This document shows, one piece after another, positions 1 through 64,000 of a stretch of 64,000 bases of DNA; the stretch's first letter is position 1, and every line of letters starts with the position of its first letter. Below the pieces are notes generated by a model that saw only the letters and a list, made by a program, of their open reading frames with translations, made no database searches and was not told where the DNA came from. A program made the translations under genes and the position numbers. Origin of the DNA: Chiloscyllium plagiosum (taxonomy: Eukaryota); NCBI RefSeq assembly GCF_004010195.1, contig NC_057719.1, positions 39,077,506 through 39,141,505 of the forward strand, in the 5' to 3' direction.

Positions 1-126
1 CTGTTGAAGGGCTTTTGCCCGAAACATCGATTTCACTGCTCCTTGGATGCTGCCTGAACTGCTGTGCTCTTCCAGCACCACTAATCCAGATTCTGGTTTC
101 CAGCATCTGCAGTCATTGTTTTTACC
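1..126 (+). mobile_element. Penelope-related terminal repeat fragment with a degenerate hammerhead (CTGTTGA)
   Basis: ctgttgaagggcttttgcccgaaacatcg...gatgctgcctgaactgctgtgctcttccagcaccac; same family as 40311-40400 and 22345-22442. Confidence 0.65.
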
Positions 127-169
127 TAGTCAATTCCATGTGCCTACTTTAATGCCCACTTGGCTGATC

Positions 170-630
170 ATCTCACGGATATTGCCAGGGTTGGAAGATT
201 TGAGCTACAGGGAGAGGCTGGGGCTGTTTTCCCTGGAGCGTCGAAGGCTGAGGGGTGACCTTATAGAGGTTTACAAAATTATGAGGGGCATGAATAGGGT
301 AAATAGGCAAAGTCTTTTCCCTGGGGTCGGGGAGTCCAGAACTAGAAGGCATAGGTTTAGGGTGAGAGGGGAAAGATATAAAAGAGATCTAAGGGGCAAA
401 CTTTTTCACACGGAGGGTGGTACAGGTCTGGAATGAGCTGCCAGAGGAAGTGGTGGAGGCTTGCAACATTTAAGTGCATTTGGATGGGTATATGAATAGG
501 AAGTGTTTAGAGGGATATAGGCCAAATGCTGGGCAAATGGGACGAGATTAGGTTAGGATATCTGGTCGGCATGGACAAATCGGACCAAAGGGTCTGTTTC
601 CATGCCGTACATCTCTATGACTCTATGACT
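170..630 (+). mobile_element. CR1/HER1-like LINE 3' end
   Basis: LPGLEDLSYRERLGLFSLERRRLRGDLIEVYKIM; tail ctctatgactctatgact. Confidence 0.9.
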
Positions 631-1799
631 CTGCTGAGGCACCTAAATCTTTCCCTTCCTTACTTCTCAGAAACCCATCCCTATCCTGAGACTGCAAACC
701 TCCCTTTCTGAATACCTTCTTCCAACCCCAAGCTTGATATCCCTGCCAAGGCCCTAAGAGGTGTCACTGAACTCCCACCCTCTGATTTTCCATTACACTC
801 CTTCCTCACTCCAAAGACTGCTATCATTCAGAAGACATCAGACTCAAAATGTTAACTTTGTTTTTTGTTACACAGATGCTGTGAGACCTGCTAAATTTCT
901 CCAACACCTTTTCTTTTTATAAAAAGCGAAGAACGATTATTTTAATTACTTCGCTGTCTAAGAAGCCTTCAACCTGTTACCTGCTCAGCCTGGAAGACTG
1001 TTGCTATTGCTATACAGTTCCTGGGTGCTAGATATCACTTTTGGACTGGGCTAGAATAAAACCAACATTGGGAACAGAACATAGAAAACACAGTAAACCT
1101 GCTAAACCTTTGTTGGTAGGTTCATTTCAGATTAGTGGTCTTCATTTTTTTTCATTACTCACTACTAAATCTGCATCAACAATCATTTTTGAGAATGTTC
1201 TAGAATACAAACTTTTGCTGTGTTAAAATTTTTCTTCATCTCCTTTCTAATCATTTCACCAATTAACTAAAAATTGTATCCACGGTTACTGATCCTTCTA
1301 ACAGTGGGTTAGGACCTTACAGTAATTACTAGTTAACATGAAAAGAACTAAGTAAAGCATTAATCCCTAGTTTCAGAAGCAAGATTTTTTTTTAAAAATC
1401 AGCTCTTCTCTAGTTAAAATTATTTTGATTTATATTTAAACCTTTGGACAATATGACACTGCCACACATGCAAGTGTCCAGGGTATGATAAACAGTTAGT
1501 GTTGTATATACTTGGACTCATATCTGCTTAAGTCCTGTAGAGCATTTTCAGTGAAAGAACACTATCAAAGCTGAATCTTTTTGACGCAAATTGGAAAATT
1601 AATAGTTATAACCATACAATTGATAATTACTTAACTTTACGCCGATCGACCTATTTCTAGACCTATGACTAGTAAAGGTGATGTGACTGACGAATTTAAA
1701 CAGATAGTCCTCACAATGAAATAAGAAGCTGATTACAGTTCCCACTCTTAATAGGTTAAAAGTTGGGTGGAGCATATCTCCAGTTGTTTATTTAGTCCT

Positions 1800-2050
1800 T
1801 ACCAATTCTGGGAAACTGCCATAACGAGGCAAAGGTGAGAGGTATTGTTTTCTATCGCGGTTCAAAGGGTGGGGAAGAGAAGGTGATAGCGGTTAGAAAA
1901 GGATTCTGCATTTTCCACTTCGGTTCACAAACCTCAGCCGCGCGGAGCTACACCTGGTGTAATCAGCAGCCGGAACTGGCCAAGGGCGAAACTCGCGCAA
2001 GATACTGGCCCCGGGCAGGTTTCCTAAATGACCTGGACCCTGACTGACCG
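1800..2050 (+). promoter_or_regulatory. Candidate CpG-rich promoter and non-coding first exon of exoc3l4
   Basis: Local CpG cluster (tatcgcgg, agccgcgcgg, actcgcgc, ccccggg) in otherwise CpG-depleted, non-repeat DNA, ending at a donor CCG|gtaact (2050/2051). GAS-type TTCTGGGAA at 1806-1814. Confidence 0.55.
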
Positions 2051-2989
2051 GTAACTCGGATGGATTCCAATTTAGCATTGTCCAAGCCTAATGTTCTCCT
2101 CTTATGTTTATATTTTCGTGCCTCCAAATTGTTAACAGTTGTCTTTTTCTACTTCCTTATTACTCAGATTTTGTTTCATTTTCATTTTCATCTTTTACTA
2201 CTAAGCTTCAGTTTTATTTATTTTAAAGAATGTATGTATCATTTGCTGGGTCAACATTTGATTGCCCTCGAGAAGGCGTCAATGTCATGAACAAAAAAAT
2301 TTTGGTTGGAACTTACTGTTTTTTTTAAATGATTGAGGTTTGGTAACATGCTACTTTTTAAGTGTTTGCATTATACTACTGACCTGTCTGATCAAAAACA
2401 TTTTGCCTTTCAATGCTTGCACTACTGAAGTAGGCAGCAACTTCAGAAATCCAAATGTGTAAAAATCCAGAAGTTGCTTTGAATCTGAGTTTCTCCAAAT
2501 GATATACAGTGAGTAAGTTGACCAACCAATTTTTCCAGTTAGTTTCAATGTTAAAAACCTTTGAAAACATTACCTGTCTTTTGCACTTATAATGTTTGAG
2601 TGTAATAGTAATTATCCCAAAACATCACTGTTTTTTGATGGTATTACGATTGTTGAAGCCCCGTGATCAATATCCTTTTAGGAAACAGGAAGTGGGTGGG
2701 GAAGGAGTTGAGGTTTACCATTTGAAAGAAGCTGAACTGGACCAGCTAACTAAATACTATGGTTACAAGAGGATGTTAGAAGCTAGGAATTCTGCATCCT
2801 GTCTTCCCAATGCCGTTCCTTACAAGGCACAAGTCGTGAGGATTATAGAATACTCTCCACTTGCCTAGACAGTTGCAACTATCTTCTGCAAGGGTTTGGA
2901 GAAGTTACTGGAGGAACTGCAACATGACCATTTGGATGGTTTGTATGAAAGCAGTAGTAATTTATTTTTGACATGTGAAGAAAGTTTAA

Positions 2990-5296
2990 AAATCACAGGT
3001 ATTAGGCAAGAACTTTCAAAAGCTGATTGGGGGCAGATGTTCACAGGTAAAGGGATGGCTGGAAAATGGGAAGCCTTCAGAAATAAGATAACAAGAGTCC
3101 AGAAACAGTATATTCCTGTTAGAGGTGAAAGGAAAGGCTGGTAGGTATAAGGAATGCTGGATGACTAAAGAATTTGTGGGTTCGGTTAAGAAAAAGAAGG
3201 AAGCATATGTCAAGTATAGACAAGATTGTTCAAATGAATCCTTCGAGTATAAAGGCAGTAGGAGAAATAAGATAACAAGAGTCCAGCAACAGTATATTCC
3301 TGTTAGAGGTGAAAGGAAAGGCTGGTAGGTATAAGGAATACTGGATGACTAAAGAATTTGTGGGTTCGGTTAAGAAAAAGAAGGAAGCATATGTCAAGTA
3401 TAGACAAGATTGTTCAAATGAATCCTTCGAGTATAAAGGCAGTAGGAGTCTGCTTAAGAGGGAAATCAAGAGGGTGAAAAGAGGACATGAGATAGCTTTG
3501 GCAAATAGAGTTAAGGAGAATACAAAGGGTTTTTCCAAGTACGTTAAGGACAAAAGGGTAACTAGGCAGAGATTAGGGCCCTTCAAATATCAGCAATGTG
3601 ACCTTTTGTGTGGAGCCGCAGGAGATGGGGGAGATACTAAACGAGTATTTTGCATCGGTGTTTACTGTGACAAAGGACATTGAAAGGTAGTGAATGTAGG
3701 GAAATAAATGGTGACATGTTGAAAAGTGTCCATATTACAGAGGAGGAAGTGCTGGATGTCTTGAAGCATAAAAGTAGACAAATCCCCAGGACCTGATCAG
3801 GTGTACTCTAAAACTCTGGGAAGCGAGAGAAGTGATTGCTGAGATATTTGTATCATCGATAGTCACTGGTGAGGTACCGGAAGACTGGAAGTTGGCTAAC
3901 GTGGTGCCACTGTTTTTAAAAAAAGGTGGTAAGGACAAGCCAGGAAACTATAGACCAGCGAGCCTGACATCGGTAGTGGGCAAGTTGTTGGAGCGAATCC
4001 TGAGGGACAGGATGTACCTGTATTTGAAAGGGCAAGGACTGATTATGGATAGTCAACATGGTTTTGTGCTTGGGAAATCATGTCTCAGAAACCTGATTGT
4101 TACTTCTTCAAAACAACTCAAAGAAGATTTGAGGACAAAGTGGTAGAGATGATCCATATGGACTTGATTATGGCTTTCAACAAGGTTCCCCATGGGAGAC
4201 TGGTTAGCAAGGTTAGATCTCATGGAATACAGGGAGAACTAGCCATTTGGCTACAGAACTAGCTCAAAGGTAGAAGACAGAGGGTGGTGATGGAAGGTTA
4301 AGGCCTATGGCCAGTGGAGTGTCATTTTTTTTATATAAATGATTTGAATGTGAGCATAATGGGTTTACTTAGTAAGTTTGCAGATGACACCAGAATTGGA
4401 TGTATAGTGAACAATGAAGAAGTTACCTCCGATTACAGCAGGATTTTGATCAGATGGGCCAATGGACTGAGAAGTGGCAGATGGACTTCAATTTAGATAA
4501 ATGTGAGGTGCTGCATTTTGGGATAGCAAATCTTAACAGGACTTATACACTTAATGATAAGGTCCTGGGGAATGTTACTGAACAAAGAGACCTTGGAGTG
4601 CAGGTTCATTGGTCCATGAAAGTGGAGTTGCAGGTAGATAGGATAGTGAAGAAGGCGTTTGGTATGCTTTCCTTTATTGGTCAGAGTATTGAATACAGGA
4701 GTTGGGAGGTCATGTTGCAGCTGTACAGGACATTGGTTAGACCACTGTTGGAATATTGTGTGCAATTCTGGTCTCCTTTCTACTGAAAGGATATTGTGAC
4801 ACTAGAAAGGGTTCAGAAAAGATTTATAGGATGTTGCCAGGATTGGAGGAGTTGAGCTATAGGGAGAGTTTGAATAGGTTATGGCTGTTTTCCCTAGAGT
4901 GTCAGAGGCTGAGCGGTTAGCTTATAGAGGCTTATAAAATTGTAAGGGACATGGATAGGATAATAGACAAACTCTTTTCCCCGGGGTGTGGGGGAGTAGT
5001 CCAGAACTAGAGGGCATAGGTTTAGGGTGAGAGGGGAAAGATATAAAAGAGACCTAAGGGGCAACTTTTTCACGCAGAGGGTGGTGCGTGCATGGAATGA
5101 GCTGCCAGAGGATGTGGTGGAGGCTGGTACAATTGCAACATTTAAAAGGCATTAGATGGGTATATGAATAGGAAGGGTTTGGAGGGATATGGGCAGAGTG
5201 CTGGCAGGTGGGACTAATTTGGTTTGGGATATCTGGTCAATATGGACGTGTTGGACCGAAGGGTCTATTTCTGTGCTTACATCTCTATCACTGTAT
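2990..5296 (+). mobile_element. 5'-truncated CR1/HER1-like LINE with decayed RT and an internal 184-bp duplication
   Basis: DWKLANVVPLF, PGNYRPASLTSVVGKLLE, SQHGF, SKFADDT, LYRTLVRPLLEYCVQFWSP; frameshifted. Confidence 0.92.
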
Positions 5297-6195
5297 GATC
5301 AGGTTATCGTCCAACAGGTTTACTTGATAGTACAACATTTGGACTGCTGCTCCTTTGTCAGGTAGCTAGTGGGGCAGGATCATAGGGCACAGAACTTATA
5401 GTAAAAGATCAAAGTGTCATACAACTGATGCAACGTATTGAACAAATCTATATTGCTGTTAAGTCTCTAATCGCTTGGAATTGGGATGCAGGTTTTGATT
5501 GATTAACATATAAATCCCAAACCTTCCTTCAAGTCATGTTCCTGAGATAATTTGAGGTTTTACCAGTATTTTTAAAAAAGTAACATCTCAGCTCAGTGCC
5601 CTAAAGGTGTCAGGTTAGAGTCTATCTGTATCCCAACCTTGAGTCACACTGGTTCTACTTACAAAATAGGCATTTATAAAATGTCACATGGACTGACTGC
5701 GTGCTTTTTGAACAAAATAAAATATATCTGGATATGTAAATTCATCCCATAGATGTGTTTGTGTGTGAGTATGTGTAAATAGAACCAGTCTGACTCAAGA
5801 TTGGGATACAGACAGCCTCTAACCTGACACCTTTAATATATTGTCTGAGCTGATGTGTCACTTTTTTTAATACAGATAAAGCCTCATGTTATCTCGGTAA
5901 CATGACTTGAAAGAAGGTCTGGGATTTAATCAATCAAAACCTGTGTCCCTATTCTAATTGATTAAAGACAACAGCAATCTAGGTTTGTTCAATACATCGC
6001 ATCAGTTGTATGACGCTTTGATCTTTTACTATAAATTCTGTGTCCTATGATCCCGCCCCACTAGGTACCTGATGAAGGAGTAGCGGTCTGAAAGCTTCTA
6101 CTGTCAAATAAACCTGTTGGACTATAACCTGGTGTGTGATTTTTTTTTTTTTAAACCTTGTCCACCCCAGTCCAAAACTGACACCTTCACATCAT
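5297..6195. mobile_element. Non-coding fold-back element of two inverted Penelope-type terminal repeats
   Basis: 5297-5662 is the reverse complement of about 5773-6133. It shares its terminus (hammerhead-like ctgatgaaggag...gaaagct, then aaacctgttggactataacctgg) with the PLE at 47220-49525. Confidence 0.75.
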
Positions 6196-7121
6196 GGATA
6201 TGTAAAGCTTGATGGAGATATTAGAATGGTTGAAAAGTTGCAAAGTGGTTCTCAGGATGAGAAATGATTCAACCAATGTTAAACATAAAACTGTACAAAT
6301 GAGTACATATCAGTTTGTTTGAATTGGACTAGAAAGTGTTTTTTTTTTTGTTTGATAAATATAAGGTGGATAATTTTGAATATAGACTCAATGCTACAAG
6401 TGCCAATGGTATTCAGGTCTGAGATGTTGGTTTGCAATTCATAAGTTACCAGATATGTTAGTGTCAGATAATCCTCTGCAGTTTAGAGATTGAAATATTT
6501 CAGAGTAAGAAGGGAATCTAATACCACCACATGACTGTGCAGCATTTAATGTACAAAGAAGTGTACATGCTGAGAAAAGACCTATTGCAGAAGTGTTTTG
6601 TCAGTCACAAACAACTGGATAATTCTGTGTTCTCTTATGGCCCAATTCAAGATTACAACAGGAATTAAAACACCATCTTAGGATAAGACTTTGTTCAATG
6701 TAAATTTAGGCAAACTAAGTGAGAGAAATGCAAGACAAAGTGAAGATTGTAAAATGACCTTGGATTCGCTGATTAAGACAGATCAGCCAATGTCACAGTC
6801 CAAACCATTAGATTTGAGTTAGTAATCAAAGTTAAAGTTTAACCCAGAGGTGTTGAGAGAGCAGAGATAAATTAGTGGAAAAGGAAAGATATACTCTGAT
6901 AAATATTGGGCAAAGTCAGCATGGCTTCATCAAGGGGAGTTCGTGCCTGACAAATCTGTTAGAACACTTTGAGGAGGTAACAAGCAGGTTAGACCAAGGA
7001 GAGCCAATGGATTTTATCTATCTGACTTCCAGAAGGTCTTTGATAATGTGCTGCAAGGAGACTACTGAGTAAGATAAGGGCCCATGATGTTAGAGGCAAG
7101 GTACTGGCATGGATAGAAGAT

Positions 7122-7150
7122 TGGCTGGCTGGCTGGCTGGCTGGCTGGCT
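7122..7150 (+). repeat. (TGGC)7 microsatellite inside a CR1 RT
   Basis: gattggctggctggctggctggctggctggctgtctggcag. Confidence 0.9.
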
Positions 7151-7340
7151 GTCTGGCAGAAGGCAGAGAGTGGGAATAGAAGGGTCCTCCTCAGGATGGA
7201 AGCCAGTGACTAATGTGCTCTATAAGGGTCAATGTTGGGGCCATAACTTTCACTTTATACATTAATGATCTTGAAGAAACTGAAGATTTTCTGGCTAAGT
7301 TTGCAGATGATACAAAGATAGGTGGAGGGGCAGGTAGTAT

Positions 7341-7660
7341 GAGATTAGATTCCCTACAGTGTGGAAACAGGCCTTTCGGCCCAACAAGTCCACATCGACT
7401 CTCAAAGATACCCCACCCAGTCCTGTTCCCCTATATTTACCCCTGACTAATGGACCTAAACTATGGACAACTTGGCATTGCCAATTCGCCTGACCTGCAC
7501 ATGCTTTGGATTGTGGGAGGAAATCGGCACCTGGAGGAAACCCACGCAAACGCAGGGAGAATGTGCAAACTCCACACAGACAGTGGCCCAAGGCAGGAAT
7601 CGAACCCTAGTCCCTGGCGCTGTAAGGCAGCAGTGCTAACCACTGAGCCACTGTGCCACC
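7341..7660 (-). mobile_element. tRNA-derived V-SINE (HE1-like)
   Basis: Reverse complement has A box tggctcagtgg, B box gggttcgattcc, central gtgtggagtttgcacattctcc domain and aatct tail. Confidence 0.9.
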
Positions 7661-8348
7661 TGAGGATGCGGGAAGGCTACAGAAAGATTCAGACAGAAGA
7701 TTAGGCAAAGAAGTGGTAGATGAAATATAATGTGGAAAAGTGTTAAGTCATTCACTTTGGTAGGAGGAATAGAGGCATGGACTATTTTCTAAATAGGAGG
7801 AAAATTCAGAAATCAGAAGTACAAAGAGACTGGAGTCCTAGTTTCTTGAGGTAAACTTTTAGGTTGAGTCGGTAGTTAGGAAGGTGAATACAATATTGTC
7901 ATTCATCTTGAAAGGACTAGAGTTTAAAAGCAGGGATGTATTCCTGAAGCTCTAGTCAGACCACATTTACAGTATTGTGTGCAAGCTTGGACCTCAAACC
8001 TCAGGAAGGATGTGTTGGTCCTGGAGAAGATCCAGAGGAGGTTCATGAGAATGATCCCAGGAACAAAAGGCTTAACATATGAGGAACATTTTGAGGACTC
8101 AGACTATACTGTGGAGTTTAGAAGGATTGGGGGGGAGAGAGATCTGATTTAAACTTATAGAATACTGAATGGCCTAGACAGAGTGGATGTTTCCATTGGC
8201 AGGAGAAACAAGTTCGTGCAGTAATATCCTTCAAGTACAGGGAAGACTTTAAGAACAGAAATAAGGGGAAACTTCTTTCATCAAAGAGTGGTGAATCTGT
8301 GGAATTCATTGTCACTGAAGGCTGTGGAGGCCAGACCATTGAGTATAT

Positions 8349-8670
8349 GGATGGCACAGTGGCTCAGTGGTTAGCATTGCTGTCTCACAGTGCCAGGGAC
8401 TTGGGTTCAATTCCCGCCTTGGGCAACTGTCTGTTTGCACATTCTCCCCATGTCTGCGTGGGTTTCCTCCGGGTGCTCCAGTTTCCTCCCACAGTCCAAA
8501 GATGTGCAGGTCAAGTGAATTGGCCATGCTAAGTTACCCATTGTGTTAGGTGGATTAGCTAGGGGTAAATATAGGGGAATGGGTCTGGGTGGGTTGCTCT
8601 TCGGAGAGTCGGTGTGGACTTGTTGGGCTGAAGGACCTGTTTCCACACCGTAGGGAATCCAATCTAATCT
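8349..8670 (+). mobile_element. tRNA-derived V-SINE (HE1-like)
   Basis: ggcacagtggctcagtggttagc...gggttcaattcc...tail aatccaatctaatct. Confidence 0.9.
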
Positions 8671-9528
8671 GTATTTAAAACAGATAGATACGTTCATGAT
8701 TGCCAAGAGGATCAAAGGTTATGGGGAGAAAGCTGGGAAAATGGGGCTGAAAAACCTATCAGCCATGATTGAATGGTGGATGACACTCTATGGGTCGACT
8801 GGCCTAATTTCTGCTCCTATATCATATGGTCTAAAAAGCAAAATAATTCAGAAAGGTAATTGAAAGTTTTTGGGACGTGTAAATGAAAAAAACATAACTC
8901 CTCTGGCTTCATTTGAGGTTTTGGTCAATTCCTTGGTCACAGACTGGGGAACTGGTCTTTGTGATAAATAGATTTATACTTACCTTGGGTGTGTGCTTAG
9001 CTGAAATTCAAAGGTGACTAGTAGATGTAAAAATATAAAATGTCTTCCTATTTGGCTTTATCATGGATAGCAACAACATAATGACCCAGTGCTTACTGAA
9101 ATATTATAGTAACTCAGAATTTGACATTTCGATTCCTGAGTAGCATGTCACTGCACATGCCAAAACATGGGGTGAGTGTAATGAGAAGGATGGTGGTCCT
9201 TTTTTCAAAGGCAGCACATTACTTGAATTACAATTGTCCATGTGAAGACACACAAATTTTTGTTTGAATTTTTGTCCTACCTTGGTTTGACCTTCCAAAG
9301 TGCAATATCTCTCACTTATTTGTGCTGAATTGCATTTGCCAATCCTCACCTTTTCAACTTTTGTTTGAAATTTTTGTTCAAGGATAGGAGTAATGATCCT
9401 GATGATGAGATTTATGGTTCAGGGAAGAATAATTCTGCTCTTGAGTGAAGAGCTCCACAAGAAGTAGAAATTGACATTAAGAAATATTTTTGTACAAAGT
9501 ATCTTCTTTCCTTCACTTTTTAAGACTG

Positions 9529-9877
9529 GGTTTTGAGGTTCATATAAGGCTGTCTACCATTTTTCTTTAAATTAAGTTTCATTTAAAATTAGTTGAATCT
9601 TGATTGACTGACTGATTGCAAATTTATTTAATGCTCCATGTGTGATTATGGAATCCAAAGTAGACAAAGAAGGAGATTGGAAGAACACAGCAAGCCAGGC
9701 AGGTTTTGAGGTTCATATAAGGCTGTCTACCATTTTTCTTTAAATGTAAGTTTCATTTAAAATTAGTTGAATCTTGATTGACTGACTGATTTGCAAATTT
9801 ATTTAATGCTCCATGTGTGATTATGGAATCCAAAGTAGACAAAGAAGGAGATTGGAAGAACACAGCAAGCCAGGCAG
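9529..9877 (+). repeat. Tandem duplication, 2 x about 173-176 bp
   Basis: ggttttgaggttcatataagg...caagccaggca at 9529-9701, repeated at 9702-9877 with small indels. Confidence 0.9.
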
Positions 9878-9949
9878 CATCAGGAGGTGGAGAAGTTAAC
9901 ATTTCTGATAACTCTTCTTCAGGGATATCTCACTTAAAGTCACAGATTA

Positions 9950-11020
9950 ATACAGAATGGAAACCGGCCCTTCAGTCTAAACTGGTCCATGCTGATCATG
10001 ATGCCCACCTAGCTTTGATTGCCTGCATTTGGTCCATATCCGTCTAACCCTTCCCATCTATGTACCTACCCAATTTGTTTTTTAAATGTTGCTATTGTAC
10101 CTGCCTCAACCACTTTCTCTGGAAGCCTATTGTACATATGCACCAATCTCTGCGAGAAGGTCCTACTTAAACCTATGCCCTCGGAAAAATACTATATGCA
10201 TTTATCCTATCTATGCCCCTCATGATTTTATACACCTCCACAAAATCATCCCTCATTCTCCTACATTCCAAGGAATAAAGTCCTATCCTGACCAACTTTC
10301 CCTTATAATTCAGGCCTACTAGTCCTGGCAATGTCCTTGTAAATCATTGCGCTCCTTCCAGTTTGACTGTGTCTTTCCTATAACCGGGTGAGCAAAGCTG
10401 TACAGAATACTCCAAGTGCAGCTTCACCAATGTCTTATACATCTGTAACAGTGTCCCAACTCCTATACTCAGTGCCTCAACTGATGAAGGCCAGCATGCT
10501 AAATACCTTCTGCACCACCCTATCTACCTGTGACACCGCTTTCAAAGAACTATGTACTTGTACTCCTAGTGTCTCTGTGCCACAACACCCTTCCGTTTAC
10601 AGTATAAGTCCTACCTTGGTTTGACCTTCCATAGTGCAACACCTCTCACTTACCTGTGTTGAATTGCATTTGCCAATCCTCAGCCCACTTCCCCATCTGA
10701 TCAAAACCCCTCTGAAAGCAAGGAAAGTTATCAAAAATTAGAATGCTACTTCCTAATTTTGTATCATTTGAAAACTTACTAATCATGCCTTGAACATTCA
10801 TATCCAGATCATTTACATAAATAACAAATAAGAGTTTTCAGCACTTACCCATGTGGCACACCACTAGTCACAGTTGTCCAGTCTGAGAAACAACCTTCAA
10901 CCATCACCCTCTACTTCCCCCTCCATTGAGCCAATTTTGAATACAATTAGCTAGCTCTCCCTGGATCCCTTGTGCCTTAACCTTCATGACTAGCCTGCCG
11001 TGTGGGACCTTGTCAAAGGC
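9950..11020 (-). mobile_element. Old CR1-like LINE fragment
   Basis: Reverse complement resembles CR1 RT and 3' end (gtgggaccttgtcaaaggc, ccctcatgattttatacacc). Confidence 0.75.
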
Positions 11021-12451
11021 ATCAAACTTGAATTGTTTCTTCTAGCTGTATACTTTATTTAAACTTGGAACTCATAGTATAAATCACCTCTCCATATATG
11101 GTTTAACTATCTTTTTGTGATTGAATTTCTAAGAAATTAACTCAGCTGTGACTGTAGCAAATTCTAATACGTTGTTTAATTTGGTGTAAGATTTAATAGC
11201 CTCCAAATTGTTTCTACTCCCTTGTTAACTGCCCTGGTAATGTTACTGTTTTTGGCTTTGATCCAGAATCTGAGAGCTTGAATAGCATAGTTGGTATATG
11301 TTTTGGTCATGTCCCTCAGCACTATCTGAGATACCCTGGGTAGATTCACTGCCACCAATGATCCAATTAGGTTTCATTTTTGTTTGAGAGATTGGTACCA
11401 TGGACCAAAAAATGTAAAAAGTAGTAGTGGGTCATTCAGCCCATTGAATCTGGCTCTACCATTCCATGAGATTATTGATCAATAGTCAGCTCCACTTTCC
11501 TGATGTATCTCCACATTAAGAAGAATCACTTTACTTTTTAATGATCAAGAATTGCTGTCTCAGCCTTGCATATACTTAATGACCAGGTCTTGTCAGCTGT
11601 CTGTGGTAAAGAATTCCAGACTGACTATCTGCTGAGAGAATAAAATTCCTCCTCCTCTGTCTTAAGTGGTGACTCCTTACTCTGAGATCATGCCCCCTGG
11701 TCCTGGTCTCAAAGAACCTTTATGCATTTACCCTGTCAAACCCCTAAGAATCCTATATGTTTCAATAAAGAATCTCTTCATTCTTCTGAACTCCAATGAG
11801 CACAAGCCCAACCTACCAAGTGGAGAAGGATGCCCCCACTAAGATTTTGACAGAAGAGATGATTTGTCTATTTGAATGGATTTGTTTACTACATAGTACT
11901 TAGTCTCTTGCGAGACTCAAATTACTATGTGGGCCAGACTTGAGAGTGGCTATATTACTACTCAACTATATAGAACTTGGCACTGTAACAACACATGAGA
12001 GAGGATGTCTGAGGAACGGTTCTTTGTATCTTTAAATGGCAAAACTAATCTTGTATGCTAGTTACCCTTAAAGATGCCTTTTGAATGTCATATAATCTAA
12101 CTGTTTCAAGTTTGTTTTGGACAAAAGGTTATGAAAATAGAATTTAACTGTGGTTACTGCACTGTGCAAGAGAAATTGGTCAGTGTTACTAAATTCCAGC
12201 TTTGTAAGTATTTTGAAACTTAAATTCTAATATATCAACGTTCCATTTCTTTTTTAGTTGATGCGGATTGTTCAAGTATACTACATGTAAGGCACTTGTA
12301 TGACTAAAAATCTTTAACTCCGTACTGAACCATATAAACTTTCATAAATTATTAATTTTATTCTTTTAAGTGTCAACAAGATACTGAAATTTTACTCTCA
12401 TTCAGAGGCACAACAGAAAATTGAAGAATAAAGCTGACAACGTCAAAAATA

Positions 12452-12851
12452 ATGTCAACTGATGGTTTACATGGAGAGAAAGATTCACCTGATGGAAGCC
12501 AGGCCACTTGCAGTCCTTCAGATGTTAAAACTGGAACAACCAAAAAGAAACCAAGCTCCCGCCATAATAGTAAAAAAGTATCTCTAGAAACCAGTGACAT
12601 AGAGGTTGATGAGCCTGATGCAAATCCAAGAGAAGAGACTGGATTATTTAGAAATTTAAGCAAAAGGTTAAGCAAAAGGTTAAATTTGGCATCATCTTTA
12701 TATCCAACCAAAAACAAAACTCTCAATGTATCAGAAGGAAATACAGTAAATAATTTGAAAGTAGACGTCAAAGAACAGGAAGAAAAATGTGATTCAGTAG
12801 AAAACAAAGACGGTAAATGCTCAAGTGAGAACACAAGCTTGCCACTGTCAG
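12452..12851 (+). CDS. exoc3l4: exoc3l4 coding exon 1 (low-complexity, charged N-terminus); exon probably begins at 12406
   Basis: Acceptor ctcattcag|12406; ATG with A at -3; donor TCAG|gtaaga, phase 1; joins to give LPLS-V-MEINQ. Confidence 0.85.
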
Positions 12852-15800
12852 GTAAGAGATAAAAACAGATGATATGAATAAATGGGTCTTTTCCAGAATG
12901 GGAAACAGTGACAACTAGTGAGATACCACAGTGATCACTGCTGGGCCCCACCTAGTCACAATATACAGCACTGATTTGGATGAGGGAATTAAATGAGATG
13001 GGTGAGATTTTCTGGGGAATGGCAAATCTCAAGCAGATTGCCATTTGCTAGACAATCTCACCCATCATATTTCATGCAGATTGCCAATCCAGCCCTATTT
13101 TCTTTCACTAAGAAAGGAAGGTCAACATTTGAGAGCATATTCCACTAGGTCTCCCTCAGAAATGCAGAGCCATATTTCCATTCTGAATTTCTTCCATAGC
13201 ATCGAACTGGCCGATGAGGCAAACCACCCTTTCTTTTCAGTGGTCACCTGCCATATTTTGAAGGTCCCAGTTAAGATCCTCTCAGCCACTCTGACACCCA
13301 CAGTAAGCAGGTGATTATGATTTCAAGGTGCCAAAAGGAGTGGGAGTAAGGTCTTGGGTGTTCAGGTCAGATCTGGTGTGGGAGGGGAATTGCTGGTCAG
13401 TTTGGCAGCATAGATGTCAGTTTTGACAGTGGGCTTGGGGGTATGAGCGGGGATTAGTTCCAGTGGCAGGAGACCAGGGTAGAGTGGGTCAGGGGTTGAC
13501 TTGGGTCTGGCAGAAGGGATGGGGGAGTCTGGTCCAGTGGCTACAGCAGAATGAGTTTCAGGTCCTGCATAAGGTTATGTCATATCCCTGGGATGGGCAT
13601 TGTTGGACTTTGGGGCTGTCAGGTCAGACTCTGGGGAGTGTAGTTGATGGTGTGTGATCGAAGTATGGGGTCAGTTTAATAGTTACTTAGGAATTAGACT
13701 ATTGAATACATAGCCAAACCTTTGCTAAGTGAAAATTTTACTGAATTTCATCAGAACTATCCAAAACCTTAAATTTTTATGGAGGCTTTCAAAGGGTTTT
13801 AGACTTAGAGAAATTGTCCAGAAGAAATTTCAGTCTTCTAGGCAATTCCTTCAATGTGCTACAGTGGGGAATCTGCAGGGTCCCCATGTGCAACTCTGAT
13901 CTACTCTGGAGTAACAACTGTCCAGCCAGTAGAAAATCTGCCCTAGTACTTGCTGAGAACGCAAAACCGAAATGGAGTTGTGATGGAGGAGGTTAAAAGG
14001 CTTCAAGGTAACTTAGACCAGTTGAGTGAGTTGGAAAAAGCATGTAATATGGATAAGTCTGAAGTTATCCACTTTGGCAGGAGAAACAGAATAATGGATT
14101 TTAATTTAAAAGGTGACAGGTTAAGGAAGTTTGGGCTTGAATTTCTGAGGAGTTGCACTCTCTCTCCGATTCCACTCCGGCCTTTCTCTTTCACAAAGGA
14201 AGGGAGGTCTGAATTTCTGAGGAGATTCCAAATCAAGGCTCCCTAAGAAATGTGGAGCCATAATTCCATTTTCAGTTCTTTAGAACACTCAGGAATGAAA
14301 CCTACACCCTGTTTCCAAGACAGTCAGCTACAGTATTCTGAAATTTTAAATGCCCTGACAGCCATTTTGACAGCTGCTGTCAAATCCTAAGTACATAAGG
14401 TAAGTGTGATGTTGGGGTGCTGAAAGGATAGTGTTAGGCAGGTAACGTGCCTGCTAAGGAGGGGGTAGAATGCCAGATGAGTAGAGGTACAGTGCCAGAT
14501 GGTATGATGTGAAGTGGAAAGGATTATGGTGCCAGGGTGCAAAATGACATAGTAAGTTGATTCATTATTTAGGGTGGGACAAGATGGGGGTGAGAAATTT
14601 GGTGTAGTAGGGGAAGGTTTGGGTTAGGTTTGAAGGGTTCAGGTGTAGCGGTAGTCTGGTCCTGTGGTAGGTGCATTATCTGTTCCAGTCCAGTCCAGCA
14701 GGGGAAGGAGGGGTGACAAGGGGTCAAATTGGGTGTTAGGGAGTCAGCTCCAGCCTGCCCCCAGTAGTTGAGTTGGGAGTTATTGTTGTCAGTCTTTGTA
14801 GTTACATATGAGTGAGGCAAGTGTGGTGTATTTTTGTTAAATAGTTACTCAGGTGTTGTATTATATATTTAATAGTCTAACTGCTCCTGAATAACTACTT
14901 TAGTTAATTTCATCAGAACCATCTGTAGTCTCCAATTTAAATAGAGATTTTTGGAAGTTTTCTGGGTGTAATGGATTTGCTCAGCAGAGCAGAACTGGCC
15001 TGTTTCCACTGACTTTCTGTTTCTAGGTTTTTCTGAAAATGGTATTCACGTTTCAATTTAATCACAGAATCTTGCATGCTTTAAAGAGCTGCATATAACT
15101 TGTATCAAAACAAGGATGCAATCACATTGCTTACACTTTAAAAAAAACTTTCATCTCTGTCAATTCTGTAGCTAACTATAATCTTCAAACTTTAGAGCGG
15201 CTGCTACCAACAAAAATTAACTTTTTAATTTCTTGGGAAACCAGGAGGAGGAATGCATCTTGACTTCATGCTCCTTCTGATTAGAATGTGCATGCAGATA
15301 TAAATTAAGCCAGAGGACCAATTTTCAGCTGCCTTTTCCCCTTAATGTTGGGGAATGTACTCTAAGCACTGGATATAAATCCATTTCCTTGCCTGTGGAT
15401 CAGTTTTATTTATTTTATTTGTACTGCCCAAACATCCGAATGCCACCTTTATTTCTGGTTGCCAAAGAAACTGACTTCTCAAAGTGCGCTCTGCAAAACA
15501 TCACACCATAGTCAAAGAATCTTGACTTGTAATCAATTGTTTAGGATATGTCCATCAATGTTCTACTAAGTAATTTCTGTACAGTGCAGATCTTTCAGTC
15601 TATAAATTAATAGATAACTCACTCATTTAAATTATGTATGAAATTTTTATATCTTTGTAAGATCAAAGACTGAAGTGTGGGAATCCTTCAATGTCCCTCT
15701 TTTTGGAGCTCCAGGTCAACAAAGGTAGTTATAACTCCAAGTCCCAGATCCACCTGAGCATAACTAATTCATTGAGGATTGAACTTAGAAACTTACTGGT

Positions 15801-18800
15801 TTCTGAGACTTAATGCCACACCACACATTTACAGATCAGGCCATTGAAGGAGCTTACAAATTTCTTTACTGAAAACCTACTCTGTTTATGATCAAATCTT
15901 TCTATCTCGGAAGGAGTTCCTAATACAGCAGAAACACTAGAATTTGAAATATTCTCCAAAGCCTTCATTCCTTATCACGTATTGTGTGCACGTTTATCCT
16001 TGGAAACCCAACAGAGAAATAAAAATTACAACAAGTTGTTAATACAAATAGTACACAAAATGTAATGCTTTTAAATTACTTACTCTATCTAAATGTTTTG
16101 CAGTAATGGAAATAAACCAGTTAATATCCCAAAACCAGTTACTGGAGGCAAATAAAAATATAAATAAATTGGAAGAAGAGTTGCTCCGTGAAAAAGAGCA
16201 TGAAAAAGATGAAAAATACCGCCAGGAATACACAAAAAAAGTTCGCGATTTTAACTTACTCTGCGACAAGCTTGCTGAGCAAATAATATCCATAGTCACA
16301 AATTCATTCATTATAGCTAAACAAGACAGCAGAAGTTTGTGTATGGCATCAAAGGTTGTTGAACTGGAAGAAGCAGCAGACAAAAAATGGGAAGAAAGAA
16401 TGAATCCTCCTGGCACTAACTGTTTCAGACGTCCTCGGAAGTGGAACGATTTGTGGAAAGAAACAGTTTATAAAAGTGTGCAAGAAAGAATAGCTACTGT
16501 GCCTTTACTTACAAAGCAGCAGGATGTAAAATGGCTTGCATTGCACTTGGAACAACTTCAGCAAACTATTTTGGAAGACCTCAAAATTGTGAAAGATTTC
16601 ATACAAAAATGTTACCCTGAAAATTTCAAGGTTTTTAATGTCTATATAGAATGCTATCACTGTGCAATATCTTCTCACCTGGAACGCATCCAACAGAAAC
16701 ATCTTGAATTGAATGAACTTTATTTGTTTCTCAACTGGGTTCTTCATATCTACCAAAGGTATGTTATCTATATTTTATCATTCATTTCTCTTTTGTATCA
16801 TTCAATAAATTATGAATTCATGTACAATACACAGTTTTACAGTAACTATAGCTATACTGCTACTAATATAAAGACCAGATTCTGCAGATGCTGGAAACCT
16901 GAACGAAGACCAAAAAAACCTGAAAATACATAGCATCTCGTTGTGGAGAGAGAATCAGAGTTAACATTTCAAGTCAATGACCTTTAGTTAGAAGAGTTTC
17001 TAAACAATAAAGGTAAAGTCGCCACAGTCCTTCTGGACCATAATGTGACGACTAGTGGTGATTTAACCTGAGGGTCACCACACCTCAGACAAGAGGAGAG
17101 GTTGCAGAGGGGACTTCTTCATAGTAACCACAGCCAGTGTGGGAATTTAACCCACACGTTGGCATCAGTCTGGATTGCAAACTAGCCACCCAGTTAACTG
17201 AGCTAACCAACGCCCATGTCATAGTATACCCCGGAAGACAGTACTGAACTTGTACAAATACACCTATGTAGCCAGCCTCTGGAATCTCGTGTGGTGTGAA
17301 AAGCTAAACTTTCACACTTACAGGCTCAGCAAAGATGCTTGACAATCTGACATTGATCTTTTTCAAAAATTTGTTTGATGACTTAGAGAAGAAAGTTTGC
17401 TTTTATATTATTATCAAAATATGCTTCTTTGCCTATTGATCACATTCTTGCTGAATTTCCATTGACTTCACTTCTGATCCACTGAATCTGACTATTTTTT
17501 CACTTGCTCAATAAGTAAACTGAACTTGTATAACAGTTGCAAGTAGTTCATAGAGGGTCATCAAATTATATCTTTGCTCCCACTAAGAGCTCAACATATG
17601 TTTTATTTATTACTTAATTAGCATGTTTTTTTTAAACTTAATATTTTCTATTTTTCTCCTCCCTATGGTCTGCATTCATAGTTACCACGATACTGAACAG
17701 GGAGCCTGCTTTTAGGTCCCAGCTAGTTGTTCTGTTACTAACAACAAGGGAGTTATCAAAATGACATATCATTCTCGCTATGCTATTTCCTACCCATGGA
17801 AACAAACATTGATTCCACCACTATAGAATTCAATTTTCATGTGAATTTTTTTATTTTGCAGGGATTTGACATGACCACACCAGGTATAGCAGCAGAGTGA
17901 TCCATAAAAGACAAATTTTTGGTTTTTCAAATTTTCCAATTTAAAAATGATCAGCAAAGCTTTTGTCTTAAACTAACCATCCCAGGGAAAAGACTTTCCA
18001 TTTATCCTATCCGTGCCCCTCGTGATTTTATAAACCTCCTATAAGATCACCCATCGGCCTCTGACTTTCCAGGGAAAACAGTCCCAGCCTATTCAGCCTC
18101 TCCCTATAACTCAAATCCTCCAACCCTGGCAACATCCTTGTAAATCTTTCTGAACCCTTTCAAGTTTCACAACATCTTTCCGATGGGAAGGAGACCAGAA
18201 TTGCACACAATATTCCAACAGTAAGCGAACCAATGTCCTGTACAGCCAAGCATGACCTCCCAACTCCTGTACTCAATACTCTGACCAATAAATGAAAGCC
18301 TACCAAATGCCACCTTCACTATCCTATCTACCTGCGATTCCACTTTTAAAGAGTTATGAACATGTACTCCAAGGTCTTGTTGTTCAGCAACACTCCCTAG
18401 GACTTTACCATTAAGTGTATAAGTCCTGCTAAGATTTGCTTTCCCAAAACGCAGCACCTTTCATTTATCTAAATCTGCCACTTTTCAGCCCATTGACCCA
18501 TCTGGTCATGATCCTGTTGTAATCTGAGGTAACCTTCGCTGTCCACTGCACTTCCAATTTTGGTGTCATCTGGAAACTTACTAACTGTACCTCTTATGCT
18601 CACATCCAAATCATTTATGTAAATGACAAAATGTAGTGGACCCAGCACCGATCCTTGTGGCACTCTGCTGGTCACAAGCCTCCAGTCTGAAAAACAACCC
18701 TCCACCACCAACCTCTGTCTTCTACCTTTGAGCCAGTTCTGTATCCAAATGGCTAGTTCTCCCTGTATTCCATGAAATCTAACCTTGCTAACCAGTCTCC

Positions 18801-21800
18801 CATGGGCAACATTTTTGAACGCCTTACTGAAGTCCATATAGATCACATCTACCGCTCTGCACTCATCAATCCTCTTTGTTACTTCTTCAAAAAACTCAAT
18901 CAAGTTTGTGAGACATGATTTCCCAGCACAAAGCCATGTTGACTTTCCCTAATCAGTCCTTGCCTTTCCAAATACATGTAAATCCTGTCCCTCGGGATTC
19001 CCTCCAACAACTTGCCCACCACTGACGTAAGGCTCACTAATTTATAGTTCCCTGGCTTGTCTTTGCCATCCTTCTTAAACATTGGCAATATGTTAGCCAA
19101 CCTCCAGTCTTCCAGCACCTCACCTATGACTATCGATGATAAAAATATCTCCCCAACAGGCCTAGCAATCACTTCCCTAGCTTCCCACCGAGTTCTCGGG
19201 TACACCTGATCAGGTCCTGGGGATTTATCAACATTAATGCGTTTCAAGATATCCAACACTTCCTCCTTGAGATCCTTCTTCAAAATAGAAGTTTGGGCTT
19301 GATGGTAGGGGGAGAAGAATATAAAGGTTTGGGATAGTGTAATTGGCAGGAGAGAATAAATAGTAAAAATATAGAAGAAAAAAGCAAAAGGATAAGCAAT
19401 CTTTGCAGTAAAGAAACAAAGCAATTGCTCCATTATGTGTGAATGGCAGAAGTATGCATAGCTGTATCTCTGGGTAAAATACATTAAACAAACTTCGGAC
19501 CATATTTCAAAAGATAAAGAATCAGACGGGTGTGGGGGTGGGTGGTCAGAATTCACCATTTGAAATAGTTGAACTCCAGTCCTGAAGGCTGTAAACTGTT
19601 TGATTGGTAATTTGAAGATAACATCCTGTTCTTCGAGCGTGTATTGAGCTTTATTAAAGCAATGCAGCTACCTTGCTTCAAGTCTGAAGAAGAACCCTAT
19701 TCAACTCAAAATGTTAACTTTCTCCACAAATGCTGCCAAAATAGCACTTGCTCTTTTTATTTTGGTTTACCAGCAACTGAAATATTTTGCTTTTATCAAT
19801 TATTGCCTTAATTAGCCTCTAATTCTTCAAATAGATCAGGTTACTTCATTTGATATACCAGTCTGTGTGATATTCTGAAGATCAGGTGCCTAAATGTACC
19901 ATTTTGTTTGCAGTGGTGATGTTATGAGTCATCCTGATCTTTCACCAGAGGTGAATATGAAAGAACTTGGACCTTTGTTAGACCAAGAGGTTATGGAAAA
20001 TGTCATGGACAAATATGCTAAAGCATTGAAGGTATGAATTAAGTGATGAATAGTAACACTCAAGTAATTTACTAAAGGTAAGCAACATTTTACAAGTGCA
20101 GGATGGCTTAAATCAAGACCCTCTTGCAAAATGCCTTCCTCATTTTGGTCAAATGTTTTGCATAACAAGGTTATTGTGCCCAAACTTGATCTCTCATACA
20201 GAAGGTGTGACGCTTTTATTATTGACAGCTCTTCTGGAACTGGAGGATATGGGTCAATGAGCAGAGTAAGAAGGATTTGTTCTCAGCTTAAGAAAATTAA
20301 ACTTGAAACTAGGTCTCCAGCAAAAAATCATTTTCTTCAAGCCATGAAAAAAATGAAATCTTGCAGAGTTGGGAGTGGACAGTCAGGTGACCAATGTATC
20401 TCCACTCTGACATTTTTTTATCAAGGTTGTCATAACTATCAGGACCATTCATTATACTTTTTAGGGGTGGGGAAGCAGTGTTTGGAAACCAGCACAGCTT
20501 CGTAATTTAACTCTGCAGCCCCTAAATCAAAGTGGCTTTTTTTTTACTTGAGCACAAGGACATTGGAGGGTTGCTGCAATATGGACAGAATTGCATTTAT
20601 GTCACTGGTTTTACAACTTGAGTTACTTTTTCAATTGTTCATGCTCATCTCTAGTCATTTATGATCTTGATTAATTGACCTTGAAGGTGGTGATGACATG
20701 CCTTCAACTGTTGCTGCAATCAGTTTTGTGCAGGTATACCCACAATCTTGTTAGGGAGGGAGTTTTGGGGTTTTGAACCTGTGGCACTGAAGGAAGAGAA
20801 ATGTAGTTCTAAGTGGGATGGTGACTAGCTCGGATGGGAATTTGCAGGTGATGGTGTTCCCATGTATCTGTTGTTCTTGTCCTGCTAGATGGTAGTGTCA
20901 TGGTTTGGAATGTGCTGTTAATGAATTTATGTAATGCACCTTAAAAATGGTATACTGCAACAATGCTGTCACTTTAAAAAGGTTATTTTGGGCCTTGTTT
21001 TTTTTTTTTTGAACAGATTGTAAAGGCAGAGATAACAAAGTCTAGGAAGTAACAGTTTAACAATGGAAGGGGATTGGACAGTTCTCCCAGTTCAGGTCTT
21101 TCCTGTGGTTTTTATTTTAGCTGTAGTAGTCGCAGTGTGTTTTGACTCCAGGGAGTTGTAAGCTTCAGTAAAGAACTCCTGACATTTTCCCTGAAATCTC
21201 TCTCTGAAAGTTGTTTCCTTCTGCCTGTAAGAATCTGTTGAATTTAAGAACATAAGAACTAGGAGTACGAGTAGGCCATCTCGCCTTTGGAGCCCACTCC
21301 ACTTTTCAATGTGATCATGACTGATCTTTCCGTGGCTTCAGCTCCACTTACCCACCCTCTCACCATAACCCTTAATTCCTTTACTGTTCAAAAAATGATC
21401 TCTTAGCTTTAAAAACATTTACTGAGGAAGCCACTGGCATGGTGGCTCAGTGGTTAGCACTGCTGCCTCAGTGCCAGGGACCAGGGTTTGATTCCAGCCT
21501 TGGGCAACTGTCTGTGTGGAGTTTGCATATTCTTCCCCTGTCTGTGTGGGTTTTCTCCCACAATCCAAATATGTGCAGGTTAGGTGGATTGCCCATGCTA
21601 ACTTGCCCAAGGTTTTAAGGGATACGCTTTGGAGGGTCAGTGTGGACCTGTTGGGCCAAAAGGCCTATTTCCACACTGTCGGGATTCTACTTCACTGGAC
21701 ATGGAATTCCACAGATTCCCAACCCTCTGGGTGAAGAAGGTCCTTCTCAATTCAGTCCTAAGTGTGCTCCCCCTAATTTTGAGGCTGTGCCCTCCTGTCC

Positions 21801-24800
21801 TAGTTACGCCTGGCAGTGGAAACATCCTCTCTACTTCTATCTTATCTATTTCCTTTAATTCTATTTGTTTCTGCACCCCCACCCCACCCCCATTCTTCCA
21901 GATTCCAATGATTATAATCCCAGTCTACTCAGTGTCTCCTCAAACCAGCCTCCTCAACTCCAGAATTAACCTAGTGAACCTCCTCTGCACATCTTGTGCC
22001 AGTACACCTTCCTCAAGTAAGGAGACAAAAACTGTATGTAGTCCTCCACCAGCACCCTATACAGTTGCAACATAACCTCCCTGCTTTGACACTGAATCTC
22101 TTTAGCAATGAAGGACAAAATTCTATTTGCCTTCCTAATTATCTGTTGCACCTGCAGACCAACCTTCTGTGATTCATGCACAAGGATACCCAGGTCCCTC
22201 TGCACAACAGCATGTTACAATTTTTTTGCAATTCAAATAGTCCTTTTTACTATTATTCCTGCCAAAATGGATGACTTCACATTTATTAACATAGTACTTC
22301 ATCTGCTGGATCTTTGCCCACTTACTTAAACAATCTATGTCCCTTTTTCTGGAGTAGAGTGGTGCTGGAAAAGCACAGCATTTCAGGCAGTATCTGAGGA
22401 GCAGGAAAATTGACGTTTCGGGCAAAAGCCCTTCATCAGGAATATGTCCCTCTGCAAAGTTTCACAGTCCTCTGCACACTTTGCTCTGCCACTCATCTTC
22501 GTGTCATCCACAAACTTTGACACCGTATTCGGGCAAAAGCCCTTCATCAGGAATATGTCCCTCTGCAAAGTTTCAGTCCTCTGCACACTTTGCTCTGCCA
22601 CTCATCTTTGTGTCATCCACAAACTTTGACACCGTATACGTGGTCCCCAACTCTAAATTATCTATGTAAATTGTGCATAATTGCAGTCCCAACACTGATC
22701 TCTAAAGCACGCGAATAGTCACTGATCGGCAACTCTTTTGTCACAAAGCTAGTCTCTTTTTTTTTCTATAAGCTCTTCCTTGGCTCTAAGACTGTCCTTT
22801 TTTTTCAGAGGGGCCGGACTCCAATCAGTTTGGTTTGGTACAGAGATGAAAAAAAGTTCTGTTAGCCGAACTGGGAATTTGTGTTGCAGACGTTTCGTCC
22901 CCTGTCTAGGTGACATCTTCAGTGTTTGGGAGCCTCCTGTGAAGCGCTTCTGTGATGTTTCCTCCGGCATTTGTAGTGGTTTGTCTCTGCCGCTTCCGGT
23001 TGTCAGTTCCAGCTCTCCATTGTAGTGGTCGGTATATTGGGTCCAGGTTGATGTGCTTATTGATTGAATCTGTGGATGAGTGCCATGCCTCTAGGAATTC
23101 CTTGGATGTTCTCTGTTTGGCTTGTCCTATGATAATAGTGTTGTCCCAGTCGAACTCATGTTGCTTGTCATCTGCGTGTGGCTACTAAGGATAGCTGGTC
23201 ATGTCGTTTCGTGGCTAGTTGGTGTTCATGGTGTTCTGCACAAAACACTACATTGGACAAACAGGAAGACAGCTAATGATCCGCATCCATGAACACCAAC
23301 TAGCCACAAAACGACACGACCAGCTATCCTTAGTAGCCAGACCCATCTGGTATCTTTCCAGGAAGGTGAATGTTGATCAACAGAAATATTCAACGGTGGA
23401 GAAAGACTTTAAGCTTGGAGTTGGCATTACAATATTTCTGTGTTTATATTGCTGGCAATGCATCAGAGACAACTGTATACACTGATCAAAACCCATTGAC
23501 ATTTGTGGAAAAATTTTAAGGACAAAAATGCCAGACTGTTTAGATTGAATGGCTGCAACAAGCTCCATGTGACAATTCATCACATCCATGTCAGTCGTCT
23601 TGCATGTTGTTGGCACTTCAGTCCTACCACGCAAGTGGAGAATTTTTCACCACACTGCTGGTTTGTGCCTTGTAGATGATGGACAGGCTTCGGGGAGTCA
23701 GGAGGTGAGTTATGATATTGTTGTTGTGCTAGTAATCCAGATACCCAGATAAAGCCCTGGAGCTGTGGATTGAAATCCTACCACGGGACATGGTAGAATC
23801 TGATTTTTGGTTTTAATTGCCGAGGGTGAGTTCCAGGATTTTGACCAAGCAACGTTATAGGAATGATGATTTTATTTCCAAGTGAAAGGAGTGAGTTACT
23901 TGCAGGTGATAATGATATGATTTGTCTGCTGCCCTTGTCCTTCTAAGTAGGTTAAAGGTTCAGAAACGGGGGCCTAAGGAGCTGTGGCCAATTTCAGCAA
24001 TGAATCTTGGAAATTTCATATCAAGTCAGCCACTTTGGTCTGGATGGTGTCAAGTTAATTGAGTGTTGTTGGAGCTGCATTCATCCAGCCAGTTGGAGGG
24101 TATGCCATCACACCCCTGACTTGTGCCTTTGTAGGACAGGCTTTGGGAATCAGGAAATAAGTTGCTCACTTCAGGATTCCTAACATCTGATTTGCTCTTC
24201 TAGCCACATTATTTATATGGCTAGTCCAGCTCAGTTTCTGGTCAATGATAAACCCCTGAATGTTACTGGTGGGGGAATTCAGTGATAGTAATGTCATTAA
24301 ATGTCTGCTCTTGGAAATGGATGTTGTGTAAATGTTACTTGTTAGCCCAAATCTGAATATTGCCCATGTCTTGCTGCATTTGAAAATGATCTGCTTCAGT
24401 GTCAGAGTCACAAAAGATACTCACCATTGTGGAATTGGCAATGAATATTACCATATGTGACCTGATGATAGAGAAAAGTTAATTGAAGTATTGTTGGGAC
24501 CATGACACTACCCTAAGGCACTCCTTCAAAGATGTCCTGGAACTGAGATGACTGACCTCCAACAGCCACTGCCATTCTCCTTTATGCCAGATGTGACTCC
24601 CAACTAGTGGAGAGTTTTTCCCCTGATTCTCCTGCCTCTAGTTTTGCCAGGGTATCTTAATGTCCCATTAGTGAAAAGGAATAATTAGTATTGCCTCCCT
24701 TCAAGGGTTCAGCTCTTTGTCCATCCTAAAACAAGTTTGTAATGAAGTCAGAAGCTTATTTTTGATTTTTCTAGTGCCAATGAGCATCAGTGTTTAGTAA

Positions 24801-27800
24801 GTGCTGCTTGACAGCACTATTAATGACTTCTTCCATCCCTTTTAGATTAGATTAGATTCTCTACAGTGTGGAAACAGGCCCTTCAGCCCAACAAGTCCAC
24901 ACTACTCCTCCGAAGAGAAACCCACCCAGCCCCATTCTCCTACCTTATATTTACCCCTGACTAACGCACCTATCACTGGGGTGAATTTAGCATGGCCAAT
25001 TGACCTAACCTGCACATCTTTGGATTGTGGGAGGAAACCGGAGCACTCGGAGGAGAATGTGCAAACTCCACACACACACAGGTGGGAATAGAATCCAGAA
25101 CCCTGCTGCTGTGAGGCAGCAGTGCTAACCACTGAGCCACTGTGCCGTCCTTTACTGATGATCAAGAGTGGACAAACATGATAGTAATTGACTGGGTTGG
25201 ATTTGTCCTGAATTTTATATGCAGAATAACACTCATCAATTTTAAATGTTATTGGAATATGCCAGTGTTTATATTTCTGGAGCATAAATCTTCAGTACTG
25301 TTAGCAGTATGTTTCAGAGCCCATAGCCTTTGCAGCATTCATTGCTTTCAGCAATTTCTTCATCACATGAGGTGAAGTAATTGGCTGAAGGCTCACATCT
25401 GTACTGCTCAGGACCTTTGGAGGAGCCTGAGATGGCGCATTAACTCTGCTCTTCTGGCTGAAGGTTGTGGTGGCAGTTGTTGATGCAGATGTTTCAGCCC
25501 TGTCGTTTCCACTTGTTTGGGCTCTCTCTCCATTTGAGAATGGAGATATTTGTGGAGCCTACTCCTTCAGTGAGATGTTTAATCCTTTTACCACTATTTA
25601 GGACTGGATTTGGCAACTCTGGAGAGCTTAGATGCTAATCTTTGTTTGTGGAATTGCATAGTCCTATCTGTCATTTGCTGCTTATGCTGTTTTGGCACAC
25701 AAGTAGTCCTGTATTTGCAGCTTCACCAGGTTGATGCCTCATTTTAGGTACACCTGGTGCTGATCGTGGCGTGCCCTTTGACCCAGACTTGATCCCTCGG
25801 CCTCAGAGTAATGCAATATTCAGGCAGTGGGTTTGAAACTTTTGTTTTCTATTTAGCACAGAGATGGTGCCACATGGCATGATGGAAATTATCCCCAGTG
25901 GGGGTACATGATCTCTAAGGACTGTGTGGTGGTCACACCTACTGATACTGTCATGGATAGAGCATCTATGATAAGGGGAGTGGTCCTGCTATTGGGACCA
26001 GGCATAACCAGGGATGATGGTGTTACCTGGGGCATGTAAGGTCTGATTGTGATTATGGCCATGTTGGCTGTTGTTTAACAACTCCCCTAATGTTACTAAT
26101 AGCTCCCAGAACTTAGCAAGGAGGGCTTTGCAGGGTGGACAAGGCTGTTAGCTGTTGTTGCTTATGGTGCCTAGGTTGATGCCAGGTGGTCAGTCCCATT
26201 TTTTTTCTTTTTTTCTTCTTGTTGATGGCTTCATGAGTATTTTCCTTGACCATTTCAGAGAGCAGTCACAAGTCAAACACTTTGCTATAGGTCTGGCATC
26301 TTTGTAGGTGTAACCAAGAAAAGACAGCAGATTTCCTTTCTTAAATGGCATTAGATTGTATTTTTTTTAAAGTCAAGAATGGTTTCATGGTCACTGTTAA
26401 ACCTATAATTCCAAACATTTTTTTAAAAATTCAAATTCCACCAATGTCCTAGTCCACGTAGCAGAGATCCTAGCAATGTATTAATAGTCTGACGACAATA
26501 CTATGACACCATTAATCTCCTTCACTTTCTATGTCCAGTGAAATACTTTTTCTAAAACGTTAGTGGGCGGCACAGTGGCACAGTGGTTAGCACTGCTGCC
26601 TCACCGTGCCAGAGACCCAGGTTCAATTCCCGCCTCAGGCGACTGACTGACTGTGTGGAGTTTGCACATTGTCCCCGTGTCTGCGTGGGTTTCCTCTGGG
26701 TGCTCCGGTTTCCTCCCACAGTCCAAAAATGTGCAGGTTAGGTGAATTGGCCATGCTAAATTGCCCGTAGTGTTAGGTGTAGGGGTAAATGTAGGGGAAT
26801 GGGTCTGGGTGGGTTGCGCTTCAGTGGGTTGGTGTGGATTTGTTGGGCCTGTAAGTAATCTAATCTGTGGTTGGTACCACCGTTCCAAGTGCCTTCAAAT
26901 TCTTGGTTTCTTTGCAGAGGCTTTAATGGCCCAAACAATTAAACTTCATGACAATGGAGTGATTCATCAGTGAGGAAAGCAAGCAATATTTGGAATACTT
27001 CAGGCTTAGCACAGATCATGGTAGTCTCCATCCATACTCATCTGAAATTGAACAACCTGAAGACATGGAGGACAGATCGCTTTGAAAAGATTACAGCTTA
27101 ATAAGCACATTCACATTTGTAGATGTACTCCCTTCAATATTGAGCTCCATCTACACTTACCAGGAATGTGCATGATGCACGATGATACTCATCACATGAC
27201 GTTTGCAATGGTTCCGTCACTCTTTGACTTAACATGAAAGGAAGCAGTACAAATTTCACATGACTGTGATAGAACATCACCTAAGCTATTATCTACATTA
27301 ATAAACAATTGCAGGTCCGGGAGTTAAATTCCATACGTTCCAACTCTATTTTTAATCCCTGCCCTCCCTTTCATTGATCATGCAGGCTTGCCCCGGTCAC
27401 TCAAGTGTTTCCTTTCTTCCTGGTGGTGGAATATAAATAAAGATTTACACATTTTAAAAAAAACCATACATTGTCAAATAGGGATTCTCAGACATCCACA
27501 TTATTCTTAGAGAAAATGATCTGTTACTAACTGCACAAAAGAGCTATTAGTGATGGCAACACTAGATTTCAGCAATTTTCCCACCCTGAATAAATAAGAA
27601 ATCCCCCAGTGTTTCAGTAAATGCACAGGAAAATCAATAGAAGATGGTAAAAATAAGAGATAAAGAACAAATTAGTTCTCAACCTCCATATTCTTGTGTG
27701 CTTCAATTTTTGTAGCATAAACAAATTTCATCACAATATATGGTCACACTCTGCATTGAGAATGCTATGATTATTGTGCTGCCCACTGTTCTATCACTTG

Positions 27801-30800
27801 TAGATGTGTTCCAGCAACAAGCAGGAAGAAGAATCCCTGACCCTGTTTTAGGGCTGAATAACTCCTCCTCTGATGATTGTGCATAGGTTATGATTTCTTT
27901 ATGTCGGCTATACAGTAGTATAGATGATAGGCATGAACCTTGAGGGGGAGAAATGCCAGAGAGTTTGCATAGCATAATCATTTTAAATGCTGGATATACC
28001 AATGACATGGCACACTGACCAAAGTGTAAGGTGATATCTATCCTTCTCTGATGGCACTTGGACAAGTCTCAGTGTTGACAAGTAGGAGGTTTGTAGAACT
28101 TGTGTGGACAACTAAAGATGTGAAACTGTTTGAAACCTATAAATACCAGCTTATTGTAATCATATGCCTTGCTCTATCTAAGCACCATATGATCTATATG
28201 TCCTTGTTTGTTATTATCTGCCTGTACTGCTCACACAACAAATCTTTTCACTATACATAGGTACATGTGACTACAATAAATCAAATCAACTCTTGATCTG
28301 TCGGTTAAGATTTTAATTGGTATTTTTCAAGGCCTAAACACTCTCAATTTTTTGAAAGTTTGTTAATTTATAATAGGTTGCTATCATTGAAGCTGAACTG
28401 TTCTGAGACAGATGTTCTAGTGATCAACTAGATTTGCTTATACAAAGGAAGTGATAGTATGTGCGCAGCTATTACAAGATGAAAAAAGAGTCAACATTTT
28501 AACATTAATATTCTATGAACTGTAAATTTAACAATCACCTGAAATTATTGAATCTGTGTAGTTCAATCATAAAGTCACATCAAATGTCAAGGTTTATAAG
28601 TGAGAGAATTTTGGCCCTCTGAATTTACAGGTGATAATTTCAAACTGGATGAAAAATTCTTTGGAGGAAGAGAAGACAAAATTGCTTGAATTTGAAACCC
28701 GAGAGCCAGAATTAATGATGGATTGTTACCATTCTAATATGGCCTATGATATCACTCAGGTAAGCATCCCAACATTCCATACTTCAGTATATGCAAACAG
28801 AAGAAAGCCATTCAGCAACTCTTGGCTTGTTCAAAGGTTCATTGTGATTAGAGTTGACCAGTAACCTAATGCCATCCACATTATTGATTTCTAATGCTTA
28901 GCTAACAAAAATCTATCAATGTCCGATTTAAAATTTTTAATAGAGCAATTTTGAATGTTCTTTCTCTGGAACTCCTTTTGTTCTCTGGAACTGTAATTAC
29001 AGTTCAGAAGGTGGTGGTGGGATTGGCTTGTTGAACTACTGTTGGAATGTGGATGCACCCTACAGTCCTGTTTGGAGGAAAATTCCAGGATGTTTCCTCA
29101 GCAATAATGAAAGAACGTTAATCCGGAACCACGCGTGATTTATGATTTAGAGGGGAGCTTGCAGATACTCCCATGTGGCCCTTGGCCTGGATAGTAAGAT
29201 TTTATGGGTTTGGAAGATACTGTCAAAGGAGCCTTACCTACAGACTTGTCAGTCAGGAACAGGAATAGGCCATTCACCCCATTGGACCTGTTCTGTCATT
29301 CAATAAAATCATGGCTGATCTGACTAACCTCAAATCCACAGTCCTACCTGCCCAGATGGTAACTTTTTTCAAACCTTTGCTTAACAACCATCTATCCACC
29401 TATACGTTTTAAAAATATTCAAATACTTTGCTTCACCATCCTTTTTCGGGAACAGAGTTCCAAAACCTTGTAACTCTCCAAGAAAAAAAATCACCCAATG
29501 TGTTCTAAATGGACAGCCTCTGATATTTTTAAATAGTGATTCATACATAGAACATTACAGTGCAGTACAAGCCCTTCGGCCCTCGATGTTGTGCCACCCT
29601 GTCATACTAATCTGAAGCCCATCCCACCTACACTATTCCATGTACGTTCTTATGCCTATCCAATGACTACTTAAATACACTTAAACTTGGCGAATCTACT
29701 ACTGTTAGATTACCTACAGTGTGGAAACAGGCCCTTTAGCCCAACAAGTCCACACCGACCCTCCAAAGACCAACCCACCCAGACCCAGTCCCCTACACCT
29801 AAAACTATGGGCACTTTAGCATGGCCAATTCACCTAACCTGCACATTTTTGGGCTGTGGGAGGAAACCAGAGTACCTGGAGGAAACCCACGCAGACTTGG
29901 GGAGAATGTGCAAACTCTACACGGACAGTTGCCTGAGGCAGGAATTGAACCCAGGTCTCTGGCGCTTTGAGGCAGCAGTGCTAGCCACCGTGCCACTCTA
30001 GTTCTAGATCTGTTCAGAAGACGAAGCCTCTTTTCCACATCTAATCTTTCAAGATGCCTCAATGTTCATTTCAACTAACGTATCTCTTCCTCTTCTAAAC
30101 TCCCAATGGATGAAAGTCTAACCCTGAGCAACCTTTCCTCCTAAGATGAACCATGCATGTTAGGCATTAGTCTCATAAACCTTCTCTGAACTCCTCCAAC
30201 TGCTGTCCTTCCTTAAATAAGGTATCCAAAAATGTACAAAGTAACTAATGTTCTGTTGAACTGAAGCAAAGCCTCCCTTCCTTGGTATTCAATTCTCTTT
30301 GCAATATATGATAACATTCTATTCGCTTTCTTAATTATTTTATGTGCTTGAATACCCTCCCTTTGAGATTTTATGCCTGAAGATATTAGATTCCTCTGCA
30401 TCTCAGAGCTCTGAAATCACTCTACTTGGAAATTATGCTACTTTTTTATATTTCCTGCCAAAATAAGCAGTTTGTTATTTTCCTATAGTATATTCAATTT
30501 GCCACCTCTTTACTTGCTCGACCTATATTTTTGTAGCTACCTTGTGACTTCTTTCACCAGTTACCTTCCTACTTATATCGTGTCATCAGCGAACATAGCA
30601 GCTGTCCCTTCATCCAAGTAACTTATAGAGTCATAGAGATGTATAGCACGGAAACAGATCCTTCAGTCAAACTCCTCTGTACCAATCCAATATCCCAACC
30701 CAATCTAGTCCCACCTGACAGCACCTCTTCTCTATCCTATCTACCTGCAACTCTACTGTCAAGGAACTATGAACCTGCACTCCAAGGTTTCTTTGTTCAG

Positions 30801-33800
30801 CAACACTCCCCAGCGCTTTACCGCTAAGTGTGTAAGTCCTGCTAAGATTTGCTTTCCCAAAATGCAGCACCTTGCATTTATTTGAATTAACCTCCATCTG
30901 CCACTTCTCAACCCATTGGCCCATCTGATCAAGATCCCATTGTAATTTGAGGTAACCTTTGCTGTCCACTACACCTCCTATTTTGGTGTCATCTGCAAAA
31001 CTTACTAACTATACCTCTCATGCACACATACAAATCATTTATATAAATGACGAAAAGTAGTGGACCCAGCACTAATCCTTGTTGCCTCCATATAAATTGC
31101 AAACAGTTGACATCCCAGTATTGGTTTGATTTATTTTCACGTATTTTGTTAGAATGTACAATAAAGAATGTTAAAGTGTCGCCAGTCTCAAGAACCATCT
31201 TAAAGCACAGAAAAATAACCCAAAACACTGAATATAGAGATGGACAAAATGAAGAAAGTGTTCAACTTTATAGTCCTCCTTGTGAAAATGGGCCTGGAGG
31301 CCAGACACTAGTCCACTTGGCCACCACTGCTGGCATGAAAGTCGCCACTCTTCAGTGCCATCTTGCGTCCACCAACATGCTCGCCATTGAGACCTTGATG
31401 GATCTTGCCAATGTAGATGCCACTAATGCTGCCAGGTACTGCGCCAACCCAAACTCTACTCCACTGCCACCATGAATCTGCTTTGGGCCCACCTCACTGC
31501 TGCTGATGTCACTGGGTCTCTTGCTGGGCCCAAACTTGCCTCCGTCTCCATGAGTATGCGCAGACTTCGCTGGAACCCAAACACACCTCAGCTACAGCAG
31601 CCGACAGTTAGTGCTAGGACTGCCTTGACAAGCAGAAGCCACTAGGAACCCAAACATGGCTTCATGCTGATGGGCCTATTTGCTGTCACTGTGACAGAGC
31701 TCTTCAATAAGCAGTAAGTAGAGAGAAAAGAGAGGGTGGAACAAACACAGAAATGAAAAGAAAAGCAGCAATAGGTCTGAGCAAAAGAGGCCCGAGCTCA
31801 GGTGGCACACTGCTTGTTATGTCTTGCCACCCCAAAAAAGACCGATTTACACCTACTAGGAAAAAGTGAGGACTGGAGATAAAGGACTTATGCCCAAAAT
31901 GTCAATTCTCCTGCTCCTCAGATGCTGCCTGACTGGCTGGCTGTGCTTTTTCAGCACCACACTCTTTTTGACCTATTTACACCTGCTGTCTACTACTTGT
32001 ATTGGAAAGTTGTTGCAGTGGAATTTGCTACTGACTTTGGAAGCAATGTGTGCCATTACAATAAACAAAAAACTGCAGATACTGGAAATCAACAACCGAA
32101 ATTACTAGAAAACCTCAGCAGCTTTGGCAGCATCTGTGGAGAGAAAATAGAATTAACATTTTAGGTCCAGTGACACTTCCTCAGAACTGCACCCGAAATG
32201 TTATCTCTGCTTTCTCTCAACAGATGCTGCCAGACTTGCTGAGTTCTTTCCAGCAATTAATGTTTTTGTACCAGTATATCCTCTAAAGTGTAGTCTCCAG
32301 TATAATGCAGATCTAAACTGTAACAATTTATCAGGTTTTTTTTCAAACAAACCTTGCTGTATTGTATTAACTTAAGTTGCTAATAAAGTCCTCTGAGACA
32401 ATTTCATAGCATCCAAAACAAGCTACTTATTCTTTGAAAAATGTTATAGAAAATATCAGGAATTTCTATGGCTGCAGCAACATCGCCCTCTAGTTATCAC
32501 CACTAACATTACATGAGCTTTTTTCGATTATGCTTTGTACCTGACTTCTGCATTTTAATGAACTCTGTATAAAGATCCACAAATTTCTTTGGGTCTTCAA
32601 CATTCTTAGCTTCAATATCACTTGAATAATAAATGATTTTTTTTGGTTCTACACAAACAAAGTCACACTTTTTTCTGCATTTAAATCATTCTGGCACAGT
32701 TTTGTACACTTATTTAATCTATCAATTTTATGTTTTATGAGTACTTGCTCCTGCTTAATGCTATTTACTGTGCCATCAATTTTTGTCTTTTGACAATCTT
32801 AAATATTTGGTCTCTGTGTTATCTCAGTTACAAATACAGTGAGTAGTTAAGGTCTCTGAACAGATATTTTGTGGCACATCACTCGTTACTTCCTACCAAC
32901 CTTTTTATAACTTTTTTCACAATATACATGTTGCTGTCTAGGGCAGCACTTATTGCCCATCCTTAATTTCCCTTGAGAAGGGGATGATTTGATCTTCTTG
33001 CTTGAACCACATGTCCTGGGAGTGTATGCACATCCATAATGCTGTTAGGGAAGAAGTCTGCAGTTTTGACCAAGTGAAAGTGAGCAAACCGTGATAAAGT
33101 TCCAAGTCAGGATGGTGTGGCTTTTTTTATTTGGAAGAGAGCTGCCCTTGTCTTTTGAGGTGTTAAGAGGTCATAGTTTTGGATGGTGCTGGTGAAGAGA
33201 CCAGTTTGAGTTTCTTGCATTGCATCTTGTATATGATATACAAAATATGAAGGTGATACACTCTCACACTCCCCCACCCCACCCCCCAATACCATCACAA
33301 CAATATTGTTTCAGTGTTAGAATACATATTGGTGTGGGATAAATGCCACATTGGCCATCTCCAACGCAAAGTCAAGAACACTTTATTACAATCATGCACA
33401 CAAAAGACTTTGTCTCCTAATGCTCTTGCCCTCTGTCTGACTCTCTCATACTCTGTATGGAACCTATCACCTTTTCTCAGACACAGACTAGTGGACAAGA
33501 TCAGAAGTGAAAAATCAGATGAAGGCCTTGGGCTTATGAATTACAGTAACTTTATCTCCAACAAATCTATTAACCTTCTTAATTCTCCACAGCCTCTGTT
33601 AAGGAAAAGCATAGTAAATAATCATTGAGTTGTTAACAGAAAGGGGAAGGACTTGTCTCATCAACTTTATTAATTTTTCTTTGGAAAGGGTAAACAATAG
33701 AGCAGACTAAATTCTGCAGCTGCGAATTATTAAATTGTGAAGTCATTGTTGACTGTTGGGAAAAGTCATTTAGCTCACTTATGTCCTTCAGAGAAGGCAA

Positions 33801-36800
33801 TGTCGTTGATTCTCAACTGCTGTCTGAAATGGCATAGCAAACCACTTCAGCAGCATGGACCCTCCTCAAAATATACGCATATATTAATGAAGTAAACAGC
33901 CAACAAATCGAAAAGCAAATGTTAGAAGATAACTAAGCCTTACATATTGTCAATCTCCTACATCAATTCAGCAGTTTAACAGGGGAAGAAAATTTATGCC
34001 TATCAGCATCAAATGTCACCAAAACTGCAGGAGCTAGTGTTGACATTACCACTACACATTAACAGATGTGTACCCTAACTGGTGGCACTCCATAGTACAG
34101 CCCATGAAAAAGATTCACCAAATTATAAGATGGAACTTTGATGTGCCACTGCACAGAAATCACTTTGCAGCTCCAGTGTGCAAGTTCAGCTTGGATTCCT
34201 GACATCATTGACCTGGTAGATACCAATGACTCAACAGTGCCATTGTTACCAGTATGGAAAGATCTTAACATCATAACTATTTGGGAGATTCAATCCACAC
34301 CCATGGTGGTGAGAATGGAAGAGCCATAGGACTTTACTGTTCTAAGAGGAGAATGAAACAGAGATACCATCAGTAAGCAGATCAAGAACTACCACAAATA
34401 TGTATCAGAGAGAGCACTGTCAGAAATACATTGTAATACCTGGATGCCAGCAAAAGTCTCTAAGATATGCAGTCAGCCCCAGTTATATGAAGTAATTATC
34501 AATCATGTTGTTACATTGTGAAGGAACATAAATGACTCAGACCAAAGAATAAGATACCACTTTTGCACACACAGTAAAGAAAACTGATGGTATCCAGCAG
34601 TAAGACAACCAAGTTGCCAGCCAAGAACCAGTGAGAATAACACATTCCTCTCCAGATGCAAATAGTTTCACTTGATTGAGGGGAATTGGCAAACCTCCAA
34701 TGCATTATCAAAATTCTAGCTGTTTTGCATATTTAATTGTTGAATTGATGGTGTGCCTATGACTAATGATGTGTAACTTGTTGGGATTTCCTTTCTTTGA
34801 AAAAAGTGACATGTTATGTTATGCCTCACACTAGATGTGTGATATGTTTTAAAGTACATGTTCACGATGCCAGCATCATATCGCAGACTCCCATCTTGAC
34901 ATACTTTGTTCTCTTCCATTATGACACACTAACAGAAGCATGCTGCATTTCATCCAAATTGCTTAGGTTAAGCCAAGACATGCAAGTGTTTTGGTAGATG
35001 CTAGGTGCCTTAAGAATGTTTATTGCATTTTTCAGTACTATGTGACCTATGTCTTGTCCTTTGTATTACATGTGATAATGGTAGATCACCAATATTTGTC
35101 ACAAGTTGGCATAACACCTCATAAACCTGTACCGAGTTTTGGTTTGTATGCATACAGACTATTATTTACAGTCCTAGCCACCATATTGTAAAAAGCTGAT
35201 AGAGGCACTGAACACTGGGATACCAGAAGGTATACGAGGGTGAAGTATTTATCAAGGAAGTTTGGCATGTTGTGTCTTTTTTTCTTTGGAGAATGAAAAT
35301 AGGCTGAGCAGTGATCTAATGAAGGTCACAAATTTCTGAAATGTTTTGTGAGAGCTGATGCAGAGAAAATGTTTCTTCTTGGGGCATAAAGCATAATTGG
35401 AGGCCATTGATGATAAAATAATCACCAAGATATCTGTTAGGGACTTCAAAAAAAATGACCTTACATGCGGAGTGATAAAAATATGGAACCAATAACCACA
35501 GTTGAAGTAAATACTACCCATATATGAGGGCGAGGGTGTAGAGTATTAGAGTTGATAGATTTAAATGTGAAAAGCTGGGATGAGGTTTATGGGGAGCATA
35601 AATCTTGGGCAAGGCCAATGGCCTGTTTCTGTGCCATATGCCCTACATGCTTGGGAAGAGGGCTCAGTGTTGGGTGCTTTTCTATTATGGTGTAACTTAA
35701 TGGTTTAGATCTAAAAGTAGGAGGCATGAATGGAAATTTTGCACATGACACAAAAATAGCTGATAGTGAACAAGATGATCGTTGATTTCAAGGTGATATT
35801 AACGGTTTGGCTGAATCTCTGGAGAAGTGGCAAATGGAATTCAATCCAGAGAAGTGTGAAGTTATGCATTTGAGGAGGGCAAACAAAGCAAGAGAATACA
35901 TAACAAATGTTAGGAAAATGGGAGGGGTAGAGGAAGTGAAACCTAATTACATGTCCACAGTGCTCTAAAGGTGGCAGCACAAGTAGATAAGGTGGCAAAG
36001 AAGGCACATGAAATGCATTTCTTCATCAAAAAAGGTAGTGAATACAAAAGCAGGGATTTAATGCTGGGATTCACATCTGCGGTTTTGGTATATAGTTCTT
36101 CTCAATGCATTACAGGAAGGACAGAAATTCTGTAAATAGAATATGAAAGAAATTTGCAGGTATATTGCAAGGAAAGATAGAATGCTAGGGCTGTTTCCTT
36201 TTAGAATAGAGGAAGCTGCGAGTGACTTAATGCAGGCATATAAAATAATGAGAGATTTGGACAGAGTAGACAAGGAAGACCTGGTTCCCTGAGTGGAGGG
36301 GTCAGTTAGCACTGCACAGATTTAGAAAGAATGGAAGAAGGCTTAGAGGGAACTGGAGGAAAATCTTTCACCCACACTGTGGTAGATGTCAGGAAATTGC
36401 TGCCCTGTTTGGTAATCAAGGTAAAACACCAACCTAGTTTTAAGAAGAATCTGAATCTGAAGGTGAAGAGCTGTAACACTCAATATTACAGGCCAGGTGA
36501 TATCAAGTGGGGTTGGAGCAAGTGGCTAATCTATTCAGCTGGCACAAACATGATGGACTGACTAGTCTCTTGAAGAAATAACAAAGAGGATTGATGAGGG
36601 CAGAGCGGTGGATGTGATCCATATGGACTTCAGTAAGGCATTCAACAAGGTTCCCCATAGACTGATCAGCAAGGTTAGATCTCATGGAATACAGGGGGAA
36701 CTAGCCATTTGGATACAGACCTGGCCCAAAGGTAAAGGACAGAGGGTGGTGGTGGAGGGTTGCTTTTCAGACTGGAGGTCTGTGACCATGGAATGCCACA

Positions 36801-39800
36801 AGAATAGGTGCATGGCACACTACTTACCATCATTAATATAAATGATTTGCATGTGAACATTAGGAGATTTGTTAATAAGTTTGCAGATGACACCAATATT
36901 AGACGTGCAATGAAGGTTATCTCAGAGTACAACAATCAGATGGGCCAATGGGCTGAGGAGTGACGGATGGAGTTTAATTTTGATAAATACGAGGTGCTGC
37001 ATTTTGGAGTGCAGGTTCATAGATCCTTGAAAGTAGAGTTGCAGGTAGATAGGATAGTGAAGAAGATATTTGGTATGCTTTCCTTTATTGGTCAGAGCAT
37101 TGAGTACAGGAGTTGGGCGGTCATGTTGCAGCTGTACAGGACTTTGGTTAGACCACTGTTGGAATATTGAGCGCAATTCTGGTCTCCTTCCTATTGGAAA
37201 GATTTGTGAAACTTGAAAGGGCTCAGTAAAGATTTACAAGGATGTTGCCAGGTTTGGATGATTTGAGCTATAGGGAGAGGTTGAATAGACTGGGGGTGTC
37301 CTCCCTGGAGCATTGGAGGCTGAGGGGTGGCCTTTATAGAGGTTTATAAAATCATGAGGGGCATGGCTAGGATAAAAAGACAATGGCATTTCCCTGGTGT
37401 GGAAGAGTGCAGAACAAGAGGGCATAGGTTCAAGGTGAGAGGGAAAAGATACAAAAGGGACCTAAGAGACAACCTTTTCACGCAGAGAGTGATAAGTTTA
37501 TGGAATGAGCTGCCAGAGGAAGTGGTGGAGGCTGGTACAATTGGAGTGTTTAAAAGGCATCAGGTATCTGAATAGGAAGGATTTAGAGGAATATGGGCCA
37601 AGTGCTGGAAAATGGGAGTAGATTATGTTGGGATATCTGTTGGCATGGATAAGTTGGACCAAAATGTCTGTTTCCATGCTGTACATCTCTATGACTCTAT
37701 GACTAATAGGGTCCTTTGCAGCCATATGTGTAGCTTCTGGTATGGGCATTTACACCACACTGCAAGTCTGACTGACAGTCCTAAATTATCTCAACAAAAT
37801 TCTTCACATGCTCAGGAAAATATTGAGCAAATCTTGGCCCTTGCAGAATCAACAAGGTAATGCATGGCTTAGAAGGGTGGAAGCTGAGAAATTATTTCTG
37901 TTAGGCGGGGATACTAGGTATCATGGGCACAGCCTTAGGATTAGAGGGGATCAATTTAGAACAGAAATGAGAAGACATTTCTTCAGCACAAGAGTGGTGG
38001 GCCTGTAGAATTCATTGCCATGGAGCACAGTGGAGGCGGAGGCGTTAAATGTCTTCAAGACAGAGGTTAATAAATTCTTAATCTCACAAGGAATTAAGGG
38101 ATACTGGGAGAGTGCGGGTAAGTGGAGTTGAAATACCCATCAGCCATGATTGATTGGCAGAGTGGACTCAATGAGCCGAATGGCCTTCCTTCCACTCCTA
38201 TTTCTTATGGTCTTACGGTCTAACGTTTCTATGATGGCGCTTGAAAAATCTTCTTCACTTCCTGACAGATTTTCTGCTTCGTCTTCCTAGCCAAAGTGAA
38301 AAATAGAATTTGGATGAGCTTGTAGTTTGTCACACGTACTTTTAAATATTTAAGGAAATACACTCTCTGAAAAAGGGCTTAACTCATAAGGAGCTTTAGT
38401 AACTGTGGCTCTGTTTGACAAGTTTAGTCTCACTCCCTTCCTATCCTGAGCGATGTCAGGTGGCTAACTGTGGCAGTGCAGTGTGGTGGGAACACACTCT
38501 ACTTCACACCAAGCCCTCTTTCAGCCACTGATTGTTCACTTGCTCTGACTATTCACATTGTCCACCTCTAAGGCCGGACTCACTCGATGAGGGCTTTCAC
38601 ATTACTTTGTGGATCCCACGAAAGTCTCTGTTGCCTCCCAGCAGTCCACAGGCCTTTGTTTTGGGCACTGCTGTTTTAAATACATCTGTGGATACTTTTT
38701 GATTTGCTTAGTTCCTTATTCATTCAAATAGATTTCTCAGATATGACTTGTCTTTTTACATTAATGGATCTCTCTAATCAGCTCAAATTTACCTTAGTTA
38801 CTTGGAAACTCTTTTCTTAATTTAAATATTTCAATAACTTTTCTGCAACAAATGTTAGACTAATTACACTATTTTCCTGATTTGTCCCTCTCGCCATTTT
38901 ACAATAATGGAGCTATGTTTGCTACAATTTTCTGGCCTAAGTCTTAAACTGAGAGAAATTCAGAAAATTGTGGCAAAAGACCAACAATATTTTCACCCAT
39001 TTCTCAAAATAAAAACTCAGCTGGGTGTCAGTCATCAGGCCCTGGTCATTTTCTGACTTTAGTGCTGTTTTATTTTTGAATATGGTTTCATTGCTCACAT
39101 TGACTTCAGTAAGTTCTCTCATCTCTGAATTGTTACAGTGGTGAAGGCAGCCATTCAGCTCAGCATATCAGTGCCAGTTCCCCCGATATGAAATTTGCTT
39201 AGTGTCACTCAACTGTCTTCTCCTCATAGCCCTGCGCACACTCTTCCTTTTTGGATAAAAGTCTAATTTTCTTTGATTAAACCTCCACTCTCTCGGGCAG
39301 TGTGTTTCAGATGCTGAACCATGTTTTCATGGTGCCTTTGCTTCTTTTACCAATTATTTTAAATCTATGCTGCCTTTTCCCAATCCTTTCTCAAGAGAAT
39401 ATTTTCTCCCATTATACTCTGTCCAGGCCCTCTGGTGGAATCTTCTATTATTCAGGTTAAAATGGATGTGAAAGTTCAATTATCCCAGCCTGTGGTTATC
39501 ATCTTGACATATTTGGGATCAGAGTTGATAAAGGCTACTTGAACCTGGGCTGCAGGTAAACATTACGTTTTATTGAACATTGTCTTCTATGTACAGGAAA
39601 AGGCTTTTCACAAGCATAGTACCATCTCTCCATAGTCCAATTTGTCAAGTAATCCTGCACCACAGATGTAGACCACTCTTATTTACATAATTAGACATTT
39701 ACATATTTATTTACATATGACATTAATACTTTACACTGCACCTCTACCCAAATGTGTGACTTCATCGCTGGTTTACAAAGAGAATTGTTGTTGTGGTTTC

Positions 39801-42800
39801 ACAAGTCTACCTGATCATGTTCATTGCTCTCCGAGGAGTTGGAGAATCGAAACTTGCCAAGTTTTCTTTGAGATTCTGTAGACTAATGTGTGAGTTTCAG
39901 GTAATACCAGTTCATCATTTCAGGGTTTCTGAATAACTGATCTATTCTGTTGAAGATCTCCTCCTTGGCTCAGGTCTTGATGAGACCACATCTTGTTGTG
40001 TTTCCATCTTTGGTCTCCTTTTCCTAAGAAATGCTGCTCGGTAATAGAGGTGTGCAACGAAGTTTTACTAGACTGATTCCTGGGTGGACTTCACCAGTTT
40101 CCTCATTTTCCCTCCCCCACCTTACCCCAGTTCCAAACTTCCAGCTCAGTGCCATCCTCATGATCTTTCCCACCTGTCAATCTTCCTTCCCACCTATCTG
40201 CTCCACCCTCCTCTCTGACCTATCACCTTTACCCCTTCCTCCAGCCAACTATTGCACTCCCAGCCCCACCCCCTCCCATTTATCTCTACACCCCTGAGGC
40301 TTCCAGCCTCATTCCTGATGAAGGGCTCCTGCCCGAAACGTCGATTTTCCTGCTCCTCAGATGCTGCCTGACCTGTGCATTTCCAGCACCACTGTATTCT
40401 TGATTCCTGGGATTGCAAGGCTGATGTATGAAGCAAAATTGAATTGAGTAGGATTAAATTCACTGGTATTTGGAAGAATGAGGGGAGAGATTACTCCCAG
40501 GGTTATGAGCTAGTGAGGGCAGGAATAGGAGGATAAAGCAAATGAATGCATGGCTGAGGAGTTGGTGAATGGGAGAAGGATTCACATTTTGGGATCATTG
40601 GAAGCTTTTTGGGGGTAGAAGTGACCTGTACAAGAAGGACTGATTGCACCTATATTGGAAGGGGACTAATATACTGGCAGGGAGATTTGCGAGAGCTGCT
40701 CAGGACTTAGACTAGTAAGATGGGGGGTGGGACGCAAGGAGATCGGAAAGATTTCAATCCGAGACTGGTACAGTTGAGAAAAGAAGTGAGTCAGACAGTC
40801 ATGGGAGGCAGGGACAAAGCACAGAACAAGGTAGGACTGATAAATTAAACTGCATTTATTTCAATGCGAGAGGCCTAACCGGGAAGGCAGATGAACTCAG
40901 GGCATAGATCGGAACATGGGACTGGGATATCATAGTGATTACAGAAATGTGGCTCAGGGATGGACAGCTTAATGTTCCAGGATACAAATGCTATAGGAAG
41001 GACAGAAAGGGAGGCAAGAGAGGAGGGGGAGTGGCGTTTTTGATAAAGAATAGCATTATTGCTGTCGTGAGGGAGGATATTCTCAGAAATACATCCAGGG
41101 AAGTTATTTGGGTGTAACGGAGAAATAAGAAAGGGACGATCACCTTATTGAGATTATATTATACACCCCCTAATAGTCAAAGAGAAATTGAGAAACAAAT
41201 TTGTAAGTGTTATCTGTAAGAATAATAGGATGGTTATGATCGGGGATTTTAACTTTCCAAACATAGACTGGGACTGCCATAGTGTTAAGGGTTTAGATGG
41301 AGAGGAATTTAAGTGTGTACAAGACAATTTTCTGATTCAGTATGTGGATGTAGCTACTACAGAAGGTGCAAAACATGACCTACTCTGGGGATATAAGGCC
41401 CAGGACCTGATCAGATGTACCCTAGAACTCTGTGGGAAACAAGGGAAGTAATTGCTGGGGCTATTGCTGAGATATTTGTCTCATCGATAGTCAGATGAAA
41501 GGTGCCAGAAGACTGGAGGTTGGCTAACGTGATGCCACTGTTTAAGAAAGGTGGTAAGGAGAAGCCAGGGAACTATAGACCAGTGAGCCTGACGTCTGTG
41601 GTGGGCAAGTTGTTGGAGGGAATCCTGAGGAACAAGATTTACAAGTATTTGGAAAGACAAGGACTGATTAGGGATAGTTAACATGGCTCTGTGCGTATGA
41701 AATCATGTCTGACAAACTTGATTGAGTTTTTTGAAGATGTAACAAAGAGGATTGATGAGGGCAGAGTGGTGGATGTGATATTTGTGGACTTCCGTAAGGC
41801 ATTCGACAAGGTTCCCCATGGGAGACTGGTTAGCAAGGTTAGATCTCATGGAATACAGGGAAAACTAGCCATTTGTACACAGAACTGGTTCATTGGTAGA
41901 AGACAGAGGTTGGTGGTGGAGGGTTGCTTATCAGACTGGAGGCCTGTGACCAAGCGGAGTGCCACAAGGATCAGTGCTGGGTCCACTACTTATCATCATT
42001 TATATAAATGATTTGGATGTGAGCATAAAAGGTATAGTTAGTAAGTTTGCAAATGATACCAAAATTGGAGATGTAGTGGACAGTGAAGAAGGTTACCTCC
42101 GATTACAACAGGATCTGGACCAGATGGGCCAATGGGAAGGACGCCACTTTGACTGAGACAACACATCCATCCTAGGACAAGCCAAACAAAGACACGCATG
42201 AGAATTTCTGGAAGCGTGGCATTCCAACCGGAACTCTATCAACAAACACATCGAGTTAGACCCCATCTACCACCCCCTGAGAAAAGGAACAGGAAGTGAC
42301 TTCACTACAGGAAATGACATCACCAACCCAAAGAAACCCAAATGTATAAATAGAAAGCAGGAATTATCAGCAGTGTTTTGCCTGAGGCCCACTGAAGATG
42401 TAACCTAGTACGGGGACAAAACGTCTGGAAATGAACCTTCCAGCTCAGCAAGCAAACCTATATCCAACAGATTGACCTGATTGCTGAGACCATTTGTAAG
42501 ACTTGTTTTATCTATTTCTGCCATTGATGCATAACCTGATAGCTTGCAATCAATTGCACTTTGCTCATGAATATGTTTATAATGTTGACTTTGTGTTTTA
42601 GAGAGTAGAAGATCCACTAAGATAGTTTAGTGCTTGTTTTGTTTGATTCTTTTTTTATTTTATATAGTAGTAATTTTTGTGTTGAATCTCATGGTTTCAT
42701 TCTTCCAGTAAATAATGAAATTTCAGGTTTCTTATTTTCGAAAAAAGTTGTTATTGATTATAAGAAGGTCAAGGCACTTCACAGGAACATTTATAAAACA

Positions 42801-45800
42801 AAGTGGGACAAAGAACTATGTGAGGTAGTGGTGTGAAAAGTAATCAAAGTTTGGGCTGGGCACATTAGGGTGGCAAGGTGGTTTGGTGGTTAGCACTGTT
42901 GCCACACACGCCAGGGACCTGGATTTGATTCCAGCCTCTGGTGACTGTCTGTGTGGAGTTTGCATATTCTCCCATATCCTCTCAGTGGTTTCTTCCTATA
43001 GTCCAAAAATGTGCAGGTTAAGTGGACTGGCCATGCTAAATTTCCTAGAGTGTCCAGGGATATGCAGGCTAGGTGGATTAGCCATGGGAAATGCAGGGTA
43101 GGGGGTTGGGTCTGGGTGGGGATGGTCTTTGGAGTGTTGGTGTGGAGCTGGTGGGCCAAATAGCCTGCATCCACTTGGGAGGTTCTAAGATTCTATTCTG
43201 TGTGTGGTTTAAGAGGTGCCTCAAAGGAGAATAGTGAGTTGCAGAGTCAGAGAGGTATAGGAAGAATACTCCTGAGCTTGAGCCTTTATAACTGAAGGCA
43301 CAGGTGCCAATGGTAGATTAAGTATTGTTAGAAATGGAAGATCATCTAAAATTGGAGACCAGATGTATCAGTGAGCCTCTGTAGAGGGTACAATGTGGGA
43401 GATGGTACAGACAAGGATTTGAGTTAAAAAATGAGCTGAGACAGGGATGAAGTTGAGAAAATAACATGTGACAACAACCCACAACTACGACAACTAACAC
43501 CTGAGCTACAAATGTTTATGCAAACCTTGAACAGCAGTTCCAACTAGAACTTTCAAGTTCTTTTTTGTTTTTGTTTTGTTTTCCTTTTTTAAAACTTTAA
43601 GGTGAAGGAAAGTAATAAAAGTCTACAGCATAAAAAAGGGCCATTTGGCCCATCAAGTTTGCGCTGATTGAAAACAACCACCTGACCCATTTTCCAACCT
43701 AATCATGTGAGCCATGATCTTTTAATGGTGGAGCAGGTTCAAGGGGCTGAACAGCCTACTCCTGTTTCTGTTTGTTATGGTTTTGTAGTCACTTGGCCCA
43801 TAGTTTTGGCATCACAAGTATACATCTTAATATTAAAATGTTATCAACATGTCTGCCTCTACTGCCCTTACAGGCATCATGGCCTGGTTTCCCATCATCT
43901 TCACATCTCTTGTAAACATCCCACCTCTTAGCTTAAACTTCTGCCTCCTGTCATTGATCCCTCCACCAAAGGGAAATGTTTCTTAGATGGAATTCATCCT
44001 TGAAGATGCTGACAATTCACCCTAATGTCAGCACAATAAGAGTGGGTCTGGTATCTTGTATAGTAGTCACCACTTACTCACTGATCTCGTGAATCATTAC
44101 ATTATATACGTTTTGTAAATTTAGTCAGCTCTATTAAGGTAAATAAAGTATGAATGTACAATAATTGTAATGTCATTCCTGAATAATTTTATTTTGCAGA
44201 TGGTTTATGAATGTCTGAAAAACGTAGACCACATCAGCAAAAAACTGAAGGGCAAAGCTTTACATATCTGCTTTGATGAATTAGAAAATTTAATACACTG
44301 GTAATTTTTATACTAACATTGTAGCCTGTTTTAGAGTCATTTGTTTTATAGTGTTGATGGCACTGGAGATTTTGTACCAGAATCACTTAATTTTTCCAAG
44401 CGAAACAGCATTGATTAAAGTGCATGGCTATTAAACCAGTATGAAAGTAGAAGTTGTTCCACAGGAAATAAATCAAATGTACAAACAAAGGAACAAGGGG
44501 AAGGAACAGGCCTTTTAGCCCCTTAAGCTTGCTGTCCTATTTAAAAATATCATAGCTGCTCTGATTGTAACCACAAGTCAATTCTGCTACTTACCTCTGA
44601 TTAACTTTTTCATCCCCTTGCTTACCAGGGATCTATTAACCTCTGCCATACAAATGTTCTCAAAGGTTCTGCTTCCACCACCTTTTCAGGAAAAGTGTTC
44701 CAAAGACATTCTACCTATGAGAAAAAAATTTATCACATTACTGTTTTAAATAGTTGGCCTCTTTAGTTTTAGACAGTGACCCCTAGTTGCCTATTCTTCC
44801 AGAAGAGAAAACATTGTCTCCATATCGAACTTGCCAAGACTTCTCGGATCTTGTATGTTTCAAGCAAGTTGCTCCTTACTTGAATGCAAGTTTATCCTGT
44901 CCAAAACAAAAACTCAGTGCTGAAGGAATTCAGCATCTATAAAGAGAGAAACAAAATTAATATGACTCACTGAAAGAAGGGTTTTATATAGGTCTCAAAA
45001 GCGAAACCCGTTTTGATGTCCACAAATTTTGCCAGAGCACCTACGTTTCTCCAACATTCTTTTTGTTCCTGATCCCCAGCATCTGCAGTATTTTGTTTAT
45101 TTTATCCAACCCTTCCTCCGAGGATAACACATTCAATCCTTCTCTGACTTTCCATGCATTTACGTGCTTTTTCATATAAGGAGACCAATACTCTACATAA
45201 TGCTCCAACTGTCATCTCATCAATGCCATAAATAACTGAAGTCCAAACTAACCTTGCAAAAAAATTCTATTAGCTTTCCTAATTATTTACTGTATCTGCA
45301 TACTAGCTTTTTGCAATTTGCAGATCCCTGTGTGTCTCAGCTGTGCAAACTCTCACTATTTAAATAATATACTTTATTATTCTACCTGCCAAAATGGACA
45401 GTTTCTCATTTTCACGCATTATACTCTATTTGCCACATTTTTGCCCAGTCACTTTTTTTTTAGATTAGATTACTTAGTGTGGAAACAGGCCCTTTGGCCC
45501 AACAAGTCCACACCGACCCGCCGAAAAGCAACCCACCCAGACCCATTCCCCTACATTTACCCCTTCAACTAACACTATGGGCAATTTAGCATGGCCAATT
45601 CACCTAGCCTGCACATTTGTTTTTGGACTATGGGAGGAAACCAGAGCACCCAGAGGAAACCCACGTAGACACGGGGAGAATGTGCAAACTCCACACAGAC
45701 AGTTGCCTGAGGTGGGAATTGAACCTGGGTCGCTGGCGCTGTGAGGCAGCAGTGCTAGCCACCATGCCGCCCCGAAACCTATCTATATCATTTGTAGCCT

Positions 45801-48800
45801 CGTATGTCCACTCCAAAACTTATCTCTTTTTATCTTCCTTTTCATTACCTACCTTTTGTTTCATCAGTAAATTTGTCAACTGTACATTCCATCAATTCAT
45901 CCAAATCAGTTTTAGGAATTATAAGTAGTTAAGGTTCCAGCACTAATCCGAATGGAACACCATTCATTGCAATCTCCCATCCTGAAAAAGGTCAGTTTTT
46001 GCCCACTCTCTAGTTGGCTAACAGTAAGCAATCTTCAATCCATCCCAATATTCTGTGCTCCTACACCATAAAGTTTTATTTTCTGCAATAATTTTTGATG
46101 TGGCACTTCATCAAATGCTTTCTGGAAATCTAAGTACATTTACAGTTCCCCTGTGTCCACAGGACATGTTATTTCCTCAAAGTACTCCAATTTGGTAAAT
46201 TATGAATTTTCCAGTGCGAAAGCACATTGACTCTGCCTGATTACGTTGAATTTATCTAAAGCCCCTGCTATAACTTCTTTCAATGTAGCCTCTAACATTT
46301 TTCTCTTGTCAGATGTTAAGCCAACTGGCTTGGAGTTTCCTGGTTTCTGTCTTTTTTCCCTTTTTTAGAATTGAACTATTATAAAATGTATTTCTATTAT
46401 AAAAATATAAACTAACTAAATAAATTATCTTCCAATCTAATCGGCCCTTGCCCAAATAAAGGTTAAATCTTTCAGCCCTGTCACTGACTGATTTTATATC
46501 TGTGTTAGCTGTGCAGCCAGGAACATAAGGAATCTTAATTATCCTCATTGAAAAGTTTTCAGTCCTAGTCTGCATGCTTTCAATCTTTTTATCATTTTTG
46601 TTACTCATCTTTTGAAAATAATGTAAGGTCATAAATAATGAAATGCCGTGCCATTCAGTATTTCCTTTCATTCAAAGTGGTAGGAGGCTACAACTTCAAG
46701 TTGCAGGTCAGAGGAAGAATCCTTCATCGCATTTAATAAAAAAAAAAATTTGAATTTATACTTGAGGTGCCATAACACCTGTAAAACCAAGAGCTGCAAA
46801 GTGGGATTATTTGGGTCTTTTTCAGTTGACATAAGCACAGTAAGCAATTAGCTTCCGTGTATTCTATAAATATTACTTTATTTTTGGGTGTAAATTTATC
46901 ACTGTTAACAGGGTATTTGGTCATTTAGTCTTTATCAATGTTTATGCTTTATGTGAGCCTCCTATCCTACTTCAACCTTGCAAGTCATTCTGTTACAATG
47001 CACGATTCATCAGCACAAATTGGCTATTACGTGATTGATGAATTGTGGACGTTGTTTGGGTAATGCAAACTTTCTACTGAAAGGATATAGTGATTTTCTA
47101 TTAGCAGTCTTTTACAGGATGATTTTCCATAGCAGTTTTCATAACGTGATTTCCTATAGCGCAAGGTTGCAGAGGAACACAACCGCCATGTTACAGCAGG
47201 ACAACCTGTATCTACATAATTTGGAGATGCCGGTATTGGACTGGGGTGTACAAAGTTAAAAATCACACAACACCAAGTTGTAGTTCAACAGGTTTAATTG
47301 GAAGCACTAGCTTTTGGAGCACTGCTCCTTTATCAGGTGGTTGTGGAGTACACAATTGTAGGACACAGAATTTATAGCAAAAGTTTACAGTGTGATGTAA
47401 CTGAAATTATACATTGAAAAATGCCTTGATTGTTTGTTAAGTCTCTCATCTGTTAGAATGACCATGTTAGTTTCACTTCTTTCATACGTAAATCACAAAA
47501 CTTTTTTTAAAAGTTACCTTCTTAGGTTAACTGTAACAATTGGTGTCAGCCCAGATAAGATGTTGAAGGTGTTAGCCCCCTGTGTTCTGTTGTCTGTGCC
47601 ATAATGTTTAAACTGATTCTAATCTAAAAAATGAGTTCAGAGTCTTGCATGGATTCATGCAGTTTTTGAGCAAAGTACATTGTAAATCTGCAAGTACAAA
47701 TTCAACCCACAAACGTGTTTTTTATGTGTGTGTGTCTGTCTCTGTCTGTCTGTTTGTGAGAGAGAGTGTATATGTGTATGTGTGAGTATAAAGGGATCTA
47801 AGTCTGTGTGTGTATGTAGGAGTCTCTGTGTGTGTGTGTGTATAGTGCAATGATGGTCACCTGTAGTGTGACATGAACCTAAGGTCCCGGTTGAGGCCCT
47901 CCCTATGGGTACCGAACTTAGCTGTCAGCCTCTGCTCAGCCAATTTTCGCTGCTGCCTGTCCCGAAGTCCGCCTTGGAGGATGGTCACCTGAAGGTCCAA
48001 GGTTGAAAGTTCTGGACTGCTGAAGTGTTCTCCAAGTAGAATGGAACACTCCTATCTGTTGATTGTTGTCCGGTGCCCATTCATCCGTTGCCATAGCCTC
48101 TGCTTGGTTTCACCAATGTACCATGCCTCGGGGCATCCTTGTCTGCAGTGTATGAGATAGACAACGTTGGCTGAGTCACATGAGTACCTGCCAAGCACAA
48201 GGTGGGAGGTGTCCCCACGCGTAATGGTGGTATCCATGTCCACACTCTGACACATCTTGCAGTGCCTGCCATGACAGGGTTGTATGGAGTTGTCCTGAAA
48301 GCCGGGCAGTTTGCTATGGACAATGATCTGTTTGAGGTTTGGTGGTTTAAAGGCGAGCAGTGGAGGTGTGGGGAAGGTCTCGGCGAGGTGCTCATCCTCA
48401 TTGATAATGTGTTGCAGGTTGTGAAGAACATGGTGTAGTTTTTCAGCTCCTGGGAAGTACTGGACAACAAAGGGTACCCTGTCAGCTGCAGCACGTGTCT
48501 GTCTCCTGAGGAGGTCATTACGGTTCCTTGCTGTGGCACGTCGGAACTGGCAGTCGATGAGTTGCGCATCGTACCCCGTTCTTATGAGGGCATCCCTGAG
48601 TACTTCCAGGTGCCCGTCATGTTCCTCCTCATCTGAACAGATCCAGTGTACATGTAGGGCTTGTCTATAGGGGATGGCTGTTTTAATGTTTTGGGTGGAA
48701 ACTGGAGAAGTGCAGCATTATAAGGTTGTCTGTGGGCTTGCGGTAAAGTGTGGTGCTGAGGTGCCCATCCTTGATGGAGATGCATGTGTACAAGAATGAG

Positions 48801-51800
48801 ACAGATAGTAGAGAATAGTCCATGGTGAGTTTGATGGTGGGATGAAACTTGTTGATATCACTGTGTATATTTATCAGTGACTCCTCGTCATGGGTCCAGA
48901 AAAAGAAAATGTTGTTAATGTATCTGGTGCATAATGTTGATTGGAGGTCCTGCATAGATAAGAAGTCTTGTTTGAACCTGTGCATGAAGATGTTGGTAAA
49001 TGTGGTCTCACTCACTCATTCACTCTCACACATCCTCACTCATTCACTCTCATACATCCTCACTCTTACACATCCACAGTCTCTCTCAGATACTCTCAAC
49101 ATTACACTCACACACACATATACACTCTCTCACAGACACTCCCAACTCCACCCCCACCCAAACACAGACACACACACACACAAACTTTGTGGCACAGACA
49201 ACAGAACACAGGGGGCTAACACCTTCAACATCTTATCTGGGCTAACCTGAGTTAACCTGAGAATGTAATTTTCAAAAAAGGTTTTGTGATTTACATTTTG
49301 AAAATAGTGAAACTATCATGATCATTCTAACAGATGAGAGACTTAACAAACAATCAAAATATTTTTCAATGTATAATTTCAGTTACTTCACACTGAAAAC
49401 TTTTGCTATTAATTCTGTGTCTTACAATTGTGTACTCCACAACTACCTGATGAAGGAGCAGCGCTCTGAAAGCTAGTGCTTCCAATTAAACCTTTTGGAC
49501 TATAACCTGCTGGTGTGTGATATTTTTTAATTATCTTGTTAGCATTATCAACAACAGCTTTTATTTAGATAACGCTTTCAGTACAATAAAATATCCTAAG
49601 GCAGTCCACAGGAGTGCTTCAACCAACATGTAACACTGTTTGGAAATGGGATATAAAAATAGATTCAGGAATTTTACCCTTTCCATATTTACCTTTGGCA
49701 AGTGATTCCACTATTAGAAGTATTCAATTTAATCTCTTGTTTACACTTTTGATGTCACCATTGAGAATTAAGTATGCTGGTAAATTGGGACTTGGTTAAA
49801 TTTGGAGTAATTATTTATGGAGGGGTAAATTATTATATGTTGGAGTAAATGTTTTATTATTTAAAATACCACACTTTATTTTCATTACGATTAAACAGAC
49901 TAATTTTGATTTATTTTTCAAGCTATCATCAGGACCTCGTAATGAGCAAGCCAAATGTAGTGCCTGTTTTGGTGGTAGGCCTCAACACCTGTATTGATTT
50001 GAGGTAATTTATTCTAATGACTGACTGACTGATTATTAAAGAGCATAAATAACATTATATTTCTGTTAGTATCATTCTTGAAATCTGGAATTAAGAGTCT
50101 ATTGATCACCATGAATCCATTGTCAATTGTCGAAAAAGCCCATCTGGTTCACTCATGTCCTTTAGGGAAGAAAACTGCAATCTTTACCTGGTCTGGTCTA
50201 CATGTGACTCCAGATCCACAACAACATGGCTGACTCTTAATCACCCTCTGGGCAATTAGGGATGGGCAATAAATACTGGCTCAGCTAGCAACGCCCACAT
50301 CCCATGAATGAATAAAAAATAAGGAAGAGTTAGAATGCCAAAATAATTCATTTTCAATTAACTGCTTTGAAATGTAGCTGCTGTTCCAGTGTACAAATGG
50401 ATCTAAACAAAGAGTGAGAAAATGCCCCAGTACTTTGGGCTCTTTTTTAATGATTATTGATCATTAGAAAACTGGTAGAATTCCCTTCCTCCTCGTCAGA
50501 TAATAACTGTTGGATCTTTTATGTCCAACTGGACCTTAATGTAACACTATGTTAGTCTTGCATTAAATTGTCAGCCCTGAAAATGTTCTGAAGGCTTCAG
50601 GGACACGTTAGGCACTGGAGTGGACCAGCACCTTCAGCATGCTCTGCCATTCAATTAAATGTGGTCTGCAACTTAATTCTGTCTACCTATTGCCCAATAC
50701 ATTAACTGTGAATTACTCTACATGGAAGAGTTTCAAATTTCAACTACCCTTTTGGTATTTTTTCGGCGGCCGTTGGAGGGGGAGGAGCAACAGCAAGGGC
50801 CAGTGCCCTGACAGGAAGGTAAACTTTGTAAATATAAAAACTTGTCTCGGACGTTTCAGGTATATATTTTGGCAGCAGCTGAATCCCGAGACACTATGTG
50901 TAGTGTCTCCCACCTACCCTCCACCTCTAACCAAAAAAAGGACTCTCGTGTTGCTAAAGTAAGGTGTTTGAATTGATATTTCTTGTGTATCGGTGATTAA
51001 TTAAAAGTTTACTATTAGTTGGTTAATTGAATAAGACGACAGAGAAGTACTAGAAATTATTTAAGTCATATATTTGTATAATTAATTAAATAAGTAGAGC
51101 TGGCTGGACAGGTGATGTGCTGGAGCTGTATGATGTGGGAGCGGGCTGATCCCATTGTGAACGGCAGTGACAACATCTGCAGCAAGTGTTCATTGTTGGA
51201 AGAACTCCGGATCAGAATTGATGATCTGGAATCTGAGCTTCAAACACTGCGGCACACCCGGAAGAGTTACATGGACGCTTTGTTTCAGAAGACAGTCACA
51301 CCCGGCAGATTATGTAATTCAAATTCAGTTAATGATCAGGAACAACAGAGTATAATTGTAAGTGAGGCAGGTAGGGGGATTCTGAGTTCAGGAGTGGAAG
51401 AGTCTCCACACTTGATCTTGTCCAACAGGTGTGAGATTTTTGTTCCCTGTATGGATGAAGAAAAGGGCTGTGGACAGGATGAGCCAGCTGACCACTGCAC
51501 CATAGTGCAGACGGCCATTTAAGAGGGGGTAGCAAAAAGACAAGTAGGGATATAGGGGATTCAGGGGACACTGGATTCTATAATTTGGGGAACATGTAGT
51601 ATCTTTTGTGAGCAGGATTGGGAGTCCCGCATGGTGTGTTGCCTGTCTGGTGTCAGGGTGCAGGACATCTCTGACTGGCTTGAAAGGATATTGGAGCGGG
51701 AGTGAGAGGATCCAGTTGTTGTGGTCCATGTTGGCACTAATGACATAGGCAAAGCTAGGAAGGAGGACCTGTTTGGGGAGTATCAAGCACTAGAAAGGAA

Positions 51801-54800
51801 ATTGAAGAAAATATCCTCGAGGTCATAATCTCTGGATTACTGCCCGAGTCACGTGCAAATTGGAATAGGGAGAAGAAAATTAGAGAAGTAAACACATGGC
51901 TAAGAGATTGGTGTGGGAAAGAGGGATTCCATTTCATGGGACATTGGGATCAGTTTTGCCACCGGGGCAATCTGCACCAATGAGACGGTCTCCACCTGAA
52001 CCAATATGGAACCAGTGTTCTGGCCAAAAGGATTAATAGGGTGGTGACTAGGACTTTAAACTTGAGTCTGGGGGGAAGGGAAAGGGAAAGCAACATGGAG
52101 TATGGAGTCAAGTAGAAAGATAAGCAGCAGGTTAGCATGTGTGAAGGGTTTAAGTCCGAGGCAGACTAGGAATGAAGCAAAAAGGAAGAATAACCTAGGA
52201 CATATTACAAGAGGTGATGGAAATGATGAGGATAAGAAAATTAGCATTAAGGCACTTTACCTGAATGCTCGTAGTATTCGTAGCAAAGTAGATGAATTAC
52301 TGGGGCAAATCATCGTGAATGACAGGCAGTTAAACATCCAAGGATTTACAATTTATTGAAAAGACATGGAGGTGGGCAGAGGGGGCAAGGTTGCCTTGTT
52401 AGTTAAGAATGAAATTAAATCTATGGCACTGAATGACATAGGGTCAGATGATGTGGAGTCTGTGTGGGTGGAGTTGAGGAACCACAAAGGCAAAAAAACC
52501 ATAATGGGAGTTACGTACAGATCTCCCAGCAGTGGTCAGGACCAGGGGCACAAGATATACCAGTAAATAGATACGGCACGTCAGAAAGGCAAGGTCATGG
52601 TGATTATGGGGGACTTCAATATGCAAATTGACTGGGTGAATAATGTTGCAGGTGAATACAAAGAAAGGGAATTCATGGAATGCTTACAGGATGGCTTTTT
52701 GGAACAGCTTGTGATGGAGCCCACAAGGGAACAGGCTATTCTGGTCTTAGTGCTATGTAATGAGGCAGACTTTATAAAAGATCTTAAAGTAAGGGAACAC
52801 ATAGGAGGCAGTGATCATAATATGGTAGAGTTCAATCTGCAGTTTGAAAGAGAGAAGGCAAAATCGGATGTAATGGTGTCACAGTTAAATAAAGGTAATT
52901 ACAAGGGCACGAGAGAGGAACTGACAAAAATCAACTGGAAGTAGAGCCTAGTGGGGAAGACAGTAGAGCAACAATGGTAGGCATTTCTGTGTGCAATTGA
53001 GGACACAGTACAGAGGTTCATCCAAAAGAAAAGAAAGATTATCCTGGGGGAATTAGACAGCTGTGGTTGACAAAGGAAGTCAGGAAATGTATCAAAGAAA
53101 AAGAGAGAGCCTATAAAGTGGCCAAGAAAGTTGGGAAGACTACAAAAACAAACAGAGGATAACAAAGAGTGAGATAAGGAAGGAGAGGATCAAATATGAA
53201 AGTAAGCTAGCCAGTAATGTTAGAAATTATAGTAAAAGTTTCTTTCAGTACATAAAAAACAAACGAAAGACAAAAGTAGAAATAGAGCAGCTCCAAATTG
53301 ATGTCGGAAAGCTAGTGATGGGAGATAAGGAAATAGCTGCAGAACTTAATAAATACTTTGTGTCAGTCTTCACAGTGGAAGGCATGAGTAATATCCCAAC
53401 AATTAAGGAGAGTCAAGGGGCAGAGTTGAGTATGGTAGCCATTACAAAAGAAGAAGTGCTAGAACAGCTAAAAGGTCTAAAAATTGATAAATCTCCTGGA
53501 CCCGATAGGCTGCATCCTCGAGTTCTGAGGAAAGTCGCTGAAGAAATAGAGGAGGCGTTGGTTGTAATCTTTCAAAGATCGCTGGAATCAGGGAAAGTGC
53601 CAGATGATTCGAAAACCGATGTTGTAACCCCCCCCCCCCTTGTTCAAGAAAGGATCAAGACAAAAGATGGAAAATTATAGGCCAATTAGCCTAACCTCGG
53701 TTGTAGGTAAAATTCTAGAATCCATCATTAAGGATGAGATTTCTAAATTCTTGGAAGTGCAGGGTCAGATTAGAACAAATCAGCATGGATTTAGTAAGAG
53801 GAGATTGTGCCCGACAAACCTGTTTGAATTCTTTGAAGAGGCAAAAGGCCTTTGATAAGGTGCCTCATGGGAGGCTGCTGAGTAAGGAGAGGGCCCTTGG
53901 TGTTTGAGGTGAGTTACTGGTATGGATTGAGGATTGGCTGTCTGACAGAAGGCAGACAGTTGGGATAAAAGGTTCTTTTTCGGAATGGCAGCTGGTGACA
54001 AGTGGTGTCCCGTAGGGTTCAGTGTTGGGGCCACAGCTGTTCACTTTATATATTAATGACCTGGGTAAAGGGACTGGGGGCATTCTGATAAAGTTCACCG
54101 ATGTTACGAAGTTAGGCAGACAGGCAGGTAGTTCTGAGGAGAGAGGGAGGCTGCAGAAAGATTTAGACAGTTTAGGAGAGTGGTCCAAGAAATGGCTGAT
54201 GAAATTCAATGTGAGTAAATGCGAGGTCTTACACTTTGGAAAAAAGAATACAGGAATGGACTATTTTCTAAACTGTGAGAAAATTCATAAAGCCAAAATA
54301 CAAAGGGATCTGGGAGTGCTAGACCAGGATTCTCTAAAGGTTAAGTTGCTGGTTGAGTCTGTGATTAAGAAAGCAAATGTATTGTTGTCACTTATCTCAA
54401 GAGGGTTGGAATATAAAAGCAGTGATGTACTACTGAGACTTTATAAAGCTCTGATTAGGCGTCATTTAGAATACAGTGTCCAGTTTTGGGCCCCACACCT
54501 CAGGAAGGACATTCCAGCATCGGAGCGTGTCCACCGGAGATTGACACGGATGATCCCTGGAATGGTAGGCCTAACATTAAATGAATGGCTGAGGATCCTG
54601 GGATTGTATTAATTAGAGTTTTGAAGGTTGAGGGGAGATCTGATAGAAACTTACTAGATAATGCATGGCTTGGAAAGGGTGGACACTGGGAATTTGTTTC
54701 CATTAGTGGGGATACTAGAACCCATGGGCACAGCCTTAAAATTAAAGGGGCTCAATTTAAAATGGAAATGAGACATTTCTTCAGCCTGAGAGTGGTGGGC

Positions 54801-57800
54801 CTGTGGAATTCATTGCGATGGAGCGCAGTGGAGGGCGGAACATTAAATGTCTTCAAGGCAGAGATTGATACATTCTTAATCTCTCAACGAATTCAGGGAT
54901 ACGGGGAGAATGCGGGTAAGTGGCACTGAAATGCCCATCAGCCATGATTGAATGGCGAAATGGACTCTATGGGCCAACTGGCCTTACTTCCACTCCTATG
55001 TCTTATGGTATAAAAGTGTTTCCCAGTTTCATTCCTCAAATGACTAGTTGTAATTTTTAATTTGTGCTACCTATCCCTATACTTCTGGACCAGAGGAAAT
55101 AGTTTGTTCACAACTTCCTTTCTTCCCCTTAAAGCTCGGTATTCTAAACTGAAGAGGATATAATCCTGTTCGTGAAATCTTTCCTTGCAAGGGCGTTTGG
55201 AGCCCCTGAACCCTTGTGGTAAACCTTCTCAGCATTTGGTTCAAAGACACTAAATATCCTCTTTTGAGGTGTGGACCCCGAAACTATGTGTGTGTGTCAT
55301 CTAACAGGGCGTTGTATAGCTGCCATATGACTTTTACAGCCTTTGCATTTTAGTCTTCTTGACATAAAAACAAACATTCCATCAGTCTTTTTGATTATTT
55401 TATGTACCTTTTCATGACATATTAATTATCTGATTTCACGGACCCTCCCGTAACTTTTGTGTTTCATTATTTCTAGTTTTTATTTCAGCATTTAGAAGAG
55501 GCTTTGTTTTATTCTTTATAGGTCCAAAGTAAATAAGCTGACAGCTTCCTGCATTAAAATTAATTTTACACAATTGTCCCATTCATTGGATCTATCAGTG
55601 TTTCTTTATTAATTTTATGCTTTTGTCTATACTGCTTACAATGGCACCTATTGTATCGTTAGAGTGTTTGAATATGGCTTTTTATTTCAGCATACAAGTT
55701 ATCAATAAATGTGTTGAATAGTTGAGATCCTAACACATTTTTACAGGATGCCACTTATAACTTCCTGCCAGTTTGAGTACCTACACATTATGTCTACTCT
55801 TCCCTGTCACTCAAAAGATTTCGTAATCTGATTAGCAATTTGTCGTAAAGTCCATAAACTACACCACTTACTCTTGTTTATGGGGTATATAAATCAAATG
55901 GCACTTTGAGGTCCGTATGAAGAGCATCCTTGGACATTCCTCTATCCACTGCTTTAGTCACCTCTTCAAAAAATTCAGTTAAGTTTGGCAGGTATATCCT
56001 AGTCTCTGTATAATACCTAGAGTCGAGCTTAATCTTTTCGTTTCATCCCTGGGATGCAAGTATTGCTATAGAGGCCAACAATAATCATCATTATTTAATT
56101 GTGTTTGAGTAGATATGGGTAGGCCACCTTTTTGAACAGCTGCCATCTATGTGATGTGATATACCCACAGTGTCATTGGGTGTGCACTTCAGCATTCAGC
56201 AACAGTGAAGGAATGGAGATATTGTTGAAAGAGAGGATGGTGTGAGAATTACTAAGGAACTTCTTGTTCCCCTACACCTGCTACTCCTGCCTTCTAGAAG
56301 ACGGTGGTTGCAAGTTTGGAAGGTGCTGTTAAAGGAGCCTTGGCAAAGTGCTGCAAAGCATCTTGCAGATGGTGCTAATGGCCTTATTGCGCCAATGCTG
56401 GAGGGAGTGAATGTTTGTGTTAGATGGGTTGTCATTGCAGTCGATTGTGTTGTCCTGGATGGTTTCAAGCATCTTTAGTGCAGTTAAAGTTACACAGTGC
56501 AGAATTCCCAGCTTCTGACCTACTGTTCCATTCATCTGCATCTATCAAATCACAGTTTAATCTCAAACAAAAGCAATATATCATATGTGATGGTAAAAGC
56601 AGCAGAAAGGCTAAGGAAAATCCAGCCTAGTGTTGTAACACAATGTACACTCCAGGTGGCACTCAAAATCATTGGAAACAGCTAAAACTGAAAAAAGACT
56701 ATCTAAAGCATTCTATATTTTATTCACCCCACCCATCGACTGTTTTCTAATACATAGTAAGAATTTGGTATATTAAAAATGATAACTATCTTTATCTTCC
56801 TTCTGTTCCACCAGAGAAAATGTAGAGAAACTGAAGCAGGACAATGATGTACATGCCAACAAAATAGAAAAGACATTAAACAATGTTGTGAAACAACTCA
56901 ATAACAGTATCTCAAATGAAATTTTGCTTCAGTTGAAGGTATGTTGAGATTTGTGTTTTTAAATCGTTTAATCAGGAAGAATATTCAACTGAAATGGACA
57001 TTTTATTCTCCAGCTTTGTTTTAAGAAGTTAATCACAAAGAAGTGGCTGACCAATAGTGAGGATTTTAATCAGATAATAAGCATTGCTGAAAAGTACTGT
57101 GAGGAGTTCAAGAAAATGAAACCAGCCAATTACCAGGTATACTGTTTATAGTTCTTAGATCAAGCACTTAAATTTTTAATATTGCAAAAACAATGGCTAT
57201 TAATAATAAATGAAAAATAATTATTGCTTTTAATTAAAAGGTTTTGATATCTGGTATCCACTATCAGTTTGTTAAAGAATACATTGCACAAATCATGAAA
57301 CAACGCTTTAACTGCAAATCATCTAAAGAGCGTGACAAAGCAGCAAATAAAATCAAGGAAGAACTTGAGACAATAAATAAGATGTATGAAGAACATGTAA
57401 GTAATATAAATGTTTTTGTTTTGTTGACTATGTGCAGCAAACACTGGCTTATCTTAAACTTAGTTTCCCCTGGGGAGCCAAACCTCTTCAAGCATTATTC
57501 ACCAACTGTGTACAGATTAATTTATGTTTCATCTTTATTTTCTTTAGAAGTTGAACATTTCTTCAGACCTTCATACCAGTCATAAATATCACAATGACCC
57601 TGTGTGCCATATTTCATGTTCTTTGCATGTTTAAAATATACTTTTTTATCCAGAATATCTTTGCACTGTACTGAGAAGTAACAAAAAACCTTTAAGGTCA
57701 GCATTCAGATATTTTCTTAAACAATAACTCATGACACAGAAGTTTTCACATTTAGTGTGGTTAACCAGTTAAATGTTTCATTGGTCCCTTGAAAGAAACA

Positions 57801-60800
57801 AAAGTTTCTTTCCTTGAGGGAAGTAATCTATAGGTCCCCAAACAGTTGTCACGCAATAGGGCACAGGATAAACCAAAAATACTGGGGGCTTGTAAGAAAG
57901 GTATGGCAACAATCGTGGGTGATTTTAATATGCATATAGACTGGATTAATCAAATTGACATGGATAGCCTCAAGAGAGAATTTATTCAATGTATTAAAGA
58001 CTGTGTTTCTTAGAGCAATATGGTTTAGAACCAACCAAATAGCAGCCTGTTCTGGATTTGGTATTGTAATGTATTGGAATTAATTAATCTAATTGTAATG
58101 GATCTTATAAGGAAGAGTGATCATAGCATGCTAGAATTTAAAATTCAATTCAAGGTCAAGAAACTAGAGTCCAACATTATCATTCTGCAGTTAACTAAAG
58201 GTAATTCCCTAGACATGAGGACATATTTGGCCCAAGTACTCTGGACAGGAAAACTAAAAGGTAGGACAGGGTTAATGAGCAGTGGCATTTGTTTAAGGAA
58301 ATACTCAACTGCCCCCAGCTAAATCTATATTCCAGAACGGAAAAAAAAAGTTTGTAAGCAGGAAAAAAGATCATCCATAGCTAAGCAAAAAAGTTTTTTG
58401 ACTTATTATAAAGACAAAATCTAAGGTATACCATATTGTAAAGTCAAGTGGCAGGCTGGAAGATCCAGAAACTTTTAAAGATCAACAAAGAGTAACTGAA
58501 AAAAACTAATAAAAAGAATGAAGGTGAATTATGAAAGAAAACGAGCACAAGATATGAAAACAGATAACAAACGCTTTGATAAATAACATTTCCTTTTAAA
58601 GTGTGCAGCTTCGAGTGAATGTTGGTCCCTTAAAGGACAAGGCTGGGGAGTTAATAATGGAAAACACAAATGGCAGGGGCACAACATTAGTAGTTTCTGT
58701 CAGTTTTCATGGTAGAGAACACTGAAAAAATCTCAGCAGTATCAGATAATGCGGAGGTTAAAGAAAAGGCGGAACTTAAAACAATCACAATCATTAGGTG
58801 AAAAGGTACTGAGAAAATTATTGGGAGTAAAGGCAACCAAGTCCCCAGACCCTGATGGCCTGTGTCATTAGCTTACAAATGTTTCTATTGCTGTGGTGAT
58901 TTTTTTTAACATTGTTTTCAGCTCTCTCCTGTCATATATGTTCTTGCAGAATTTTAGGACCAAATAATTTAGACAAGTTCCAGTTCAGAGGGTCAGAAAG
59001 TTTATTTTTAAAAAATAAAGCTTTAGGAAACATTTCTAGAGTTTTGTTTGTGTTTCTAGTTTTTGATGATTCTGTGAAATTCTTGAATAGAGTTGCATGG
59101 ACAGAGCAGTGTTAATGAGGACAGAATATAATTAAACTAGATTATCTTGGAGGAAGTTCATACAGTCACATCCTAGAAATATCGGGATAAAACTCTGAAA
59201 AGAATTTGAAACTGCGTTTAAACTGATGCGTATAATAACCAGAAATACATTATCAGAGGTTTCAATCAGAGGATTTAACACAATAGTTACGTTAACATAA
59301 TCAAGGTGTTAGGAAAAGACTTTGTTTTCCTCTGATGTGATGTCTGTGAAGGTTGCCTTTGGGTACTGTATAAGGGATATCTTTGAAGTTATAAAGATTT
59401 TCTGGGCTAAATGACATTATACTGCACCATGTAATGTCCTGTCCTGAATTTATGTTATAAGTAAATAACTTGGTTTATTGTGTTTTATCTTCATCTCCTT
59501 TGCTAAATAAATTTGTTTTATTTTAAAATAAAATTTGTGTGCTCTGCTTGTAAGAGAGGACTTCATTAATAATAAAACATCATAAAATATAATTCATCAA
59601 GTTGGGTTTCAGTCTGGCATCTGACATGTTCAATAATACCATCAGCTAGGATCATAATATGTTAAATCCATTTATATTCTCCATCTCATTCATGTGAAAA
59701 ATTTGTCTTTCTCCTTTCTTTTAAGCAACAGATGTTCAGTTAACTGAATTAGAAGTGATTAATTAATAGCACTTAAATTAGACATAGTTTATTTCATTTA
59801 TTCACTATTCCTTCTCATTATGATCCCAGCTAATGGTAATACTGAACAAGTTGGATCCCAGAGTAAAATTAAATAATAGTTGTTTTTATATTTCTTTTAC
59901 AGTAGAGGTTAGTGACTAAACCTGTTCACAAGATGTTACCAAAATAAAACAGCATAACTTTTAACAGAAGCATATAAAAGTTTACTGCACAAAAAGAAAA
60001 ACTTATGAACTATATTTACAAGAACTAGCTAAAATCATCTGATTAGAAATATCAAAAGTTTTAACCCTCCTACCCCAACAACACATTTAGAGACCCAGCG
60101 GTCAATGACTGCATTGTAGGATGTCTTTCTGTCTTGCACCTCCACAAATGTTGGCTTTTGCAATTTTATTCTAAGCAACTCAGGATCCCACCTCCAGTCC
60201 TGTCCTCAATTGTTTGAAGACTTCTACTAAGAGTACTTCTGCTGTTTATAAATCTCTGTCACCTAAACTTGTTTCAGTTCCTCTTCCTCTTCCAGATTAA
60301 AACTCAAGTCAGCAAAAACCTTTATATTGTATGTACCTCCTTGGAGGGTGGGGTTATGCAAGACATTCAGGTAAACATTTTTTGGGATGCTATTTTTAGC
60401 TTGCTGATCAAAGTAACTTTCTGATCTCTATATTTAAAAAAAACAAGACTGATATTAATTAACCAAAAATTTATTCTTTAATACACTTTAAAACCCAAGT
60501 TGTCAAGTAATAAAAATGTATCATAAGCCTCTGTCACATAGCCTTATTTGAAATTTGCTAATTTTATGTACTACTTTTTTGGTTTGTTTTTCTGTAAAAT
60601 CCTGATATTAGTGGATTCCTGAATTTAACTTGAAAGCCTGATGAAAGGTATAGCTTACAAAAAGTTTTTTGTTTTAGGAAACACATCTGCAAATATTGGC
60701 AAGCCCAAAAGTGCATGTCAGAAATTCCAAAGAGCAGTGTCAGACATGTGAGGCAAAATGTGGAAATCACTGCAGATTTTGTCATTAAAGTAACAGAAAT

Positions 60801-62274
60801 ATGTTTCAGAGAATAATCAAAAAAGGTTTTAAAAATGGTTTAATTAGCCAAACAGCACTGTTTTTCTGTGACAAGTTCTGGTATATTCTAAAAATGTAGA
60901 TGCACATCATATTGGTTAAGGACTGCAGAAATTACTAGCTTGTAACTTTTAATATCACCAGTCATTAATAAAGGATAGATAAACTTATAAGGTGCATCAG
61001 TATAGGTAATATATTTTCAATTATCAGACTAATGAAGTAAATCTCTGTTTTCAAGGGAAGTACTGCTTCGTGGCTTTTGCCTATAACCCAAGAGTTGCCC
61101 GATTTTATTGGTTCAAACGAAAGTGAACTTGAGACAAAACTGAACACGTTATATATGGACTATCCAGATATTGGGTAAGTTGTTGTGCTTAGTATTAGAT
61201 TTATCTAGATATACTTTTAACACTCTTGAGGGTTTCATGGAGTGGGGGGTAGTGTTGAATTCCATCCCACTGAATCTCACCTTCTGGGGATGCTAAGTAA
61301 GTTGAGACCCAACCTGTCAAACGACGACTGTTCCATGACCATTATCTCTTGGCAGGGTGTTAACTGATTCAGGCCAAGACTTGCCGACCAAATGGTCTGT
61401 TCAATTGACAGACAGTTATGTAGTCCCAGCAGCACTAGATTTGAGTAGTTGCTAGTGTGGAGATTGCATACAGTCCAGAGCTAATTGAAGCCAATGTACA
61501 ACTAAGTATGAACTATCATGCGATCCGGCTGGCAGTCCCCAGCAAGTGGATTTGCACATCTTTGGACTGTGGAAGAAAACCCACGCAGACACGGGGCGAA
61601 AGTGAAAACTGCACACAGTTGTCTGAGGGTAGAACCAAAGCCGGGTCCCTAGTGCTGTGAGGCAGAGGACTAACACTGAGCCACCATGCAGCCCTGGTTA
61701 CTATAATTTTCTTGAGTTCTTTCCACTCGCCAACTTTCAATTCCTGATTTGCTGTTTCCATCATGCTACCTTAGCCACTTCCTTTTTCTCTTTGCATTTG
61801 CTCTTGGTTGCTAAGTTGAAACTGAGCTCACTACTATTATCTCTCTGCTCGTTAAATGCTTCCCTTTTGACCTTCCCTTAATCTCTTTCATCTCTACACT
61901 ATTCTTACCCCTCTTTTCCTCACCACTCAACCCAATTCCTACTCCACTATACCTTAGTTTCCTTTACTCCTGCTGTTACCTACTTGAATTTGTTGTGAAC
62001 TGTTATCCTTTGTACTTGTGCATTTCAGCCAAATATTTATCAATAATCTTTTAGTCTATGAAAATGTTTTTCTAATGTCTGCATTTCTCTAATTTACAGT
62101 GAAAAACATCTTTTAGCTCTTCTTCATTTTCGTGGAATCTTGAGAGGGAAAAAGAAAAGCAATTTAATTAAGTATTTCAACCAACTGGTAAAAGAATCAG
62201 AAGACTCCATAACACTAACCCACCCACTTTTTGAAGACATTAAATTTGACGGACAACTAAACTGCATGTCTTAA
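12452..62274 (+). CDS. exoc3l4: Exocyst complex component 3-like 4 (Sec6/EXOC3/TNFAIP2 family), spliced CDS join(12452..12851,16104..16758,19914..20031,28631..28759,44200..44300,49923..50003,56815..56938,57014..57136,57241..57396,61056..61174,62100..62274), 726 aa
   Basis: Eleven exons with GT-AG boundaries and matching phases (1,2,0,0,2,2,0,0,0,2) sum to 2181 nt, from ATG 12452 (in-frame TGA upstream at 12422) to TAA 62272-62274. Sec6-family motifs: PLSVMEINQLI, RRPRKWNDLW, EDLKIVKDFIQKCYPENFKVFNVY, ELYLFLNWVLHIY, HPDLSPEVNMKELGPLL, KKLITKKWL, FVKEYIAQIMK, GSTASWL, YPDIGEKHLLALLHFRG, LFEDIK. The N-terminal EETGLFR motif and the length resemble recalled EXOC3L4 more than TNFAIP2; the paralogue call is from memory. 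Confidence 0.85.
13000..13943. mobile_element. Candidate MITE / non-autonomous DNA transposon inserted in a CR1 fragment
   Basis: Imperfect TIRs gggtgagattttct / agaaaatctgccc; the CR1 RT (DLDEGIK...FADDTK-like) is split on either side (12862-12999 and 13944-14130). Confidence 0.5.
16104..16758 (+). CDS. exoc3l4: exoc3l4 coding exon 2
   Basis: ttttgcag|TA ATG GAA; ORF 16106 in track; donor AAAG|gtatgt, phase 2. Confidence 0.95.
17012..17208 (-). mobile_element. tRNA-derived SINE of a different family
   Basis: Reverse complement starts ggttagctcagttaac (A box) and has gggttaaattccc (B box); body unlike the V-SINE. Confidence 0.6.
17985..19272 (-). mobile_element. CR1/HER1-like LINE RT fragment
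   Basis: ORFs 18167, 18469 and 18900: DKSPGPDQVYPR, YMDFSKAF, VPQGSVLGP, YINDLD. Confidence 0.92.
19914..20031 (+). CDS. exoc3l4: exoc3l4 coding exon 3 (SGDVMSHPDLSPEVNMKELGPLLDQEVMENVMDKYAKALK)
   Basis: ttttgtttgcag|T; donor AAG|gtatga. Confidence 0.93.
21432..21690 (+). mobile_element. V-SINE with an internal deletion
   Basis: ggcatggtggctcagtggttagcactgctgcctc...gtgtggagtttgcatattc. Confidence 0.85.
22345..22442 (-). mobile_element. 98-bp hammerhead-containing Penelope-related mini-insertion with a 9-bp TSD
   Basis: Flanked by TATGTCCCT at 22336-22344 and 22443-22451, inside CR1 sequence. Confidence 0.75.
22408..22443 (-). ncRNA. Minimal hammerhead ribozyme motif (core intact, first stem I pair lost)
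   Basis: Reverse complement: attc-CTGATGA-a-GGGC tttt GCCC-GAAA-CGTC-aatt. Confidence 0.6.
22850..23339 (-). mobile_element. Penelope-like element 3' end (GIY-YIG C-terminus plus hammerhead) with an inverted 5' piece
   Basis: Minus strand reads HEFDWDNTIIIGQAKQRTSKEFLEAWHS...INKHI; plus-strand piece reads YIGQTGRQLMIRIHEHQLA. Confidence 0.85.
22885..22926 (-). ncRNA. Minimal hammerhead ribozyme motif in a Penelope 3' region, intact core
   Basis: Reverse complement: aaca-CTGAAGA-t-GTCaCCT agac AGGgGAC-GAAA-CGTC-tgca. Confidence 0.65.
23341..23550 (+). mobile_element. Ty3/Gypsy pol RNase H fragment
   Basis: PIWYLSRKVNVDQQKYSTVEK, then a frameshift, then LALQYFCVYIAGNASETTVYTDQNPLTFV. Confidence 0.75.
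23590..26180 (-). mobile_element. Old non-LTR retrotransposon (LINE) fragments
   Basis: Minus-strand IDQKLSWTSHINNVARRANQMLGIL and YYHVCPLLIISK; long degenerate RT-like tract. Confidence 0.65.
24843..25150 (-). mobile_element. V-SINE
   Basis: (tagat)n tail, then V domain and tRNA head on the minus strand. Confidence 0.88.
26565..26866 (+). mobile_element. V-SINE
   Basis: gggcggcacagtggcacagtggttagc...gttcaattcc...gtaatctaatct. Confidence 0.9.
28631..28759 (+). CDS. exoc3l4: exoc3l4 coding exon 4 (VIISNWMKNSLEEEK...MAYDITQ)
   Basis: aatttacag|GTG; donor CAG|gtaagc; 129 nt, phase 0-0. Confidence 0.93.
29705..29996 (-). mobile_element. V-SINE
   Basis: ttagattacctacagtgtggaaac...ctagccaccgtgcca. 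Confidence 0.88.
30625..31082 (-). mobile_element. CR1/HER1-like LINE 3' fragment with an internal deletion
   Basis: atagagtcatagag tail; ORF 30667 DLDQMGQWVEKWQM...KCKVLHFG. Confidence 0.85.
33990..34290 (+). mobile_element. Highly decayed LTR-retrotransposon protease-like remnant
   Basis: Degenerate (D)TGA-like motif KTAGASVDI, followed by LVDT and KDLNIITI; recognised from memory only. Confidence 0.3.
35190..36555 (+). mobile_element. Old CR1-like LINE fragments
   Basis: Degenerate KWQMEFNPEKCEVMHL and 3'-end motifs. Confidence 0.7.
36570..37703 (+). mobile_element. CR1/HER1-like LINE RT and 3' end
   Basis: DVIHMDFSKAFNKVPH, LYRTLVRPLLEY; tail ctctatgactctatgact. Confidence 0.92.
37858..38222 (+). 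mobile_element. CR1-like LINE 3' end (same subfamily as 50759-55005)
   Basis: TRYHGHSLRIRG; tail ccactcctatttcttatggtcttacggtct. Confidence 0.85.
40085..40400 (+). mobile_element. 316-bp Penelope-related non-coding insertion with a hammerhead and an 11-bp TSD
   Basis: TGATTCCTGGG at 40074-40084 and 40401-40411; C-rich body, then hammerhead, then conserved terminus; interrupts CR1 sequence (FTRLIPG). Confidence 0.8.
40311..40346 (+). ncRNA. Minimal type-I hammerhead ribozyme motif, intact core
   Basis: attc-CTGATGA-a-GGGC tcct GCCC-GAAA-CGTC-gatt; predicted cleavage after GUC at 40342; stem I C-G, U-A, U-U, A-U. Confidence 0.7.
40490..42135 (+). mobile_element. CR1-like LINE with internal deletions: ORF1 esterase end, APE endonuclease, RT
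   Basis: YFNARGL, ITEMWL, RKDRKGGKRGGGVA, IGDFNFPNIDW, SCLTNLIEFFEDVT, PQGSVLGP. Confidence 0.9.
42137..42468 (+). mobile_element. Penelope-like element 3' end with a G12A-mutated hammerhead (42388-42428)
   Basis: HFD*DNTSILGQAKQRHA*EFLEAWHSNRNSINKHIELDPIY; cca-CTGAAGA-t...ggggac-AAAA-CGTC-tgg. Confidence 0.8.
42868..43195 (+). mobile_element. Diverged V-SINE
   Basis: gggtggcaaggtggtttggtggttagcactg...gtgtggagtttgcatattctcc. Confidence 0.8.
44200..44300 (+). CDS. exoc3l4: exoc3l4 coding exon 5 (MVYECLKNVDHISKKLKGKALHICFDELENLIH)
   Basis: ttattttgcag|ATG; donor CTG|gtaatt, phase 2. Confidence 0.9.
44480..46360 (-). mobile_element. Old CR1-like LINE, fragmented
   Basis: Degenerate reverse-complement RT and 3' end (gatgtggcacttcatcaaatgctttctggaaatc). 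Confidence 0.65.
45461..45773 (-). mobile_element. V-SINE
   Basis: (tagat)n tail, V domain, tRNA head. Confidence 0.9.
47220..49525 (-). mobile_element. Penelope-like retroelement: RT C-terminus plus GIY-YIG endonuclease, flanked by inverted pLTRs
   Basis: RYINNIFFFWTH...FHPTIKLTMDYS...STTLYRKPTD; CDSANVVYLIHCRQGCPEAWYIGETKQRL...MNGHR; 47260-47600 is the reverse complement of 49185-49525; (GT/GA)n and (CA/CT)n tracts. Confidence 0.92.
49444..49478 (+). ncRNA. Minimal hammerhead ribozyme motif in a Penelope pLTR, intact core
   Basis: tac-CTGATGA-a-GGAGC agc GCTCT-GAAA-GCTA-gtg; predicted cleavage after CUA at 49475. Confidence 0.65.
49923..50003 (+). CDS. exoc3l4: exoc3l4 coding exon 6 (CYHQDLVMSKPNVVPVLVVGLNTCIDLR)
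   Basis: Branch-like ACTAAT at 49899; tttttcaag|C; donor GAG|gtaatt; keeps the frame between exons 5 and 7. Confidence 0.8.
50070..50320 (+). mobile_element. 5'-truncated SINE-like element of a third family
   Basis: Ends gggcaattagggatgggcaataaatactggc...cccatgaatgaataaaaaa; related pieces at about 23715-23810, 26250-26510 (-) and 33740-33850. Confidence 0.65.
50759..55005 (+). mobile_element. Near-full-length CR1 LINE (about 4.25 kb): ORF1 zinc finger/coiled coil plus SGNH esterase, ORF2 APE-RT; inactivated
   Basis: CWSC...CSKC...LRIRIDDLESELQTL; VHVGTNDI, DGLHL; YLNARSIRSK, MGDFN, SDHNMV, DKSPGPD, NYRPISLTSVVGK, LYINDL; TSD TGGTAT (50753-50758 and 55006-55011). Confidence 0.93.
55012..56000 (-). 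mobile_element. Old CR1-like LINE, continuous with 50610-50758 across the younger insertion
   Basis: The flanks join into actacccttttggtataaaagtgtttccc; degenerate RT on the minus strand. Confidence 0.65.
56815..56938 (+). CDS. exoc3l4: exoc3l4 coding exon 7 (ENVEKLKQD...EILLQLK)
   Basis: cttccttctgttccaccag|A; donor AAG|gtatgt. Confidence 0.9.
57014..57136 (+). CDS. exoc3l4: exoc3l4 coding exon 8 (LCFKKLITKKWLTNSEDF...PANYQ)
   Basis: ttttattctccag|CTT; donor CAG|gtatac. Confidence 0.92.
57241..57396 (+). CDS. exoc3l4: exoc3l4 coding exon 9 (VLISGIHYQFVKEYIAQIMKQR...MYEEH)
   Basis: aattaaaag|GTT; donor CAT|gtaagt; overlaps ORF 57244. Confidence 0.92.
57830..58870 (+). mobile_element. Old CR1 ORF2 fragment (APE end to RT start)
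   Basis: VGDFNMHIDW, SDHSMLEF, KSPDPDG-like motifs. Confidence 0.75.
58893..59660 (+). mobile_element. Candidate solo LTR
   Basis: Starts TGTG, has AATAAA motifs near its 3' end, ends gctaggatcataata; terminus shared with the inverted copy at 59818. Confidence 0.45.
59818..60539 (-). mobile_element. Candidate solo LTR, inverted relative to 58893-59660
   Basis: Reverse complement starts tgtgacagagg and ends attaccattagctgggatcataa. Confidence 0.45.
61056..61174 (+). CDS. exoc3l4: exoc3l4 coding exon 10 (GSTASWLLPIT...MDYPDIG)
   Basis: ctctgttttcaag|GGA; donor TGG|gtaagt, phase 2. Confidence 0.92.
61550..61695 (-). mobile_element. Partial V-SINE
   Basis: tgcacatctttggactgtggaagaaaacccacgcagacac...actgagccacc. 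Confidence 0.8.
62100..62274 (+). CDS. exoc3l4: exoc3l4 coding exon 11, terminal (EKHLLALLHFRG...LFEDIKFDGQLNCMS*)
   Basis: ctctaatttacag|T; stop TAA 62272-62274. Confidence 0.92.
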
Positions 62275-62636
62275 TTAACCTGAGAGTTTAAACGTATTTT
62301 GAACTGACCAAGCATCTTTGGGCACAATGTATTTAATATACATGCCTCCAATATATAGTGGCTATGTTGATTTAAAAGTTTCAGTTATTTACTTATTTTA
62401 AAATCTGTGGGTCCACTGTCCACACTTCTCTTTGCTATTGGTCTTAAAACATTGATTACATTGACGTGATTTAATTTGCATTCAAACTGCCTCTATATGT
62501 TAATAAGAGAGTCAGTTTTGTTGAAAGGTAGGATTTGAACATTTTGGTATCTTGATTCTATAGTAATGAATTCTGTCAGATAGCAAAGAAAGTTGAAAGC
62601 CTCCGAACGAATTCCATACCCTTTGCCTGCTGGGGA

Positions 62637-62642
62637 AATAAA
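62637..62642 (+). terminator. Candidate polyadenylation signal AATAAA for exoc3l4
   Basis: First AATAAA I found after the stop codon (about 360 nt downstream); ATTTA motifs lie in between. Confidence 0.4.
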
Positions 62643-63289
62643 CAAAATTCTGGTCATGCACCATTCTCTTTTATAAGGAATCATCGACCGTTTCTGTTCC
62701 AATATTATTGAGTGCAACTACTAAGAGGAGTACGGGCTAGTCCAGAAATAGGGACATCTGTGGAAAAACAGAATCAGAGGAAGATCTTAAGCTTTAATTC
62801 ACTTCAGGTCACTTAACTTAAGCAAAACTTCACCTTTGTTATTGAGACCACAAACCTTGATAATTGGTGATGTGAACTGATGGAAGTATGTTTGACCTTC
62901 ATTTGAGATTACAGTCTTCTTTCATCCAACTTTAAATGGAAGCTGTTGCAGCAAAAATGAAATTTTGTCTGCAGTACATAATTGGGTTCCTTCGTTCACG
63001 TAATGGTAACTTTGATGTTAAAATAAGATGCAATTGAAAGAATAACATTTAGGTGCAGCACCAAGTAACATCATAAATTTTCTATAATTTGCTTAACACT
63101 GTTAAACAAAAGTCCTCTAGTGACTAAGTAAAACTTAATGCAGAAACAAAGGAAATATTCAGATGAATAATTTTGGTCAAAGAGATGGTTTAAGGGCCAG
63201 CAGTGAGGATGCGGAGAGTTATATCGGATGATTCTGATACGCTTGATCTATTTTACTAGTACTTTCGAGATATATTTCTTACTTTATGT

Positions 63290-63685
63290 CAGAGGCTGTG
63301 GGGTGACCTTAGAAGTTTACAAAATTTTGAAGGGCATGGATAGGATAAACAGACAAAGTCTTTTCCCTGGGGTGGGGAGTCCAGAACTAGAGAGCATAAG
63401 TTTAGGGTGAGAGGGGAAAGATAGAAGAGATCTAAGGGGCAACTTGTTCACACAGAGGGTGGTATGTGTATGGGATGAGCTGCCAGAGGAAGTGGTGGAG
63501 GCTGGTACAATTGCAACATTTAAAAGGCATTTCGATGGGTATATGAATAGGAAGGGTTTGAAAGTAAATGGGCCGGGTGCTGGTAGGTGAGACTAGATTG
63601 GGTTGGGATATCTGGTCAGCATGGATGGGTTGGACCGAAGGGTCTGTTTCCATGCTGTACGTCTCTGACTGTATTACTCTATGTC
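63290..63685 (+). mobile_element. CR1/HER1-like LINE 3' end
   Basis: EVYKILKGMDRINRQSLFPG; ggaccgaagggtctgtttccatgctgtac tail. Confidence 0.9.
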
Positions 63686-63929
63686 TAACAATCTCCGTTT
63701 TAAAATGTGAAATATCCAGCACGGTCAGGCTTCCAGACTTGCATCCTTTGTGTCAAGAAAAAAGCTTCCATCTTGTCTCAGTCTCACTTCACCTATTAGT
63801 CCATCTCAAATAGTAATTAGTCTGAAGCCAGCAGAATGATGAACCAAAAGCACTGACCGACAGCACAGTAGAAATCTGTTATTTAGGCATTAAAGAAAAT
63901 AGAAAGGTTTGTGAAGGTTTGTAGGTCAG

Positions 63930-64000
63930 GTTGAGGTTTAGGGTGTAGGTTTGCTCGCTGAGCTGTAGGTTTGATATCCAGATGTTTCATTACCTGGCTA
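63930..64000 (-). mobile_element. Penelope-type terminus with the 3' half of a hammerhead-like motif (runs off the window)
   Basis: Reverse complement gtaatgaaacatctggatatcaaacctacagctcagcgagcaaacctaca matches 42415-42465. Confidence 0.6.

Follow-up and report, generated by a model that had tools for sequence, protein, structure and literature searches.

The hammerhead motifs scattered through a 64,000-nt stretch of the Chiloscyllium plagiosum genome (NC_057719.1, 39,077,506-39,141,505, forward strand, assembly GCF_004010195.1; this whole stretch is called the window below) are, to judge from their sequence, minimal hammerheads of type I, carried in the pseudo-LTRs of Penelope-like elements (PLEs) of the Neptune and Poseidon types, and most of their dispersed copies are probably short run-off cDNAs of uncut, capped element RNA starting at the first ribozyme bases. 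The minimal hammerhead class of metazoan PLE pseudo-LTRs, including its extra nucleotide after A9 and its genome-wide dispersal, was published in 2014 by Cervera and de la Pena (PMC4209133), and the motifs alone are therefore ordinary.

Positions are counted (- and +) from C3, the reference core base, and our descriptor demanded a stem II of at least 4 pairs and a stem I of at least 2 pairs. It was matched three times in the window and 90 times in 158 random 10-kb stretches, with a mean of 0.0 in shuffles; the recurrence of the motif in the window, as claimed by the original prediction, is thus real and far above chance, but most of the copies named there are damaged. Family-derived sequence lies at or near all 11 named family sites. 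A complete core with palindrome and UH is retained at five of them (22439 minus, 40315 plus, 6069 plus, 49447 plus and 22922 minus), and three (40315, 49447 and 22922) pass the descriptor, so that the count of more than 10 motifs in 64 kb is true of relics and not of intact ribozymes. The site at 1-30 has the A6U pointed out for it, with the palindrome additionally broken, and the site near 63980 belongs to family C as proposed but does not read CUGAAGA. That heptamer had been taken as the mark of family C, a role that it loses because N7 is no family marker: genome-wide, family A has CUGAAGA in 37 of 45 sample matches, and N7 of family C is A, G or U. The CTGAAGA relics reported at about 830, 16960, 19683 and 32160 are decayed copies, although the one at 16960 has no CTGAAGA and is D-like by eye only; those at 830, 19684 and 32184 are decayed members of a fourth family, D, with a GUU site. 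The features of the window are as follows.

1..127, plus strand: family A cassette, ribozyme with long tail; A6U, palindrome broken (ACAU)
829..920, plus strand: family D relic; core decayed
5300..5539, minus strand: family B arm, left arm of an inverted pair with 6069; C3 5361; G8A, G12A; no CUA
5900..6193, plus strand: family B arm; C3 6069, TATAAA 39 bases upstream of it; core intact, stems I and II broken; CUU site; long tail
9850..9926, minus strand: D-like relic; C3 9922; stem II partly deleted
16880..16992, minus strand: D-like relic; CTGAAGA gone; missed by the profile scan
19684..19745, plus strand: D-like relic; first half of core intact, G12 and palindrome lost
22349..22443, minus strand: short family A cassette (about 95 bases) within a CR1-like fragment; core intact; C3 22439
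22528..22554, minus strand: partial second copy of the 22439 ribozyme, stopping within GAAA
22886..22925, minus strand: family C hammerhead that passes the descriptor; C3 22922, ATG at +6, predicted cut after 22889
22926..23237, minus strand: remnant of GIY-YIG coding sequence (C-terminal, broken) plus the 3' part of a Poseidon-type element; lies upstream of the ribozyme at 22886..22925
31878..31963, plus strand: family A relic, truncated at +2, without G12 and palindrome
32060..32270, both strands: two family D arms, head to head; the minus-strand arm has C3 32184, the plus-strand arm is shorter and runs from about 32186
40279..40284, plus strand: TTTATC box, predicted TATA-like, 32 bases upstream of the A at -4
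40311..40346, plus strand: family A hammerhead with pseudo-LTR extending upstream; C3 40315; passes the descriptor; predicted cut after 40342
42140..42470, plus strand: family C copy with C-terminal GIY-YIG remnant; TATAAA 42345; C3 42392; G12A
47213..47609, minus strand: family B pseudo-LTR; C3 47336; G8A, G12A; TATAAA about 40 bases upstream; long tail
47860..48717, minus strand: broken Neptune-type coding remnant that has a CxxC linker and, as GIY-YIG motif, YIGET; followed downstream by the family B pseudo-LTR at 47213..47609
49182..49530, plus strand: inverted family B pseudo-LTR, 87.5% identity to 47258-47609; short 3' end; its ribozyme (49444-49478, C3 49447) passes the descriptor, predicted cut after 49475
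63903..64000, minus strand: family C copy, 3' half of ribozyme and tail; CUGAUGA, palindrome broken (ACAU); 5' half of ribozyme outside the window, C3 14 bases beyond the edge

The D-like relic at 9922, the second D arm facing 32184 and the partial A copy at 22528-22554, which is part of a 113-base local tandem duplication, had not been listed before. An assembly gap lies directly upstream of the cassette at 1..127. A scan of the window with Rfam gave no hammerhead family at E up to 10.

Six families (A-F) of minimal type I hammerheads were found genome-wide. Exact matches amounted to 93,596 for family A; the searches also gave 16,659 matches for family B, 1,648 for family C (one N7 variant), 1,509 for E and 866 for D and F together, and reversed-pattern controls gave 0 matches in all 12 genome searches. 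By extrapolation from a 1.58-Mb sample, about 200,000 descriptor-intact copies are present per genome, and decayed copies come to about one million. The match counts and this extrapolation bear out the expectation of a very large ribozyme-motif population, with a copy number roughly 20 times the highest published count that we found; about 4,000 copies are reported for coelacanth and about 9,000 for Xenopus tropicalis (PMC4209133), by a descriptor that differs from ours.

The proposed tie of these hammerheads, with their loopless palindromic stem III, to PLEs is supported by GIY-YIG remnants and a two-ended PLE tail. GIY-YIG remnants lie directly upstream of the ribozyme in families A, B, C and D; none was seen upstream in families E and F, which share the downstream stem-loop and tail. 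Two 3' ends 36-38 nt apart mark the PLE tail, at about +88/+126 in A, +84/+120 in B and +76/+112 in C. Broken fragments in the order RT then GIY-YIG occur at four loci (L049, L162, L033 and L118); against Pfam, GIY-YIG scored below the cut-off only and RVT_1 above it in one fragment, and the B-linked ORF of the window gave no Pfam family at E 0.001. The remnant at 22926..23237 reads identically to those of L096 and L118. A CxxC linker is present in the A- and B-linked fragments and absent in the C-linked ones; because a CxxC zinc-finger-like linker between RT and endonuclease is described as a marker of the Neptune clade (PMC8557442), families A and B appear to be Neptune-type, an assignment made by the linker and not by a tree. 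The A1 ORF starts behind the tail. Inverted arms were found in 21 of 76 family A copies of the pile-up described below. Tandem arrays with a ribozyme in each unit are absent from the window, where copies are solo or inverted, and direct mini-tandems were found only among the 790 tail-body junctions. The 5' pseudo-LTR lengths at 30 tail-body loci, mostly internally deleted mini-tandems, were not decisive.

The view that RNA starts at the ribozyme is based on where copies end. Counting copies at risk, we found 171 of 268 copies of families A, B and D with their 5' ends in a zone at the first bases of stem I (-9..+2): 107/165 in A, 37/68 in B and 27/35 in D. Truncation per base was 4.5-6.4% in this zone versus 0.4-1.3% elsewhere, and 28 of 41 young family A copies belong to the pile-up. 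Family C showed none at stem I (0/28), and 3 of its 14 pattern loci lie near -18; in family E, 7 of 100 among the matches listed run on into upstream consensus (hand tally). The 5' flanks are common to other copies in only 2 of 77 cases, and target duplications accompany 12 of 55 non-inverted A pile-up copies versus 1 in a displaced control. The cassette at 22349..22443 starts at stem I (-4/-5), terminates at the near 3' end and has a 9-base target duplication, AGGGACATA; its cut is predicted after 22412, and its pair 2.1-1.1 has been lost. Unrecognised upstream subfamilies were rejected as the cause of the pile-up by flank sharing, target duplications and young copies, and a splice acceptor at stem I was rejected as a general cause because AG fits D, E and F and not A or B.

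A TATA-like box lies about 30 bases upstream of the pile-up: TATAAA at -40/-38 in 15 of 21 long B copies and at -35/-37 in 2 of 2 family E copies, and TTTATC at -35..-37 in 23 of 35 long A copies. Directly before the start A, G was found in 61 of 100 rows (A) and 60 of 100 rows (B) among the matches listed; in hand tallies of unique-flank rows it was found in 23/39 (A) and 22/36 (B) versus 26% expected (p about 1e-5 each), several of the B rows having turned out to be an inverted arm plus filler. An extra G at the 5' junctions of full-length L1 has been read as cap copying (PMC11702581). Family E lacks the excess (8/32 unique-flank rows versus 29% expected). Where a clean target duplication abuts a family A copy, the G is also in the target in 7 of 7 cases, mostly as GAT, so that it may be templated; an endonuclease or annealing preference could add to the excess. 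In a random sample of non-inverted A copies, the base before -4 was G in 1 of 8. The matching bases of many A copies reach as far as -5 to -8, and the start is therefore more than a single base. The control at +7 (951 matches versus 4,418 at -4) consisted mostly of fold-backs and point mutants, with about 12 unique-flank rows, and is thus a weak one.

We propose the following course. Transcription by RNA polymerase II would begin with an A whose surroundings resemble an initiator; relative to C3, this A would lie at -4 in families A, D, E and F, at -8 in B and near -17 to -23 in C. The reverse transcriptase of the element would use two internal starts in the tail (in A, at about +88 and +126), a behaviour that has been shown in vitro for the anole element (PMC11167929); from a start in the 5' pseudo-LTR, it would have 95-135 bases to copy before running off at the 5' end of the RNA. 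This end of the cDNA may then be joined to the target, often via microhomology, or fold back to give head-to-head hairpins. Selection would maintain the ribozyme in master lineages only. There, slow cleavage at GUC, CUA or GUU, assisted by dimer formation or protein, would take off a capped leader (about 32-37 bases) and expose a ligatable 5'-OH end; ligation would most likely circularise unit-length RNA for longer insertions. Solo genomic copies without promoter box and partner would mostly be inert passengers in host transcripts. More tentatively, the hammerhead may be the extreme 5' end of a capped TATA/initiator transcript and serve as a switch in vertebrate Neptune-type elements: uncut RNA would yield abortive strong-stop cDNAs, which would be the roughly one million cassettes and the hairpins; cutting would decap the RNA and license circle ligation for full-length transposition; and U6 chimeras would be a fossil record of germ-line cutting. 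The Drosophila virilis Penelope is reported to have a TATA-less internal promoter and a start well upstream of the ribozyme (PMC2377424), which counts against a start at the ribozyme. In the openly available main texts on shark or Chondrichthyes Penelope hammerheads and on PLE start sites, cap G and truncation, we found no claim of such a start.

The pile-up would have another origin if the reverse transcriptase stalled or switched template on leaving the folded ribozyme or a ribozyme-held dimer, its cDNA end annealing to a preferred target (e.g., GAT) or folding back via stem I complementarity. We regard this as unlikely, because truncation does not rise above background at a second ATT (+29) or in the AT-rich sequence upstream of B, the B pile-up at -8 lies outside the 3-pair stem I and keeps its 30-base spacing to TATAAA, and family C, with the same fold, has no pile-up at stem I. 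Yet most clean A insertions have the G and the two bases after it in common with the target, a few inverted joints connect -4 with +28 via stem I (L074, L095), the anole enzyme is reported to prefer ATT (PMC11167929), and the missing G excess of family E also fits a stall. There is a slighter chance that the short cassettes descend from short masters of their own and, as SINE-like or retrozyme-like non-autonomous elements, depend on PLE protein for amplification in trans, as their very high copy number, the internally deleted direct tandems of about 280 bases (L209/L210) and the reported derivation of animal retrozymes from PLE pseudo-LTRs (bioRxiv 10.64898/2026.07.22.740005) might suggest; however, the cassettes equal subfamily variants of long copies base for base, and they have no upstream box, ragged 5' ends and almost no common flanks.

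Copy 5' ends do not pile up at the cut site, where a five-base interval holds 12/221 in A, 0/83 in B, 0/28 in C and 1/53 in D. A two-fold excess is possible in young A copies (6/59), and no core-intact copy ends at the cut site among the matches listed; for the anole element, RNA ends at the cut site are likewise reported as absent (PMC11167929). At one locus (L211), the U6 3' end is joined exactly at the predicted cut site, with 24 matching bases, and RtcB is reported to make such a joint of U6 with a 5'-OH partner (PMC6789731). In a poly(A) single-cell run (X19), a method blind to capped and 5'-OH ends, 261 reads break off at -4 into unrelated flanks, and no place had many molecule starts or ends. 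This U6 joint, the roughly 200,000 descriptor-intact copies and the frequency of motif-bearing reads in the same poly(A) RNA (1,446 of 12.96 million, on one A copy) could be expected if the dispersed copies were a working ribozyme population that is kept by selection on RNA structure and cuts host transcripts. We consider this still more improbable than separate short masters: reads cross the cut site in both orientations, with a sense/antisense trend that reverses between two references; most copies are solo or inverted and thus have no partner in cis; monomers are reported as inactive and dimers as weak in vitro (PMC4209133); and decay is neutral and CpG-driven. In a set of 122 family A copies, decay was similar inside and outside the core (0.01-0.07) and fastest at CpG positions (0.13-0.26). 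Such neutral decay of individual copies points to selection on master elements and not on copies, so that the original prediction is supported for covariation between families and not for a selected ribozyme population among the dispersed copies.

Stems I, II and III and the tertiary 3-8 pair have changed compensatorily across the six families. Stem III was loopless in 78 of 78 sample matches although longer forms were allowed, and its self-complementary 15.2-16.2 pair is CG in A, C, D, E and F and GC in B. In all six families, G10.1-C11.1 and the core CUGANGA...GAAA with an NUH triplet are the majority, family E having a U3-A8 core swap; a G3-C8 core was found in 1 sample match and an A3-U8 core in 0. 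One extra base after A9, which the original prediction had allowed for, gave the best fit in 41 of 41 matches. Pairing holds in 53 of 54 family-majority cells, with 15 extra pair types, and was equalled in 0 of 20000 shuffles, a figure that is no probability because the families are related. Monomer and dimer folds by ViennaRNA contain stems I and II and are uninformative on the catalytic fold. Part of the conservation may be coding in family C, whose ribozyme overlaps an ATG and an open frame. That the motif is no ribozyme, and arose by chance or was conserved for its promoter or coding role, is scarcely credible against these compensatory changes, the near absence of descriptor matches in shuffles and the reported in vitro cleavage of homologous motifs (PMC4209133, PMC11167929), even though family C has that frame (L118 translation), a core promoter is predicted in the same region, Rfam gives no match, and in most families plain folding puts some form other than the active dimer at minimum energy.

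Our hammerheads resemble those of the 2014 study (PMC4209133) in being type I without loop III, in the palindromic 15.2-16.2 pair, the extra base at 9/10.1 and G10.1-C11.1, in the several families per genome with mostly single dispersed copies, and in the U3-A8 variant, described there for Schistosoma. They differ in a stem I of 2-4 pairs only, and we relate copy ends and transcript start to the ribozyme, a relation absent from the parts of that paper available to us. Like the Poseidon element PAc of Anolis carolinensis (Frangieh et al., 2024, PMC11167929), they have a two-ended tail, probably set by two internal RT starts about 110-125 bases behind the core, and an ORF start inside the ribozyme (here in family C); uncut RNA is the main template there and probably here. 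The internal starts were observed in vitro for PAc and are deduced here, families A and B are apparently Neptune-type with the A1 ORF starting behind the tail, and 5' ends are mapped to a probable start site here and not in the accessible account of PAc. A pseudo-LTR promoter (here predicted), inverted 5' arms with palindromic joints and an optional tail are shared with Penelope of Adineta vaga (Arkhipova et al., 2013, PMC3846280) and D. virilis (Schostak et al., 2008, PMC2377424). The rotifer pseudo-LTR likewise has a putative TATA box and initiator (PMC3846280); the D. virilis promoter differs in being TATA-less, with an intron between start and ribozyme (PMC2377424). Head-to-head palindromes are explained in the Adineta paper by self-priming on an antisense template (PMC3846280), whereas ours agree with a cDNA end that folds back at the 5' end of the RNA. 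The non-LTR retrozymes of animals (bioRxiv 10.64898/2026.07.22.740005) also have type I hammerheads from PLE pseudo-LTRs and many monomers, and 1 of 9 tested dimers cleaved; they are defined there as tandem arrays with a ribozyme per unit, whereas our copies are mostly solo or inverted and direct mini-tandems are a minority. In U6/LINE-1 chimeras (Moldovan et al., 2019, PMC6789731), the U6 3' end with its U run is similarly joined to retroelement RNA and a 5'-OH partner is needed; at our single locus, the partner differs in beginning at the predicted hammerhead cut.

The scale of this population, with about 200,000 intact-looking and about a million decayed copies, none of those in the window matched by Rfam, provides a statistical record that small genomes lack. 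Since cleavage is reported to be dispensable for insertion in vitro (PMC11167929), the record of copy ends bears on the purpose of the PLE hammerhead. Should the RNA start at stem I, a capped leader would be all that the ribozyme can cut off, and the short solo copies and head-to-head hairpins would be run-off products.

At the sequence level, the motifs match the minimal hammerhead ribozymes of Penelope-like elements (PLEs) in every feature tested, and they almost certainly represent that class. Their link to PLEs, proposed in the original prediction, was borne out by GIY-YIG remnants and by the two-ended PLE tail. GIY-YIG remnants lie immediately upstream of the ribozymes of sequence families A, B, C and D; the Neptune CxxC linker is present in the A- and B-linked fragments and absent from the C-linked ones. 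Family C has an ATG at +6 (positions are numbered from core C3, taken as 0) and an open frame running through the tail, an arrangement resembling that of the anole Poseidon element as described in excerpts of PMC11167929. Pfam gave a weak GIY-YIG match below the cut-off and a clear reverse transcriptase in one fragment, and Atlas grouped a family A fragment with animal HTH/GIY-YIG clusters. Two 3′ ends, separated by 36–38 bases, occur in every family and form the PLE tail. Families A, D, E and F share a GATGCTG ... CAGCATC element with complementary arms (+44 to +110), which spans the near 3′ end and is a candidate protein-binding or priming stem-loop.

In the window, all 11 named family sites carry family-derived sequence, but CUGANGA, GAAA, the palindrome and the UH triplet are retained together at only 5/11, and three sites (40315, 49447 and 22922) pass the descriptor including stems I and II. 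At the other named sites G8, G12, A6 or the palindrome has gone, frequently by changes at CpG; near 63980, the site extends past the window edge, and site 1 lies directly behind an assembly gap (N run, L233). Gaps frequently adjoin young copies, so that counts of long and of hairpin copies are lower bounds. The decayed relics listed in the original prediction were assigned to an additional family, the fourth, which has a GUU site and is designated D. An Rfam search of the window returned no hammerhead match. A chance origin of the motifs is excluded: the descriptor gave a mean of 0.0 in the shuffled sample and reversed patterns gave 0 genome-wide. Other features of the window are as follows.

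Features of the window
3276-4786 (+), 18469-18948 (-) and 53117-54612 (+): broken LINE-type reverse transcriptase fragments, presumably CR1-like, with RVT_1 in two of them
9606-9877: local near-identical tandem duplication (~98 bases), cutting through a ribozyme cassette
12425-12862 (+): host gene exon, no Pfam family
16052-16930 (+): host gene exon, Pfam Sec6 (E 1.4e-27)
22417-22640: local near-identical tandem duplication (~113 bases), cutting through a ribozyme cassette
47213-49530: inverted family B insertion surrounding a broken endonuclease remnant

The two tandem duplications could be real or assembly artefacts, and the ribozyme relics of the window are probably mostly intronic.

The anticipated very large motif population was confirmed by genome pattern counts and by extrapolation from a sample. 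In this 3.56-Gb vertebrate assembly, whose contig 10 contains the window, exact patterns matched 93,596 times for A, 16,659 for B, 1,648 for C (with N7 = A), 1,509 for E and 866 for D plus F. Sampling of 158 evenly spread 10-kb stretches of the 36 largest contigs (1.58 Mb) gave 90 descriptor matches of the C3-G8 type, extrapolating to ~203,000 (163,000–249,000), and 4 of the U3-A8 type. All recognisable family copies in the sample numbered 448, which scales up to about one million genome-wide. With 3 intact motifs among ~16, the window is typical for the genome. Published counts, according to portions of PMC4209133, are ~4,000 for coelacanth and ~9,000 for Xenopus, obtained with a different descriptor.

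Selection on RNA structure was upheld for the master lineages but not for the dispersed copies. When the six family-majority sequences were scored, 53/54 cells were paired, with 15 extra pair types, and 0/20000 shuffles were as good, in agreement with the predicted stem covariation. Pair 2.1-1.1 is C-G, A-U or U-A across families, 15.2-16.2 is CG or GC, and in family E the tertiary 3-8 pair has been exchanged to U-A in 21/22 copies. On this comparative basis, the pairing across families is attributed to selection on master lineages. In 122 family A copies, non-CpG core divergence is 0.01–0.07, like that of non-core positions, and CpG positions reach 0.13–0.26; the copies thus decay neutrally, and it is highly improbable that they form a selected, working ribozyme population. 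Family E combines its U3-A8 core with palindromic stem I arms (L177-L188; 1,509 exact matches genome-wide), and many of its copies form perfect hairpins, arranged head to head with stem I at the centre.

We mapped 5′ ends using anchors on the 3′ side of the cleavage position, after excluding copies beside gaps or stretch edges (20 A, 1 B and 3 C). Among copies reaching that far, ends fell within -9 to +2 in 107/165 A, 37/68 B, 27/35 D and 0/28 C, at 4.5–6.4% per base vs 0.4–1.3% elsewhere, and the pile-up is seen also in young copies (28/41). Ends at the cut site itself were near background (A 12/221, B 0/83, C 0/28, D 1/53). The 5′ flanks are unique, being common to only 2/77 copies, and target duplications flank the short cassettes in 12/55 cases vs 1 in the control; the window cassette at 22349-22443 is bounded by one. 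In family E, 7/100 copies extend upstream among the matches listed (hand tally).

A promoter-like box is present in long copies: TATAAA at -40/-38 in 15/21 long B copies, TTTATC at -35 to -37 in 23/35 long A copies, and TATAAA at -35/-37 in 2/2 E copies and at -53/-47 in C. It stands 30–32 bases ahead of an A in pyrimidine-A context (-4 in A, D, E and F; -8 in B), which is the usual TATA-initiator spacing. A TATA/initiator pair has been noted in a rotifer pseudo-LTR (PMC3846280, in part), whereas Drosophila virilis Penelope differs in promoter arrangement according to passages of PMC2377424. In the young A motif, the base at -5 is non-C in 4,418 copies vs C in 11,559. By hand tally of the first 100 matches listed for each family, the base before the predicted start A is G in 61/100 A and 60/100 B, 23 of the B rows being long point mutants; among apparently unique-flank rows listed, the values are 23/39 and 22/36 (expected 26%). 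An extra G is a mark of cap copying in L1, as excerpts of PMC11702581 state. Three findings count against cap copying here. Family E showed no excess (8/32 unique-flank rows among the matches listed), nor did a small random sample. We also checked target sites for G rows chosen from the lists (14 in A, 16 in B), of which 17/30 lacked a duplication of at least 8 bases; in 7/7 clean A insertions, G was present in the target site too. The pattern would be expected if the cDNA ended in a C copied from the cap that annealed to a target G, but target preference could be a part cause.

We consider it fairly probable that the copies are run-off from an RNA start at the ribozyme. A capped RNA beginning at stem I would be reverse-transcribed from the 5′ pseudo-LTR to a 95–135-base product, which would be inserted as a solo cassette or, by folding back, yield a head-to-head hairpin. 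In the anole element, the enzyme copies uncut RNA, initiates reverse transcription at two internal sites in the tail and depends on ORF sequence behind these sites (PMC11167929). For longer insertions the end of the ORF would have to lie upstream of the site at which reverse transcription starts, as in a tandem transcript or in a ribozyme-made circle; the circle model was proposed in PMC4209133. Cutting would strip ~32–37 bases of capped leader from the RNA. At locus L170 (+), ~5070-5110, the ribozyme is directly duplicated; the joint links +30 to -4, which is what a template jump through stem I would produce. Loci L209, L210, L007 and L228 hold direct mini-tandems of family A1 that have internal deletions and place two ribozymes in one strand (unit ~280 bases in L209/L210), which are retrozyme-like.

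Evidence at the RNA level came from one poly(A) single-cell run, in which motif reads occurred in both orientations with loose ends at -4; no end pile-up was seen in this library type, which is blind to 5′-OH ends. At L211:1627-1654 (-), a family A sequence begins exactly at its cut site and is joined there to 24 bases that match the 3′ end of U6; in this insertion a second cut-site joint follows after 430 bases of element body. Rfam found no match for the 24 bases alone; their U6 likeness was shown via an Rfam-matched fragment at L067:6475-6520 (+; U6, E 1.4e-7), which is itself joined to SINE-like sequence rather than to a ribozyme family. Because RtcB ligates U6 to 5′-OH ends (excerpts of PMC6789731), the exact joint favours occasional hammerhead cutting in vivo. 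A further locus, L090:6525-7085 (+), contains an open frame built of a 10-residue tandem repeat.

Among the papers listed by our literature searches (PLE start sites, cap G, truncation, shark Penelope hammerheads), none stated the start-at-ribozyme reading. The motifs belong to an already known class, to which the copy number and this reading are the additions.
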